A stretch of DNA of 32,000 nt from contig JBILGV010000024.1 of the NCBI GenBank assembly GCA_044350865.1, forward strand, positions 1-32,000, given 5' to 3'. Positions 1 to 32,000 of the stretch are shown piece by piece. The stretch's first letter is position 1. Each line of letters opens with the position of its first letter. Both the position numbers and the translations under genes were made by a program. The notes beneath the pieces were generated by a model. That model did no database searches. It saw nothing but the letters and a program-made list of their open reading frames with translations, and was not told the DNA's origin. The DNA comes from Pseudanabaena sp. GTDB taxonomy: Bacteria; Cyanobacteriota; Cyanobacteriia; Pseudanabaenales; Pseudanabaenaceae.

Positions 1-102
1 TTCCACAAAACTTTCGACGGTTGTATTGGGTAAATTTAGCAACCTATCAAGATACAAGTCCATACCTGTCACTAGCTATATTTGTAACTTATTATACATT
101 AA

Positions 103-1353
103 TCCCCTCAAATCCAGAAGAGCCGTTTTATTGCAATTGGCGACAATAAAGATGAAACAAACAAAGCAATTATTGATATATATTCAAGTGGAATTAATAC
201 ATCTCGTGACACTTGGGCTTATAGCTTTTCTCGTCAATCCCTAACAGACAATATGAAGAGAATGATTTCTTTTTATAATTCTCAAGTTGAAAAGTTCAAA
301 GAACATTCTAAAGACAAACTATTCAAAGATACTAAAGATAGGCAAGAAAAAGTAGAAGCGTTTATTAGCAATGATCCCCAAAATATAAGTTGGTCAAGAG
401 GATTAAAAAACGATCTTGGAAGACTTGTTAATTATGATTTCTCTGATGATTCAGTTGTTAAGGGAATGTATAGACCATACTGCAAACAGTGGTGCTATTT
501 CAACAAGTATTTTAATGACATGATCTACCAAATGCCTAGAATTTTTCCAAACAACAATCTGGAAAATCTAGTGATTAGCGTAACTGGAATAGGCGCAAGT
601 AAAGGTTTTTCAGCATTATTAACTGACTCTCTTCCAAATTACCATTTACACGATACTGGTAAATGCTTCCCACTTTATACCTATGAAAAACCCGAACCAA
701 CCGACCAAACCACACTCTTCCTAACCGAAACAGGCTACACCAAAAAAGAAAACATCCCCGACACCATCCTCAGCGACTTCCAAACCACCTATCAAGACCA
801 AACCATAACCAAAGAAGACATCTTCTATTACATCTATGGCATCCTTCATAGCCCCGAATACAAACAACGCTTCGCCGCCGACCTCAAAAAAATGTTGCCC
901 CGCATCCCCTACGCCGCCGACTTCCACAGCTTCAGCACCGCAGGACGCAACCTCGCCCAATGGCATCTCAACTATGAAAATATAGAACCCTATCCATTAG
1001 AAGAATTCAAAAGCGAACTCTATCTCGAAGCCAAAGACTATCGCGTAGAGCGCATGAAATTCCCCAACCGCAACAAAGCCGTAGACAAAACCACAATTAT
1101 CTACAACAGCAAAATCAGCCTCTCAGGCATACCATTAGAAGCCTACGAATACATCGTCAATGGCAAACCCGCCCTAGAATGGATCATGGAACGCTATCAA
1201 CTCACCCGCGACAAAGATAGCGGAATTACCAACAATCCCAACGACTGGTCAGACGACCCGCGCTACATCATCGATCTGGTTAAACGCATCGTGCGCGTAA
1301 GTGTCGAGTCGGTTAAAATTGTTAACAGCTTGCCACCATTGAATGAGAGATAG
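103..1353 (+). CDS. Type ISP restriction-modification enzyme, C-terminal (target-recognition) portion. The 5' part is outside the window and the frame is broken upstream of nt 103, so this may be a pseudogene
   Basis: Frame 1 is open 103-1353 (track ORF 253-1353). FIAIGDNK...SSGINTSRDTWAYSFS (about 127-231) and YIVNGKPALEWIMERYQLTRDKDSGITNNPNDW...VSVESVKIVNSLP match the pattern I associate with the C-terminal domain of LlaGI/LlaBIII-type Type ISP enzymes. Frame 1 has stops at 31, 37, 73, 85 and 100, so the large upstream helicase/methylase part cannot continue in this frame. Confidence 0.6.
   Translation, partial: SPQIQKSRFIAIGDNKDETNKAIIDIYSSGINTSRDTWAYSFSRQSLTDNMKRMISFYNSQVEKFKEHSKDKLFKDTKDRQEKVEAFISNDPQNISWSRGLKNDLGRLVNYDFSDDSVVKGMYRPYCKQWCYFNKYFNDMIYQMPRIFPNNNLENLVISVTGIGASKGFSALLTDSLPNYHLHDTGKCFPLYTYEKPEPTDQTTLFLTETGYTKKENIPDTILSDFQTTYQDQTITKEDIFYYIYGILHSPEYKQRFAADLKKMLPRIPYAADFHSFSTAGRNLAQWHLNYENIEPYPLEEFKSELYLEAKDYRVERMKFPNRNKAVDKTTIIYNSKISLSGIPLEAYEYIVNGKPALEWIMERYQLTRDKDSGITNNPNDWSDDPRYIIDLVKRIVRVSVESVKIVNSLPPLNER
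1312..1350 (+). repeat. Direct repeat copy A: native 3' end of the Type ISP gene (codons VKIVNSLPPLNER)
   Basis: 39 nt repeated at 1980-2018 with 33/39 identity. All 6 differences are synonymous in the reading frames used at each copy. Confidence 0.85.
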
Positions 1354-1582
1354 ACATACCATGCTTAAACCGATCACCCTTCAAGTCGAAGCCCCCATCG
1401 CTGAGGCATATCAAAATACAACACCTGAAAACCGTCAAGCCTTGCAAACCCTTGTCAGCATCTTTTTACAATGTATTTCCCAACCAACCCCACTCCAAAA
1501 AGTAGTCCAAGAAATTCGTTTAGAAGCACAACAAAAGGGACTTACTCCCGAAATCTTAGAGGAAATCCTCAAGGATGACTAA
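1343..1582 (+). CDS. Putative antitoxin partner of the PIN toxin (small acidic protein)
   Basis: 79-aa ORF with an alternative ATG at 1361. It begins across the stop codon of the Type ISP gene (1351-1353) and overlaps the downstream PIN gene by 8 nt. Assignment is by position only; no family was recognised. Confidence 0.5.
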   Translation: MRDRHTMLKPITLQVEAPIAEAYQNTTPENRQALQTLVSIFLQCISQPTPLQKVVQEIRLEAQQKGLTPEILEEILKDD

Positions 1583-2024
1583 ACTAAGATTAGTAATCGA
1601 TACCAACATCTTGGTCAGTGGCTTAATGTCTGTAAATTCTTTGCCTCAGCAGGTTTTTGACTATGCCACATCTGAAGCAATACTGCTGATATCAGATGAA
1701 GTTCAATCAGAAATAGAAAATGTCATCAGTCGCCCAAAACTCCAAAAATACATCACCTTAGAACGGCGTACTAAATTTTTAGCTGAATTAAGCCAGCAGG
1801 TCGAAAGAGTCACAATCAACCAGCAAATTCGAGCCTGTCGCGATCCCAAAGATGACAAGTTCCTAGAATTAGCTGTCTGCGGTGAAGCCAACTACATCAT
1901 TACAGGCGATGCCGATCTTTTAGATTTGCACCCATTCCAAAATATTTTTATCATCAAAGCCGCTAATTTTTTAACCGTAGTTAAAATCGTGAATAGCTTA
2001 CCACCATTGAATGAGCGCACCTAA
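1575..2024 (+). CDS. PIN-domain toxin (type II toxin-antitoxin system, PIN_3-like)
   Basis: LVIDTNILVSGL at the N-terminus, and DPKDDKFLELAVCGEANYIITGDADLL, give the acidic residues typical of PIN ribonucleases. The last 14 aa (VKIVNSLPPLNERT) are encoded by repeat copy B. Confidence 0.8.
   Translation: MTKLRLVIDTNILVSGLMSVNSLPQQVFDYATSEAILLISDEVQSEIENVISRPKLQKYITLERRTKFLAELSQQVERVTINQQIRACRDPKDDKFLELAVCGEANYIITGDADLLDLHPFQNIFIIKAANFLTVVKIVNSLPPLNERT
1980..2018 (+). repeat. Direct repeat copy B: second, diverged copy of the Type ISP gene 3' end, now forming the C-terminal tail of the PIN ORF
   Basis: See copy A. Both copies sit in a translated frame and encode the identical peptide. Confidence 0.85.
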
Positions 2025-2072
2025 ACCAAAAATGCTAAGATATGCTCACTCGCTTTGTAAGGAGGTTTCTGT

Positions 2073-2297
2073 ATGACTAACGCAACCTATGATGAAATTT
2101 TTGGAACAGTCTTAACCCTGCCCCCTCTATACCGCGCCATGCTTGCAGAACATCTCCTTAACAGCCTTGATGAAATTAATCCCGAAATCGAAACAGCTTG
2201 GAATAGAGAAATATCTAATCGTATAGAAGCGATCGACCAAGGTAAAGTTACCTTAATTCCAGCCGATCAAGTATTGCAAAAACTAAGGAATCGCTAA
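2073..2297 (+). CDS. Putative addiction-module antitoxin component (partner of the ParE/RelE toxin)
   Basis: 74 aa. LPPLYRAMLAEHLLNSLDE...ETAWNREISNRIEAIDQGKV resembles the 'putative addiction module component' family. AAGGAGG lies 8 nt upstream of the ATG. TAATG overlap with the next gene. Confidence 0.75.
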   Translation: MTNATYDEIFGTVLTLPPLYRAMLAEHLLNSLDEINPEIETAWNREISNRIEAIDQGKVTLIPADQVLQKLRNR

Positions 2298-2587
2298 TGT
2301 TTCTTGAGTTTGATCCTAATGCACAACTAGAACTTGAAGCAGCAGCTTCATACTATGACAGCATCAATCGTAAACTTAACCAAGCCTTTATTGATGCCGT
2401 TGAAAGAACCCTCAATCGCATCGTTCAGTTTCCAAATGCTTGGACACCAATGATTGCAGATGCTAGACGTTGCCATATTGACGGATTCCCCTATGGCATT
2501 GTGTACCGAGTTTGTGGCGATCGCATCCAGATCCTAGCTGTTATGCACCTACAACGCAAACCAAACTATTGGATAGATAGAAATTAG
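2297..2587 (+). CDS. Type II toxin-antitoxin system RelE/ParE-family toxin
   Basis: 96 aa. FPNAWTPMIADARRCHIDGFPYGIVYRVCGDRIQILAVMHLQRKPNYW is a typical ParE/RelE plasmid-stabilisation fold signature. Translationally coupled to 2073-2297. Confidence 0.8.
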   Translation: MFLEFDPNAQLELEAAASYYDSINRKLNQAFIDAVERTLNRIVQFPNAWTPMIADARRCHIDGFPYGIVYRVCGDRIQILAVMHLQRKPNYWIDRN

Positions 2588-2616
2588 ACATAAATCCGTT
2601 AAAAACATTATTCACT

Positions 2617-2808
2617 ATGAAAGATCCTTCAATTAAAATCAAAAAACCACCCAAGGAAGCCCTCATTGCCTTATGCCGTTCTGCTAAAAAAATGTCTGAA
2701 TTATTAAAAGCTCACGGCATTAGCGAAGATGAAATCATTGCCGAATTTAACGCTATGCGTAAACAAGCAAGGAAAGATGAAGACAATAATGGAACAGCCA
2801 AAACGTAG
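2617..2808 (+). CDS. Hypothetical small basic/acidic protein
   Basis: 63-aa ORF with an ATG start, co-oriented within the TA stack. No family recognised. Confidence 0.35.
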   Translation: MKDPSIKIKKPPKEALIALCRSAKKMSELLKAHGISEDEIIAEFNAMRKQARKDEDNNGTAKT

Positions 2809-2831
2809 AAATTTATCTTGGTAGTTAAATT

Positions 2832-3161
2832 ATGCCTGAAACATTACAGTACATAACCAACGAACAAGGCGATCGCATCGGCGTTGTCTTAGATTTAGAT
2901 ACCTATTCTCGACTTACTCCCGCTTTAGATCCTGAATATCTTATTGGCTTAAACACAGAAGAACTAAAAGCCCTCGCTACTTGCAAATTAGCCCTAACCG
3001 ATCAAAATCACCTAGATCAACTAATCGATAGAAACACCGAAAATTCACTCTCTGAAGAGGAACTTGATGATTTAGATGACCTTCTAGAGAAAGTGGATCA
3101 TCTCACTATCCTAAAAACTCGCGCCAGATACACCCTTAAGTCAAACAAAAAAGCAACCTAG
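2832..3161 (+). CDS. Hypothetical protein with an antitoxin-like N-terminus
   Basis: 109 aa. The N-terminal ITNEQGDRIGVVLDLDTYSRL resembles Phd/YefM-style antitoxin N-termini, and the C-terminus is acidic and helical. No adjacent toxin is seen. Confidence 0.4.
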   Translation: MPETLQYITNEQGDRIGVVLDLDTYSRLTPALDPEYLIGLNTEELKALATCKLALTDQNHLDQLIDRNTENSLSEEELDDLDDLLEKVDHLTILKTRARYTLKSNKKAT

Positions 3162-3185
3162 CCAAAATTGGTTAAGGTTGCTTTT
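3147..3185. terminator. Bidirectional intrinsic terminator between convergent genes
   Basis: AAAAAGCAACCT (3147-3158) pairs perfectly with AGGTTGCTTTTT (3174-3185). There is an A-run on one side and a T-run on the other. The stop codon of 2832-3161 sits in the loop. Confidence 0.7.
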
Positions 3186-3280
3186 TGAAAGGCTTACGAA
3201 GCAATGCTTTCAAATTTTTTCAAAAATAAAGTCCAGAAACCTTGAGAAGGGCTTAGCCATTTCCAACGTTTCTCGGTTTT

Positions 3281-4522
3281 CTAGAAACTAGGACTATTGA
3301 GCAGTAAATCAGAATTTAAAGTCACTGCTAAGTCAGTATTTGGATTGACAGAAGAGAGGGTAACACTGTCACGTCCTAGAAACAGACCGAGTAGAGTGGC
3401 AATCCCTGCACCACCAAGGATTTCTTCAGTGGCAAGAGCGCGATCGCCAGTTACAGCCGAGATCGCGGCGGCGGCAGCAGCACCGAGAGCAGCATTCTGG
3501 ACTAGTTTGCCCACGCTGATACCCTTATCAACTCTCTCAGTTGTAGTCACCACCTTAGAAGTGCCATTAAGTGGCAGCCTTTGTCCATTCGCAAACACAA
3601 GTTCGCTAGCAAAGAACTGAGCGCCACCAGATACGGTTCTCAATTCTCCAGACACTTGCGTACCCGCAGGAATTAAAATTTGACCTTGAGCATTGGTAAT
3701 ATTTTGTGGCACTGTGAGAATCAAAGGTACTTTTTCATCAGGACCTAACAAGATCTTGTCCTTGGAATACTGCACGGCGATCGTATTACCTGCGGGAATT
3801 CTCACCTGATTTTGGACTGGGGGATTATTGGTTTGACCGACGATATAGGGTGAAGCGATCGCTGTCACCTGCCCCGATCGCACTAAGCCTTGATAGATAA
3901 ACGCGGCAACTTCGGCTCTAGTCGCGGTTTGGTTAGGATTTAGAAACTGGACATTAGGATAGTTAACGACCATCCGATTTTCTGTCGCCGCCGCCACACT
4001 ACTTCGCGCATAGTCAGGAATGCTTGCAGCATCTGCATAAGTCTGCAAAATTGTCTCAGGTGCTTGATTTGCAGTGTAATTCAGACCATTAGCAAGGGAT
4101 ACTAAAATCTGTACGCGGGGGATATTTTGAGCGGGTTCAAAAACATTGCCTGGATAACCTGCCATAAAGCCTGTTGTGTATGCTTTTTGAATTGCTGAAG
4201 CAGCCCAATAGTTCGGATCAACATCTACGAACGTGACAGCATTGCGAGTCGGAGCTTTAGTCATCGCTTTGTTCAACATCGCGGCAAACTGCGCTCTAGT
4301 TACGGGATCGTTAGGACGAAATCCACCATCAGGGAAGCCTTTGATAATGTCTCTGGATGCTAACTCTTGAATAAAAGTTTGCGCCCAATAGTTGGTCGGT
4401 ACATCATTAAAAGTTGTCTGAGCAAGGGCGGAGGCTATGCTGATGAAGGGAATTGCAGAGCTACCAATGAAGCTAACAGCGACAAGTAAAGCAGTAGTAG
4501 AACGTTGCGTTTGATTTGTCAT
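3281..4522 (-). CDS. S-layer homology (SLH) domain protein with signal peptide and a glycine/alanine-rich C-terminal hydrophobic segment
   Basis: Three SLH-like repeats (FNDVPTNYWAQTFIQELASRDIIKGFPDGGFRPNDPVTRAQFAAML; FVDVDPNYWAASAIQKAY; YADAASIPDYARSSVAAA). The N-terminus is a hydrophobic signal. Confidence 0.8.
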   Translation of the reverse strand: MTNQTQRSTTALLVAVSFIGSSAIPFISIASALAQTTFNDVPTNYWAQTFIQELASRDIIKGFPDGGFRPNDPVTRAQFAAMLNKAMTKAPTRNAVTFVDVDPNYWAASAIQKAYTTGFMAGYPGNVFEPAQNIPRVQILVSLANGLNYTANQAPETILQTYADAASIPDYARSSVAAATENRMVVNYPNVQFLNPNQTATRAEVAAFIYQGLVRSGQVTAIASPYIVGQTNNPPVQNQVRIPAGNTIAVQYSKDKILLGPDEKVPLILTVPQNITNAQGQILIPAGTQVSGELRTVSGGAQFFASELVFANGQRLPLNGTSKVVTTTERVDKGISVGKLVQNAALGAAAAAAISAVTGDRALATEEILGGAGIATLLGLFLGRDSVTLSSVNPNTDLAVTLNSDLLLNSPSF

Positions 4523-4651
4523 TTTTAAGATGTCTCCTATGCAAGGTCATGCATATTTGATGAATGACTGTATATTCAAAACAAATGTTCCTGAAATATT
4601 TTTGCGTAAAATACTAAAATACAGGAAAATATTTCATTTTTACAGCTTATA

Positions 4652-4746
4652 ACTTAAATAAATCAATCAAGTCAAACATAAAAATTGTTATGTAGAGCCA
4701 AAATAATTTGACTTAATTAAATAAATCAATCAAATCAAACATAATA
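4652..4746. repeat. AT-rich direct repeat pair upstream of the SLH gene
   Basis: TAAATAAATCAATCAAGTCAAACATAA (about 4655-4681) recurs as TAAATAAATCAATCAAATCAAACATAA (about 4718-4744) with 1 mismatch, roughly 130-220 nt upstream of the start at 4522. Confidence 0.7.
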
Positions 4747-4787
4747 TCGTAAGTAATTAGGAATTACACAAAAAAACTAAACGTAAA

Positions 4788-4817
4788 CGTAGGGGCAATT
4801 CATGAATTGCCCCTACG
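4788..4817. terminator. Perfect 30-nt palindrome downstream of tyrA; probable terminator and member of a repeated palindromic element
   Basis: CGTAGGGGCAATTCATGAATTGCCCCTACG is its own reverse complement. On the minus strand it is followed by a T-rich run. The core GGCAATTCATGAATTGCC recurs at 22171-22200. Confidence 0.65.
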
Positions 4818-4833
4818 CTAAAATCGATGCAGC

Positions 4834-5697
4834 TTACAAATACAGATTGCGATCGCTTTGAGTATTAGTCAAAAAAGCTTCGAGTTGTTCCCATTGTTGT
4901 GACTCAACTAAACCAATCACGTCCTGTAAAGATTGTTGATAGGTATAGAGCGATCGCAATAATGCTGAGTGATTATATTCCGCCATTAGTCGCCCTAATT
5001 CAGGATTGCCGCCACCCACACGACTGGTATCCCGAAATCCTGAGCTAGCTAAATTTTGAGCTAATTGCAGCACGATCGCATCGTTTTCCTGCTGACAGGA
5101 TGCAATTAAACTGGCGCTAATCATCACGGGTAAATGGCTAATCATCGCCACAGCGCGATCATGATCTTCAGGATTACATTCATAAACTTTCATTCCCACC
5201 GTTTGCCAAAGCGATCGCACTTTCTCGACTGCTTCAAGATCATCGCTAGGCGTGACAACACAGGGGCGATTTTGAAATAAATTTTGTTCGGCGGCGGCGA
5301 TACCTTGAAAAGCAGTACCTGCCATCGGATGGCTACCGATAAATCTCTGGTTATACTTTTGACAAATATTGGTCGCAGGTTCAACGATCGCTGCCTTGAC
5401 TGAACCGACATCGGTAAAAATTAGATTAGGCGACAACTTTGGAGCTAGTGCCGAAATCGTTGGTAAAATCGCGGCGATCGGCGTGCAGATGACCACAATA
5501 TCGGTTTGACTGAGAATGCGATCGGGAATATTGGCGATATCTGGATTAGCAATATTTACAGAGGCGATCGCTTCGGCTTGTTTACAGGTTTCAGGACTAC
5601 GGCTGATCCCCCAAACATAATGATCTTGATTTAAAGCGATCAGATCGAGTCCCAGCGAACCACCAATTAAGCCCAATCCAACTATGCCAATGTTCAT
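4834..5697 (-). CDS. tyrA: Prephenate/arogenate dehydrogenase
   Basis: N-terminal Rossmann motif MNIGIVGLGLIGGSLG, and GSHPMAG, typical of TyrA-family dehydrogenases. Length 287 aa fits the cyanobacterial arogenate dehydrogenase. Confidence 0.85.
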   Translation of the reverse strand: MNIGIVGLGLIGGSLGLDLIALNQDHYVWGISRSPETCKQAEAIASVNIANPDIANIPDRILSQTDIVVICTPIAAILPTISALAPKLSPNLIFTDVGSVKAAIVEPATNICQKYNQRFIGSHPMAGTAFQGIAAAEQNLFQNRPCVVTPSDDLEAVEKVRSLWQTVGMKVYECNPEDHDRAVAMISHLPVMISASLIASCQQENDAIVLQLAQNLASSGFRDTSRVGGGNPELGRLMAEYNHSALLRSLYTYQQSLQDVIGLVESQQWEQLEAFLTNTQSDRNLYL

Positions 5698-5710
5698 AAT
5701 ATCTACCCTA

Positions 5711-5736
5711 TAAAAAGCAAAGGGCGCGGAGCGCCC
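5711..5736 (-). terminator. Intrinsic terminator after rpmB
   Basis: GC stem GGGCGC/GCGCCC (5722-5736), followed on the minus strand by TTTGCTTTTTA. Confidence 0.6.
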
Positions 5737-5748
5737 CCTACTTTTATC

Positions 5749-5985
5749 TTAGAACTTGTTAAGGTCAAGCCCTGCTTCCTTAGCAAATGCTGACAAACCC
5801 TTCTTTTGCAAAGTTTTGATTGCTTTGGTGGAAATTTGTAATTTTACAAAACGTTTTCCTTCTGCCCACCAAATTCTTTTATCTTGTAAGTTTACATGTT
5901 GTAAGTGCTTGTGACGCTTGTGCGAGAACGAAATCGATACAGAGTTATTGGCTTTTTTGCCTGTTAGTTGGCATACACGACTCAT
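5749..5985 (-). CDS. rpmB: 50S ribosomal protein L28
   Basis: [34 protein letters not shown] is the canonical L28 N-terminus. GGAG lies upstream. Confidence 0.95.
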
Positions 5986-6132
5986 AGTACTAGTCTCCTA
6001 TTTTTTCAGTCCAGTTGACAATATTACAACCTTTTGTGATAAAAGATCAAAAAATTATCTGCGCTGTGGGTGAAGGATAATTAGAGATAATATAGAATTC
6101 ATATTTTTTATCGTCAGGAAGCCGCAACAACC

Positions 6133-6756
6133 ATGATGAGCCAAGCCTTGCCTAAAGTTACAACCTTTGACGAGTTTGTGGAATTTCTTCCTGAAAATTC
6201 GGGCGTACGTTACGAACTACATAACGGAAATTTTACTAGAATAATTCAACCAGTTGGAGAACACGAAGAGTCTAAGGGCTTCTTGACCATAAAAATTGCT
6301 GTTGAAATCAAACGGGTACAACTTCCCTATGGTATTCCCAATCAAGTGATAGTTAGACCTGAAGGCAAAGATTCTGGATATTTTCCAGATATATTAGTGA
6401 TGAATCGTGCCAATCTGCCTAATGAACCGCGATGGAAAAAAGAATCGATTCTGAGTCAGGGAGCCTCCATTCCTTTAGCGATCGAAATTGTATCCACTAA
6501 CTGGCGGGATGATTATCATTTGAAATTTGCTGATTATGAAGAGATGGGAATTGCGGAATATTGGCTTGTGGATTATGCAGCTTTGGGAGGACGCAACTTC
6601 ATTGGTAATCCTAAACAACCGACTATATCAGTTTGTAATTTGCTGGATGGAGAATATCAAATTAGCAAATTTCGAGATAGCGATCGCCTAATCTCACAAA
6701 CTTTCCCTAACCTAAATCTCACCGCAAATCAAATTTTTCAAGCTGGCGTAGTTTAA
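6133..6756 (+). CDS. Uma2-family (DUF820) PD-(D/E)XK endonuclease
   Basis: FDEFVEFLPENSGVRYELHNG..., PDILVM..., LAIEIVSTNWRDDY...KFADYEEMGIAEYWLVD follow the typical Uma2 pattern (D...E-x-K-like core). Confidence 0.8.
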   Translation: MMSQALPKVTTFDEFVEFLPENSGVRYELHNGNFTRIIQPVGEHEESKGFLTIKIAVEIKRVQLPYGIPNQVIVRPEGKDSGYFPDILVMNRANLPNEPRWKKESILSQGASIPLAIEIVSTNWRDDYHLKFADYEEMGIAEYWLVDYAALGGRNFIGNPKQPTISVCNLLDGEYQISKFRDSDRLISQTFPNLNLTANQIFQAGVV

Positions 6757-6779
6757 TTAATGATGTACTGAGTCGTAAC

Positions 6780-7760
6780 ATGTTTTATCCTCGTCTTAGC
6801 GGCGATCGCTATATCAACCCACTTACAGATTTTGGCTTCAAGCGCCTATTTGGAACCGAGCCGAACAAAAACCTGTTGATTGATTTTCTGAATGTAATCT
6901 TACCAACCCAACATCGGGTCAAAGATCTCACCTATCGCAGTACTGAAAACCTTGGCAATACGCCCCTTGATCGCAAGGCAGTCTTTGATCTTTACTGTCA
7001 AAGCGAAAAGGGCGAGAAATTCATTGTCGAAATGCAAAAGGCTAAACATAATTATTTTAAAGATCGCAGCATTTACTACGCATCTTTTCCCATTCAAGAC
7101 CAAGCAGAAAAAGGAGATTGGAACTACAAACTTGATCCAGTTTATACCATCGGCATTTTAGACTTTGTTTTTGATGAAGATAAAAACGATGACACTCTCT
7201 TACATATCGTTGAACTCAAAGATCAAAATTGCAAAGTTTTCTACGAAAAGCTGAAATTTATTTATCTGGAATTACCAAAATTCAAAAAAACAATCGATCA
7301 ACTAAACGACCATTTTGACAAGTGGTTGTTTTTGCTGAAACATCTACCCGATTTAGAAGAACCGCCTTTACCATTGCAAGAAAACGTATTTATGCAACTA
7401 TTTGAAGTTGCCCGAATTACGAACTTTTCTCCAGATGAACGGGAAGCCTATGAAAACAGCTTAAAGTATTATCGAGACATGAATGGTGTCATTGAAACAG
7501 CAAGAGAAGAAGGGAAAGTTCAAGGTATTCAAGAGGGTAAGGCTCAAGGTATTCAAGAGGGGAAGGCTCAAGGTGTGCAAGAGGGGAAAAGCTCTCTTTT
7601 GCTAAAACTGCTTTCTCGCAAACTAGGAACCATATCTGATGAAATTAAAGTTCTGTTGCACGAGTTATCGTCAGAACGATTAGATGTTTTGAGTGAAGCT
7701 TTGTTTGAATTAGAAAGCTTGGCAGATTTACACAATTGGCTCGAAAATATTAACAACTAG
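6780..7760 (+). CDS. Rpn-family recombination-promoting nuclease / PD-(D/E)XK putative transposase
   Basis: N-terminal YINPLTDFGFKRLFG...NKNLLIDFLNVIL, DLYCQSEKGEKFIVEMQ, and a C-terminal EGKxQGxQ repeat followed by an LLL..L helix are typical of this family. Confidence 0.8.
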   Translation: MFYPRLSGDRYINPLTDFGFKRLFGTEPNKNLLIDFLNVILPTQHRVKDLTYRSTENLGNTPLDRKAVFDLYCQSEKGEKFIVEMQKAKHNYFKDRSIYYASFPIQDQAEKGDWNYKLDPVYTIGILDFVFDEDKNDDTLLHIVELKDQNCKVFYEKLKFIYLELPKFKKTIDQLNDHFDKWLFLLKHLPDLEEPPLPLQENVFMQLFEVARITNFSPDEREAYENSLKYYRDMNGVIETAREEGKVQGIQEGKAQGIQEGKAQGVQEGKSSLLLKLLSRKLGTISDEIKVLLHELSSERLDVLSEALFELESLADLHNWLENINN

Positions 7761-8156
7761 CAATATCCTCGGCGAGTAAAATTAATGGTTCGTTCTCGAT
7801 CTCAAGTATCGCCTCGGTAGTAGAGGGAAGCGGAGGCTCTGTATTCAAGAGGGTAAGGCTCAAGGTATTCAAGAGGGGAAGGCTCAAGGTGTGCAAGAGG
7901 GGAAAAGCTCTCTTTTGCTAAAACTGCTTTCTCGCAAACTAGGAACCATATCTGATGAAATTAAAGTTCTGTTGCACGAGTTATCGTCAGAACGATTAGA
8001 TGTTTTGAGTGAAGCTTTGTTTGAATTAGAAAGCTTGGCAGATTTACACAATTGGCTCGAAAATATTAACAACTAGCAATATCCTCGGCGAGTAAAATTA
8101 ATGGTTCGTTCTCGATCTCAAGTATCGCCTCGGTAGTAGAGGGAAGCGGAGGCTCT
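7525..8156. repeat. Perfect tandem duplication, 2 x 316 bp (7525-7840 and 7841-8156)
   Basis: By-eye comparison finds the two units identical. The twin track ORFs at 7568-7756 and 7884-8072 are offset by exactly 316 nt. Each unit is the last 236 nt of the Rpn-family gene plus 80 nt downstream. Confidence 0.9.
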
Positions 8157-8171
8157 GGTACAATGGATGAT

Positions 8172-11100
8172 TCACAGAACGGCGCGATCGGGAATCGCGA
8201 TCGTAAAGCAACTCCCCAGCCCTAATTCACTGGTTAATCTGACTTCGCCGCCATGCAGTTCCACCAAGCGCTTAACGAGAGCTAAGCCCAATCCCGAACC
8301 TTCGTAGTTACGATTGAGGGCGCTCTCCACCTGTACAAATGGTTGAAACAGTCGTTTGATTTGCTCTGGTGCAATCCCAATTCCAGTATCAATGACGCTT
8401 ATCTCTAGGGTGTCACAGGGCATAACACCAACATTGGCGATCGCGGCATTATCCAGAACCTTTATGTAGCTTACCTGTAGGGTGATTTTGCCACCGTTTG
8501 GTGTGAATTTGACGGCATTATTGAGCAGATTAATCAGCACTTGCCGAATGCGCCGTTCGTCAAGGGTGATAGTGGGCAGGTGAGCAGGAATCTCTGTCTC
8601 CACTTGAATATTTTTGCTGAAGGCTTGTTGCTTAATAAAGATTAAACTCGATTGACAAAGGGTTTCGACATTACAAGGTTGACAAGATAGCTTAATTTGC
8701 CCTGCTTCGACTTTCGCTACATCGAGAATATCGTTAATCAATTCCAGTAGGTGATTGCCGCTTTTCTCAATCGTTTGGAGAGATTGTAGTTGTCGATCAT
8801 TTAAATCACCAAAAATCTGTTCCTGAAGAATTTCCGTCATGCCTAAAATAGCGTTGAGCGGGGTGCGTAATTCATGGCTCATATTGGCTAGAAATTCATC
8901 TTTGAGGCGAGTTGCTTTGATCAGTTCTTCATTAGTGTGTTGCAGTTGTGCTTCTGTCTGTTTGCGATCGGTAATATCAATGTTTAAACCAATCGTCCTT
9001 AAAATTTCACCTTGGGCATTGTATTGGTTGAAGGCATAGGAATCAATAAAGCGGATTGTGCCATCAGGGCGAATAATCCGAAATTCGACACGACATTCTT
9101 TATCGCCTTGATAGGCTTGTTGTTCAGCCTGCTGCACCCAATCTAGATCATCGGGATGAATGCGCTGGAGCCAATCCTCATATTTACCAGAAAACTCCTC
9201 TGATGAAATTCCATAAAGGCTAAACATGCGCTCATCCCACAGCAAGCGCCCTTCATGTATTTGCCATTCCCAAATGCCAATATTGGCTCCTTTCAGGGCA
9301 AATTCCAGACGACCTGATAGATCTTGAAGCGCAAGTTCGGCGTTTTTGCGATCGGTAATATCGGTCAGCGTGCCGATATAGCTAACTACGTTGCCATCAT
9401 TATCGAATTCCTTCGCCACTTGGATATAACACCACGTTGTAGTACCGTCTGGACGGAGATGCCGACCTTCGCTGCCATGAATGATCTGCCTCTCAGGATT
9501 CGCATGGGCGTAGTATTCAGTCCATTCGGCAAGGCGTTGCTCGCTGTCTTCGGGATGTAATCCTTCCATCCAACCACGGCCCAAGGCTGATTCCATCGGT
9601 CGCCCACTTAGTTCACTCCATCGCTCATTGACATAGACACAGTTGAGTGGCTCATCAAAACGGAAAATACCGACTGGAGCCGCCGCCGCGAGACTGGCAT
9701 AGCGTCGCTCACTTGCCTTTAACGATAGCTCCAGCATTTTAAGATCGGTAATATCCGCCGCAATTCCCACCGTTCCCGCAATGTTTAGCCAATCGTCCCG
9801 AAAGGGGGTTTTGGTTGTTTCGAGCCACCCCAAAGTGCCATCAGCCCTTGCGATTTTCTCCACAACAACTTTGCGTTGACCAGATTGTAAGACCTCGGCA
9901 TCATCGTCACGATAGGCTTGAGCCAAGTCCGCCGACCAAATATCAAAATCCGTTTTGCCCACTAATTCTTCCGCCGAAACGCCGCAGGCTTGGACAAAGG
10001 GGGTATTTACTGAAATAAATCGATTTTGTTCATCCTTAATCCAAGCGATGTGGGGAATATTATTTAGCAGGGCGGCGAGGTGATTTTGTTGGAGAATTAG
10101 AGCTTTTTCAGCAGCTTTGCGATCGCTAATATCTCTCATTATGGTCGAGAAACTTTCAACTATACCGCTAGGTGATTTATGAGCAATAATCACTTGGGAG
10201 ACGGGGATTTCTTTGCCTGTGCCATCTAGCAGCGCCAATTCTCCAGACCAACTACCCTTCTCAATTGCTGTGGGTAGAGCCTGTTCAAATATAATTTTAT
10301 TTACCCAGTCAGGATGACATTCCGAAACAAACCGATGCTCTTCACCATTATCCAGTTCGGGACGTAATTCTTTGAGGTGCCTGTTGTGCCACAAAATTTC
10401 ACCTTGAGCATTAGCTATGCCAATATAATCAGGGGTTGATTCAAGTATTGCCGTAAGTCTTATTTGCGCTTGTTCAAATTTTTTGCGATCGCTGATATCT
10501 TGGTAAGTCCCTAACACACCAATTACATCACCTTGCAGATTGCGGAGGGGTAGCTTATTGGTTTCCACCCAAATAATCTGTCCATTGGCTTGATGTTGAG
10601 TTTCCACAATCCCCAGTTTGGCAGTTTGACGCTCGATCACCGCCCGATCATCGGCTTGGTAAACATCGGCTTCCGTCTCTCTCCAAGGCATTTCATAATC
10701 CGTCTTGCCAATAATTTCCGCGATCGTTTGAAGCCCTGCATCTTTCAGAAAATTCTGGTTACAGCCCAAATACACTGAATTGACATCTTTCCAGAACACC
10801 GAAAGGGGAAACGTATCCAGTACAGTCTGCAAAAATTGTTCCCGTTCTTGTAGTTCCTGTGTTCGCACCTGCACCCGATTTTCCAGTTGGTGATTTAGTT
10901 GCTGCAAAAATTGTACGGCTCTCTCTCTCTCGATCGCAATACCTGCAATATTGGCAGCCTGAGCGAGCCAATCTAGCTCCTGCGCTTGAGGTGCTTTCTG
11001 CTCGCGATAATAAATACCAAACGCGCCTAATAAAGAGCGATCGCTGGCAAAAATCGGTATGGACGAACAGGCTTGTAAGCCATAGGTCAGGGCAAAGTGT

Positions 11101-11870
11101 TTGTAATCCTGCCACAGTGGATCATGCGCGATATCCGACACCACGACCAACTCGCGCCGAAACATTGCAGTTCCACAGCTACCAACTCCCTCGGCGATCT
11201 GTAAATTTGCTTGCTCCACCGCCAATGCATATTCCTGCGGCAAACTTGGGGCGATCACATCACTCAACCGTCCATCCCGACAGAGTGTAATCGAACAACT
11301 AGAACCCCGCAGATAGGTTTCCATCGTTAGCAGCAAATCAATCAATACATCTTTCAGTGGTTCTGCCTTGGCAATTCGTTCATGAATCTTTTGTTGGCTG
11401 GCTAAGAGTGATGCCGTGGCTTGGTGAATGGTGTTATCTCTCAAACGTTTGAGGGATTCATGCTGGAGTAAACCAACCAGTTGATCTTGCGCGTCCACGA
11501 TCGCTAAATGCGTAATTTGTGACGACTCAAAGTAGGCGATCGCGGCGTTAATATTACGCAAATTCCTCAAGTCAGATTGTGAAATTATGAGAGTGTCTGG
11601 TGGTGATCGGTGCTGTTTCAAGAATTGCCTAAGCGTCAGTTTGGCGATCGGCTGCTGTTGCGTTACTAGACGCATCACATCTTTCTGAGTCAAGACTCCT
11701 AAAACTTTTAGCTCATCGGACACAATCACTACACAGGTTGATGATCCATTCTCCCCATCTATCTCCTGCCTACTCAGGTTACTCATCTGTTCTACTGCTG
11801 AAAGCACAATTGCATCAGCCCGCGCAACCAAAGGGTTTCGTAGAATCGCTGCGTCCAAATTCCTTAGCAT
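8172..11870 (-). CDS. Multi-sensor histidine kinase (CBS pair, GAF, about five PAS/PAC, HisKA, HATPase_c); no receiver domain
   Basis: H-box MSHELRTPLNAILG. N/G boxes LINLLNNAVKF, DTGIGI and GSGLGLALVKRLVELHGG. Repeated PAS/PAC signatures end in DITDRK/DISDRK. The track ORF starts at a TTG (11915); the first ATG is at 11870 (MLRNLD). Confidence 0.9.
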   Translation of the reverse strand: MLRNLDAAILRNPLVARADAIVLSAVEQMSNLSRQEIDGENGSSTCVVIVSDELKVLGVLTQKDVMRLVTQQQPIAKLTLRQFLKQHRSPPDTLIISQSDLRNLRNINAAIAYFESSQITHLAIVDAQDQLVGLLQHESLKRLRDNTIHQATASLLASQQKIHERIAKAEPLKDVLIDLLLTMETYLRGSSCSITLCRDGRLSDVIAPSLPQEYALAVEQANLQIAEGVGSCGTAMFRRELVVVSDIAHDPLWQDYKHFALTYGLQACSSIPIFASDRSLLGAFGIYYREQKAPQAQELDWLAQAANIAGIAIERERAVQFLQQLNHQLENRVQVRTQELQEREQFLQTVLDTFPLSVFWKDVNSVYLGCNQNFLKDAGLQTIAEIIGKTDYEMPWRETEADVYQADDRAVIERQTAKLGIVETQHQANGQIIWVETNKLPLRNLQGDVIGVLGTYQDISDRKKFEQAQIRLTAILESTPDYIGIANAQGEILWHNRHLKELRPELDNGEEHRFVSECHPDWVNKIIFEQALPTAIEKGSWSGELALLDGTGKEIPVSQVIIAHKSPSGIVESFSTIMRDISDRKAAEKALILQQNHLAALLNNIPHIAWIKDEQNRFISVNTPFVQACGVSAEELVGKTDFDIWSADLAQAYRDDDAEVLQSGQRKVVVEKIARADGTLGWLETTKTPFRDDWLNIAGTVGIAADITDLKMLELSLKASERRYASLAAAAPVGIFRFDEPLNCVYVNERWSELSGRPMESALGRGWMEGLHPEDSEQRLAEWTEYYAHANPERQIIHGSEGRHLRPDGTTTWCYIQVAKEFDNDGNVVSYIGTLTDITDRKNAELALQDLSGRLEFALKGANIGIWEWQIHEGRLLWDERMFSLYGISSEEFSGKYEDWLQRIHPDDLDWVQQAEQQAYQGDKECRVEFRIIRPDGTIRFIDSYAFNQYNAQGEILRTIGLNIDITDRKQTEAQLQHTNEELIKATRLKDEFLANMSHELRTPLNAILGMTEILQEQIFGDLNDRQLQSLQTIEKSGNHLLELINDILDVAKVEAGQIKLSCQPCNVETLCQSSLIFIKQQAFSKNIQVETEIPAHLPTITLDERRIRQVLINLLNNAVKFTPNGGKITLQVSYIKVLDNAAIANVGVMPCDTLEISVIDTGIGIAPEQIKRLFQPFVQVESALNRNYEGSGLGLALVKRLVELHGGEVRLTSELGLGSCFTIAIPDRAVL

Positions 11871-11961
11871 AGTGAGATGCCCCCTTAAAGGCTGACAAAA
11901 GAAAGATGCAGTCAAAGATCTACTTTACTTTATATCATTATTAGAATTACACATCGCATTT

Positions 11962-12879
11962 TTATGACAAGCGATCGCTGCTTAAAAATGACATCATCTC
12001 TTGGGCAGTGATTTCGGGGCATTCGAGATGGGGAACATGACCACTATTTTTAATCCAGACCAGTTTGTTGTTAGGAATTGTGGATTGGAACTTGAGAGCG
12101 TCCTTTGTACCGAGAATGCGATCGCGATCGCCCCAGAGAATCAGGGTATCTTGTTGCAAATATTTTAAATGCTTCTCAAAGGAGCCGTAACCACCACTTT
12201 GAGTAAAGGAAATTAGTGATTCACTCCAAAATGGACTTGCTAAATGGAATGACGCACAAACTTCCGCATCGGCGGTGACAAAACGCGGATCTGCATAAGC
12301 TTTGAGGCTAACTTCACGGCGGACTTTGGGACTACGGAGAAAATCAGTTGCCATCCGATCCAATGGTGGTCTGAGAAATTTACCCGCTAACGAACCTTTT
12401 CGCATTCCTGCACTATCGATTAAAATTAGTTTCTGCACCATGTCGGGATAGGTAAGCGTAAAATCGATCGCCGCCGCCCCACCCATTGATGCACCCACTA
12501 AAATTACAGGTTTAGCGATCATTGTCTTCCAAAAACTATAAAGATGCTCTTTAATTGTTTCTGTGGTAACTCGAACATCGGTAAGTCGTTCAGTCAGTCC
12601 AAAACCGAATAAATCGATCGCCCAAGTTTGATAAGAGCTAGCAAGTTGCGGTAATAGCCGCCGAAATTCAAACAGGGAGCTATCAAAACCATGCAATAGC
12701 AAAATTGATGGATCGCTTTGATTTTTGGGGCTGCCATCGCAGACATAGCTGGTTAAAATTAGTTCACTAGTAAAGGAAGTTGAAACAAGACAAAACTGGA
12801 TTTGATCGGCGATCGCTATGGAGGTTGTTTCTGTTAATTGCGATCGGAGGTTAGAAACTTCAATGGGTAAATTCGACAT
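11962..12879 (-). CDS. Alpha/beta-fold hydrolase
   Basis: LLLHGFDSS oxyanion region, nucleophile elbow GASMGG, and a C-terminal GHVPHLE histidine motif. Confidence 0.8.
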   Translation of the reverse strand: MSNLPIEVSNLRSQLTETTSIAIADQIQFCLVSTSFTSELILTSYVCDGSPKNQSDPSILLLHGFDSSLFEFRRLLPQLASSYQTWAIDLFGFGLTERLTDVRVTTETIKEHLYSFWKTMIAKPVILVGASMGGAAAIDFTLTYPDMVQKLILIDSAGMRKGSLAGKFLRPPLDRMATDFLRSPKVRREVSLKAYADPRFVTADAEVCASFHLASPFWSESLISFTQSGGYGSFEKHLKYLQQDTLILWGDRDRILGTKDALKFQSTIPNNKLVWIKNSGHVPHLECPEITAQEMMSFLSSDRLS

Positions 12880-12889
12880 TAGCTGTTAA

Positions 12890-13603
12890 TTAGTTCTTAA
12901 ATCGATGTAAGTGCATTTTGGCAAGGGTTGCGGCGGTAATTGTGGCATAAAACGGGGTAAATCCCAGAAAAAACAAGAGGATTCCATACAAACTGCCTAA
13001 GCCTCGAAAGATCAAGATAATAGCGATCGCGATGAATATAACTAAAATTATATTCACGCCAATCCATAAAAAAGAACGTCGATTAATCGCTTTCACACCT
13101 TGTCCATTCCAGATTACTAACCATTGTAAAACACCAATCAAAACTCCCGATAACAACAGCCAAAGGGAATTAGTCAGCAATAAGGGAATGCGATCAAGAA
13201 TAGTACTTGCAGCAAAAGAACCATCCGTATTGAGTACAAATCCAAATTGGGAAGTATAGGCTAAATTTGTCGCGGCAACCCCAATCCAAAGCCAGCCAAA
13301 GATGCTTGCTAAAATCCACCATGTCGCGGATTTGAGAAATCGGCGCAAAACCAAGTATTGTAACAAGCCCACAAATGCCCCCACAAAAATTGCCCCACCG
13401 ACAATGCCAGTCGCGACAGGACAATTGAGACTTCCAAAACCTGTATGGCAAATTCCCAAAGCGATCAGGTGATCGCCTAAATAATGCACCCCCGCCAGAC
13501 AAGCCGCCACGCCAAAAATGTTGCCGATCGCAGCCCCTACTATTGTGGCAAGTACCCACCGCCACCAAAGACCGACACTCGATAAAGGGCGTTGCTGTTG
13601 CAT
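12890..13603 (-). CDS. Hypothetical polytopic membrane protein
   Basis: 237 aa, almost entirely hydrophobic helices. Its start abuts the stop of the upstream gene (TAGATG). No family recognised. Confidence 0.55.
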   Translation of the reverse strand: MQQQRPLSSVGLWWRWVLATIVGAAIGNIFGVAACLAGVHYLGDHLIALGICHTGFGSLNCPVATGIVGGAIFVGAFVGLLQYLVLRRFLKSATWWILASIFGWLWIGVAATNLAYTSQFGFVLNTDGSFAASTILDRIPLLLTNSLWLLLSGVLIGVLQWLVIWNGQGVKAINRRSFLWIGVNIILVIFIAIAIILIFRGLGSLYGILLFFLGFTPFYATITAATLAKMHLHRFKN

Positions 13604-15121
13604 CTAAATTAACTCTTCGGTGACAATCCTACGCAAAATTTCCGCGACCGTAGCAGCCATTATGACATCAATTTCTAAAGCTTCGCGATCAGGATTTTTG
13701 AGATCGAGAACAGCGCGAAGGGTCATATTCACAGAACGGAGTTTTGGTAATGGTTGATCATGAGTCTCAGCAAGGCGATCGACAAATTGAATACAGGCTG
13801 TATAGGTCAATTCTGTACATTTACGCTGATCACTATAGCCAAATCCCATTTTGGAAATCACCACGGGATCACCGATGAAATATTGTAAACCCAAAGCGGC
13901 GATCGCTGCATCTACATATCTCGCTGTATCCTGCCCCATTGAGACAATCAAGGTGCTTAAGCTATGCCATTGCGCCGCAGGTAGGCGATCGCTTGGTGGT
14001 ATATGGCGATGCCAAGATATTTGAGAAATAATTCTGGTGAGATCGTAAGCCGAAATAAAATTATCGCCACGATGAGGTTCTTTAGAAAATTCAAAAATCG
14101 GATTGCCAACCGAGTCAAGCAATAGCGGCTTTTCGATAAATGGCTTTTCGCCGTAACGTCCTTGAAAAGTGAGAGATTGATTACCAGTGATTCCTTTTAA
14201 CCAATTTTGTAACTCTAGGGGTGTCGTAAACTGCTTAAACATAGCTGCTAAAGCATTGGAAGACATGCCATCAGATTCATCGTAATCACACATGCGTTGA
14301 GCCATCGCCGCAAATGTGCGATATGAGCGTGTATTTTGAGAGTCAGCAATTATGCAGGAGGAGATCGCTTGATTCGGTTTAGATTGGTTTGCCTTACAAA
14401 TGGTATGTAACAATGGCAATATTTTCGTGGAACTCCAAAACTGGACATTTCGCAAAGGATTTCGACCAATCCAACGGGTCAACATTTGCCCATTCACCAC
14501 GCTACCGATACAAACACAGGCTTCTTGGATGTTGCTACTGAGAAACTCCAAGCCAATATTTTCGATATTGGGAATTTGCCCAAGTCTTGGGTAGGGACGA
14601 AAGCGCACCCGCACTTGCGAGCCTCTTAACATGGCAACTTCACCATAGGAAACGACATTTACACCATCAGGCAAACTGGCGAGGCGATCGGGATAGGTTT
14701 GAATATGGCTGACAAATGGCGATGGTGCAAAGTTACGACTGGGCAGGCTATTCATTTTTCCTGCAATACAACCATTAAATCCGCGATCGAGAAAGCCTAA
14801 ATGATTTTCATCAGCTTGCCCCATATTCACGAATATGCGCTGAGCATTCATAAATTTCTGGTATAGGCGATCGCCATCTCCTGTAATTTGCTGTAAATGC
14901 CTAACCACCGCAGGGCTTTGCAAAAGATTATTTGTAATTGCTTGAGAGGTAGCATCCAAGATCGTATCAAGGCTAAGAGCATTGGCAAACTGAGCAAAAG
15001 CAATTTCGGTTAATTTGCCATAGAGGCCGTCAACTTCACCATCGTATAGCCCTAAACGCTGCAAACCTGTCTGAGCTTGGGTTAATTCCTCTCCCAAAAG
15101 CTTTACCTCTATTACCGCCAT
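13604..15121 (-). CDS. Hypothetical protein: N-terminal peptidoglycan-binding-like domain plus possible serine beta-lactamase/DD-peptidase-like domain
   Basis: LQRLGLYDGEVDGLYGKLTEIAFAQF fits PG_binding_1. Candidate SxxK (S230-S-T-K233), SxN (S287-S-N289) and KxG (K424-M-G) motifs lie in class-A-like order. The second domain is inferred from motifs only. Confidence 0.45.
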   Translation of the reverse strand: MAVIEVKLLGEELTQAQTGLQRLGLYDGEVDGLYGKLTEIAFAQFANALSLDTILDATSQAITNNLLQSPAVVRHLQQITGDGDRLYQKFMNAQRIFVNMGQADENHLGFLDRGFNGCIAGKMNSLPSRNFAPSPFVSHIQTYPDRLASLPDGVNVVSYGEVAMLRGSQVRVRFRPYPRLGQIPNIENIGLEFLSSNIQEACVCIGSVVNGQMLTRWIGRNPLRNVQFWSSTKILPLLHTICKANQSKPNQAISSCIIADSQNTRSYRTFAAMAQRMCDYDESDGMSSNALAAMFKQFTTPLELQNWLKGITGNQSLTFQGRYGEKPFIEKPLLLDSVGNPIFEFSKEPHRGDNFISAYDLTRIISQISWHRHIPPSDRLPAAQWHSLSTLIVSMGQDTARYVDAAIAALGLQYFIGDPVVISKMGFGYSDQRKCTELTYTACIQFVDRLAETHDQPLPKLRSVNMTLRAVLDLKNPDREALEIDVIMAATVAEILRRIVTEELI

Positions 15122-15271
15122 TGATTGCCTCTGCTTAAAGAAAGCTTAATTTTTTGCTGAATTTGCTGGATTTATTGGTTATGGTGGCGCTATTAGTGGC
15201 GATCACTATTAATAGTTTATCTATAAGTCAGGCGATCGCGATGTATCCCAGTTTTTGTAAAGGAAAAATAT

Positions 15272-15661
15272 TTACACATTCACCTTATAGTTCAGGCTTA
15301 GCTCATCGCCAGCGACTCCACGAATTGCCCAATTATATTTCGGTGTCTCGATTAGAATAATTTCAATATCCAATGGCTCTATGCTCAAATTATCCTTGAG
15401 TCTTTCAAATAGCAAACGATATAGATGTTTTTTCGCGTCCACTGAACGCCCTTCAAACATCAGGATTTCGATGATGATATATTGCTCAGTGCGATCGCTA
15501 GGATATTCAAAGTCTTCAGCTTGCAATGGAAAGAATCGCTGAAATTTCTTTTCGATGGGATAATTCAGCGCATCAACGATACAGGAATGGATCGTAGTCG
15601 ATAGAGTTTCGCGATTTTGCTGAATGAAATTAGCATTTCCGTAGATTTTCGTTTGGGGCAT
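15272..15661 (-). CDS. Tautomerase-family protein (4-oxalocrotonate tautomerase-like, long form)
   Basis: 129 aa starting Met-Pro (catalytic Pro1). The overall pattern ...YIIIEILMFEGRSVDAKKHLYRLLFERL...IILIETPKYNWAIRG matches the about 130-aa tautomerase_3-type proteins. Confidence 0.7.
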   Translation of the reverse strand: MPQTKIYGNANFIQQNRETLSTTIHSCIVDALNYPIEKKFQRFFPLQAEDFEYPSDRTEQYIIIEILMFEGRSVDAKKHLYRLLFERLKDNLSIEPLDIEIILIETPKYNWAIRGVAGDELSLNYKVNV

Positions 15662-15700
15662 AACTGAATTTTAAGAATATTTATTGTTTATTTGTTTGTA

Positions 15701-15746
15701 TTTTACAGGTAGGCGATCGCGCATAACCTTAACGATTCAGTCCATT
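15701..15746 (-). repeat. Relic copy of the cobS 3' end (direct repeat X), marking the distal boundary of the inserted cassette
   Basis: 40/46 nt identical to 17668-17713. On the minus strand it encodes WTESLRLCAIAYL-stop, against the cobS C-terminus WTETLSLCAIAYL-stop. The DUF4276-like ORF ends (TGA, 15737-15739) inside it in another frame. Confidence 0.85.
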
Positions 15747-16474
15747 ACATCAACTGCTTTTACCGCGCTCATTAGATTTTGAGTAAAGACTGCATATCCA
15801 CTTGGGCAATGAGTTTTTATAACTGCTAAATCTATGTCATGAGCCAAATTCCAGCGAATCTGTAGTGGGCGTTGATTGCTGGTATTCTCGTCAAGATAGG
15901 TGGATTGGGCGATCGCGCTTTCTAAAATTTCTTTTGAATTTTCTAAATCTTCTAAGTTTTCCAGCTTTTCAATCTCTACACCTAAAATCCCTGAAACAGT
16001 CTGAGTATCGGCAAGTAACCATGTTTCAAAATTTCTAATCGCTAATCCACCCGCACTGCGATCGCTAATTTCCTGTTCATCAGCATCTAAATGATTACTA
16101 CGAATTTTAGCTAAAGCAAGTTCTAAATCACGCTGTCTCTTAGGCAAAATGTCATCAGCATCAGCCACAATCAAAATCATATCGACCTCTTCAGGTTTCC
16201 ACGCGATGACCACTTGGGCGAGATATTTTGGCTGTAAAATTGAGTGTCCAGTACCCCGCGTAAAAAGCCCACTTTCATGATTTGTAGGATGTCGTTGCAC
16301 AAAGTCACAATCTAAACCAATACCTTGAATTTCTCGTCTAATCAGCGTATGCAAAGCACCTTCTTTACCTCTTTCAATAACTTTGCCACCATCTTCTGGG
16401 TTGATGTATGGAATACTTGCACCGAGTTCTGCTTCACCTTCAGCAATTAGTCCAATCCGAATCCGACGATTCAT
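15737..16474 (-). CDS. DUF4276-like protein with Toprim-type acidic motifs (putative nuclease subunit)
   Basis: 245 aa. RIGLIAEGEAE (aa 6-16), ILIVADADD (aa 100-108) and IRNFETWLLAD (aa 146-156) match the EGxxE / DxD / E-x-W-L-L-A-D pattern I recall for DUF4276. ATGA overlap with the upstream ATPase gene. Confidence 0.65.
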   Translation of the reverse strand: MNRRIRIGLIAEGEAELGASIPYINPEDGGKVIERGKEGALHTLIRREIQGIGLDCDFVQRHPTNHESGLFTRGTGHSILQPKYLAQVVIAWKPEEVDMILIVADADDILPKRQRDLELALAKIRSNHLDADEQEISDRSAGGLAIRNFETWLLADTQTVSGILGVEIEKLENLEDLENSKEILESAIAQSTYLDENTSNQRPLQIRWNLAHDIDLAVIKTHCPSGYAVFTQNLMSAVKAVDVMD

Positions 16475-17661
16475 GCAGGATTGCCTCCAAACTGGTTAGT
16501 AAACCAAAGCTCACCGAGAGAGCCATCATAGGCTTCGAGAGCTTTTTGAAAACGCACAGAATCTGTGGGTAAATTATGGACTTGGGTTTTACCTTCATTG
16601 TCAAGCTCTACAGCGCGAACTTGGTGCGGCTCGACATAATTTAGTAATACTGGTGAATGGGTTGTAATCAATACCTGAACTGGCTTACCTGTAATCCCTT
16701 CTGTGGAAACAAGTTTTAATAGCTCTATCATTTTATGTAATAACCAAGGATGCACACCATTTTCAATTTCTTCAAAGCAAATAATACTTGGAGTATCTTC
16801 TTGGTATAACGCTGTTAGAAAAGCTAAAATTCTTAATGTCCCATCAGATATATCAGAAGCAGGAATAGGCGTTTCCGAATATTTATCAATTAACTGCAAT
16901 GAAAAAGTTTGATCTTTACCACGCAGTAATGAGATTCTTTGAATATTAGGAACTAGTAATCTTAGACGTTCTTCTAACTCATCAAAACTTTTACGATTAC
17001 TAAATAAAATGTCGGCTAAAGCATAAGAAATCCCCTCTCCTGTTCTTTCCATGTTGCTAAATGATTGCACTTCGTCAGACAAACTTAACGGTGCGAAATC
17101 ATAAATACAAATCTTACGCAGGGCGCTAGCTATGGGAGAAGATTGATAATTATTAGAAACCAAAAATGTTCTTAAGGGTTCTGTCCATTTATCTGAACAA
17201 CGAATGTCAACGGCTATATTGTCAGAACCAACTAGGGCATTTTGAAAAGTATCTATGCTAAAGCTTTGCTGATGATAGTTAAAACTTGCTACAAGTTCAG
17301 AAAATCTTGGTAAATCAATATTTTTTTCTAATGTCGTGCTGATCATAAAGCAAATATGATCTAGACTTCCATGCCAAAACTTAGACTCAATATTCCGTTG
17401 TTTTTTACTTATGCTTTCTAATGATTGAGAGAAAAAATCTTTGACTAGATTATTACTCGATATGTTTATCAGCCTTTGTAAACAATTAGAAAATACAAAT
17501 AGCGATTCACAAATATTTGATTTCCCAGAGCCATTTGGTCCTATGAAAACTGTTAGTGGTTGGAGATCGATTTCGGTATCAAAGAGGCTCTTATAGTGTT
17601 GAACTTTGAGTTTAGTTAACATCTGTTTGGTGGTTGAGGTCAAATATTGAATTAGAGTCAT
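16471..17661 (-). CDS. ABC/SMC-type AAA_21-like ATPase (partner of the DUF4276-like protein)
   Basis: Walker A GPNGSGKS (aa 41-48, nt 17518-17541), signature-like SDGTLR (272-277), Walker B IICFEE (293-298), NGVHP, and H-loop TTHSP (333-337). About 220 aa is inserted between Walker A and the signature, as in RecF/OLD/AriA-type ATPases. The ATG lies 8 nt after the cobS stop. Confidence 0.8.
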   Translation of the reverse strand: MTLIQYLTSTTKQMLTKLKVQHYKSLFDTEIDLQPLTVFIGPNGSGKSNICESLFVFSNCLQRLINISSNNLVKDFFSQSLESISKKQRNIESKFWHGSLDHICFMISTTLEKNIDLPRFSELVASFNYHQQSFSIDTFQNALVGSDNIAVDIRCSDKWTEPLRTFLVSNNYQSSPIASALRKICIYDFAPLSLSDEVQSFSNMERTGEGISYALADILFSNRKSFDELEERLRLLVPNIQRISLLRGKDQTFSLQLIDKYSETPIPASDISDGTLRILAFLTALYQEDTPSIICFEEIENGVHPWLLHKMIELLKLVSTEGITGKPVQVLITTHSPVLLNYVEPHQVRAVELDNEGKTQVHNLPTDSVRFQKALEAYDGSLGELWFTNQFGGNPA

Positions 17662-17667
17662 ACTTTA

Positions 17668-17713
17668 TTTTACAGGTAAGCGATCGCACATAAACTTAGC
17701 GTCTCAGTCCATT
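17668..17713 (-). repeat. Direct repeat Y: the functional 3' end of cobS (proximal boundary of the cassette)
   Basis: Pairs with 15701-15746 (40/46 identical; 4 of the 6 differences are synonymous in the cobS frame). Confidence 0.85.
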
Positions 17714-18422
17714 CGACGATCGCCCCGTAAGTATCACCAGTCTGTCCACCAAGTTGACGGTTAAACCAAGCACCGATGAGCCATGCCAAGCTAAAACCAA
17801 TTACCGTTAAGCCAATCCCTAAATAAAGTGAGTTGTAAACATAGGCGATCGCCAAATTACCCATCGTTAACAAGATCGCCACTAGCCACACTTGCCAATG
17901 ATGCAAATCCTCTTGATGAAATTTGCCCTTACCGATCGCCTTGAGATAGGGATAAGCCATAATTGCCCGTAACTGTCCCCACCTTGCCCATGCCCAAACG
18001 CTAGTCAAAATCCAAAAACGATGATCTTTAATCGCAGCGAGAGCGACAACTTTTAATAACAAAATCACAATTCCTGCGATCGCCCCGAAAGCACCTGTAT
18101 TACTATCCGCCATCACCTCAAGGCGGCGATTCGGATCGGTGACAGCCAGACCATCGGCGGTATCCATTGCCCCATCAAGATGCAAACCACCTGTGATTAA
18201 TAAGCCTAATAAAATCGTGACGAGCGATCGCAGATAAATAAATTCTGATGCAGGTTTAATGAGTCCTAAAGCAAAGTCCAGAGAAGCGATCGCGCTACCG
18301 ATGAAAATACCGATCAAGGGAGCATAGAGAGCAATTCCTCGAAAATCTAATGTTCCTTGAGGGCGCAGAGGCAAACAAGTATAAAAAATTAGTGCTGCTT
18401 GAAATTTTCGCCAATGATACAT
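17670..18422 (-). CDS. cobS: Adenosylcobinamide-GDP ribazoletransferase (cobalamin synthase)
   Basis: FYTCLPL near the N-terminus, GGLHLDGAMDTADGL, and a polytopic membrane profile of 250 aa are typical CobS features. Confidence 0.9.
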   Translation of the reverse strand: MYHWRKFQAALIFYTCLPLRPQGTLDFRGIALYAPLIGIFIGSAIASLDFALGLIKPASEFIYLRSLVTILLGLLITGGLHLDGAMDTADGLAVTDPNRRLEVMADSNTGAFGAIAGIVILLLKVVALAAIKDHRFWILTSVWAWARWGQLRAIMAYPYLKAIGKGKFHQEDLHHWQVWLVAILLTMGNLAIAYVYNSLYLGIGLTVIGFSLAWLIGAWFNRQLGGQTGDTYGAIVEWTETLSLCAIAYL

Positions 18423-18519
18423 TTAAGTAGAGAGAATAAAGCACTATTTTCACTTTATTATGTGTTCAAATGACCATAGGATAGAGCATTGATGCTGATA
18501 TTAAAATGCTTTGTAGACT

Positions 18520-19806
18520 ATGGGAAATCAACGACCGATCGCTGTGGATTTATTTGCAGGTGTTGGGGGAATGACATTGGGGTTTGAACAAGCAGGGTTT
18601 GATGTACTTGCCTCTGTGGAGATTGACCCCATTCATTGTGCTACCCATGAATATAATTTTCCAATGTGGAAGGTGATTTGTGCCAGTGTTACAGACATAT
18701 CAGGCAAAGAGATTCGTAAAAAATCACAAATAGGCGATCGCGAAGTTGATGTCGTTTTTGGGGGACCACCTTGCCAAGGTTTTTCGCTAATGGGGAAACG
18801 CGCCTTTGACGATCCACGCAATCAATTGGTATCGCATTTTATGCGTTTGGTCAAAGAACTCAACGCTAAGTATTTTGTGATGGAAAATGTCAAAGGTTTA
18901 ACAATCGGCAATCATCGACAATTTTTAGATGAAGTGATTGAGAATTTTAAAGAAAAGGGCTATGACATTCTCAGCCCTTACGAAATTCTTGATGCTTCTT
19001 ATTTTGGTGTCCCTCAACATCGCGAAAGATTATTTTTGATCGGGTGTCGTCAAGGTTTATCGCTTCCCAGTTATCCATTACCAATTACCAAACCAGCCAA
19101 AGCCAAACGTATTGACAAGAAGTTTTCTAATTTATCTGATAGTCCAACTGTGAAAGATGCAATTTCGGACTTGCCAGATATTTCTCAATATCATGAGTTG
19201 ATGAGTCTAGATTATTGTTTGACAGAGCTAGGAAATCCTAGTAAATATGTAGAACTAATTAATAGTTTTACTTCGTCTAATTTTGGTTATAAGCGAAAAT
19301 ATACTAAAGATATCCTTACATCTAGTCTTAGAACGAAACATAAAGACTCATCAATTAAGCGTTTTAAGGAAACATCTCAAGGACAAGTAGAAACCATTAG
19401 TAGATTCTACAAGTTGGATTTAGATGGAATTAGCAATACACTTAGAGCAGGTACACCTAGTAATAGAGGTGCTTTTACATCTCCTCGTCCCATACATCCT
19501 ACTATTCCAAGATGTATTACAGTTAGGGAGGCTGCAAGATTACACAGCTATCCTGATTGGTTTCGTTTTCATAAAACAATCTGGCATGGATTTCGGCAAA
19601 TTGGCAATTCAGTCCCTCCTTTGCTTGCTAGATCCGTAGCTGCTGAAATTATTAGAGGTCTTGACGTAAAACCTTTTATTTCGCGTAAGTTAATTAAATT
19701 GGGAGAAGAGAATTTATTAACCATGAATATGACCGAAGCTGCACAACGGTTTGGAGTTAGTCCAAAAGTTATTGAGCCGAGGCGTAGAAGCACTTTAGGC
19801 GACTAA
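18520..19806 (+). CDS. dcm: DNA (cytosine-5)-methyltransferase
   Basis: Motif I DLFAGVGG, motif IV GGPPCQGFS, motif VI ENV, motif VIII QHRERLF, and motif X GNSVPP, with a variable target-recognition region between VIII and IX. Confidence 0.92.
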   Translation: MGNQRPIAVDLFAGVGGMTLGFEQAGFDVLASVEIDPIHCATHEYNFPMWKVICASVTDISGKEIRKKSQIGDREVDVVFGGPPCQGFSLMGKRAFDDPRNQLVSHFMRLVKELNAKYFVMENVKGLTIGNHRQFLDEVIENFKEKGYDILSPYEILDASYFGVPQHRERLFLIGCRQGLSLPSYPLPITKPAKAKRIDKKFSNLSDSPTVKDAISDLPDISQYHELMSLDYCLTELGNPSKYVELINSFTSSNFGYKRKYTKDILTSSLRTKHKDSSIKRFKETSQGQVETISRFYKLDLDGISNTLRAGTPSNRGAFTSPRPIHPTIPRCITVREAARLHSYPDWFRFHKTIWHGFRQIGNSVPPLLARSVAAEIIRGLDVKPFISRKLIKLGEENLLTMNMTEAAQRFGVSPKVIEPRRRSTLGD

Positions 19807-20255
19807 AAATAAATATCTTCCTTATCCCAAAAGTGAGTAATTGAACGTGGCAATTGAGATGTAATGACTTTTATACCTGAATTTATAAGGTCAGAGTTGA
19901 GAATACGAATAATTTCTCGAACTCCTGCGGCTATTAGCTTACAGTCTCTGGCATTTATATCAGCACTAGTTTTATCCTTGCCATCGATTTCAATTGCTAC
20001 TATTTCTTTACCAGTCCAAAACAGAAAATCAACTTTGATCATTGTGTTAGGTGTACCATCAAAATCAGCAAATGGATCTGATAAGTAAAGATGAGCTTGT
20101 GGTATCGGCAATATAAAATCTGCCCAATGAAGCAATGGATTGGATACATATGGATTGGATGCATTTTGACGATTGATCATACTTTTACAATGCTCAAAAT
20201 ATAGATCAAGAAAACCCTTTTCATACTCACTTTGTAATTCTGAATTTTCTCTCAA
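19803..20255 (-). CDS. Small PD-(D/E)XK nuclease, DUF559/Vsr-like (candidate mismatch or restriction endonuclease partner of the m5C methyltransferase)
   Basis: KVDFLFWTGKEIVAIEIDGKDK...ARDCKLIAAGVREIIRILNSDL matches the D-F...hhhE-h-D-G...RD..L...G..hhR pattern of DUF559-type endonucleases. Its stop codon overlaps the dcm stop codon (convergent, 4-nt overlap). The start is uncertain: TTG at 20255, first ATG at 20180. Confidence 0.55.
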   Translation of the reverse strand: MRENSELQSEYEKGFLDLYFEHCKSMINRQNASNPYVSNPLLHWADFILPIPQAHLYLSDPFADFDGTPNTMIKVDFLFWTGKEIVAIEIDGKDKTSADINARDCKLIAAGVREIIRILNSDLINSGIKVITSQLPRSITHFWDKEDIYF

Positions 20256-20276
20256 ATATTTTCCAATGACAGATAA

Positions 20277-20759
20277 GGAGCCGAAGCCCCCGACTGGTTC
20301 TATGTGCCTAATGTCTCACCACTTCTAGATGGAGAATATCGGCGTTCCTACGTTTTGTGGAAAGAATTTGTCGCGCCTTTAATAGCGATCGAGTTTGTAT
20401 CTGGCAGTGGCAAAGAAGAAGGAGATGCCACGCCGCCTAGTGAGTCCGAAAAGGCAAGTAAATTCTGGGTGTATGAACAAGCAATTCGTATTCCTTTTTA
20501 TGCCATTTTTGATACATGGAAAGATAGCCTTGAACTATATCACTTAATTGACGGTCGCTATACCAAGATGCAGCCTAACGATCACGGTCATTACTCTATT
20601 CCGCCGATGGGTGTGGAATTGGGATTGAAATTTGAGAATGGTGTGGCTTGGTTACGCTGGTGGGATGATGCGGGAAATTTGTTGCTGACTGATGACGAGA
20701 GGGCGGAGAAATTGGCTAATTATTTGCGATCGCTGGGCATTAATCCTGATGAAATTTGA
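20277..20759 (+). pseudogene. Uma2-family endonuclease, 5'-truncated
   Basis: The in-frame open region starts just after a stop at 20274-20276 and reads GAEAPDWFYVPNVSPLLDGEYRRSYVLWKE...IAIEFVSGS...FYAIFD...ERAEKLANYLRSLGINPDEI. This corresponds to the middle and C-terminal parts of long-form cyanobacterial Uma2 proteins. The usual N-terminal segment (I estimate 60-100 aa) is absent, and only a GTG (20304) is available as a start. Confidence 0.6.
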
Positions 20760-20850
20760 TCGGGCGATCGCGCTCAGATCATCCAGTTAAAAAAATTCAA
20801 GCTAGATTGGTTAAGATAGAGAAAATATTTTTATATAAAAACTTTAGAGC

Positions 20851-22128
20851 ATGATAAAACAGCGCCGTATTTGGTCTTGGCTCACAATTGGATTATTAAT
20901 TGGTGTAATAGCGATCGCTCTTCAGTTTTTTGGGGTTAGTGGTGCAAATGCGGCGATTACCGACTATTTGCAAGAACAAAAATTTCTGACTAATGTTTGG
21001 CAAATCGTTAACCGTTCCTATGTAGATGCTGATTTTAATCATCAGAATTGGTACAAAGTGCGCCGCAAATTTGTCAATCGCAAATTTAATAGCCGCGAAG
21101 AAACTTATACCGCGATTCGGGAAATGTTAGCGACTCTGGATGATCCGTTTACGCGATTTCTGGAGCCAGACAAGTTTAAAAGTATGCAAACTAGCACTTC
21201 AGGGGAATTAACGGGCGTAGGACTACAAATCGCTGTCGATGAAACGAACAATGTCACCGTAATTGCACCGATCGAAGGTTCGCCTGCGGATATGGCAGGA
21301 GTGCGATCGCGTGATCGCATCGTTGGCATTGATAATATTCCGACAAAGGGATTAACCCTTGATGAATGTGCGACCAGAATGCGTGGCAAAATTGGTTCGG
21401 AGGTCAAGTTAACTCTGGAGCGACCTCTCGCCGATGGTAAAGGTTTTGAGAATCTGGATGTATTGCTAAAACGCGATCGCATTGCGGTCACACCGATTAT
21501 GGCAAAGCTCAATCAAGAGGCAAATCATAAAGTCGGCTATATCCGTTTAAATCAATTCAATGGCAATGCAGCGATCGACATGCAAAAAACACTGCAAAAG
21601 TTTGAAGCAGAAGGTGCAGATCGCTATGTTCTTGATTTACGCGGCAATCCTGGGGGGCTATTTGATGCGGGGTTACAGATTGCGCGGATGTGGATTCCAG
21701 ATGGAACTGTCGTGTATACCGTTGATCGTCATGGTGTACAGGAGAGCTTTGAAGCTAAAGGTGATGCGATTACCAATGATCCTCTAGTTGTTCTGACCGA
21801 TGGAGGTTCGGCTAGCGCTAGTGAGATTCTCGCAGGGGCTTTGCAAGAGAACGATCGCGCTCAGTTAGTTGGTACAAAAACTTTTGGCAAGGGTTTAATT
21901 CAATCTCTGTACGAATTGGAAGATGGGGCAGGATTAGCCGTTACGATCGCTAAATATGAAACGCCATTACATCACAATATTCATAAGCGGGGAATTATCC
22001 CTAATGTAGAAGTTGTTCTTACGGAGCCAATTACGCGCAAACAACTCGGCACAAACGAAGATCCGCAATATGTAGCAGCCCTATCGGTTTTGGATGGAAC
22101 TTACAAGAATACACTTGCAAAATCATAA
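20851..22128 (+). CDS. ctpA: Carboxyl-terminal processing protease (peptidase S41)
   Basis: N-terminal TM segment, PDZ region (GVGLQI...VIAPIEGSPADMAGV), LDLRGNPGG, catalytic GGSASASEI and TFGKG. Confidence 0.9.
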   Translation: MIKQRRIWSWLTIGLLIGVIAIALQFFGVSGANAAITDYLQEQKFLTNVWQIVNRSYVDADFNHQNWYKVRRKFVNRKFNSREETYTAIREMLATLDDPFTRFLEPDKFKSMQTSTSGELTGVGLQIAVDETNNVTVIAPIEGSPADMAGVRSRDRIVGIDNIPTKGLTLDECATRMRGKIGSEVKLTLERPLADGKGFENLDVLLKRDRIAVTPIMAKLNQEANHKVGYIRLNQFNGNAAIDMQKTLQKFEAEGADRYVLDLRGNPGGLFDAGLQIARMWIPDGTVVYTVDRHGVQESFEAKGDAITNDPLVVLTDGGSASASEILAGALQENDRAQLVGTKTFGKGLIQSLYELEDGAGLAVTIAKYETPLHHNIHKRGIIPNVEVVLTEPITRKQLGTNEDPQYVAALSVLDGTYKNTLAKS

Positions 22129-22170
22129 CCATAGGATTTACGCAAAATCACTTTGCAGCCGTTATTTCAG

Positions 22171-22200
22171 GATAGTGGCAATTCATGAATTGCCACTATC
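22171..22200. terminator. Perfect 30-nt palindrome between convergent ctpA and the TrmH-family gene; second copy of the palindromic element
   Basis: GATAGTGGCAATTCATGAATTGCCACTATC is its own reverse complement. It shares the 18-nt core with 4788-4817 and overlaps the stop codon at 22196-22198. Confidence 0.6.
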
Positions 22201-22996
22201 CCTTTGGGACTAATGCTCTTTGGCGTTTAGCTTCATACAGCAACAAAGCCGCACAAATAGATACATTTAATGACTCAACCCGATCGCTTTGAGGAATTGA
22301 TACTACCTCATCAGCAAGTTCTATTAATTCTTCGGATAATCCGTTCCCCTCATTTCCCAATAAAATTAAAGTTGGCTGAGTGAAATCATAATCCCAATAG
22401 GTTTTCTCGGCGCTTGCCACTGTGGCGATCGCCTTAACACCTTGAGATTGCAATTTACGAATATCATCAGCAATTTGATTGGAGGTTTGCATCGCGCAGC
22501 GAAACCACTGCCCTGCGGTGGCACGAATAATTTTGGGATTGGTTAAATCGACACAATCACTACTGACTAAAATGCCATCAATTTCAACCGCAACTGATGA
22601 TCGCACGATCGCTCCAATATTTCCAGGGTCTTGAATTGTCTCTAATGCTAAACCCAATGTCTGAATATTCGCTATTTGCTGCGATGGTAATGGCGCAGCC
22701 GCGATCGCCCCATCAGGATTTTTGGTAGTTGCAATCCACAGAAGTACTTCTTCAGAAACTATTTCTAAACGTTCGATTTTATCCGTAGCTGTTTCAATTT
22801 GTTCATATAGTTCTGGATTAGCGGCGATCCACTTTTCAGTACAGCAAACTATGGAGAGGGGGTAAGCACAGGCGATCGCTTCTGTAATGGCATGGGTTCC
22901 TTCTATTAAAAAAAGTCCCTCCTCCCTACGATTTTTTGCACTTTCGCCAAGCGATCGTAATTGTTTGACTAATAGATTTTTGGTACTGGTAAGCAA
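22196..22996 (-). CDS. TrmH/SpoU-family RNA 2'-O-methyltransferase
   Basis: N-terminal NLLVKQLRSL...FLIEGTH, and the C-terminal SPOUT motifs LLGNEGNGLS and IPQSDRVESLNVSICAALLLYE. TTG is the only available start. Confidence 0.85.
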   Translation of the reverse strand: MLTSTKNLLVKQLRSLGESAKNRREEGLFLIEGTHAITEAIACAYPLSIVCCTEKWIAANPELYEQIETATDKIERLEIVSEEVLLWIATTKNPDGAIAAAPLPSQQIANIQTLGLALETIQDPGNIGAIVRSSVAVEIDGILVSSDCVDLTNPKIIRATAGQWFRCAMQTSNQIADDIRKLQSQGVKAIATVASAEKTYWDYDFTQPTLILLGNEGNGLSEELIELADEVVSIPQSDRVESLNVSICAALLLYEAKRQRALVPKG

Positions 22997-23025
22997 TGGC
23001 TAACTCCTGCGAAATCAAAACAAAA

Positions 23026-23068
23026 GAAAAGTTCAAAATTACCGCAAAGCAGCACTTTTGAACTTTTC
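23026..23068 (-). terminator. Probable intrinsic terminator after rpsA
   Basis: GAAAAGTTCAAAA (23026-23038) pairs with TTTTGAACTTTTC (23056-23068). On the minus strand it is followed by TTTTGTTTTG. Confidence 0.5.
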
Positions 23069-23084
23069 CTTGGACTATAAAAAT

Positions 23085-24146
23085 TTAAGCTTCTGTAGTT
23101 TCTTCGGCAACTTCTTCAGATACAACTTCTTCGGCAGGAATTTCAACAGGAATTTCCGCTTCTTCCATCGCATCAGGAACTTCGTATTCTTCCTCTTCAG
23201 CCGAGCCTTCAACTACTGCAACAGGAATTTCCATTACCGCAGGAGGTGCATTGAGTTGTTCGCGATATTTCGCAGCCATCTCTTCAGCCTTAGCGTAAAC
23301 CAGTTGAGGGTCTTTGACCATATCACCTGGTTCAGCTTCAAGTTGCTTGGTGGAGAGGGAAATACGTCCGCGCTCTGCATCAAGGTCGATGATCATGACC
23401 TTCACTTCGTCATTGACGTTGAACACGTTGTGAGGAGTTTCGATATGCTCGTGGGAGATTTCGGAAATGTGCAGCAAGCCACTGACACCACCGATGTCGA
23501 TAAATGCACCGTAGGGCTTGATACCGCGTACTACGCCGATGACGACTTCGCCAACTTCGAGCTTGTTCATCTTGCGCTCGACAAGGGCGCGGCGATGGCT
23601 GAGGACGAGACGGTTACGGTCTTCATCCACTTCCAAGAATTTGAGTGGCAACTCTTCGCCAACCAATTCTTCCTTGGGCTTGCGGGTGCTGATGTGAGAT
23701 CCAGGGATAAATCCGCGTAGTCCTTCGATTCTGACCAGTGCGCCACCACGGTTGGTAGCAAAAATAAGCGATCGCACAGTTGCGTCTTCTGCTTGCAACT
23801 GGCGTACACGTTCCCATGCTCTCATGTACTCGATGCGACGAATCGAAAGGGTTAGTTGTCCTTCTTCGTTTTCGTCGGCAAGAATGAAAAATTCACGGGT
23901 CTCGTTGTTTTGTAAAACTTCTTCAGGTTGATCAACGCGGTTGATCGACATTTCCTGAATCGGGATGTAGGCTGCTGTTTTTGCACCAATGTCAATAAGT
24001 GCGCCTCTGGGCTCGATGCTGAATACTGTGCCTGCAACGATGTCGCCAGGGCTGAAGTGATAATCGTATTTGTCTAAAAGTTTTGCAAAATCTTCATGAG
24101 TGAAGCCGACATTGGTAGCTGTGGCAGTTTTGGCCCGATTGATCAT
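23085..24146 (-). CDS. rpsA: 30S ribosomal protein S1 (cyanobacterial three-S1-domain form with acidic tail)
   Basis: FTHEDFAKLLDKYDYHFSPGDIVAGTVFSIEPRGALIDIGAKTAAYIP, plus two further S1 motifs (GFIPGSHIS; AFIDIGGVSGLLHISEIS). Confidence 0.92.
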   Translation of the reverse strand: MINRAKTATATNVGFTHEDFAKLLDKYDYHFSPGDIVAGTVFSIEPRGALIDIGAKTAAYIPIQEMSINRVDQPEEVLQNNETREFFILADENEEGQLTLSIRRIEYMRAWERVRQLQAEDATVRSLIFATNRGGALVRIEGLRGFIPGSHISTRKPKEELVGEELPLKFLEVDEDRNRLVLSHRRALVERKMNKLEVGEVVIGVVRGIKPYGAFIDIGGVSGLLHISEISHEHIETPHNVFNVNDEVKVMIIDLDAERGRISLSTKQLEAEPGDMVKDPQLVYAKAEEMAAKYREQLNAPPAVMEIPVAVVEGSAEEEEYEVPDAMEEAEIPVEIPAEEVVSEEVAEETTEA

Positions 24147-24338
24147 AACTAAATTTTTCCTTGTTCCTGTTTTGAATTTATCTGGTTTCCTCCCAGAAAT
24201 GTAAGAGCATTAGCCACTAAAGCTTGTTGCGGTTTACATCCTACGCCTATTAATGTTGTTAATATTTTATTGATATTTAGTAAAATGTATAGGCATAGGT
24301 TTGCAATCATAGCATATTAAAACTGAATCAAGGAAGTG

Positions 24339-25706
24339 TTAGCAAATATTTTTTTGTAACTTCACCATAAAAAAGCCATCCATGTTATGCACATGGGGCA
24401 GAACTTTAACCCATCCCCGATCGCTTGCAAAGTGAGCCGCAGGGTTATCGGCATCGGGCGGGACAATTTGCCAATCGGGATGATTTGATAAAAACTGGGT
24501 GATTACTTCTTCGTTTTCGGCGGGATGCAACGTGCAAGTACTGTACACAATTACGCCTTCAGGTTTTACCCATGTCGTAGCGCGATCGAGAATTTCGGCT
24601 TGAGTTTTCGCTAATTTATAGGGTTCATCAGGAGTTTGTCGCCAACGTGCATCCGCATGACGATGTAATGTTCCTAAGCCTGAGCAAGGCACATCTAATA
24701 AAACGCGATCGCATTTAGAATTTACCGAACTTTCAGGCAGTCCCGTAAATTCCCGCGCATCAATTTCAATGGTCTCAACATTGCTAATCCCCAAACGCGC
24801 TGTGTTTTGATCAACTTTTTTAAGGCGACTGGCTAGGCGATCAAGGGCGTAAACTTTTCCCGTATTTTTAAGGCGATCGCTGATATGTGTAGTCTTTCCC
24901 CCAGGAGCAGCGCAAGCATCAATAATGATCTCATTGGGCTGGGGATCAAGTAAATAGGTGACTAATTGAGCGCTTGCATCTTGAACCGACCACCAACCCT
25001 CTTTAAATTTCGGTAATTTACTGACATCGCCAGCACCTTGCCCCACGCGAATACCATCGGGTAAATAGGGAATTGGCGCAGCTTCTATTTCAGCTTCAGC
25101 AAAGGCTGCTAGAACTTGATCCCGCGTTGCATGTAAAAGGTTTACTCGTAAATCGAGATGGGGCGTTTGATTAAACCAATTGCAAATATCCGCGATCGCT
25201 TCTTGCCCAAATTCTTTTTGCCATAACTCGATTAACCATTCTGGATAACTATAATAGTTAGAAGGATCAGCAATATTTGCCAGCAAATCCCCCTTGTCTT
25301 TAGCTCTGAGTATAGATCGCATCACCCCATTTACAAATCCAGACAAACCCTTGAGATTATTCTCTTTGACCAACTCTACAGTGGTATGCACGATCGCTGA
25401 TGGCTTAATGCGATCAAGAAAACATAGCTGATAGACACCAATCTGTAAGATTATTAATATATCTGGCGGTAACTTAGTGATCGGTTTTTGTAAAAAGTTT
25501 TGCAAAACTGCGTCCAAGGTCTTCTGGCGGCGCGTGCATCCATAGACTAATTCGGTGATCAGACGGCGATCGCTTTCTGGGAGAATTACCTCATCTTGTC
25601 GCGATCGTGAAAGCGTGCAGTCTAGCGCAACATCTGCGTAAGCCTTGCGCCTTTGGATCAATCGAAGGGTTTCTAAGGCAATCTGTCGAGAATTTTTATT
25701 CGTCAT
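24339..25706 (-). CDS. rsmB: 16S rRNA (cytosine967-C5)-methyltransferase
   Basis: NusB-like N-terminal domain, SAM motif DACAAPGGKT, and catalytic cysteines in DVPCSGLGT and VYSTCTL. Confidence 0.88.
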   Translation of the reverse strand: MTNKNSRQIALETLRLIQRRKAYADVALDCTLSRSRQDEVILPESDRRLITELVYGCTRRQKTLDAVLQNFLQKPITKLPPDILIILQIGVYQLCFLDRIKPSAIVHTTVELVKENNLKGLSGFVNGVMRSILRAKDKGDLLANIADPSNYYSYPEWLIELWQKEFGQEAIADICNWFNQTPHLDLRVNLLHATRDQVLAAFAEAEIEAAPIPYLPDGIRVGQGAGDVSKLPKFKEGWWSVQDASAQLVTYLLDPQPNEIIIDACAAPGGKTTHISDRLKNTGKVYALDRLASRLKKVDQNTARLGISNVETIEIDAREFTGLPESSVNSKCDRVLLDVPCSGLGTLHRHADARWRQTPDEPYKLAKTQAEILDRATTWVKPEGVIVYSTCTLHPAENEEVITQFLSNHPDWQIVPPDADNPAAHFASDRGWVKVLPHVHNMDGFFMVKLQKNIC

Positions 25707-25939
25707 CGGCGATGTTCTTTAACGTGAACTTAATGTTAGTTAGCCTAGCTAATTAGTAAAATTGCATGTGGAAATTACTGAATTAGCAAAATTAAATGAT
25801 TGCACAGTAGACAAGTGCGACCATTATTTGGTATCTAAGAGCGTAGATTGAGATGATTTTTAATCATCTGTTACAAAGCTGTAAAAAAGCTTACTATCTA
25901 AAACAAGTGTGGTGATTACTGTGGGTGTGAGGAGCGGCA

Positions 25940-27040
25940 ATGGTTGATACTGGTGTGAGAGTCAGGAAAGCGAAATTCTCGTCTGGGAGTACCCTAGCAC
26001 TTGGATTAGCGATCAGTTTAATAAGTTTAATAGTTGGTGTCGATCTTTTCCTACATCCGAACATAAGTTCTGGTCTATTACTGCCCTTTACCTTCGGTGC
26101 TGGTGGGGTGGCTATACTGGGGAATTTTGCAGTACCAGTTTTACGACGACTTAAGGCTGGACAGATCATCCGCGAAGATGGTCCCCAAGCGCATCTCAAG
26201 AAGCAAGGCACGCCCACGATGGGGGGGATATTCATTATACCTGTCGGGATTATTCTAGGGCTGGTATGGTCAGGATTTAATGACAAAGTTATAGCTTGTA
26301 GTTTACTGACTCTTTCCTTTGCTTTCATCGGCTGGTTGGATGATTGGAAAATTTTACGCCGCCACTCCAATAAAGGTTTATCTCCACGCTCAAAGCTTTT
26401 ACTCCAAGCTTTATTTTCGGCAGCTTTCTGTGGCTGGTTAGCTTTAACTCAAAACTGGCAAGCGATCGCTACTGTCAATTTACCTCTACATTATGCGCTC
26501 CCACTTGGCTTATTGTTTTTTCCCCTTGCGTTGTTTGTATTTCTCGGCAGCAGCAATGCGACTAATCTCACCGATGGTTTAGATGGTCTGGCGGGTGGTA
26601 CTGGGGCGATCGCTCTATTCGGGATGGCAATTTTGCTATTTCCGCAGAATAAAGAATTAGCAATTTTCTGTATGTGTCTCAGTGGTAGCTATTTAGGTTT
26701 CCTTTGGCACAATCGCTATCCTGCTCGTGTATTTATGGGTGATACGGGATCACTAGCTTTGGGTGGAGCGCTTGCTTCAACGGCGATTCTAGGAAATTTA
26801 CTTTGGGCTTTTGCCATTATTGGTGCAATCTTTGTCTGGGAATCGATTTCGGTGATTGCACAGGTCAGCTATTACAAAGCCACTAAAGATGAAACTGGTA
26901 TGGGTAAACGTCTATTCAGAATGGCTCCTTTTCACCACCATTTAGAGTTAAGCGGCTGGCATGAGTTACATGTAGTCAGAGCTTTTTATCTAACTGGTGT
27001 TTTCTTAGTAGGGCTGGCTATTTTGATTAGCAAACTCTAG
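25940..27040 (+). CDS. mraY: Phospho-N-acetylmuramoyl-pentapeptide transferase
   Basis: KKQGTPTMGG, NATNLTDGLDGLA, MGDTGSLALGG and APFHHHLE. GAGGAG lies upstream of the ATG. Confidence 0.92.
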   Translation: MVDTGVRVRKAKFSSGSTLALGLAISLISLIVGVDLFLHPNISSGLLLPFTFGAGGVAILGNFAVPVLRRLKAGQIIREDGPQAHLKKQGTPTMGGIFIIPVGIILGLVWSGFNDKVIACSLLTLSFAFIGWLDDWKILRRHSNKGLSPRSKLLLQALFSAAFCGWLALTQNWQAIATVNLPLHYALPLGLLFFPLALFVFLGSSNATNLTDGLDGLAGGTGAIALFGMAILLFPQNKELAIFCMCLSGSYLGFLWHNRYPARVFMGDTGSLALGGALASTAILGNLLWAFAIIGAIFVWESISVIAQVSYYKATKDETGMGKRLFRMAPFHHHLELSGWHELHVVRAFYLTGVFLVGLAILISKL

Positions 27041-27092
27041 ATTTTTAGTCAAATTGTTATAAGCTAAGAAGCTGCACACCAGTAGCCCCGTC

Positions 27093-28571
27093 ATGCGTAG
27101 TAGTAGACCCCGATATTCCCCCTCTTGGCATTCCAAACGCAAATCATCGTCTTGGTTGCGAAATACTTTGCTTTTAATTTTCGTTGGCTTGCCATTGCTA
27201 TTTATCTTGGCTGAACTGATTGCACGCGGAGCAGTTTTGGCTACAGGCAGTACAAATCAACTAGCACCCAACAAAAACGTAGCGATCGCCCAATCCTATG
27301 CATTTAAATTGCAGGATGTCAACGGCAACAGCTATCCTGGCTTGCCAGATTCAGGTCGATTACAAGTGAAGCGTAGTCCCCTATTGGGCTATGAATTGAT
27401 GCCTAGCCAAAGTAGTGAATATTGGCAGATCAATGATCAAGGCTTCCGCCAAGATTCATCCGTTCCTATTGAGAAACCCCCTTCAGAAATCCGTGTATTT
27501 TTAGTGGGCGGTTCGACCGCTTTCACGAATATGGCGGAAAAAAATCAAAAAGCCCTAGCTTTTAAAATAGAAAAATTACTTAACGATCGCGTCCGCGCTC
27601 AAAATAGCAGTCCTGAAAAATTTAAACCCAAGGAAACTCCCTATTTTGCTGATCAAATTGAAGCGACCCGAATGCTACCACCCCGCATTCGCGATGGTAG
27701 TTATCGAGTAATTGCTTCCGCAGTCCCTGGTTATAGCTCTGGCAATGAACTCGCCTTGCTTGCCCATAAGGTCATGGCTTATAGCCCTAATGCGTTGATC
27801 ATCCTTGATGGCTATGAGGATTTGCGATCGCCTAGTAATCAGACTGCGCGTGAAATCGGGAATGTAGAGCAGATGCTGCGTGATCCGATCGCCCAATATC
27901 GCCAACATCAAGCCCAGCAGTTTAACAACTGGACAAATTCTTTGTATTTGGTCAAGGCTTGGCAAAAGTGGGTAGTTCCCGCCGATATCACCACATTTAG
28001 CTCGGAATATCAAATTTTTAGCGCTGATCAACTGAGCAAAGATCCCAAGGAAGTTCAAGCAAGAGTAGATCGTTATCTGTATAACGCTCGGCAAATGAAT
28101 CGCTTGGCGGCTGATATTCCCACTTTAATCGTGTTGCAACCTGAGATCACAGGCAAACAAAAATCTTTAACCAAAGAAGAGGATGGCATTGTCAAGTCTC
28201 TGGGCAAAGATTATAGCGATCGCGCCATGAATGCTTACAAGATCGCTGATAAGACTTTAAGCACTGGGTTAACCACCGCTAAATTCATCAATTTCTATCA
28301 ACTATTTCAAGACTCTAATCAACAAGCCTTTATCGATCCGATCCATCTCACTGAAGGCGCTAATGAAATAGTTGCCCAAAAATTGTACGAAAGTATTGAG
28401 GGGCTATTTTCCGTACAACCGATTCAAAATTCGCAAAATAGCGAAGTCGGAGTACCACCAACATCGCCGATAGCCGTGCAGCCAACACCCCAGCCTGTAG
28501 CTACTCCCGAAGCAATCAGCAAGCCTCCCGCAAGTCTTTCGGAGACACTGCAACGTGTCCAAGGTCAATAG
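27093..28571 (+). CDS. Membrane-anchored SGNH/GDSL-like hydrolase-family protein with proline-rich C-terminus
   Basis: N-terminal TM helix. Block-I-like VFLVGGSTAF and block-V-like DPIHLTEGAN (DxxH). Assignment is by motifs only. Confidence 0.5.
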   Translation: MRSSRPRYSPSWHSKRKSSSWLRNTLLLIFVGLPLLFILAELIARGAVLATGSTNQLAPNKNVAIAQSYAFKLQDVNGNSYPGLPDSGRLQVKRSPLLGYELMPSQSSEYWQINDQGFRQDSSVPIEKPPSEIRVFLVGGSTAFTNMAEKNQKALAFKIEKLLNDRVRAQNSSPEKFKPKETPYFADQIEATRMLPPRIRDGSYRVIASAVPGYSSGNELALLAHKVMAYSPNALIILDGYEDLRSPSNQTAREIGNVEQMLRDPIAQYRQHQAQQFNNWTNSLYLVKAWQKWVVPADITTFSSEYQIFSADQLSKDPKEVQARVDRYLYNARQMNRLAADIPTLIVLQPEITGKQKSLTKEEDGIVKSLGKDYSDRAMNAYKIADKTLSTGLTTAKFINFYQLFQDSNQQAFIDPIHLTEGANEIVAQKLYESIEGLFSVQPIQNSQNSEVGVPPTSPIAVQPTPQPVATPEAISKPPASLSETLQRVQGQ

Positions 28572-28615
28572 AAGAACTAGTGAAATGAGCTAAGCTTGCT
28601 TCACTAATTCTTCTA
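28569..28615 (+). other. Long hairpin starting at the stop codon of 27093-28571
   Basis: TAGAAGAACTAGTGAA pairs with TTCACTAATTCTTCTA (16-bp stem, 1 mismatch, 15-nt loop). No clear T-tract follows, so its role (terminator or processing site) is uncertain. Confidence 0.4.
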
Positions 28616-28730
28616 TCAAATGAGTCCCAATACGAAAACCAAGCTAAAGGGACTTGCTACGAGAAAAAATATGGGTCTTAGTTCGCGATCCAAAGTAAAC
28701 TATTCAATTAGTGAGTTTTAATAAATCTTT

Positions 28731-28829
28731 ATGGTAGAACCAATTTTGTCGGGCATTTGCCTTGGTCTTATTTTCATTACCCTTGGTGGATTATTCTTTG
28801 CTGCTTACCAGCAATATCGTCGAGTTTAA
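28731..28829 (+). CDS. petG: Cytochrome b6-f complex subunit 5 (PetG)
   Basis: The 32-aa [35 protein letters not shown] closely matches the conserved PetG sequence (MVEPLLSGIVLGL...AAY.QYRR). It is absent from the ORF track because it is short, and a strong terminator follows it. Confidence 0.85.
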
Positions 28830-28833
28830 CAAC

Positions 28834-28861
28834 AAAAAGGGGCGCTTTGCGCCCCTTTTTT
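28834..28861. terminator. Bidirectional intrinsic terminator
   Basis: A5-GGGGCGC-TTT-GCGCCCC-T6, located between petG (+) and the convergent gene 28863-29186 (-). Confidence 0.8.
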
Positions 28862-28862
28862 G

Positions 28863-29186
28863 TTATTCCTCAGGCTGATCTAAGTACCGACAAATTTCAT
28901 TGATTTTCATCCGATAAATATGTGGCCATCCACCATTCGTCTCAATGTCACGCAGGAGATTAAATAATTCATGCCGACTGGTTGGTAAAGCGGGTTGAAA
29001 TAAATCGTCTCTAATCCTCTTGTGAACTGAGTCTAAGACCCTCAAAATTTTCAAAAGCCTAACTGCATCGTCTTGTTGACTCTCCGCAAATTGCCATAGG
29101 CGATCAGTGATCGCCTCAAGCTCAGATAAATCAGAAATTTTTTCCTGTTGCAATGGTTTCTGTGATGGGATTTCTGTTTGTGCCAA
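28863..29186 (-). CDS. Hypothetical protein
   Basis: 107-aa ORF with only a TTG start available. No family recognised. Confidence 0.4.
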   Translation of the reverse strand: MAQTEIPSQKPLQQEKISDLSELEAITDRLWQFAESQQDDAVRLLKILRVLDSVHKRIRDDLFQPALPTSRHELFNLLRDIETNGGWPHIYRMKINEICRYLDQPEE

Positions 29187-29411
29187 GCTAAGTACCCTCG
29201 TGCGCGATAATATGGTGATTGGAATTTTACAGATTAAGTCTTTAGAAATCTGGTCTCTATGGCTAGTCTAAATTACACCAAACCCCTTAACGATCTCAAT
29301 TTAAAATCCAAAACTAGATCGTATTTTTGACGGTGCTAGGAAAAGTCGCCTAAAGCAGTGCTTATCCTAACTCTAAAATACTACTCATTAAAAATTAAGA
29401 AGAGGTTATTT

Positions 29412-30254
29412 ATGAAATTTCGTAGTTTTACGAAAGCAATTTTTACATTGTGTATCAGTCTCTGCATGTTAGTAGCAAGTAATTTGTTTACAGGTACTGC
29501 GATCGCTGGCACTCAAGGCTTGACTTACGATCAAATCGTTAATACTGGTTTGGCAAACAAATGTCCTGATATCTTGGGATCTTCTCGCGGCGGTCGTAAC
29601 TTTATTCCATTGGGCGCTGGCGAAACTGCTAAAATCACGGAGCTTTGTTTAGAGCCGACATCTTTCTTTGTTAAAGAAGAAGCATCTAATAACAAGCGAA
29701 AAAAAGCTGGATTTGTCGCCAGTAAACTTTTGACTCGTTCGACTTCTAGCCTTGACTTTGTAAAAGCTACGGTGACAGGTAATAGTGATGGCAGTCTCTC
29801 CTTGGTGGAAACCGATGGTCTAGATTACCAACCAATCACAGTCAAAATGCCTGGTGGTGAGCTAGTTGCTATTTTGTTCACAATCAAGGGTTTCAAAGCT
29901 ACTACTACTCCTGGTGTCAATGGCATCACGACATCGGTTGATTTTGTTGGTTCCACCAAAGTTCCTACCTATCGCGGTTCTGGATTTATCGATCCTAAAG
30001 GTCGTGGTCTAGCGATCGGTTATGACTCGGCTGAAGCTTTACCTGCAAAGCGTAACTCCTTCGATAACCGCAGCATTAAGGATGATTCCACTTCCAAAGG
30101 TACTCTATCTTTGCAAGTTGCTAAGTTGAATGCTGACACTGGTGAAATCGCTGGTACTTTTGAGAGTGAACAAACCTCTGATAATGACCTTGGTGGTGTT
30201 AAACCCAAGGAAGTAATCATTCGTGGCGTGTTCTACGGCAAAGTTAACGCTTAA
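29412..30254 (+). CDS. psbO: Photosystem II manganese-stabilising protein PsbO
   Basis: Signal peptide MKFRSFTKAIFTLCISLCMLVASN...AIAG, followed by the mature N-terminus LTYDQIVNTGLANKCP that is characteristic of PsbO. The ATG at 29412 is preceded by AAGAAGAGG. The track ORF begins at an upstream in-frame GTG (29358), which I consider unlikely. Confidence 0.9.
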   Translation: MKFRSFTKAIFTLCISLCMLVASNLFTGTAIAGTQGLTYDQIVNTGLANKCPDILGSSRGGRNFIPLGAGETAKITELCLEPTSFFVKEEASNNKRKKAGFVASKLLTRSTSSLDFVKATVTGNSDGSLSLVETDGLDYQPITVKMPGGELVAILFTIKGFKATTTPGVNGITTSVDFVGSTKVPTYRGSGFIDPKGRGLAIGYDSAEALPAKRNSFDNRSIKDDSTSKGTLSLQVAKLNADTGEIAGTFESEQTSDNDLGGVKPKEVIIRGVFYGKVNA

Positions 30255-30262
30255 GTTTAAAC

Positions 30263-30305
30263 ACAAAAAAAAGGTTGCAGCGCAAAGCGCTACAACCTTT
30301 TTTTA
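30263..30305. terminator. Bidirectional intrinsic terminator between psbO and the convergent gene
   Basis: A-run, then AAGGTTGCAGCGC / GCGCTACAACCTT (13-bp stem, one mismatch, AAA loop), then a T-run. Confidence 0.75.
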
Positions 30306-31367
30306 ATTAGATTTGTTTGCTAAAAAGTCTAGTAAACGGCGGGAAATTAACTCGCGGCTACCCATTCTGCGTCCCAGTTCTTTTTCTAAAGCCCCAACTG
30401 GCGTAAGATTTTGTGGCGCACGCGGATCTCTGGTGGGATGCGATGCATATTGCGGAATTAAGTATGTACTTTGATCGGCGATCGCTTTAGCCCGATCAAT
30501 TGCGAGTTCACCACCAACATCGATGCGAATAATCCCATGCAGGTCATGATAACCGAGGCGTTTGTAATTTAACTCACTACTGCCCGATCGCAAATACCAA
30601 CTGAGATTAGATCCATGCGTATTGGAAATCCGAAAAATAGGCGTGCGTTCTCCTACTTTTAGCGATCGCAAAATTTGAGCATTTTCACCTTTTAAATAAG
30701 CCTTACCCATCGTTTTCACATAGCCAATTGTGTCGTAGGGGGTTTGATAAACCCGATATAGCAAAGGGCCATCCCGCACAATCAGCGCATTTTCTTGGAT
30801 TAATTCTTTATCTAAAGAAAGCTGGTTGGCAATTCGCAATTCTTCGTCAAGCATGGCACTCTGCACGATTTGTGATGGCGTATCTGGCTCATTATTGCTA
30901 CTGGTCAGACAATTATCATATTTTAAATCGCCCCTACCACTCATCGGACAAGGAATTACCGTTACAGGAGCCGCCAAATTTCCGCCTAAGGCAATAATCC
31001 GCTTAACCTCAGTCGCTATACATTTTGCTCTACTAATTTTTCTGTCAACTAATACCGCACCAACAGCGATCGTGGCAAAGGCTCCATACATAATTTCATC
31101 ATCTCTTCTCCCCAAAAACTTAGCATCAAGACGCAATCTACCATCAATAAACAAAATTTGATTGGGAAGGTCAGGGGCGATCGCGGTGCGGATAGGCTGC
31201 CATGAGCCATTAGCGATTTCAAACTCTGTATTTACTTTGTCAGTACTAGGAATCTCTTCAGGGTTAATGCTTACGGGAGCATCATAACCAATATTCCAAG
31301 GTTCTAAGCGAATATTATATTCACTCCAAAAGCTGTCGGTGAGAGTGTTTGAGATGGTTTCGATCAT
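30303..31367 (-). CDS. Hypothetical protein, possibly NurA-like (RNase H-fold) nuclease domain
   Basis: ILFIDGRLRLD, ALIVRDGPLLY, GYVKTMGKAYL, SWYLRSG and GIIRIDV resemble the D-G / RDG-L / VK...YL / YLR / R-h-E-h blocks I recall for the NurA domain. No HerA-like ATPase is adjacent. Confidence 0.4.
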   Translation of the reverse strand: MIETISNTLTDSFWSEYNIRLEPWNIGYDAPVSINPEEIPSTDKVNTEFEIANGSWQPIRTAIAPDLPNQILFIDGRLRLDAKFLGRRDDEIMYGAFATIAVGAVLVDRKISRAKCIATEVKRIIALGGNLAAPVTVIPCPMSGRGDLKYDNCLTSSNNEPDTPSQIVQSAMLDEELRIANQLSLDKELIQENALIVRDGPLLYRVYQTPYDTIGYVKTMGKAYLKGENAQILRSLKVGERTPIFRISNTHGSNLSWYLRSGSSELNYKRLGYHDLHGIIRIDVGGELAIDRAKAIADQSTYLIPQYASHPTRDPRAPQNLTPVGALEKELGRRMGSRELISRRLLDFLANKSN

Positions 31368-31494
31368 AATTATCTAAATATACAAGTTCAAAAAATAAGT
31401 TTTCACAAAGCTGAATCACTAAGACTCTCTAGGTTTTATGAGCCAGATATGCGATGATTTGTAAGGTCATCGAACTTAACTCCGAGGTTCTCCT

Positions 31495-32000
31495 ATGCCG
31501 AAAGCGATCGCCGAAGTAGAAACTTTTCTTAAGAAAAAGCTGCTTGGCTCAACAGATTTATCTGCTTCCGAGAAAATTCTCATTAAAAAAGGGCAGACTT
31601 TTTATGTTACTGAATATAGCCCAGACCGTAATCAGCATCTTGCCCTCACCCTAGCTTCTCCTTTTACGGCTCTGGATGGCAAAAGCCAATTGCAAAAGGT
31701 CTATGCTTATGATCCCCATATCACCATTGAGGGAGAGAATCTCAATAAGGTAATTAAGCTCCCAGTCAAATATGCTTGTCAACTAGATAATGACGAGGCA
31801 ATTTTTGGTCCTGGTTGGCGGCAGTGCAATACGACTAGCAATACCATGCTGGCGGACTTTTTGCTAAATGGTGAATTGAGCCAAAAAGCTCAAGCACAAG
31901 GTTTTCCTGAACCAGAATCTGTGTATATGCGAATTGTGGGTAAGTACGGAGATACTACCGATCACGATGCTCAAACTTGGGCTTTAAAAGAATTGGGGAT
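31495..32000 (+). CDS. Partial CDS (3' end outside window): N-terminal SH3-like region plus C39-like/papain-like cysteine peptidase domain
   Basis: ATG at 31495 is preceded by GAGG, and the frame is open to the window end. GPGWRQCNTTSNTMLADFLL resembles the catalytic Q-C motif of peptidase_C39-like domains. Confidence 0.4.
   Translation, partial: MPKAIAEVETFLKKKLLGSTDLSASEKILIKKGQTFYVTEYSPDRNQHLALTLASPFTALDGKSQLQKVYAYDPHITIEGENLNKVIKLPVKYACQLDNDEAIFGPGWRQCNTTSNTMLADFLLNGELSQKAQAQGFPEPESVYMRIVGKYGDTTDHDAQTWALKELG

What the first reader, a model, noticed from the sequence alone, without database searches (positions are those of the whole stretch)
1312..2018. The antitoxin/PIN cassette is bracketed by a duplicated 3' end of the Type ISP gene; all repeat differences are synonymous and the PIN toxin has captured the host-gene tail
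Seen directly: the last 13 codons of the Type ISP ORF (1312-1350, VKIVNSLPPLNER) recur at 1980-2018 with 33/39 identity. All six differences are synonymous (att/atc, gtt/gtg, aac/aat, ttg/tta, aga/cgc). The second copy is in frame with the PIN ORF and forms its C-terminus (…VVKIVNSLPPLNERT-stop). The cassette's first ORF starts across the Type ISP stop codon. Established knowledge: VSxExxKIVxxLP is, as far as I recall, part of the native Type ISP C-terminus and not of PIN domains. Inference: a two-gene TA cassette integrated into the extreme 3' end of the R-M gene, by the same footprint type as at cobS. A TA module hitch-hiking on an R-M gene's transcript and C-terminal codons is unusual.
Basis: partly seen in the sequence, partly recalled or inferred. 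Interest (0 to 1): 0.72.

Follow-up and report, generated by a model that had tools for sequence, protein, structure and literature searches.

The report
Restriction-gene tail remnants separating toxin-antitoxin cassettes
The 39-base repeat is real, but it is one trimmed copy of a family of restriction-gene end fragments that separate small toxin-antitoxin cassettes in arrays across the cyanobacterial genus Pseudanabaena, and a 56-base deletion, not selection, put it in frame with the PIN toxin.

Summary
Observation confirmed. Window 1312-1350 and 1980-2018 match at 33/39, all six differences are silent, and copy 2 is the in-frame C-terminus of a PIN_3 toxin.

The peptide VKIVNSLPPLNER is the native, widely conserved end of Type ISP enzymes. 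PIN relatives outside one Pseudanabaena subgroup lack it.

The interpretation needs revising. In 24 Pseudanabaena genome loci, fragments of the ISP 3' end (typically about 92 nt, equal to window 1258-1349) lie between two-gene cassettes. The cassettes include antitoxin+PIN_3, Unstab+ParE, ParD+ParE, o63+PIN_2, RelB-like+HNH, F1+TumE and PD-T4-4. Their order differs between genomes.

Copy 2 is the remnant that precedes the Unstab-ParE cassette. Sister genomes keep all 92 nt there, and PIN ends out of frame (…AIALHP*). A 56-nt deletion between short direct repeats gave the in-frame tail. The silent differences are most simply inherited divergence between ISP alleles.

Many remnant boundaries fall on HIP1 octamers (GCGATCGC). 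The cobS footprint has an empty site, a configuration without the duplication, and AATGGA microhomology.

Best mechanism (inferred): recombination anchored in the gene end, with a short-homology join on the other side. I found no integrase and no attC-like hairpin. The ISP gene here is interrupted by an IS.

The parts
1..126 (.). Terminal fragment of an ISL3-family insertion sequence that interrupts the Type ISP gene. The contig ends 3 nt upstream of the window.
   Evidence: ISP homology (tblastn with the 1524-aa ISP of L023) starts at window 127, equal to aa 1117. Window 18-124 is 90% identical to L018 6625-6731, which lies next to an ISL3-like transposase ORF. The contig end is shown.
127..1353 (+). 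3' part of a Type ISP restriction-modification gene (C-terminal specificity domain). It is 5'-interrupted in this genome.
   Evidence: PF18135 Type_ISP_C E=1.2e-101. PADLOC REase_MTase_IIG E=1.7e-119. 84% identical to aa 1117-1524 of a full-length orthologue.
1258..1349 (+). The stretch of the ISP gene that recurs elsewhere as the usual inter-cassette remnant of about 92 nt.
   Evidence: nhmmer mapping of 61 copies in 32 loci; many start at 1254-1263 and end at 1349-1359.
1312..1350 (+). Repeat copy 1: the native last 13 codons of the ISP gene (stop at 1351-1353).
   Evidence: The peptide is conserved in ISP homologues.
1361..1582 (+). Putative antitoxin of cassette A (73 aa, no family match). 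It starts 7 nt after the ISP stop and overlaps the PIN start by 8 nt.
   Evidence: ORF list and gene calls. It always precedes the PIN gene in relatives. No Pfam, NCBIfam or PADLOC hit.
1575..2024 (+). PIN_3 toxin ORF (149 aa). PIN-derived sequence runs to about 1978; the last 14 codons are ISP-derived.
   Evidence: PF13470 E=1.3e-20 and TIGR00305 E=4.1e-29, covering residues 5-118. C-terminal classes of close homologues are listed.
1980..2018 (+). Repeat copy 2: a trimmed ISP 3' remnant (equivalent to ISP 1311-1349) that belongs upstream of cassette B. A 56-nt deletion put it in frame with PIN.
   Evidence: nhmmer hit at 1979-2017. In alignment A3, L013, L020 and L021 keep the full remnant between PIN and Unstab. 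CAGTTGCG direct repeats lie 56 nt apart in L018 and L027.
2019..2072 (+). Leader of cassette B (CACCTAAACCAAAAATGCTAAGATATGC...). In every genome examined it directly follows an ISP tail ending GAGCG[CA]AC.
2073..2587 (+). Cassette B: Unstab_antitox antitoxin (2073-2297) and ParE toxin (2297-2587).
   Evidence: PF09720 E=1.7e-14 and PF05016 E=2.9e-10.
2572..2597 (+). Probable short ISP remnant (about ISP 1212-1238) that supplies the last codons and stop of ParE. Relatives continue here into a full remnant.
   Evidence: Alignment: L013, L014 and L022 read ParE...GATAGAAATTAGATATAACCCCAACGACTGATCAGGCGATCGC... compared with ISP GATAGCGGAATTACCAACAATCCCAACGACTGG. This is weaker evidence than for copy 2.
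2617..3161 (+). Two further cassette genes: o63 (2617-2808; in other genomes a related o63 variant, with a different leader, is paired with a PIN_2 toxin) and o109 (2832-3161; weak RelB-like match; in other genomes paired with an HNH protein).
17666..17713 (-). cobS 3' end (copy 1 of the second footprint). cobS is 17670-18422 on the minus strand.
   Evidence: D8; PF02654; sequence.
15737..17661 (-). Two-gene defence cassette HEC-01: AAA_15/AAA_21 ATPase (16471-17661) and DUF4276 protein (15737-16474). It starts 8 nt after the cobS stop.
15699..15746 (-). Displaced copy of the cobS tail (42/48 identical; 4 silent and 2 replacement differences in the cobS frame). It supplies the DUF4276 stop codon.
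   Evidence: The empty site L035 aligns to both copies.

Best explanation
The repeat is a recombination scar inside a cassette array, not the footprint of a self-mobile element.

Shown:
- Copy 1 is the native end of a Type ISP gene.
- Copy 2 is one of a family of ISP 3'-end remnants that lie between small TA or defence cassettes downstream of ISP genes in Pseudanabaena. Some arrays are detached from any ISP gene.
- Each cassette type begins within about 25 nt after an ISP stop codon.
- Each remnant's left edge goes with the preceding cassette, and its last bases go with the following cassette.
- In sister genomes the PIN-to-Unstab spacer is the full remnant of about 92 nt, and PIN ends out of frame there (…AIALHP*).
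- The window lineage lacks 56 nt of that remnant, so PIN reads the last 13 ISP codons in frame.

Inferred:
- Arrays grow when DNA carrying 'ISP end + cassette' recombines homologously in the ISP end on one side and joins illegitimately at a short identity on the other side. That identity is often the HIP1 octamer GCGATCGC, and the join falls inside the resident ISP end. The resident end, with whatever followed it, is pushed downstream as a remnant.
- This is homology-facilitated illegitimate recombination, or equivalently a Campbell-type event.
- Homologous recombination or gene conversion among remnants then shuffles the cassettes.
- The six silent differences are most simply divergence inherited from two ISP alleles that evolved under ISP's own constraint.
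- The 56-nt loss was a slippage-type deletion between CAGTT(GCG) direct repeats.
For: 1. The tail is native to ISP and foreign to PIN.
2. A tail pattern found 24 Pseudanabaena genome loci. tblastn and nhmmer maps show 1-4 remnants per locus between the cassettes, and the cassette order differs between genomes.
3. Alignment A3 shows the full remnant between PIN and Unstab in L013, L020 and L021, and a gap of about 56 nt in the window and L015. CAGTTGCG repeats lie 56 nt apart in L018 and L027.
4. The 140-aa PIN ending TAIALHP* is ACTGCGATCGCGCTACATCCTTGA, which is PIN reading into the remnant.
5. Copy 2 ends GAGCGCACCTAAACC, as every Unstab-linked remnant does. By my reading of the alignments, it matches those remnants at 36-37 of 39 positions, against 33/39 for copy 1. 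It also matches the ABRG5-3 ISP end at 34/36.
6. ISP genes of different strains are about 87% identical, similar to the 85% identity between the two copies.
7. Remnant edges lie on full HIP1 sites in at least five junction types: PIN::1258, hisS 3' fragment::1258, TumE cassette::1187, and two others at about 1190 and 1147. Six of about 16 junction types fall within ISP 1254-1263.
8. For the cobS case, L035 is an empty site. L056 has cobS followed by the same cassette with no clearly recognisable tail copy. The junction sits on AATGGA, shared by the DUF4276 end and cobS.
9. I found no integrase or recombinase Pfam hit within 6-10 kb of three arrays. The remnant shows no excess hairpin potential (z between -0.6 and +1.3).
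10. Polymorphisms inside remnants are mosaic with respect to both neighbouring cassettes, as expected from general recombination.
11. Published work links HIP1 to recombination: a Chi-like enhancement of homologous integration (bioRxiv 10.1101/2024.09.10.611283), and promotion of excision (Robinson et al. 1997, seen only as a reference title in PMC5861425).
Against: - All remnants share derived characters that are absent from 11 functional ISP ends: AAGTGC(G)ATCG (an R-to-C change plus a 1-nt insertion) and HIP1 at about 1250. They therefore descend from, or are homogenised with, one pseudogene-type copy. They were not each displaced from a working gene. The simple serial-displacement picture needs added gene conversion or repeated duplication of one resident copy.
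- Both edges of the spacer unit are surprisingly well defined across seven or more cassette types (left edge about 1258, right edge within about 25 nt of the stop). That is what a site-specific system would give.
- Several 125x junctions have no intact HIP1.
- HIP1-like sites are dense in remnants (10 CGATCG per kb), which raises the chance of coincidence.
- Junction types may not be independent events.
- Natural competence of Pseudanabaena was not established here.
- No recombination intermediate was observed.
Confidence: 0.6

Rival explanations
1. A dedicated site-specific cassette system, like an integron. The remnant of about 92 nt would act as an attC-like site, the ISP gene end as an attI-like site, and a recombinase encoded elsewhere in the genome would insert, excise and reorder cassettes.
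For: The arrays consist of compact cassettes, mostly TA pairs, separated by repeats of about 90-100 nt. Cassette order varies between genomes. The last gene of a cassette often ends inside the repeat, as PIN, ParE and DUF4276 do. Left edges cluster at ISP 1254-1263, and cassette starts lie within about 25 nt of the ISP stop in seven or more cassette types.
Against: No Phage_integrase or recombinase hit lies within 6-10 kb of the arrays in ABRG5-3, Chao 1811 or ULC187. The remnant has no hairpin beyond shuffled controls on either strand. Left edges also occur at 1144, 1157, 1187, 1212, 1240, 1303 and 1310. Internal polymorphisms are not partitioned at one crossover point. The cobS footprint shows the same anatomy at an unrelated sequence, with simple microhomology.
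Confidence: 0.12
2. RecA-dependent cassette circles. A unit made of one remnant and one cassette is excised by recombination between flanking remnants or HIP1 sites. It then re-enters any ISP end or remnant by a single homologous crossover, which duplicates the remnant by a Campbell-type event. This is a topological variant of the best explanation.
For: This model explains three observations: the cassette-end::1258 junction travels with the preceding cassette, a cassette can sit after any remnant or after an intact ISP end, and the remnants form one sequence family. Direct repeats of 92 nt at 80-90% identity are adequate recombination substrates.
Against: No circles or tandem cassette duplicates were seen. 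It does not explain how a new cassette type first acquires a remnant. The cobS case has a configuration with no clearly recognisable repeat (L056), which fits a linear one-sided event better.
Confidence: 0.2
3. A single TA cassette inserted into the last 13 codons of the ISP gene and duplicated 39 nt. Both copies then diverged under purifying selection because the PIN toxin needs the captured peptide.
For: Six of six differences are silent (P=6.5e-5 under random substitution). The fused form persists in 22 or more protein clusters from many samples.
Against: Sister genomes have a 92-nt remnant at the same junction, and PIN reads it out of frame there. Copy 2 is linked to the Unstab cassette. 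In the fusions the tail varies more than the PIN body (9.5% against 5.5% pairwise), including L-to-S and V-to-M/A changes at positions invariant in 115 ISP proteins. The polymorphic sites are the same third-codon positions that vary among bona fide ISP ends.
Confidence: 0.06

Closest known systems
Homology-facilitated illegitimate recombination (one homologous anchor plus a microhomology join), and merodiploid formation during transformation
   Same: There is one-sided homology (the ISP or cobS gene) and a short-identity join on the other side (HIP1 8-mer; AATGGA). Foreign genes are added next to the anchor. The mechanism is described in PMC3240628 (abstract). Duplication generated during natural transformation is described in PMC3784515 (abstract).
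   Different: Here the join falls inside the resident copy of the anchor, so the gene end is duplicated. The events are inferred from natural genomes rather than observed. They recur at one locus to build arrays.
Integron cassette arrays (attI/attC, IntI)
   Same: Both are arrays of compact cassettes, often TA pairs, separated by repeats of about 60-140 nt. Order is variable, and the stop codon of the last gene often lies in the repeat. These integron properties are recalled from general knowledge.
   Different: The repeat here is a decayed fragment of a protein-coding gene end. It shows no hairpin symmetry, no IntI gene lies nearby, and its left edges vary.
Orphan C-terminal modules downstream of rhs, cdiA or maf polymorphic toxin genes (3'-end displacement)
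   Same: Incoming DNA recombines in a conserved part of the gene and pushes the older 3' end, with its partner gene, downstream. This produces arrays of 3' stubs followed by small genes. This is recalled from general knowledge.
   Different: In those systems the displaced pieces are alternative functional toxin domains with their immunity genes. Here the displaced pieces are non-coding stubs of 40-215 nt, and the cargo is unrelated TA or defence modules.
Prophages 21 and e14 in the E. coli icd gene (duplicated alternative 3' end with mostly silent differences)
   Same: The inserted DNA is bracketed by two versions of a host gene's 3' end, and they differ mainly at silent sites because both evolved as that gene's end. 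This is recalled from general knowledge.
   Different: That integration is catalysed by an integrase at a defined core site. No integrase is present here, and the repeat lengths vary.
HIP1 (GCGATCGC) as a recombination-related motif in cyanobacteria
   Same: HIP1 sites sit exactly at several remnant junctions. Published work reports that HIP1 raises homologous integration in a Chi-like manner. Promotion of excision is indicated by the title of Robinson et al. 1997, seen as a reference.
   Different: Those studies used engineered constructs. I found no report of HIP1 at natural cassette junctions in three literature searches.

Membership tests
Type ISP restriction-modification enzyme | C-terminal specificity domain (PF18135) ending in the conserved ...RVSxExxKIVxxLPxLNE tail | tested here: met
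   PF18135 E=1.2e-101. The tail is conserved in nearly all of 120 homologues.
Type ISP restriction-modification enzyme | Single polypeptide carrying an Mrr-like nuclease, a helicase-like motor, a methyltransferase and a specificity domain | tested here: not met
   In the window, ISP homology starts at aa 1117 of 1524, next to an IS end. Full-length orthologues exist in relatives (L023 1524 aa, L011 1437 aa; domain list for ABRG5-3).
Type II toxin-antitoxin module, PIN_3 (TIGR00305) type | PIN-domain toxin preceded by a small overlapping partner gene | tested here: met
   PF13470 E=1.3e-20 and TIGR00305 E=4.1e-29. The 73-aa upstream ORF overlaps by 8 nt and is always co-inherited.
Type II toxin-antitoxin module, PIN_3 (TIGR00305) type | Toxicity of the PIN protein and its neutralisation by the partner | not testable with these tools
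   The antitoxin has no family match. This needs expression assays.
Integron | IntI tyrosine recombinase gene adjacent to the array | tested here: not met
   No Phage_integrase hit within 6-10 kb in three arrays. Whole genomes were not searched.
Integron | attC sites that are imperfect palindromes folding as single-stranded hairpins | tested here: not met
   DNA folding of three remnants or ISP ends on both strands gave z-scores from -0.60 to +1.27 against shuffles.
Transposon or insertion-sequence target-site duplication | Repeats of fixed length, identical at insertion, flanking an element with its own ends or transposase | tested here: not met
   Repeat length varies from 39 to about 215 nt between genomes. 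No transposase lies in the cassette. Copy 2 is closer to other alleles than to copy 1.
Homology-facilitated illegitimate recombination scar | Homology on one side only, a microhomology at the other junction, and existence of empty and donor-like configurations | tested here: met
   For cobS: empty site L035, cassette with no clearly recognisable duplication in L056, and AATGGA at the junction. For ISP: HIP1 8-mers at five junction types. The process itself is inferred.
Diversity-generating retroelement (template and variable repeat at a gene's 3' end) | Differences confined to adenines of the template, with a reverse transcriptase nearby | tested here: not met
   The differences are t/c, t/g, c/t, g/a, a/c and a/c. 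No reverse transcriptase was found among the neighbouring ORFs.

The most novel reading that the evidence does not exclude
Pseudanabaena maintains an integron-like pool of TA and defence cassettes that needs no dedicated recombinase. A decayed stub of a restriction-gene end serves as portable homology for cassette gain, loss and reshuffling. The cyanobacterial HIP1 octamer is the preferred crossover point for the illegitimate joins. If so, this would be natural-genome evidence that HIP1 acts as a recombination hotspot, and the HIP1-enriched stubs would show HIP1 being generated once coding constraint is lost.
Probability: 0.3. Interest if true: 0.75.

Novelty: new variant of a known kind. Interest (0 to 1): 0.55.

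Why it matters
Defence and TA genes cluster next to restriction systems, but how they get there without mobile-element genes is rarely visible. This locus preserves the joins. There are gene-end stubs between cassettes, short identities at the junctions, an empty site and a configuration without the duplication for a second case. It therefore gives a concrete, testable route for building defence islands by host recombination alone.

It also bears on the long-standing question of what HIP1 does. Several natural junctions lie exactly on HIP1 sites. The stubs carry 10 CGATCG per kb, against none in 11 functional gene ends. Finally, it is a caution for annotation: both common C-termini of this PIN family are read-through into foreign DNA, and a run of silent differences need not mean the fused peptide is functional.

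Tried and rejected
- Chance repeat: rejected.
- Assembly artefact: rejected. The same structure occurs in independent assemblies and complete genomes.
- DGR-like mutagenesis: rejected. The differences are not adenine-specific and no reverse transcriptase was seen.
- attC-like hairpin: folding was not better than shuffles.
- Remnant as a general promoter: only the ParD-ParE cassette gets a strong composite promoter (ISP-tail TTGCCA, 16 nt, TATAAT, 11/12). No promoter or terminator was predicted between ISP and the antitoxin.
- Plasmid origin: no megablast match of window 1-3300 in PLSDB.
- Generality beyond Pseudanabaena: stand-alone ISP_C ORFs in Planktothrix and Nostoc turned out to be ISP genes split by an IS or by an integrase-bearing element, not cassette arrays.
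- Literature: three full-text searches found no description of ISP-linked TA arrays or of HIP1 at natural cassette junctions. One search failed on syntax.
- Not done: structure prediction, the third protein-database search and the representative-library search were judged unnecessary.
Full report
**Observation**

Window 1312-1350 and 1980-2018 are 33/39 identical and both encode VKIVNSLPPLNER. The six differences lie in five codons and all are silent. No comparable repeat within 5 kb appeared in 100 Markov shuffles of the window. Six random substitutions would leave the peptide unchanged with probability 6.5e-5.

Copy 1 is the end of an ORF with a Type ISP C-terminal specificity domain (PF18135, E=1.2e-101). 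Copy 2 is the in-frame end of a PIN_3 toxin ORF (1575-2024). The PIN domain models stop at residue 113-118 of 149. A 73-aa ORF (1361-1582) precedes the PIN gene and overlaps it.

**Whose peptide is it?**

Nearly all of 120 Type ISP homologues, from cyanobacteria, Endozoicomonas, Opitutus and others, end in ...RVS[VL]E[ST]xKIVxxLPxLNE... The tail is therefore native to ISP.

Close PIN relatives (over 90% identity, all Pseudanabaena-like) fall into C-terminal classes:
- ...FLTAVKIVNSLPPLNER(T), 148/149 aa, about 22 clusters
- ...FLTAIALHP, 140 aa, the majority
- ...FLTVV or ...FLTLV, 136 aa
- a few others

More distant PIN_3 proteins end a few residues after the FL motif and have none of these tails.

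**The wider picture**

In Pseudanabaena sp. ABRG5-3, an ISP gene is followed by a PD-T4-4 defence pair. Next comes a 215-nt copy of the ISP 3' end, and then the same antitoxin-PIN pair.

A degenerate 24-mer for the tail found 24 loci in Pseudanabaena genomes. tblastn and nhmmer mapping show one to four ISP 3' remnants per locus, always between small cassettes:
- A: antitoxin + PIN_3
- B: Unstab_antitox + ParE
- C: ParD + ParE
- D: o63 + PIN_2
- E: RelB-like o109 + HNH
- F: F1 + TumE
- G: DUF29
- H: PD-T4-4

Cassette order differs between genomes:
- L013: rem-A-rem-B-rem-C-o109-rem-D
- L014: rem-B-rem-A
- L017: ISP-E-rem-F-rem-D-C
- L010: ISP-F-rem-A
- L011: ISP-C
- L023: ISP-D

Arrays end at three different chromosomal contexts (psbA, hisS, SLH/tyrA). 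Some have no ISP gene within 10 kb. The window reads ISP-A-rem-B-(short rem)-o63-o109-SLH.

**What copy 2 is**

The bases after GAATGAG go with the following cassette:
- A: ...AGATAGACATACCATG
- B: ...CGCACCTAAACCAAAAATGCTAAG
- C: ...CGCA(CC)ATATAATC
- D: ...AGATAGAAAAACTTGC

The left edge of a remnant goes with the preceding cassette: about 1258 after PIN, about 1212-1224 after ParE, and 1144 after PD-T4-4.

Copy 2 ends like every B-linked remnant. In L013, L020 and L021 the PIN-to-Unstab spacer is the full remnant of about 92 nt (ISP 1258-1349). The window and L015 lack about 56 nt of it (alignment A3). In L018 and L027 the missing stretch is flanked by CAGTTGCG direct repeats exactly 56 nt apart. 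This points to a short-repeat deletion that shifts the frame by two.

The 140-aa PIN ending TAIALHP* is ACTGCGATCGCGCTACATCCTTGA, which is PIN reading out of frame into the same remnant. Both common PIN C-termini are therefore read-through into ISP-derived DNA. The 'captured tail' is a by-product.

**Why only silent differences?**

ISP genes of different strains are about 87% identical, close to the 85% between the two copies. Copy 2 matches the ABRG5-3 ISP end at 34/36. By my count from the alignments, it matches B-linked remnants at 36-37/39, better than it matches copy 1.

The variable sites are the same third-codon positions that vary among bona fide ISP ends. Within PIN fusions, the tail is more variable than the PIN body (9.5% against 5.5% pairwise). 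It also changes residues that are invariant in 115 ISP proteins. The silent pattern is therefore most simply inherited from ISP alleles, and there is no sign of constraint on the tail within PIN.

**Mechanism**

I found no integrase near three arrays. The remnant has no hairpin potential beyond shuffled controls. Left edges vary from 1144 to 1314, and internal polymorphisms are mosaic. These points argue against an integron-like enzyme and for general recombination.

Junctions often sit on short identities. Full HIP1 octamers occur at PIN::1258, at hisS 3' fragment::1258 (hisS itself carries a HIP1 about 75 nt from its stop), at the TumE cassette::1187, and at two further junctions. Six of about 16 junction types fall within ISP 1254-1263. 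By a rough hand calculation that assumes the junction types are independent, about one would be expected.

The cobS footprint in the same window gives the clearest case:
- cobS stop, then 8 nt, then a HEC-01 pair (AAA_15/21 + DUF4276), then a 48-nt copy of the cobS tail.
- L035 is an empty site.
- L056 has cobS followed by the cassette with no clearly recognisable duplicate of the tail.
- The right junction lies on AATGGA, shared by the DUF4276 end and cobS.

I conclude that incoming 'gene end + cassette' DNA pairs homologously with the resident gene end and is joined at a short identity inside it, which displaces the resident end downstream. This is inferred, not observed. Published work gives HIP1 a Chi-like effect on integration. 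Promotion of excision is indicated only by a reference title (Robinson et al. 1997).

**Complications**

All remnants share AAGTGC(G)ATCG (an R-to-C change plus a 1-nt insertion) and a HIP1 at about 1250. Both are absent from 11 functional ISP ends. The remnants are therefore one family, either propagated or homogenised, rather than independent fossils of working genes.

The well-defined unit of about 92 nt keeps a site-specific mechanism alive as a minority view. So does a RecA-dependent circle model. The tight left junctions may simply reflect the tiny spacer between the convergent ISP and hisS genes, which leaves little room for an insertion that disrupts neither gene.

**Status of the ISP gene and of the transcript idea**

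ISP homology in the window begins at position 127 (aa 1117 of 1524), directly after about 107 nt that match the end of an ISL3-type IS. The R-M gene is therefore interrupted here, as it is in ABRG5-3, Planktothrix and Nostoc.

No promoter or terminator is predicted between ISP and the antitoxin. Only cassette C gains a strong composite promoter from the ISP tail. Whether the cassettes depend on read-through was not tested.

**Verdict**

The feature is a new variant of known recombination-scar and cassette-array phenomena. It is of moderate interest, mainly for how defence islands assemble without mobile-element genes and for a possible natural role of HIP1.

Noticed in passing
window 15699-18422 (minus strand): Second footprint of the same kind. 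cobS is followed 8 nt later by a HEC-01 pair (AAA_15/21 ATPase + DUF4276) and then by a 48-nt copy of the cobS tail, which supplies the DUF4276 stop codon. An empty site (L035) and a configuration with no clearly recognisable duplicate (L056) exist. The junction lies on AATGGA.
   Followed up: yes
window 1-126; L018 5375-6731: The Type ISP gene is cut at window 127 by the end of an ISL3-family insertion sequence, which is probably why the contig ends here. ISP genes are also split by IS or integrase-bearing elements in ABRG5-3 (L002), Planktothrix (L114) and Nostoc (L116).
   Followed up: partly
remnants in L002-L032 compared with functional ISP ends (alignment): ISP remnants carry 15 HIP1 and 47 CGATCG sites in 4.7 kb, whereas 11 functional ISP 3' ends carry none in 1.3 kb. 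At four positions the stubs have changed towards GCGATCGC. The copies are related, so the counts are not independent.
   Followed up: partly
L009 4084-4153, L021, L027 3273-3355, L031; hisS end in L003 8448-8530: Fragments of 65-80 nt from the 3' end of hisS (convergent with ISP in one chromosomal context) are also scattered in the arrays. Each is fused at a HIP1 site to an ISP remnant that starts at 1258.
   Followed up: partly
L027 3804-4316; L017 (oriented) 2501-3013: A 170-aa HNH endonuclease ORF carries the last 27 or so residues of the cassette-A antitoxin as its C-terminus, followed by a PIN fragment. This is another in-frame fusion made by an internal deletion in the array.
   Followed up: no
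L013 6502-6529 (also L022, L019, L021): A composite promoter-like site (11/12 match) precedes the ParD-ParE cassette. The -35 TTGCCA comes from the ISP tail codons and the perfect TATAAT comes from the cassette.
   Followed up: partly
L056 388-473: An insert of about 85 nt with terminal inverted repeats (CGTAGGATGGGTTA...CCTACGTAGG, MITE-like) lies between the cobS stop and the HEC-01 cassette.
   Followed up: no
window 7525-8140: A perfect 300-nt tandem duplication (spacing 316) contains 24-nt sub-repeats, in and just after the 326-aa PDDEXK_2/DUF4351 ORF (6780-7760).
   Followed up: no
L023 4790-4850, L031, L018 (leader of the o63/PIN_2 cassette): A near-perfect palindrome GTAGGGGCAATTCATGAATTGCCCCTAC lies between the ISP tail and the o63 start codon. 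Its role (terminator, operator or small repeat element) is unknown.
   Followed up: no

Follow-up and report, generated by a model that had tools for sequence, protein, structure and literature searches.

Duplicated gene ends around toxin–antitoxin and HEC-01 cassettes in Pseudanabaena: probable recombination scars rather than attachment sites

Two cassettes bounded by copies of a gene end

The window considered here, a 32,000-nt stretch of a Pseudanabaena sp. contig, contains two small gene cassettes, each lying 3' of a host gene. The source contig is metagenomic, and the comparisons below draw on related Pseudanabaena assemblies, many of them MAGs. A first-pass annotation, made from the sequence alone, had reported that each cassette is bounded by diverged direct repeats, and both pairs were re-found independently at the same positions: pair A at 1312–1347/1980–2015 (36 nt, 89% identity) and pair B at 15699–15746/17666–17713 (48 nt, 88% identity), with scores of 48.2 and 60.8 bits, respectively, against a maximum of 36.5 in 100 dinucleotide shuffles. 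Copy 1 of each pair consists of the last codons and the stop of the host gene, which is a Type ISP gene at locus A and cobS at locus B. The cargo is likewise as first described, namely an antitoxin and a PIN_3 toxin at locus A, and an ATPase and a DUF4276 protein at locus B.

Host gene A (124..1353, + strand) encodes the C-terminal ∼410 codons, i.e., the target-recognition domain, of a Type ISP restriction-modification enzyme (Pfam Type_ISP_C, E 1e-101, domain region 253–1353, + strand). The gene is incomplete, being cut by the contig end 3 nt to the left of the window, and by tblastn it covers aa 1324–1733 of the full-length enzyme in the related locus L113. Its last 13 codons (VKIVNSLPPLNER) and stop form the proximal copy (1312..1353, +), and VKIVNSLPPLNER is the extent of the repeat at the protein level in both copies. 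The allele type of this copy (ending in AGATAGACAYACCATG) is linked to the toxin–antitoxin (TA) cassette in every case. This cassette, TA1, has a type II layout (PIN/VapC-like), in which the 73-aa antitoxin gene (1361..1582, +; start MLKPITLQ) overlaps the toxin gene by 8 nt; the antitoxin gave no Pfam or family match, and gene calling finds this 73-aa gene at every related locus. The toxin (1575..2024, +; Pfam PIN_3, E 1e-20, residues 5–113) is a 149-aa fused form, whose reading frame takes its last 14 codons from the distal copy A (1980..2024, +), a displaced Type ISP gene end encoding VKIVNSLPPLNERT and a stop. Across all genomes the proximal copy at this locus ends in AGATAG and the distal one in CGCACCTAA.

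The PIN homologues occur in two forms that diverge directly after FLT, one of 140 aa ending in FLTAIALHP and one of 148/149 aa in which FLT is followed by A or V, VKIVNSLPPLNER and an optional T. Both are fusions to the remnant, one of them out of frame, and junction ORFs of this chimeric kind, with PIN ends lying in translated Type ISP remnants, imply that databases hold many artefactual C-termini. Two further co-oriented pairs follow 3' of the remnant: a second TA cassette (Unstab_antitox and ParE; 2073..2587, +), with homologues that occur also in TA arrays without a Type ISP gene, and a third small pair of 63 aa and 109 aa with a weak RelB-like match (2617..3161, +), around which no remnant was detected. 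An empty site for locus A was not found among the related genomes.

Locus B lies on the − strand. The host gene is cobS (17670..18422), encoding a cobalamin-5-phosphate synthase of 250 aa (Pfam CobS, E 6e-48), with orthologues at 25 Pseudanabaena loci. The proximal copy (17666..17713, −) comprises the last 14 cobS codons, the stop and 4 nt, and it holds a HIP1 octamer (GCGATCGC). It is followed by a leader (17623..17665, −) that is kept with the cassette in six relatives (L003, L010, L012, L027, L083 and L085), and of which a ∼25-nt piece persists after cassette loss in L023. Next come an AAA_15/AAA_21 ATPase of the HEC-01A type (16471..17622, −; E 9e-47, PADLOC) and a HEC-01B/DUF4276 protein (15737..16474, −; E 7e-10, PADLOC), and such adjacent genes constitute the candidate defence system that PADLOC names HEC-01. 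The DUF4276 stop falls inside the first 10 nt of the distal copy (15699..15746, −), and the protein appears to end ∼2–3 codons short of its more distant homologues, as far as their 3' ends could be read by eye. The distal copy is a displaced cobS end, contiguous with the resident intergenic region between cobS and a tautomerase gene (15272..15661, −). The cargo had been said to start within 10 nt of the host stop; this holds for the antitoxin (1361, 7 nt) but not for the ATPase, whose conserved start at 17622 (MLTKLKVQHY) is 47 nt past the cobS stop, an upstream ATG being missing in relatives.

Pfam scans and an inverted-repeat search of the window agreed with the initial reading that recombinases, transposases and terminal inverted repeats are absent: integrase, resolvase and transposase domains were found neither in the subset of window ORFs that was scanned nor in the precomputed Pfam annotation of the contig, and no inverted repeats were found at the cassette ends. 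The window has no tRNA or Rfam match. Searches of viral contigs for close relatives of the DUF4276 gene or the PIN_3 toxin, and of plasmids for close relatives of the DNA of either cassette, found none.

Gene-end remnants in related Pseudanabaena genomes

The architecture seen in the window, in which co-oriented, recombinase-free TA or defence cargo is combined with a duplicated host gene end, is real and recurrent, since further instances were found in related Pseudanabaena genomes. All nine cassettes seen are co-oriented with their host gene.

At cobS, the genome L009 provides an empty site, with a single repeat copy and the tautomerase gene directly 3' of cobS. The distal copy of the window aligns with the L009 cobS end and its flank and, judged by sequence, is the resident allele, contiguous with the resident flank. 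The same HEC-01 cassette lies behind cobS in L010, L012, L027, L083 and L085, and decayed leftovers of it were found in L003 and L023. In L012, the distal copy and flank match the cobS end and flank of another genome, L021 (end type YLS/YLN before the stop), and the proximal copy is of the cassette-linked type (YL before the stop, TAAAATAAAG). The junction between DUF4276 and the remnant has a constant register in the window, L010 and L012; the window and L012 thus share one junction in two resident backgrounds, their flanks being different. At four-fold degenerate sites, divergence between the window and L010 is 0.15–0.24 in the cassette and 0.33 in the adjacent cobS, and between the window and L012 it is 0.27 and 0.43, respectively. 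In the comparison of the window with L010, the level of identity changes at the HIP1 site within the proximal copy, and the switch occupies equivalent positions in both copies. HEC-01 cassettes at 47–79% aa identity found elsewhere (L084, L086–L098) have no flanking repeats.

In relatives, PIN_3 TA, PD-T4-4, TumE TA and ParDE cassettes lie 3' of the Type ISP gene, each bounded by a remnant of the gene end, with remnant lengths of 45, 59, ∼105, 214 and >264 nt depending on the event. The order is Type ISP, PD-T4-4, a decayed 214-nt remnant and TA1 in strain ABRG5-3 (L100), and Type ISP, TumE TA, remnant and TA1 in L113. In L106, it reads Avs4, a 59-nt remnant, TA1, a ∼105-nt remnant, ParDE, a 97-nt remnant and a PIN_2 TA; the distal copy A of the window is a shortened version of the ∼105-nt remnant behind the same PIN gene. 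The remnant that precedes TA1 in L100 has features of an ILDLIKC-type allele in common with the one that follows TA1 in L106. In L114 the remnant reads as a hybrid, which is consistent with loss of ParDE through recombination of one remnant with another.

Duplications were also found at unrelated sites. A Phd-PIN cassette lies behind an Hsp70-like gene (L034) with a 40-nt repeat that is 95% identical, and an insertion in the middle of a DUF4926 gene (L131) is flanked by a 54-nt duplication with 94% identity and has no surrogate end. Caution had been advised about a perfect 316-bp tandem duplication at the 3' end of a gene in the window (7525–8157), and rightly so: it is missing from a public contig that is otherwise 100% identical over 20.7 kb, is unrelated to the cassettes and does not count as a third instance. 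In L025, cobS contains an internal duplication that is cargo-free.

Codon-wise comparison returned the same count of synonymous repeat differences as first reported, 10 of 12, with six synonymous and no non-synonymous differences in pair A, and four and two, respectively, inside the repeat of pair B. The binomial tail for this synonymous excess is ∼1e-4 to 7e-4, computed on 10/13 because the script adds one boundary codon just beyond the 48-nt repeat. At the positions where copy A varies, functional alleles also differ from one another. The earlier argument that neutral decay of a local duplication is unlikely was right, as the variable sites are standing synonymous polymorphisms; the probable source of the bias is that each copy represents a different functional allele of one gene end. 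A diversity-generating retroelement was rejected, as the Pfam-scanned ORFs contain no RT domain and the mismatches, synonymous in the main, involve all bases.

Origin of the repeats

We consider it probable that the repeats are recombination scars, left where ordinary recombination inserts, stacks and removes cassettes, and not the attachment sites of an element. At its birth, such a locus would arise when recombination that is not site-specific links a TA or defence cassette to the chromosome, either through an anchor in a conserved host gene carried by the incoming fragment or at short microhomologies, with the outcome that 40–214 nt of target lie on both sides of the insert. Where the insertion hits the final codons of a gene that the cell needs, the proximal copy would preserve that gene and the resident end would be displaced downstream as a remnant, and insertions elsewhere in needed genes would be removed by selection. 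In a second step, for which the comparisons give support and the mechanism is presumed, the cassette would have sequence of one conserved gene on either side, complete on the left and as the remnant on the right; given this two-sided homology, general homologous recombination after DNA uptake could copy it into strains with a different downstream flank. Recombination between remnants could delete a cassette, and new cassettes would stack ahead of old ones, giving an order of gene, cassette, remnant, cassette and remnant that is integron-like and requires no integrase.

Several observations bear on this reading. The arrangement of donor and resident sequence expected from homology-facilitated illegitimate recombination (HFIR) is seen in L012, where the proximal copy is cassette-linked and the distal copy and flank are of the L021 type, and at locus A in the consistent AGATAG and CGCACCTAA ends of the proximal and distal copies, a pattern that later allelic replacement could mimic. 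Candidate microhomologies are AATGGA where DUF4276 meets cobS, a HIP1 octamer where PIN meets Type ISP and TAYGAATA at the PD-T4-4 joint. On the other side, RecA-type exchange would be close to its lower limit with a 48-nt arm at 85–90% identity, and spread by way of the remnant should accordingly be rare, which counts against recombination scars as an explanation, as does the uniform co-orientation, which they do not predict.

The alternative that survives best, though we regard it as doubtful, is a one-step insertion with long target duplication, in which both ends are joined illegitimately, as could happen if the DNA bridged two chromosome copies or if a widely staggered break were filled in. 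The copies would be identical at birth and then inert, and later allelic replacement of the host gene would produce the synonymous differences. The mid-gene event in DUF4926, with its 54-nt duplication at 94% identity and no surrogate end, suits this account, as do the 95% identical repeat behind the Hsp70-like gene, the ILDLIKC-type features common to the remnants before and after TA1, and the duplications of 45–47 bp and longer that Furuta et al. described around RM genes, without mobility genes and in two cases at gene 3' ends (PMC2853133). It leaves unexplained how one DUF4276 junction came to be combined with two resident cobS end types and flanks, why the remnant in L114 appears hybrid, and why divergence is lower in the cassette than in the flanking sequence. 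Nearly the same product is predicted for homology-anchored displacement as for illegitimate joining at both ends.

HIP1 adjoins the repeat boundaries more often than chance, and this enrichment could point beyond purely general recombination to a nuclease or recombination function that depends on sequence. Tentatively, and with small confidence, one may imagine a recombinase-free capture platform made of duplicated gene ends that usually contain or adjoin HIP1, where HIP1 serves as the microhomology of the first joint or as a Chi-like stimulus, and remnants containing it are portable short homology arms. Through this platform, Pseudanabaena genomes would take up, accumulate and trade defence and TA cassettes at the 3' end of conserved genes, perhaps with assistance from the Rpn/PD-(D/E)XK nucleases that are abundant in the vicinity. 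If true, this would amount to a functional integron without an integrase and would give HIP1 a concrete role in gene acquisition.

The first-pass annotation had proposed element-borne att sites served by a recombinase in trans, i.e., integrase-less integrative modules (CIME-like), with gene-end mimics as att sites and a tyrosine or serine recombinase encoded elsewhere. We find this improbable and unsupported by the comparisons. The constant DUF4276 boundary in the window, L010 and L012, the identity switch at equivalent positions of both copies, the enrichment of repeat boundaries beside the HIP1 palindrome, and a small serine recombinase downstream of a Type ISP_C fragment on one distant contig (L128) would all accord with it, and so would the precise-looking empty site in L009, which is also expected under non-site-specific models. 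Against these stand remnant boundaries that range from 45 to >264 nt at a single Type ISP end, the mid-gene position of the L131 insertion, the PIN and DUF4276 genes truncated or fused at the junction, a window without a recombinase, and the failure to find close relatives of the DUF4276 gene or the PIN_3 toxin on viral contigs or of either cassette's DNA on plasmids. The cobS, Type ISP, Hsp70-like and DUF4926 repeats have no core motif in common, and the distant HEC-01 cassettes lack repeats, so that an att copy does not travel with the element.

Least credible of all is the view that the gene end was duplicated locally in tandem and then decayed neutrally, the cargo having nothing to do with the repeat, for although cargo-free perfect or near-perfect duplications do exist in the assemblies (the 316-bp case, itself not in the public contig, and cobS in L025), it is refuted at both loci by the empty site, from which the cargo is missing, and by the cassette homologues in other contexts, and the differences are allelic and synonymous-biased.

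Recombination scars remain the more probable reading, and ordinary homologous replacement from a donor, which the first-pass annotation had itself named as an account of both loci that would refute it, largely fits what was found. The repeats may still resemble attachment sites in that they could provide homology arms for general recombination, and a prediction follows: a gene end duplicated over a short length, above all if it contains a HIP1 site, would suffice to move a cassette into strains with unrelated flanks.

Relation to known systems

ICESt1/ICESt3 and CIMEs are found at fda in Streptococcus thermophilus. Such ICE and CIME insertions at gene 3' ends resemble the present loci in their 3'-end direct repeats, surrogate end and integrase-less derivatives, but they have a fixed att core and a cognate integrase, in contrast to the variable boundaries and the absence of an evident integrase at the present loci. 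Integron arrays are similar in their co-oriented, promoter-proximal stacking, recurring separator sequence and TA/defence-rich cargo; they depend on IntI and attC hairpins, neither of which was found here, and the separator in our case is a variable-length direct copy of the upstream gene end.

A tested route to flanking duplication is the transformation-triggered merodiploidy by interchromatid integration described by Johnston et al. in 2013, in which both ends of a donor fragment find one chromosomal sequence to pair with on each of two chromosome copies (PMC3784515). Those duplications span 100–900 kb and are bounded by IS copies in S. pneumoniae, in contrast to the 40–200-nt repeats seen here in cyanobacteria.

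HFIR is known from natural transformation (de Vries & Wackernagel 2002; Prudhomme et al. 2002, as summarized in PMC5361080 and PMC3240628). HFIR combines a one-sided homologous anchor, here the conserved host gene, with a non-homologous tail joined at a microhomology, needs no mobile-element genes and is experimentally rare. HFIR usually deletes recipient DNA; here the joint would lie upstream of the end of the anchor, and the recipient gene end is duplicated instead.

The Rhs, CDI and T6SS effector-immunity loci undergo C-terminal displacement and form orphan arrays (Jackson et al. 2009; Kirchberger et al. 2017, PMC5361080), and HFIR was proposed for their sequential displacement as well (PMC5361080). 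As in the present loci, a new module is placed at the 3' side of a conserved gene, co-oriented and without an integrase, and the older modules and 3' fragments are pushed downstream. The displaced piece there is a distinct toxin tip with its immunity gene, whereas the loci described here displace a copy, 45–264 nt long, of a gene end that is itself unchanged, and their modules are defence or TA cassettes that are unrelated.

A further precedent is insertion with long target duplication (Nobusato et al. 2000; Furuta, Abe & Kobayashi 2010; PMC2853133), characterized by direct repeats >30 bp of variable length that are single-copy in the empty-site genome, and by inserts without transposase or integrase; two H. 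influenzae cases with 46-bp repeats overlap a gene 3' end, and one cyanobacterial case is from Microcystis (PMC2853133). The cobS locus has the same properties: its repeat is 48 nt (>30 bp), its insert 1.9 kb (<20 kb), the sequence is single in the empty site of L009, and no mobility gene was found in or beside the insert. The cargo studied by Furuta et al. was RM genes, and DNA breakage by the restriction enzyme itself was suspected (PMC2853133). R and M genes were a search filter in that study rather than a mechanistic requirement, and neither the antitoxin and PIN_3 toxin nor the HEC-01 ATPase and DUF4276 protein are such genes. With TA pairs, HEC-01 and PD-T4-4 as cargo, no restriction enzyme is needed, which argues against the cargo's own restriction nuclease as the cause of such insertions; further differences are that the events seen here build up arrays and that the two copies represent distinct alleles. 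Long target duplication would thereby be extended from restriction-modification genes to TA, HEC-01 and PD-T4-4 cassettes, which suggests a route by which defence islands and TA arrays could grow at the 3' ends of conserved genes without mobile-element genes, the leftover gene ends serving as a record of the order of acquisition.

Gene-end repeats and their cassettes

The two strongest direct repeats in the window, behind a 316-bp tandem duplication, are copies of gene ends, and they lie where the first-pass annotation placed them. Pair A occupies 1312–1347 and 1980–2015 (36 nt, 89% identity, 48.2 bits) and pair B 15699–15746 and 17666–17713 (48 nt, 88% identity, 60.8 bits), against a maximum of 36.5 bits over 100 dinucleotide shuffles. 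In pair A, copy 1 covers the 13 terminal codons of a gene for a Type ISP restriction enzyme C-terminal domain (253–1353). This gene is cut off by the contig end and shows homology from nt 124, and the cargo of the pair is a 73-aa antitoxin and a PIN_3 toxin (TA1). Copy 1 of pair B corresponds to the last 14 codons and the stop of cobS (17670–18422, minus strand), and the cargo here, an AAA_15/21 ATPase with a DUF4276 protein, matches as a pair the PADLOC candidate system HEC-01. The contig is metagenome-derived, its closest cobS relatives are found in Pseudanabaena MAGs and strains, and the density of HIP1 sites (GCGATCGC) on it is 1.75 per kb.

The annotation had further counted 10 of 12 repeat differences as synonymous in the host frame, and this count is reproduced at the nucleotide level (six synonymous and none non-synonymous in pair A, four and two in pair B); the associated binomial P of ~1e-4 was computed on 10 of 13, which adds the boundary codon just beyond the 48-nt repeat. 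Likewise, the ORFs scanned with Pfam include no integrase or transposase, and the window has neither terminal inverted repeats nor a tRNA or an Rfam family. The proposal that the HEC-01 cargo starts within 10 nt of the host stop had to be abandoned, as the conserved ATPase start is at 17622, 47 nt past the cobS stop, and the N-terminus MLTKLKVQHY read from it is present in all homologues. The perfect 316-bp tandem duplication (7525–8157), spanning the 3' end of a PDDEXK_2/DUF4351 (Rpn-like) gene and suggested as a possible third instance, is missing from the public contig Ga0453186_0000146, otherwise 100% identical to the window over 20.7 kb; therefore, it is not a third instance, and it likely stems from a difference in assembly or record version, or else happened very recently.

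The cobS cassette among relatives

Related loci were retrieved by one scan each of genome and metagenome collections. The sequences compared are mostly MAG or metagenome contigs, and 25 Pseudanabaena loci were compared for cobS. The neighbourhood 3' of this gene differs in almost every genome. The window's cassette is also found 3' of cobS in L010 (96% amino acid identity), L012, L027, L083, and L085, while in L003 it is reduced to the leader and 65 ATPase codons and in L023 to ~25 nt of leader, relics which indicate that cassettes also get lost. Locus L009 is an empty site, i.e., the tautomerase intergenic region directly follows the cobS stop, and the distal copy of the window together with its flank aligns with the cobS end and flank of L009. 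This comparison shows that the distal copy is the resident gene end displaced downstream, and that the cassette was inserted rather than locally duplicated. The L009 tautomerase is apparently frameshifted, and the cobS 5' end also occurs there in an inverted copy at the contig start (1–213), beside the forward gene, probably an artefact of MAG assembly.

Locus L012 adds a second background. Its distal copy and flank match the cobS end and flank of L021, a type (..YLS or ..YLN before the stop) that differs from the window's both in this end and in its neighbourhood, and its proximal copy, i.e., the host gene's own end, is of the cassette-linked type (..YL before the stop, with TAAAATAAAG and the leader). 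The register of the DUF4276/remnant junction is identical in L012, L010, and the window, and two resident backgrounds therefore share one junction. The L012 remnant has decayed on its left side and stays close to the resident sequence on its right. At four-fold degenerate sites, divergence between the window and L010 is 0.15–0.24 in the cassette and 0.33 in cobS, and between the window and L012 0.27 and 0.43, respectively. Identity between the window and L010 rises from ~88% to ~95% at a HIP1 site within the proximal copy, and falls back in the right-hand part of the distal copy. The reading of L027 and L083 as donors that lack a remnant and join cleanly at an AATGGA microhomology was dropped because 17 of the 24 nt past their DUF4276 stop still match cobS (hand count), which makes the case ambiguous. 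A promoter and terminator scan of the cobS region gave nothing exceeding shuffles, so the idea that remnants persist as carriers of the downstream gene's promoter stays speculative.

Some other features of these loci are worth recording. A MITE-like insert with terminal inverted repeats AATTAAAYGTAGGAT separates the cobS stop from the cassette leader in L012 (4190–4310) and L027 (6205–6325), at ~125 nt in both, and in shorter form in L083 (~395–480); it is missing from the window, L010, L003, and L085. The HEC-01 ATPase (16471–17622 in the window, compared with L012, L027, L083, and L085) exists as two allelic types with ~72–77% amino acid identity between them, the adjacent DUF4276 protein keeping at least 90%, and L085 joins the second ATPase type to a window-like DUF4276 protein (95%), which suggests that recombination took place within the cassette or that the ATPase diversified. 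The cobS stop region (17666–17680, CCTGTAAAATAAAG) is similar to a -10-like box in the leaders of distant HEC-01 systems (L086, L087, L093, and L097, the last reading CCTGTATAATAAAG), and this likeness may reflect left-joint microhomology or mere promoter consensus. In L025 (6001–6939) cobS is internally duplicated, aa 1–185 being followed after a 27-nt gap by aa 132–250, which may represent either a long duplication without cargo or an artefact of assembly.

Stacked cassettes at the Type ISP gene end

The Type ISP enzyme family has a conserved C-terminal end, ..VKIVNSLPPLNER, and TA1 is always preceded by one type of Type ISP end (..AGATAGACAYACCATG), either in an intact gene or in a remnant. 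The sites that differ between the copies of pair A (ATT/ATC, GTT/GTG, AAC/AAT, and TTG/TTA) belong to the standing synonymous polymorphism seen across remnants and functional Type ISP ends, and this accounts for the synonymous bias. Regarding the PIN homologues, they occur in a 140-aa form (..FLTAIALHP) and in a 148/149-aa form (..FLT[AV]VKIVNSLPPLNER(T)), both of which are fusions to a Type ISP remnant. In L106 a remnant of ~105 nt, which opens with a HIP1 site immediately after FLT, encodes the tail of the 140-aa form in a shifted frame; taking this form as the native C-terminus was thus wrong, since AIALHP is out-of-frame remnant translation. The PIN junction of the window reads as that of L106 minus an internal remnant stretch of some tens of nt. 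Dozens of public PIN_3 protein clusters (P0121–P0193) have C-termini in AIALHP or VKIVNSLPPLNER, and these termini, like that of the window toxin (1575–2024), are translated Type ISP gene-end remnants and not native toxin.

Several loci carry more than one cassette. In Pseudanabaena sp. ABRG5-3 (L100) the order is Type ISP gene, PD-T4-4 (two genes), a 214-nt remnant that contains stops and an indel, and TA1; in CP192607 (L113) it is full-length Type ISP gene, TumE TA, remnant, and TA1; and in L106–L111 it is Avs4, a 59-nt remnant, TA1, the ~105-nt remnant, ParDE, a 97-nt remnant, and a PIN_2 TA. The remnants left of TA1 measure 45, 59, at least 105, 214, and at least 264 nt, and comparison shows events recurring at one gene end with differing boundaries and building up arrays. 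A single HIP1 site as the left boundary common to three remnants was rejected, because the L113 remnant reaches further upstream (by eye). Loci L114–L118 have no ParDE, and the remnant after their TA1 is similar to the third remnant of L106 at its 3' end and in the leader fragment behind it. This post-TA1 remnant looks like a hybrid, consistent with cassette loss by recombination between remnants, and one loss apparently proceeded through such an exchange. An empty site, with the Type ISP end directly before Unstab_antitox/ParE, was not found among P0051 and ParE homologues. In the complete Pseudanabaena genomes L100 (7010–7945) and L112 (5984–7126), insertion sequences (DDE_Tnp_1) have disrupted the Type ISP gene or taken its place, with an MmeI-type enzyme or fragment nearby; this locus is a defence island that turns over rapidly.

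Origin, spread, and known systems

When the retrieved loci (1.09 Mb) were compared with themselves, one more gene-end duplication came up besides the cases above. In another Pseudanabaena MAG (L034), a Phd-PIN cassette lies 3' of an Hsp70-like gene, and a 40-nt copy of the end of that gene (95% identity) lies between the cassette and pdhA. In Pseudanabaena sp. UWO310 (L131), a BrnTA pair and a homologue of the window's second TA pair (Unstab_antitox and ParE) split a small DUF4926 gene in its middle, bounded by a 54-nt duplication (94% identity). Each of the nine cassettes seen points in the same direction as its host gene. A heptamer microsatellite match of the repeat scan, in L065, was discarded. 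The TA island of UWO310 also holds clusters of ~57–60-nt HIP1-containing tandem repeats between its co-oriented cassettes (4064–4330, 5597–5736, 6465–6633, and 7176–7263), and in L129 (4840–5260) a CRISPR-like array, in which the repeat core GTTTCCGTCCCCGTTGAGGGGAAGTGGTTTGGAAAG recurs six times at a spacing of 70–76 nt, stands immediately 5' of a homologue of the second TA pair.

The account that we favour, with moderate confidence, combines birth by non-site-specific recombination, selection for an intact gene, and spread through general recombination. Birth may have occurred by homology-facilitated illegitimate recombination (HFIR) anchored in the host gene (cited through PMC5361080 and PMC3240628), or by illegitimate joining at both ends; Furuta et al. 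call such a product an insertion with long target duplication (PMC2853133). Selection would retain events that leave one intact copy of the gene, hence the insertions at 3' ends. Both flanks of the cassette being homologous to one conserved gene, spread could then follow by double crossover, with the right-hand exchange within the remnant, or by interchromatid integration. Cyanobacteria are polyploid, and this would provide spare chromosome copies for the latter route. Interchromatid integration has been demonstrated in pneumococcus (PMC3784515).

HIP1 may take part in these steps. In a post hoc test of six events from the window, L100, L106, L034, and L131, two of which have one boundary in common, exact HIP1 lies within 4 nt of a repeat boundary in three events (0.49 expected at random, P 0.008), and HIP1 at a match of at least 7/8 in five (P 0.0003). 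In Synechococcus PCC 7002, HIP1 in homology arms is reported to increase integration efficiency, an effect likened by the authors to that of a Chi site (bioRxiv 10.1101/2024.09.10.611283), and a role as uptake signal has also been proposed. In light of these reported roles, HIP1 could provide microhomology for the first joint or boost short remnant arms.

Among the other explanations, a one-step duplication that leaves the remnants as inert scars is, in our opinion, unlikely; it does not explain how the cobS cassette, as the comparison shows, came to have one junction in both resident backgrounds. Far less probable is the model of the first-pass annotation, in which the gene-end repeats are att sites for site-specific integration catalysed in trans. 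The clean empty site, the constant boundary of the cobS cassette, and the HIP1 sites adjoining repeat boundaries speak for it, but the first two are equally expected if the remnant is a homology arm. Moreover, the boundaries vary at one target, namely the Type ISP end, and the repeats of different targets have no core motif in common; distant homologues of the HEC-01 cassette, at 47–79% identity and in other contexts, lack flanking repeats, one insertion is mid-gene, cargo ORFs are truncated or fused out of frame at the junction, and the window has no recombinase. The lack of any match to the DNA of either cassette in a plasmid search, and of any close relative of the DUF4276 gene or the PIN_3 toxin in viral contigs, also counts against it. 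On a distant metagenome contig (L128, 1490–2164), a small serine recombinase (Resolvase and Recombinase domains) is encoded 220 nt 3' of a Type ISP_C-only ORF ending in ..NERT; it could be an invertase switching specificity domains or part of an element. Readings as DGR, integron, tRNA-att, or transposon were all rejected.

We do not rate the gene-end cassette pattern as a new class of mobile element. Its closest known counterparts are the insertion of RM genes with long target duplication, HFIR, and the C-terminal displacement with orphan arrays at Rhs, CDI, and T6SS loci. Whereas insertion with long target duplication concerns RM genes, the cargo here consists of TA, HEC-01, and PD-T4-4 systems, and a restriction nuclease is unnecessary; the displaced piece, an unchanged gene end, also sets this case apart, as do its platforms, namely a restriction gene, cobS, and an Hsp70-like gene.

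Follow-up and report, generated by a model that had tools for sequence, protein, structure and literature searches.

A stretch of 32,000 nt of Pseudanabaena sp. DNA (GCA_044350865.1 JBILGV010000024.1:1-32000, referred to below as the window) harbours, on the minus strand downstream of cobS, two overlapping genes: gene A, coding for an ABC-type ATPase, and gene B, coding for a smaller protein with conserved acidic motifs. In a preliminary description made from the sequence alone, the pair was taken for an uncharacterised, split OLD/PARIS-like defence system. The questions raised by this locus are what kind of system the two genes represent, and whether defence against phages is their likely role.

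A translationally coupled gene pair of the HEC-01 type

ORF calling in the window assigned 396 aa to A (16471..17661, minus strand) and 245 aa to B. The orientation of the genes and their ATGA overlap were as first described, and all of the motifs quoted for the two proteins are present in the translations (Table 1). The 4-nt overlap is kept in 54 of 55 homologous loci, and in every one of the 55 comparable loci A and B lie next to each other. The ATG at 17661, which gives rise to the 396-aa form, is an alternative upstream codon; the true start of A is probably Met14, since the family profiles begin at residue 14, the same start was picked by gene callers (on most of the listed contigs with an identical B protein) and the family consensus also begins there, with MLSKLRVQHYKS.

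Table 1. Features of the gene pair and its flanks (positions in the window; residues of A in the 383-aa numbering)
Feature	Position	Strand	Basis and remarks
Gene A, ABC-type ATPase, 383 aa from Met14	16471..17622	-	ORF; Pfam, PADLOC, AF2, Foldseek
A, Walker A GPNGSGKS, residues 28-35	17518..17541	-	Sequence, conservation; G28, P29, N30, G31, G33, K34 and S35 invariant (84 homologues)
A, hypervariable recombining insert, residues 46-165	17128..17487	-	Conservation, dN/dS, segment histories; GC 0.314
A, ABC signature-like SDGTLR, residues 259-264	16831..16848	-	S259, D260, G261, T262, L263 and R264 invariant (84 homologues)
A, Walker B IICFEE, residues 280-285	16768..16785	-	C282, F283, E284 and E285 invariant (84 homologues)
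A, H-loop TTHSP, residues 320-324	16651..16665	-	T320, T321, H322 and S323 invariant (84 homologues)
ATGA overlap	16471..16474	-	Sequence; A stop codon overlaps B start codon, translational coupling
Gene B, divergent DUF4276, putative Toprim-type metal-dependent nuclease, 245 aa	15737..16474	-	Pfam, PADLOC, AF2
B, IAEGEAE, residues 10-16	16427..16447	-	E12 right after predicted strand beta1 (5-11); candidate Toprim catalytic Glu
B, IVADADD, residues 102-108	16151..16171	-	DxD (D105, D107) ends predicted strand beta3 (99-105)
B, NFETWLLAD, residues 148-156	16007..16033	-	Conservation; third conserved acidic/aromatic motif
Leader, cobS stop codon to A Met14	17623..17669	-	Conserved in Pseudanabaena even with a different upstream gene
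48-nt repeat, upstream copy	17666..17713	-	Repeat search, sequence; true cobS 3' end (EWTETLSLCAIAYL-stop) plus 5 nt
48-nt repeat, downstream copy	15699..15746	-	Overlaps B stop codon; still reads EWTESLRLCAIAYL-stop

The Pfam matches of A, all above the gathering scores, are AAA_21 (1.3e-31), AAA_15 (9e-25) and SMC_N (9e-12). In PADLOC the protein is matched best by HEC-01A (PDLC04182, 9.3e-47, 158 bits). E-values under 1e-40 are reached by five HEC-01A models, which outrank all other systems and are followed by PDC-M07A, AriA, AbiLi and GajA. A Foldseek search of the PDB with the AF2 model of A (pLDDT 77) returned 221 matches at E<=1e-3, headed by PtuA (7e-15), OLD (Thermus OLD 6p74, 3e-12) and Rad50, with a probability of 1.00. 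The earlier assignment of A to the RecF/SMC/OLD-type ABC ATPases is in agreement with both the profile matches and the predicted fold, and on these grounds A is an ABC ATPase of the SMC/OLD/PtuA type. About 225 residues were counted between Walker A and the signature, which bears out the large insertion noticed at the outset. The candidate catalytic residues are K34 (K47 in the 396-aa numbering) and E284/E285.

The relation of B to DUF4276 holds both by the Pfam profile and transitively, via the relatives of the protein. Against DUF4276 (PF14103) B itself reaches E 6e-5 and 23.8 bits, under the gathering threshold of 30.2, in an alignment that covers only B residues 95-225 (profile positions 51-183). 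DUF4276 is matched by 43 of 47 aligned proteins at E<=1e-3, and by 46 under permissive thresholds; close homologues carry precomputed PF14103 matches, and RloB is the recurring weak secondary match among the relatives. The best PADLOC match is HEC-01B (PDLC04196, 7.3e-10, 37 bits), and nine of the ten models at E<=0.01 are HEC-01B, the tenth being a weak match to CARF4--CARF_PDDEXK (E 0.002). The low score on HEC-01B indicates that B is a divergent member of that group.

The acidic residues of B singled out in the preliminary description (E12, D105, D107 and D156) proved to be invariant or near-invariant positions of the family. Within the subfamily E12, G13 and E16 do not vary, and E150 is conserved to at least 90%; across the wide DUF4276 family (47 diverse relatives) D105, W152 and D156 are invariant, and E12, G13 and D107 are conserved to at least 90%. 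In the AF2 model (pLDDT 85.4, pTM 0.87), which has a beta-alpha-beta-alpha-beta-alpha-beta core, the conserved Glu follows beta1 and the conserved DxD ends beta3, a predicted Toprim pattern; E12, D105, D107 and D156 are the candidate catalytic residues. Foldseek placed the best match of this model at E 0.05, with OLD (6nk8) and DnaG (5vaz) ranked fifth and sixth (E ~0.1, TM 0.2-0.37); for the OLD Toprim 6nk8 the values (E 0.13, TM 0.32-0.37) lie below significance. The hhalign comparison with phage P2 Old is likewise below significance (E 0.19), its sole local match setting IAEGEAE on VLLVEGKTE, the start of the TOPRIM domain of P2 Old. BFVD yielded no match for B, searches of the PDB sequences with the B subfamily and wide DUF4276 profiles yielded no solved relative, and Pfam yielded no match to PF20469 (OLD-like_TOPRIM), which is matched by P2 Old as a positive control. 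AriB and DUF4435 are not matched by B in PADLOC and Pfam.

Since both proteins match HEC-01A and HEC-01B best, as do the orthologues of Nostoc PCC 7107, the pair is not the uncharted system that it was thought to be: HEC-01 ("Hma-embedded candidate 01"), an ABC ATPase combined with a TOPRIM protein, was published by Payne et al. in 2024 (bioRxiv 10.1101/2024.01.29.577857). The pair is not PARIS, as B has no DUF4435/AriB match, and not OLD, as the two proteins are unfused and an OLD-TOPRIM match is absent. The split ATPase and Toprim-like logic is the accepted reading for pairs of this kind. The Pseudanabaena locus is a genuine pair of translationally coupled genes for an ABC ATPase and a DUF4276 (Toprim-like) putative nuclease, and belongs, as a cyanobacterial representative, to the HEC-01 type of two-gene modules, already catalogued as candidate anti-phage systems.

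Genomic context, flanking repeats and base composition

The pair forms a Cyanobacteria-wide subfamily, detected in 56 species-representative genomes at sites which differ between clades, usually alone amid housekeeping genes. It adjoins cobS only in Pseudanabaena (7 or more cases), lies away from cobS in the relatives L012, L014 and L072, and is inserted between ureC and ureB (in the order ureC, A-B, ureB) in about 15 Nostocales of several genera. In the window it is flanked by cobS and a tautomerase gene, and the vicinity contains neither helicase nor Hma genes. Of the 179 families of neighbouring genes, only a minority match defence models; the pair does not generally reside in defence islands, and its neighbours are mostly housekeeping genes. 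No relative of B was found in the viral contigs of IMG/VR. Decayed copies occur, with A truncated in L011 and L031 and both genes broken in L048. A gene of ~260 aa, which separates A from cobS in two relatives, was considered as a third component and discarded, being neither conserved nor matched in Pfam or PADLOC. The stability and conservation of the pair are unusual for a defence system, with the same sites recurring across many Nostocales and across Pseudanabaena and with strong purifying selection, an observation that runs against a defence reading.

The insertion footprint said to bracket the pair is real and larger than had been implied: it is a direct repeat of 48 nt, 88% identical (15699-15746 and 17666-17713, 1967 nt apart), which duplicates the 3' end of cobS. 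However, it is not recent, since it is common to related Pseudanabaena: L006 has both copies in clear form, and in L008 and L009 B is followed by shorter, HIP1-containing remnants. Repeats of 79-144 nt flank the pair at an independent site in Nostoc. No pre-insertion allele was found among the contigs with an identical tautomerase gene, all of which carried the pair or ended inside it. The leader between cobS and A holds TAAAAT, a -10-like hexamer, at the cobS stop codon. Since the two-hexamer scan revealed neither promoter nor terminator between the two genes on the coding strand, a promoter function of the leader can only be surmised.

The AT-richness of A, at first judged by eye, was borne out and is significant: its GC content (0.352) falls within the lowest 0.8% of windows of the same size. 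The GC3 of A (0.255) and B (0.285), compared with 0.38-0.42 in cobS and in the tautomerase, S41 and 505-aa genes, is clearly foreign, in support of the accessory status proposed for the pair. The absence of HIP1 sites from A, also pointed out earlier, is correct as a count (zero sites), but it is not significant alone (~2.0 expected, P(0) ~0.13); HIP1 depletion was dropped as evidence of foreign origin, GC3 being the better evidence.

As for the m5C methyltransferase/nuclease pair reported 0.9 kb away, the methyltransferase is well supported (Pfam 2e-71), but the nuclease is not. The product of orf150 has no match in Pfam, PADLOC or NCBIfam, its PD-(D/E)xK-like motif "VAIEIDGK" having been recognised by eye only, and it was rejected as a nuclease candidate. 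Other pair-bearing Pseudanabaena (L007-L010, L060, L070, L071) lack the methyltransferase/orf150/Uma2 block between S41 and cobS, and the methyltransferase is a separate, lineage-specific insertion.

The hypervariable insert of the ATPase

Conservation is very unevenly distributed along A. Column conservation is 0.82-0.95 in the core, as opposed to 0.15-0.65, with indels, in the insert (residues 46-165), and identity to A of the window is 87-97% in the core and, beyond the closest relatives, 22-45% in the insert. According to the AF2 model, the insert is predicted to consist of two helices, a four-stranded sheet and one more helix. Pairwise Nei-Gojobori estimates of dN/dS are 0.11-0.51 for the insert and 0.02-0.06 for the core, a 5-10 fold increase; for B they are 0.11-0.23. 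Since dN/dS of the insert never exceeds 1 in these pairwise estimates, a claim of positive selection was rejected as not demonstrated.

Core and insert of A have separate histories: synonymous divergence differs between them (p=8.5e-6), and so do the nearest neighbours of the two segments, making the gene an intragenic mosaic. Recombination of the insert is evident only within Pseudanabaena, and no pair of sequences combines a core identity of <=90% with an insert identity of >=70%, as would be indicative of exchange across clades. The insert is plausibly a sensor module.

Proposed function, rival readings and relation to known systems

The interpretation favoured here, with moderate confidence, is that the pair acts in anti-phage defence, with the ATPase as a sensor that controls a nuclease effector. 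The logic of the pair is analogous to that of PARIS, OLD/Gabija and Septu. A and B would be co-translated by way of the ATGA coupling and form a complex, in which an oligomer of the ABC ATPase holds or gates the nuclease. The insert, which is Insert-1-like, would recognise a cue from the invader, which could be a phage protein or an abnormal nucleic acid, and ATP binding or hydrolysis at the site made up of Walker A, Walker B, signature and H-loop would free or activate B. The metal centre of B (Glu12/Asp105/Asp107/Asp156) may then cut nucleic acid (DNA, or tRNA/RNA), so that phage replication, and possibly host growth, would be halted. Complex formation, the trigger, the substrate and a defence phenotype in the Pseudanabaena host are all presumed in this scheme. 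A more far-reaching version, put forward tentatively, is that the cyanobacterial HEC-01 clade could be a long-resident chromosomal immune module at fixed housekeeping sites (cobS, urease operon), the specificity of which would be set by a fast-diversifying Insert-1 exchanged between alleles by intragenic recombination, that is, a swappable sensor cassette in a near-frozen ATPase-nuclease engine; on this view, the duplicated 3' ends of target genes at its flanks would be the record of Campbell/att-type integration of the cassette without a linked integrase.

The stability of the pair could also be explained if it were a domesticated housekeeping module, a resident ABC-ATPase/Toprim system of nucleic-acid maintenance (DNA repair or RNA processing) with a logic like that of RecF-RecR or SbcCD. 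The clade-wide fixed chromosomal positions next to the urease and cobS genes, the strong purifying selection with a core of A 87-97% identical across cyanobacterial orders, the mostly housekeeping neighbours, the lack of viral copies in IMG/VR and the match of the A fold to Rad50 as well would all suit such a role. This is nevertheless unlikely, as the pair is found in only 56 species-representative genomes at sites differing by clade, decays in some of them (L011, L031, L048), has a foreign GC3 and carries a hypervariable recombining insert, which would be unusual in a housekeeping enzyme; moreover, its closest characterised relatives are all associated with defence. Quite unlikely, too, is a selfish addiction cassette resembling a toxin-antitoxin system, in which a nuclease toxin is curbed by the ATPase and the genes persist, and now and then move, because their loss is harmful, with no real anti-phage benefit. 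Pseudogenised or truncated copies are disfavoured under strict addiction, the sensor-like hypervariable insert has no obvious part in it, and defence and addiction can coexist. On the other hand, AAA_21 is labelled "putative AbiEii toxin, Type IV TA system" in Pfam, and the pair, which has a conserved leader of its own, stands alone as a cassette of two genes, precisely inserted between housekeeping genes, in places with target duplications, and long retained without an island context. In addition, in MADS (Maestri et al.), where deletion of mad3 or mad4 lowers defence, mad5 can be deleted only when mad2 or mad3 is deleted as well, which suggests Mad3-dependent toxicity.

The two remaining alternatives draw on the neighbouring genes. 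The m5C methyltransferase, 0.9 kb off and convergent with the small ORF bearing "VAIEIDGK", might serve as the self-marker of a methylation-linked, MADS- or RM-like system, in which the A/B pair would be the restriction arm; MAD3 is the best NCBIfam match of A, and HEC-01 was first found inside Hma/MADS systems (bioRxiv 10.1101/2024.01.29.577857). The comparative context largely refutes this proposal, which is regarded as very improbable: the methyltransferase/orf150/Uma2 block is missing in other pair-bearing Pseudanabaena, the housekeeping gene cobS separates the methyltransferase from the pair, most other contexts have no adjacent methyltransferase, and on MAD3 A reaches 116 bits, far under the 420-bit cut-off, with no other mad genes present. 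A role as an accessory of the cobalamin pathway, with a transcript shared with cobS and a functional tie to that gene, was conceivable because the pair lies on the same strand only 8-47 nt downstream, with no terminator or two-hexamer promoter in between. Since there is no synteny with cobS outside one genus, this explanation is refuted and retains next to no credibility; elsewhere the surroundings of the pair are the urease operon or unrelated contexts, some Pseudanabaena relatives carry it off cobS, and its composition is unlike that of cobS.

If the favoured reading, an ATPase sensor in control of a nuclease, is extended to swappable sensors and this proves true, variants of the insert that occur in nature could help to map the cues to which ABC-ATPase defence sensors respond. 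The natural series of A alleles that differ almost only in the insert is a practical handle on the trigger sensed. ATPase and DUF4276 pairs (HEC-01, Mad3/Mad4) are widespread, and no published biochemistry on them was found in the literature. The phage-challenge evidence for HEC-01 is contradictory: no phage protection was observed by Payne et al. (bioRxiv 10.1101/2024.01.29.577857), whereas in a later study E. coli B was protected by one HEC-01 representative from one or more of the phages T4, T5 and T7. The pair reveals no new kind of system; what is new here is the Cyanobacteria-wide subfamily with its strict pairing, housekeeping sites, foreign GC3 and hypervariable recombining insert. This subfamily is a well-defined, compact and self-contained example of an ATPase + DUF4276 pair, and adds to the sparse catalogue of cyanobacterial defence genes, in a group of organisms whose phage-host biology carries ecological weight.

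Among the known systems, Septu and retron I-A (PtuA-PtuB) share the two-gene logic of ATPase and nuclease, and PtuA is the best structural match of A; however, PtuB is an HNH nuclease, B belongs with DUF4276, and A scores only 49 bits on the NCBIfam PtuA model, compared with a cut-off of 500 bits. OLD and Gabija GajA resemble the pair in the fold of A (Thermus OLD 6p74) and in an analogous Glu + DxD pattern, A also giving weaker matches to the GajA and HEC-04 HMMs, but there ATPase and Toprim are fused in a single protein and B has no match to the OLD-like_TOPRIM family. In PARIS, an ATPase scaffold frees a Toprim nuclease upon sensing a phage protein, and the nuclease cuts tRNA. This split sensor/effector logic resembles that proposed for the pair, and A matches AriA models at 3e-33. 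In contrast, A scores better on HEC-01A, AriB is a DUF4435 Toprim, which B does not match, and PARIS is often borne by phages or satellites, whereas no relative of the pair was found in viral contigs.

The closest likeness is to HEC-01 itself, in which two adjacent, co-directional genes likewise code for an insert-bearing ABC ATPase and for a small partner that is DUF4276/TOPRIM-like and has an acidic metal site resembling that of OLD; published descriptions class both HEC-01B and DUF4276 as TOPRIM with such a site, and in 2025 DUF4276 was formally put in the Toprim superfamily, with Mad4 cited as a homologue. The cyanobacterial pair differs in that its B protein is longer (245 aa) and divergent, with 37 bits on HEC-01B and a score under the Pfam DUF4276 threshold, and in that it stands free amid housekeeping genes, outside Hma/MADS. 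The same combination of an AAA_21-type ATPase and a DUF4276 protein is seen in Mad3/Mad4 of MADS, but no other mad genes, such as those for the methylase and the kinase, flank the pair, and mad6-8, mandatory in MADS, have no homologues nearby. HEC-01 is the free-standing counterpart of Mad3/Mad4.

Organization and insertion site of the gene pair

In agreement with the preliminary description, the gene of the ABC-type ATPase (A) and that of its DUF4276-related partner (B, a putative Toprim-like nuclease) are minus-strand genes overlapping by ATGA, as is apparent from both the ORF listing and the sequence, and all motifs reported for the large (GPNGSGKS, SDGTLR, IICFEE, TTHSP) and the small protein (IAEGEAE, IVADADD, NFETWLLAD) were found in the translations. 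The adjacency of A and B is kept in all 55 comparable loci and the 4-nt overlap in 54 of them. The true start of A is most likely Met14 (17622), giving 383 rather than 396 aa, because the Pfam profiles SMC_N and AAA_15 begin at this residue, gene callers picked this start on most contigs shown with an identical B protein, and the orthologues of A across Cyanobacteria all start with MLSKLRVQHYKS. The 383-aa numbering is used below.

Features of the A-B locus and its surroundings
Feature	Position	Strand	Remarks
A ORF, longest form	16471..17661	-	396 aa, ORF listing
B ORF	15737..16474	-	245 aa, ORF listing
ATGA common to A and B	16471-16474	-	read from sequence
Direct-repeat copy at cobS	17666-17713		48 nt, true cobS 3' end
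Direct-repeat copy at B	15699-15746		48 nt, overlaps B stop codon
Conserved leaders of A	17623-17669		also upstream of A in L014-L021, L027, L029, L033, L035, L043, L047, L056, L069
m5C MTase	18520-19806	+	part of block 18520-20759 between S41 peptidase and cobS
orf150	19803-20255	-	3' end overlaps MTase 3' end by 4 nt
Uma2 gene	20304-20759	+	same MTase/orf150 block

The ATPase gene is AT-rich, as had been judged by eye: its GC content of 0.352 falls within the lowest 0.8% of same-sized windows, and GC3 amounts to 0.255 in A and 0.285 in B versus 0.38-0.42 in cobS and the tautomerase, S41 peptidase and 505-aa genes. The absence of HIP1 sites (GCGATCGC) from A is likewise true but not significant (~2.0 sites expected, P ~0.13). 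Further AT-rich stretches of the window (GC 0.31-0.35) are located at 1-500, 4501-5000 and 7001-7500.

The insertion footprint noticed earlier proved to be real and bigger than implied, the pair being bracketed by two copies of a direct repeat of 48 nt that are 88% identical, and the copy at B still encodes a cobS-like C-terminus (EWTESLRLCAIAYL versus EWTETLSLCAIAYL, each followed by a stop). In both copies YTACCTGTAAAATA, with a TAAAAT -10-like hexamer in it, comes after a HIP1 site (15699-15720 and 17666-17687), and the downstream copy is situated ~35 nt ahead of the tautomerase start; hence the duplication may have left cobS with its C-terminus and the downstream gene with a promoter. The repeat also occurs in L006, one of the numbered homologous loci of other genomes and MAGs, and shorter HIP1-containing remnants are kept after B in L008 and L009, so that the insertion is older than the divergence of the window, L006, L008 and L009 lineages. 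In the latter two loci similarity to the window decays right after the HIP1 site.

At an unrelated site in lichen-associated Nostoc, the pair is also bracketed by direct repeats (144 nt, 96% identical, in L027; 79 nt, 90%, in L021). These appear to be a separate instance in which target sequence was duplicated on either side of the cassette, and hint at a recurrent arrival route, either Campbell-/att-like integration or long target duplication. The lichen-Nostoc repeats contain a gene 3' end and a hairpin; those of L027 lie ~247 nt upstream of A and 34 nt downstream of B, and in L019 (lichen-associated Nostoc as well) 26-nt direct repeats bracket the pair. In L072, where the gene upstream of A codes for an SLH-domain protein and not for CobS, 25 nt left over from the cobS 3' end (GCGATCGCCTGCTTGTAAAATAA, 2932-2956) are situated just upstream of A, suggesting that the cassette moved, or the locus was rearranged, carrying the left repeat along.

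A two-hexamer promoter scan of the window found no promoter for the pair. The Pseudanabaena leader upstream of A, reading ...TCTAATTTAATATTTGACCTCAACCACCAAAGAGATG, is kept even with a different upstream gene, and many loci of other orders carry a second leader type (...TATAAAATAGCTAAATCTGCTTACT-ATC-AACAGATG). The second type, made up of a TATAAAAT box and a 5'UTR of the form AGCTAAATCTGCTTACT.TC.AACAGATG, is common to Nostocales, Planktothrix, Tumidithrix and one Pseudanabaena despite differing genomic contexts, and could serve as a promoter or regulatory 5'UTR that travels with the cassette. Such a conserved leader of its own suggests that the pair is an autonomous transcription unit.

Genomic neighbourhood and distribution

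The MTase/orf150/Uma2 block is missing in the other pair-carrying Pseudanabaena, where the S41 peptidase gene directly precedes cobS, and it is therefore a separate insertion rather than a partner of the pair. This absence, along with the low GC3 of the MTase (0.28) and orf150 (0.225), means that cobS is flanked on either side by independent accessory insertions. The product of orf150 has no match in Pfam, PADLOC or NCBIfam. Given its PD-(D/E)xK / Vsr-DUF559-like motif ('KVDFLF...VAIEIDGKDK'), it is possibly a small restriction or nicking enzyme cognate to the m5C MTase. In L006, which belongs to a 96%-related MAG, unrelated sequence replaces window positions 19663-20274.

The source of the window is a freshwater Pseudanabaena, with identical contigs in public metagenomes and one MAG that is 96% identical. 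A scan of species-representative genomes yielded 56 loci, nearly all from Cyanobacteria, the exceptions being one Caldilineaceae locus (46% identity) and one in a bin labelled 'Rhizobium' (69%); a search of IMG/VR found no relative. Adjacency to cobS occurs in Pseudanabaena only (L006-L010, L013, L060, L070, L071). The urease cluster of ~15 Nostocales (Nostoc, Fischerella, Pelatocladus) is interrupted by the pair, which is located between ureC and ureB in opposite orientation; an example is L068 (Nostoc sp. PCC 7107, CP003548; 6955-12261), where it separates ureC from ureB-ureA-ureD, ~14 more Nostocales loci being alike. Dolichospermum/Anabaena and lichen-associated Nostoc have their own conserved sites, and ~15 loci are unique. 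Only a minority of the 179 immediate-neighbour families match defence models, including a Type IIG RM enzyme, m5C MTases, DpdF, PsyrT, NsnA and other mad3-/AriA-like ATPases.

Decayed copies were observed as well: A is reduced to its C-terminal part in L011 (8819-9400), where a Uma2 gene lies immediately next to it, as would be expected after a deletion of the cobS/MTase region, and in L031 (9756-10004), and in L048 (Nostoc MAG, 9366-10720) A is broken and B truncated. Two Pseudanabaena loci, L070 (8046-8831) and L071 (2179-2961), contain an extra ~260-aa gene between cobS and A, which is absent from the window and has no Pfam or PADLOC match.

Properties of the two proteins

The assignment of A to the RecF/SMC/OLD-type ABC ATPases is borne out by its Pfam matches (AAA_21, 1.3e-31; AAA_15, 9e-25; SMC_N, 9e-12; each above the gathering score) and by its predicted fold: the AlphaFold2 model (pLDDT 77, built on 84 homologues) resembles defence-type ABC ATPases in the PDB at a probability of 1.00, these being PtuA from Septu and retron I-A (E 7e-15), Thermus OLD (3e-12) and Rad50. 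The Walker A, signature, Walker B and H-loop motifs are invariant in the family.

The new detail of most interest is the mosaic structure of A, in which extremely conserved and extremely variable parts are combined. Across cyanobacterial orders, column conservation amounts to 0.82-0.95 for residues 1-45 and 256-383 and drops to 0.15-0.34, with indels, for residues 91-150. Identity to the A protein of the window is 87-97% in the core and, except in the closest relatives, 22-45% in the insert (residues 46-165), and in 190 sequence pairs a core at least 95% identical is combined with an insert at most 45% identical. Pairwise dN/dS ranges from 0.02 to 0.06 in the core and from 0.11 to 0.51 in the insert; since it never exceeded 1 in the insert, positive selection is not demonstrated. 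Core and insert differ significantly in synonymous divergence, in a direction that varies with the pair compared: for the window and L071 this divergence equals 0.38 in the core versus 0.13 in the insert (p=8.5e-6), and for L008 and L009 it is 0.26 in the core, 0.46 in the insert and 0.09 in the middle segment. Together with nearest relatives that change from segment to segment, this shows intragenic recombination in A. The insert, located just after the Walker A helix, is predicted by AlphaFold2 to consist of two helices, a four-stranded sheet and one more helix, and in position it resembles, and may correspond to, the Insert-1 region suggested to set specificity in ABC-ATPase defence systems (Payne et al. 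2024).

Protein B matches Pfam DUF4276 weakly (23.8 bits versus a gathering score of 30.2, residues 95-225 only). When 1.84 billion cluster representatives were searched by profile, 252 relatives were obtained at E<=1e-3, in which a tight subfamily of ~10 full-length representatives is followed by a gap and then by proteins of 190-230 aa. When B was aligned with 46 of these representatives, 43 of the 47 proteins matched DUF4276 at E<=1e-3 and 46 did so at permissive thresholds, and B is thus a divergent, enlarged DUF4276. In the wide DUF4276 alignment R47, D105, W152 and D156 are invariant, and E12, G13 and D107 are at least 90% conserved.

The AlphaFold2 model of B is confident (pLDDT 85.4, pTM 0.87) and has the order beta1(5-11), alpha(40-50), beta2(56-60), alpha(82-91), beta3(99-105), alpha(110-127), beta4(140-145), the C-terminal half being helical; E12 comes directly after beta1 and the DxD motif is at the end of beta3, the positions established for the catalytic Glu and DxD of Toprim domains and restated in a 2025 NAR paper. 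Foldseek produced no PDB match at E<=1e-3, ranks 5 and 6 being a DnaG primase domain (5vaz) and the OLD C-terminal region (6nk8) with E ~0.1 and TM 0.2-0.37; a BFVD search found nothing, and HMM profiles of the B subfamily and the wide family revealed no solved structure related by sequence. Comparison with phage P2 Old by hhalign gave a single weak 13-column match (E 0.19) pairing GLIAEGEAELGAS of B with VLLVEGKTETNVL of Old (394-406), at the start of its Pfam OLD-like_TOPRIM domain (389-455), and the only two recurring Pfam cross-matches of B family members, both weak, were RloB (6 members) and DUF3226 (3). The Toprim assignment of B is therefore based on the agreement in motifs and topology seen in the model and on two published analyses: HEC-01B was reported to be structurally similar to TOPRIM with a conserved OLD-like metal site (Payne et al. 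2024), and DUF4276 and RloB were identified as new Toprim superfamily members (2025 NAR paper).

Possible function and relation to known systems

Homology, conservation of catalytic residues, strict coupling, accessory composition and a variable, recombining insert are established for the pair; A-B complex formation, trigger, substrate and phenotype we infer. The best supported model, which we regard as reasonably probable, follows PARIS, OLD and Septu in proposing an ATPase-gated Toprim-like nuclease with a sensing insert. The conserved ABC ATPase engine, co-translated with the nuclease, would gate it, the variable insert would sense an invader cue, and an ATP-driven rearrangement would then activate or release B, which would cleave nucleic acid.

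The long-term stability of the sites and strong purifying selection speak for a domesticated housekeeping repair or processing module, yet patchy detection, foreign GC3, decayed copies and the variable insert make this unlikely, and a selfish addiction-type cassette is given a lower probability still. A methylation-linked system formed with the neighbouring MTase seems highly improbable, as the MTase block is an independent insertion absent from other pair-carrying Pseudanabaena, and the idea of a cobalamin accessory, refuted by the confinement of cobS adjacency to Pseudanabaena, has next to no probability left. The main value of the pair lies in offering a clean model and a natural allelic series for finding what the ATPase insert senses.

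Among PADLOC-DB models, A is matched best by HEC-01A (9e-47), ahead of PDC-M07A, AriA (3e-33), AbiLi and GajA, and nine of the ten models matching B at E<=0.01 are HEC-01B (best 7e-10), the tenth being a weak CARF4--CARF_PDDEXK; the Nostoc PCC 7107 orthologues of both proteins behave identically. HEC-01 dates from 2024, when it was described as an ABC ATPase + TOPRIM pair embedded in Hma (MADS) systems, and in E. coli the representative under test gave no protection from any phage used (Payne et al. 2024); for E. coli B, a later cold-seep study reports protection by one HEC-01 representative against at least one of T7, T5 and T4. In NCBIfam the best match of A is MAD3 (116 bits, far under the 420-bit cut-off). 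Deletion of mad3 or mad4 reduces MADS defence, mad5 can be deleted only when mad2 or mad3 is deleted too, Mad4 is cited as a DUF4276 homologue (2025 NAR paper), and DUF4276 partners also figure in the PARIS paper's tree of AAA15/21 defence ATPases. In view of the HEC-01 and MADS results, the earlier view that ATPase + DUF4276 pairs lack any known experimental function is out of date, and no published biochemistry on such pairs was found in the literature. The proposal of an uncharacterised split OLD/PARIS-like system was essentially right in its structural reading, but the candidate family had already been described: the pair is not an unrecognised system, and is neither PARIS nor OLD, but a member of the known candidate family HEC-01, which is Mad3/Mad4-like.

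Follow-up and report, generated by a model that had tools for sequence, protein, structure and literature searches.

Most small anti-phage systems are patchily distributed, many of them outside recognisable mobile elements, and the route by which they spread is a question of practical weight. A concrete case is offered by the DNA behind cobS in a Pseudanabaena sp. contig (JBILGV010000024.1). A candidate two-gene system found in many Pseudanabaena genomes, in at least five downstream neighbourhoods and with no recombinase found, lies here between two copies of the end of a conserved gene. How such a unit enters and leaves this position is examined below for the window, the whole stretch of 32,000 nucleotides that was analysed, and for its relatives.

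A direct repeat of the cobS end flanks two genes

The minus strand carries cobS, the ATPase ORF, the DUF4276 ORF and the tautomerase gene. The features of the locus are:

17670..18422, minus strand: cobS (cobalamin-5-phosphate synthase; Pfam CobS, E = 6e-48), the target gene and putative left homology arm
17666..17713, minus strand: proximal repeat copy, consisting of the functional last 13 cobS codons, the stop and 4 nt beyond
17623..17669, minus strand: cassette leader (AATAAAGTATGACTCTAATTCAATATTTGACC...), separating the cobS stop from the conserved ATPase start
16471..17661, minus strand: ABC-type ATPase (HEC-01A-like), ORF as listed (Pfam AAA_21, AAA_15; PADLOC HEC-01A)
15737..16474, minus strand: DUF4276/TOPRIM-like partner (HEC-01B-like; Pfam DUF4276, PADLOC HEC-01B), with its stop inside the distal repeat
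15699..15746, minus strand: distal repeat copy, a displaced non-coding relic of the cobS 3' end
15713..15720, no strand assigned: HIP1 octamer GCGATCGC in the distal copy, with its proximal-copy partner at 17680-17687
15662..15698, minus strand: relic-tautomerase spacer, homologous to the cobS-tautomerase spacer of empty sites (alignment with L007, L090 and L179)
15272..15661, minus strand: tautomerase gene (Pfam Tautomerase_2, 1e-23), the cobS neighbour in this lineage's empty sites

The cobS gene adjoins an S41 protease gene, conserved across Pseudanabaena. The two repeat copies are identical at 42 of 48 positions. A previous sequence-only reading had placed a 46-nt repeat at the cobS 3' end (15701-15746 and 17668-17713, 40/46 identical), with 1921 bp between the copies, four of the six differences synonymous in the cobS frame, and the DUF4276-like ORF ending within the relic. 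All of this was reproduced on recomputation, with the repeat extended by two bases, the spacing again 1921 nt and the DUF4276 stop at 15737-15739. Read in the cobS frame, the copies give WTETLSLCAIAYL and WTESLRLCAIAYL, each followed by a stop, and differ by four synonymous and two non-synonymous changes; the synonymous share of possible single changes in these codons is 24%, which gives P = 0.03 for at least four of six.

A degenerate 48-mer with up to three mismatches matches exactly two sites in the window and none in 100 shuffles, both copies stand in the register of the cobS end, and the search for further copies suggested by the earlier reading, run within the window, yielded these two in total. 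The local alignment score of the pair is 33, against 12-14 for control strands and regions. Each copy contains one HIP1 octamer, of which the window holds 56, and chance matches centred on HIP1 reach just 13-15 nt. Both 48-mers recur with equal spacing in five independently assembled metagenome contigs from other samples; because five independent assemblies share the identical structure, the assembly artefact that the earlier reading named as a possible refutation is excluded. Samples containing this strain include ERZ28782689, ERZ28593802 and SRR27421204.

No inverted repeat pairing the cassette ends was found. The sole palindrome in the repeat is the 8-nt HIP1, and the repeat itself is a coding gene end. 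Neither copy shows a promoter or terminator consensus on the coding strand, and the window holds no tRNA or known RNA family that could serve as an alternative target.

The cassette encodes a candidate HEC-01-type pair

By sequence match, the two genes that fill the 1.9 kb from one copy to the other form a HEC-01-type pair in the PADLOC scheme, a candidate anti-phage system. The ATPase matches Pfam AAA_21 (1.3e-31) and AAA_15 (9e-25), both above gathering, and PADLOC HEC-01A (E = 9e-47), with seven more HEC-01A models at 1e-34 or better. Its partner matches HEC-01B at E = 7e-10 and has a weak match to Pfam DUF4276 (6e-5; 23.8 bits, below the 30.2 gathering score); its 314 homologues are for the most part cyanobacterial. 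Both components of HEC-01, an ABC ATPase matching the HEC-01A models and an adjoining TOPRIM-like DUF4276 gene, are thus recognised by match. The two genes overlap by 4 nt, an arrangement shared with HEC-01/OLD-PARIS-like pairs, in which AAA_21/AAA_15 ABC ATPase and DUF4276 TOPRIM-like genes overlap. HEC-01 was originally defined as embedded in Hma systems, and its published representative gave no protection in E. coli assays. Unlike those embedded pairs, the pair described here is free-standing behind a housekeeping gene, and its defence function is putative. The GC content of the ATPase gene is 35%, compared with 42% for the window.

The ATG located 8 nt past the cobS stop, which the sequence-only reading took as the ATPase start, is not conserved (AAG or AGG in L001, L008 and L175). 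The Pfam match of the listed ORF begins at residue 14, and the gene-caller product has 383 aa. The true start is probably the ATG at 17620-17622, 47 nt past the cobS stop, giving this 383-aa protein.

Occupied and empty cobS loci

About 45 Pseudanabaena cobS loci were compared. The cassette lies behind cobS in L001, L008, L010, L025, L094, L096, L111, L175 and L180-184, which are Pseudanabaena genomes and metagenome contigs, and with an extra gene in between in L081 and L169-172; L179, whose contig starts inside the ATPase gene, is probably occupied as well. In L007 and L090 a spacer of ~30 nt separates cobS from the tautomerase gene behind it, the predicted empty junction, and this spacer is homologous to the sequence past the window's distal copy. 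Two further backgrounds have empty sites as well, in L019 and in L091/L092.

Three backgrounds therefore include both states. In the first, with the tautomerase flank, the window, L008 and L179 are occupied and L007 and L090 are empty. In the second, L175 and L010 are occupied and L019 is empty; the relic of L175 together with more than 100 nt of flank corresponds to the L019 cobS end and flank. L019 (8712-8746) and L090 (903-953) each align to both repeat copies. In the third, L025, L111 and L169 carry 2199 nt in place of the 58 nt of L091/L092, and the relic is absent. The native cobS end of clade B reads ...ATATTTG AGT TAG TCTTATGG (L019). In occupied L175 and L010 this native end and its flank are found distal to the cassette, and the functional cobS terminates in the cassette-type TAA AATAAAGTA.

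These loci bear out most of what had been proposed from the window. Integration at the cobS 3' end is matched by the empty sites, the tautomerase gene as ancestral neighbour by the junction in L007 and L090, and a surrogate gene end supplied by the cassette by the exchanged termini of L175 and L010; the same cassette was indeed found behind cobS elsewhere. The proposal that the two copies descend from functional cobS ends of different lineages also held: the left half of the window relic is the GCGTTAAGTTTATGC allele type of other lineages, not the allele of its nearest empty-site relatives.

In ~25 Pseudanabaena cobS loci scored for a second copy, a score above background occurs only together with the cassette (33 in the window, 24 in L008 and 17 in L010, against 8.5-16.5 in controls). 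In the cassette-free loci no second cobS end rises above control, and just HIP1-centred matches of 9-16 nt appear. Presence and absence of the cassette alternate inside both clades. The cassette of L001 is truncated, and that of L021 is reduced to a leader remnant. In a test for recent transfer, contigs with an identical DUF4276 protein all showed the window's own context. Throughout the genus, the region downstream of cobS is a synteny breakpoint, with 85 clusters of neighbouring ORFs in 36 loci.

In Dolichospermum, Tumidithrix and P. yagii no flanking repeat was found around the cassette, and in Planktothrix a hairpin-rich repeat of 70 nt accompanies the cassette, but this repeat is no gene end. 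In L173 an SLH gene, instead of cobS, precedes the cassette. The 5' side of the cassette has the right part of a cobS end, and its 3' side has the left part (GGATTGAG); at this one locus, where the boundary is uncertain by 2-4 nt, the parts tile one cobS end to 0-2 nt, as for a circle opened once. The orthologous SLH locus of the window, as a possible empty site for this location, aligns no further than the gene.

Constant joints at both ends of the cassette

The proximal junction (cobS stop followed by AATAAAGTAGGA...) is identical in every two-gene occupied genome, and because all of them share the same cobS stop and AATAAAGTA, the gene end must travel with the cassette. The joint sequence, TAA AATAAAGTAGGAyTCTAATTyAATATTTGACC, is common to clade-A and clade-B hosts, whose native post-stop sequences differ. 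The leader is kept in the window, L001, L008, L094, L096 and L175, stands behind a MITE-like insert in L010, L025 and L111, precedes the ATPase as a variant at the non-cobS locus L173, and persists as a 28-nt remnant after cobS in L021. No promoter- or terminator-like site was found in the leader on the minus strand. In L081 and L169 the extra gene that separates cobS from the ATPase gene encodes 261-263 aa; it has no Pfam, PADLOC or NCBIfam hit and hence shows no sign of being a recombinase.

At the other end, the relic begins at the DUF4276 stop codon in a constant register, the same in L008, L179, L010, L175, L176, L177/178 and L090. The distal joint, GTAATGGA followed by CTGA..., keeps one register across relic types A, B, D, E and L090, and the sequences beyond it differ: the relic leads into at least five lineage-specific flanks, with a tautomerase gene, an OpuAC-type gene, an ABC transporter, a DAO oxidoreductase or a DUF1565 gene. 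A reading of L025 as the 'natural' 3' flank of the cassette, with repeated independent illegitimate events elsewhere, was dropped because the cassette-relic joint has the same register in all relic types.

The distal copy opens with AATGGA (15741-15746), which at the same time forms the DUF4276 gene's natural end. Where the relic is lacking, the protein of relatives ends in ...AV[DE]VM[EDG] before the stop, the native gene end ...GTAATGGAATAA occurs in L025, L111 and L169, and Dolichospermum homologues have a similar C-terminus (...KAVLMG). From these relic-free ends it follows that AATGGA belongs to the cassette itself and is a genuine microhomology to cobS GAATGGACTGA.

Judged from the aligned loci, the cassette is a real insertion that has repeatedly been moved or lost and that carries its own replacement gene end. 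The insertion and the displacement of the host terminus follow from the empty sites, the constant proximal joint, and the constant distal joint with its lineage-specific ends.

Mosaic relics and discordant trees

Compared with L019, the L175 relic differs at 7 of 23 positions on the left and at 4 of 48 in the right part plus flank (P = 0.03); for L179 compared with L007 the counts are 8/23 and 4/53 (P = 0.005), with ~25-50 nt per class in these breakpoint statistics. In these alignments the relic is a mosaic, its left part far further from the empty-site allele than its right part and flank. The foreign-looking left and local right parts join at or beside HIP1 in L175 and, as far as resolvable, in L179. 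The switch in L175 is reciprocal between the proximal and the distal copy and falls at the octamer, as expected from a single crossover. The proximal copy of L010 retains the host-type ATATTTG to the right of HIP1, and the L173 split lies 15-16 nt to its left. In types D and E the apparent crossover is at the far left, and in the proximal copy of L010 it is shifted to the right.

In types D, E and L090 the relics are near-intact cobS ends that look host-like over their full length; TTTTTTA and ATATTTG ends, as in other lineages, are found in types D and E. In types A and B the left halves are diverged. The left parts of the relics differ between types and have no derived changes in common. Type C loci have no relic.

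The cobS gene of L175 belongs to clade B and is 91-92% identical to those of L010 and L025. Its DUF4276 gene is equally distant from L010/L025 (87-89%) and from the window (88%). On these identities the cassette and host trees disagree. Divergence of the cassette (83-95% nt) falls in the same range as that of cobS (81-92%).

Absence of mobility genes

No integrase or transposase was found among ORFs of at least 120 aa in the 32-kb window, and no integrase among 20 distinct genes adjacent to cobS in other genomes. These nearest neighbours have housekeeping roles and include PGK, FtsY, RecQ, AspRS, photolyase and transporters. The other loci inspected likewise showed no integrase-bearing element behind cobS, and IMG/VR contains neither a protein relative nor a match to the proximal-joint pattern. 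The unit does not conform to a transposon, IS or MITE: terminal inverted repeats are lacking, the cassette holds no transposase, and the copies come from different cobS alleles. It does not conform to an integron either, given a window free of integrase and a repeat that is a coding gene end with no palindrome beyond the 8-nt HIP1.

Proposed mechanism of insertion and loss

The mechanism of movement is inferred from static assemblies. Since no recombinase is present in or near the unit, movement most likely proceeds by ordinary homologous recombination. The reading we favour, with a probability of roughly 0.6, is a homology-driven, Campbell-like insertion and loss through the carried cobS end, with a founding joint at the AATGGA microhomology. 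As the comparison of loci shows, a 1.9-kb unit of ABC ATPase and DUF4276/TOPRIM-like genes was placed at the cobS 3' end, and its own cobS terminus (last codons, stop and AATAAAGTA leader) now finishes the working gene. The host's original terminus was displaced and persists beyond the cassette as a non-coding relic, whose joint with the DUF4276 stop has a fixed register. In the proposed movement, both homology arms would come from cobS: to the left the gene itself, to the right the relic or the transported gene end. Insertion would then be possible in any Pseudanabaena genome whatever lies downstream of cobS. Entry could take place when a circle that has looped out undergoes one Campbell-type crossover, or when linear DNA taken up by transformation undergoes two; loss could follow when the repeats recombine with each other. 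The founding joint of cassette and relic would have been made once, probably by illegitimate joining at the AATGGA common to the DUF4276 end and cobS.

A Campbell-type ('ends-in') single crossover of a circle carrying a target-gene fragment produces an insert flanked by direct repeats, each a reciprocal hybrid of the incoming and resident copies. The hybrid repeats of L175 resemble this product; unlike a laboratory insertion of this type, the present case concerns a natural cassette with ~48 nt of homology and a circular form that is proposed. Several points count against the homologous model. An arm of 48 nt at ~85-90% identity is short for RecA-type recombination, and the differing left parts of the relics require variable crossover points, heteroduplex repair or gene conversion. 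The type C loci have no relic, so a simple Campbell product does not account for every occupied site. One old insertion, followed by many rearrangements and precise losses, could also have produced these data.

If movement depends on homology only, defence cassettes could hitch-hike on a conserved gene, island finders keyed on integrases or tRNA genes would miss them, and marker-free insertion behind cobS in cyanobacteria would have a natural design to follow.

Alternative explanations

A more specific version, which we regard as tentative, is that the enzyme-free unit loops out as a circle through its carried last 13 codons and inserts again into any Pseudanabaena genome. The HIP1 palindrome within the repeat may then be a favoured crossover point, and the slot between the cobS ends may exchange cargo, as the tautomerase gene in L090 suggests. 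If true, this would be a general and so far undescribed way for small defence cassettes to spread without integrases or transposases, in the setting of polyploid, transformable cyanobacteria.

Site-specific recombination in trans is unlikely. The repeats would here be attL and attR of a decayed, CIME-like integrative element with its core in the cobS 3' end, mobilised through a circular intermediate by the integrase of a helper element or phage encoded elsewhere. CIMEs are att-flanked remnants of ICEs or IMEs without recombination genes, often at the 3' ends of genes, and depend for their movement on a helper element that is integrated alongside them in tandem and supplies the integrase. The cobS locus is like CIMEs and 3'-end islands (fda, rpsI, rpmG and tRNA genes, streptococci) in that its cargo has no recombination or transfer genes, precise direct repeats copy the 3' end of a conserved gene that stays intact, and relatives have matching empty sites (L007, L090, L019). 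The same two cassette joints in each relic-bearing background and the L173 cobS end, split at a single point like an opened circle, also fit. Unlike described CIMEs, the unit comprises just two genes and has no helper, cognate integrase or tandem element at cobS in the genomes examined: the window ORFs of at least 120 aa, the 20 distinct cobS neighbourhoods and the other loci inspected contain no integrase, and the cassette was not found in viral contigs. The apparent crossover positions also differ, at HIP1 in L175 and L179 and elsewhere in L010 and types D and E. The attL/attR-like structure proposed by the sequence-only reading stands as anatomy; with no recombinase found and crossover positions that look variable, homologous recombination is more likely than site-specific recombination. 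If a trans-acting recombinase is nevertheless involved, the 48-nt site defines its target.

Rather improbable is a single ancient illegitimate insertion at AATGGA followed by vertical descent, with the empty sites as deletions and nothing mobile today. One shared joint per cassette end, the microhomology itself, the overlapping divergence ranges of cassette and cobS, the general synteny breakpoint and the decayed cassettes of L001 and L021 are in line with such a history. Against it, the right parts and flanks of the relics match the native cobS ends of their host lineages (L175 and L019; types D and E), so that recombination inside the relic is needed and decay alone is insufficient. Near-intact relics in types D, E and L090 beside diverged left halves in types A and B, clade-A-type post-stop sequence at the proximal end of clade-B hosts, tree incongruence, and alternating presence and absence in both clades likewise speak against it.

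That the repeat is no biological feature, but a HIP1-centred match due to chance, part of a dispersed repeat family or an artefact of assembly, is already refuted: the hyper-abundant octamer inside it is outweighed by the 42/48 identity unmatched in the shuffles, by the restriction to two copies in cobS-end register, by the orthologous position kept in L008 and L179 (with other forms in L010, L175, L176 and L177) and by the five identical assemblies.

Relation to other exchange at fixed sites

In the minimal mobile elements of Neisseria, variable genes at a fixed position are exchanged by homologous recombination in conserved flanks. The cobS cassette is similarly a small variable gene set at a fixed chromosomal position with no mobility genes. 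Unlike those elements, which have two conserved flanking genes, only the cobS flank is conserved here, the downstream side varying as 85 clusters in 36 loci; the second arm would be the 48-nt copy of the cobS end carried by the cassette, which creates the direct repeat.

Homology-facilitated illegitimate recombination was reportedly described in naturally transformable bacteria by de Vries and Wackernagel in 2002. It is similar in having a one-sided homologous anchor, here cobS, with the other joint at a microhomology, here AATGGA, and the type C pair resembles it in that foreign DNA replaces 58 nt of the recipient. Such events normally delete recipient DNA, whereas a duplication is found here. 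The joint shared by many backgrounds points to one founding event and homologous spread, not repeated illegitimate events. In L090, the tautomerase gene occupies the slot between two cobS ends. The same locus contains a tautomerase/DUF4276-tail fusion, which looks like another homology-facilitated illegitimate event.

Structure of the cobS locus

In the window, from Pseudanabaena, a two-gene cassette lies between the end of the working cobS and a second, relic cobS end:

15272-15661, minus strand: tautomerase gene
15737-16474, minus strand: DUF4276-like ORF (PADLOC HEC-01B, 7e-10; weak Pfam DUF4276 match)
16471-17661, minus strand: ATPase ORF (best PADLOC match HEC-01A, 9e-47; Pfam AAA_21 and AAA_15)
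17670-18422, minus strand: cobS (Pfam CobS, 6e-48)

The two cassette genes overlap by 4 nt. The ATG 8 nt past the cobS stop, which the sequence-only reading took as the ATPase start, is not conserved in relatives; since the Pfam match runs from residue 14 on and gene callers give a product of 383 aa, the start is probably at 17620-17622, 47 nt past the cobS stop.

The recurrence of the cobS end reported earlier (15701-15746 and 17668-17713, 40/46 identical) is confirmed and lengthens to 48 nt (15699-15746 and 17666-17713, 42/48). The copies translate, each up to a stop codon, as WTETLSLCAIAYL and WTESLRLCAIAYL, and four of their six differences are indeed synonymous, where only 24% of the possible single changes in these codons would be (P = 0.03 for the excess). 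A degenerate 48-mer with up to three mismatches finds exactly two sites in the window and none in 100 shuffles. The hyper-abundant octamer HIP1 occurs once inside the repeat and 56 times in the window, and chance matches centred on it reach 13-15 nt at most. Five contigs that were assembled independently, each from another sample set than the window, contain both 48-mers at the window's spacing, which excludes an assembly artefact.

Occupied and empty sites

Genomes and metagenomes supplied about 45 Pseudanabaena-type cobS loci for the comparison (L-numbers, with cobS on the plus strand), and further loci were added through the DUF4276 protein. The same cassette sits directly behind cobS in many of them, a recurrence that the sequence-only reading had raised as a question: besides the window, in L001 (truncated), L008, L010, L025, L094, L096, L111, L175 and L180-184, and probably in L179, where the contig starts only within the ATPase gene. 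L081 and L169-172 differ by an extra gene of 261-263 aa that separates cobS from the ATPase. Only in cassette-bearing loci does a second cobS end score higher than background.

Downstream neighbours of cobS vary by species (85 ORF clusters in 36 loci). In L007 and L090, the tautomerase gene follows cobS after about 30 nt, the very junction predicted for an empty site, and the spacer is homologous to the sequence beyond the window's distal copy. Of the two, L090 has another cobS-end copy behind its tautomerase gene and so does not count as a plain empty site. In the clade B cobS lineage, L175 has its empty counterpart in L019: over its relic and more than 100 nt downstream, L175 is 92% identical to the L019 cobS end and flank, and both L175 copies align with L019 8712-8746. 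The relic-less type C loci L025/L111/L169 pair with the empty sites L091/L092, in which 58 nt stand where the type C loci hold 2199 nt. The cassette is thus an insertion/deletion polymorphism at the cobS 3' end, present in several backgrounds with matching empty sites.

Some loci show further states. After cobS, L021 (8754-8782) retains 28 nt of a variant of the leader, the sequence between cobS stop and ATPase start, and in L001 (8765-8956) the leader and some 65 initial ATPase codons survive before unrelated genes begin; both are decay states. The extra gene (L081 4046-4831, L169 3016-3807), found in P. yagii and one metagenome population, has no match in Pfam, PADLOC or NCBIfam; since its 3' end and the leader of the two-gene version are homologous, that shorter version may have arisen by deletion. 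In L023 (8001-8939), cobS seemingly contains an internal partial duplication, with residues 132-185 present twice. An inverted copy of the cobS 5' end opens the L007 contig (1-228), probably as an assembly artefact.

Ownership of the two cobS ends

The proximal joint is identical in every two-gene occupied genome, whether cobS is of clade A or clade B: the cobS stop is followed by AATAAAGTA(G/A/T)GA.TCTAATT.AATATTTGACC. Native post-stop sequences are lineage-specific, such as AGTTAGTCTTATGG in L019. The functional cobS end therefore travels with the cassette, and the distal relic is the displaced end of the host's own cobS; the surrogate gene end proposed earlier is borne out. The distal joint does not vary either: in five relic types, the DUF4276 gene end ...GTAATGGA passes in the same register into the relic, which goes on as CTGA..., and each type leads into its own lineage-specific cobS end and flank:

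Relic types and the loci that carry them
Type A: the window, L008, L179
Type B: L010, L175
Type D: L176
Type E: L177, L178
Fifth type: L090

The natural DUF4276 end, seen in the relic-less loci L025, L111 and L169, is GTAATGGAATAA, and Dolichospermum homologues end similarly. AATGGA accordingly belongs to the cassette itself, and the microhomology that it forms with cobS GAATGGACTGA is genuine.

In L090 (978-1422), cobS, the tautomerase gene and a second, nearly intact cobS-end copy precede an unrelated DUF1565 gene. The slot between the two ends holds a different cargo, the tautomerase gene, whose 3' end is fused to a 27-nt DUF4276 tail. In L010 (4191-4297), L025 and L111, a MITE-like insert of ~90-107 nt with terminal inverted repeats TAATTAAAyGTAGGAT lies exactly after 'cobS-TAA AATAAAGTAAG' at the proximal joint.

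Probable recombination at the repeat

On alignment, the relic reads as a mosaic. Its left part differs from the empty-site allele at 7/23 positions (L175 against L019) and 8/23 (L179 against L007), whereas its right part and flank differ at 4/48 and 4/53 (P = 0.03 and 0.005, respectively). The left part of the type A relic resembles another cobS allele family (GCGTTAAGTTTATGC; compare L013 and relic E), which speaks against random decay as its origin and supports the earlier proposal of different functional genes as the source of the copies. HIP1 marks the switch in L175: left of it the proximal copy resembles the host and right of it the cassette, with the distal copy showing the opposite order, exactly as expected from a single reciprocal crossover. 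Several lines thus point to a reciprocal crossover inside the repeat. Its apparent position varies, since the relics of types D, E and L090 resemble nearly intact native ends along their full length and the L010 proximal copy keeps host-type bases right of HIP1. These comparisons, and the discordance of the cassette and cobS trees, argue for general homologous recombination with no fixed crossover point.

We infer that homologous recombination accounts for both the spread and the loss of the cassette, with its own copy of the cobS end as a second homology arm; the route would be a circle of Campbell type or, once DNA has been taken up, a double crossover. The original joint would have been made once, at the AATGGA microhomology, in an event like homology-facilitated illegitimate recombination (a term attested in the literature). 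In behaviour, the cassette resembles the minimal mobile elements of Neisseria, but only one flank is conserved here and the second arm is self-carried. Type C loci and the L090 arrangement are only partly explained.

Anatomically, the locus is built like an att-flanked island in a gene's 3' end, closest to a cis-mobilizable element (CIME), and a site-specific recombinase acting in trans is the main rival. We regard it as unlikely: the helper integrase that defines a CIME was found neither among the window's scanned ORFs of at least 120 aa, which include no integrase or transposase, nor among the 20 nearest distinct cobS neighbours, all ordinary housekeeping genes. Neither the cassette nor its joint was found in the viral contigs of IMG/VR. 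Vertical descent alone, with the cassette precisely lost several times, is less probable still, given the lineage-specific relic ends and the conflict between cassette and cobS trees, for example at L175.

The cassette of L173 follows not cobS but an SLH gene (orthologue of window 3281-4522). It is preceded by the right part of a cobS end and followed by GGATTGAG (3800-3860, 5730-5750), the two pieces tiling one cobS end within 0-2 nt, much as they would in a circle cut open at a single point; this one locus hints at a circular intermediate. A MITE-like element of ~270 nt with ends CCCACATTCCGCTC lies just upstream.

Cargo and surrounding genes

The cargo is a new member of the HEC-01/OLD-like class; HEC-01 itself gave no protection in its authors' E. 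coli assays. The cassette is AT-richer than its surroundings (ATPase gene 35% GC, window 42%). Close homologues of the DUF4276 protein are common across cyanobacteria and occupy unrelated genomic places in Dolichospermum, Tumidithrix and Planktothrix, which indicates that the pair has moved horizontally. To a specialist, a cobS-end cassette of this kind comes as a moderate surprise, and it can readily be tested.

Among cassettes, the ATPase centre (window 16900-17330; reverse complement 14678-14893 against L025) is hypervariable, as is typical of a diversifying sensor region: amino-acid identity is 72-77% for the ATPase where DUF4276 reaches 90-95%, and one stretch has no nucleotide alignment. 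In Planktothrix agardhii (L087/L088), the homologous cassette and a downstream 76-aa ORF lie inside a 70-nt hairpin-rich direct repeat (TCAAGAAACCGGGTTTCT..., 4538-4607 and 7153-7222), which looks like a dispersed small repeat and not a gene end.

In most genomes, cobS has the S41 protease gene as its divergent neighbour, ~160 nt away in most Pseudanabaena loci. In the window, the interval between them (18423-20850) contains a type II m5C DNA methyltransferase (18520-19806, plus strand), also found in L001, L008 and L090, a convergent 150-aa ORF with no family match (19803-20255, minus strand), possibly the cognate nuclease, and a Uma2-family gene (20304-20759, plus strand); accessory inserts thus flank cobS on both sides. 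Further defence or mobile-type genes of the window are an ORF with a Type ISP restriction C-terminal specificity domain (253-1353), a PIN-domain ORF (1575-2024), a second Uma2 gene (6133-6756) and a PDDEXK_2 'transposase'-family nuclease with DUF4351 (6780-7760).
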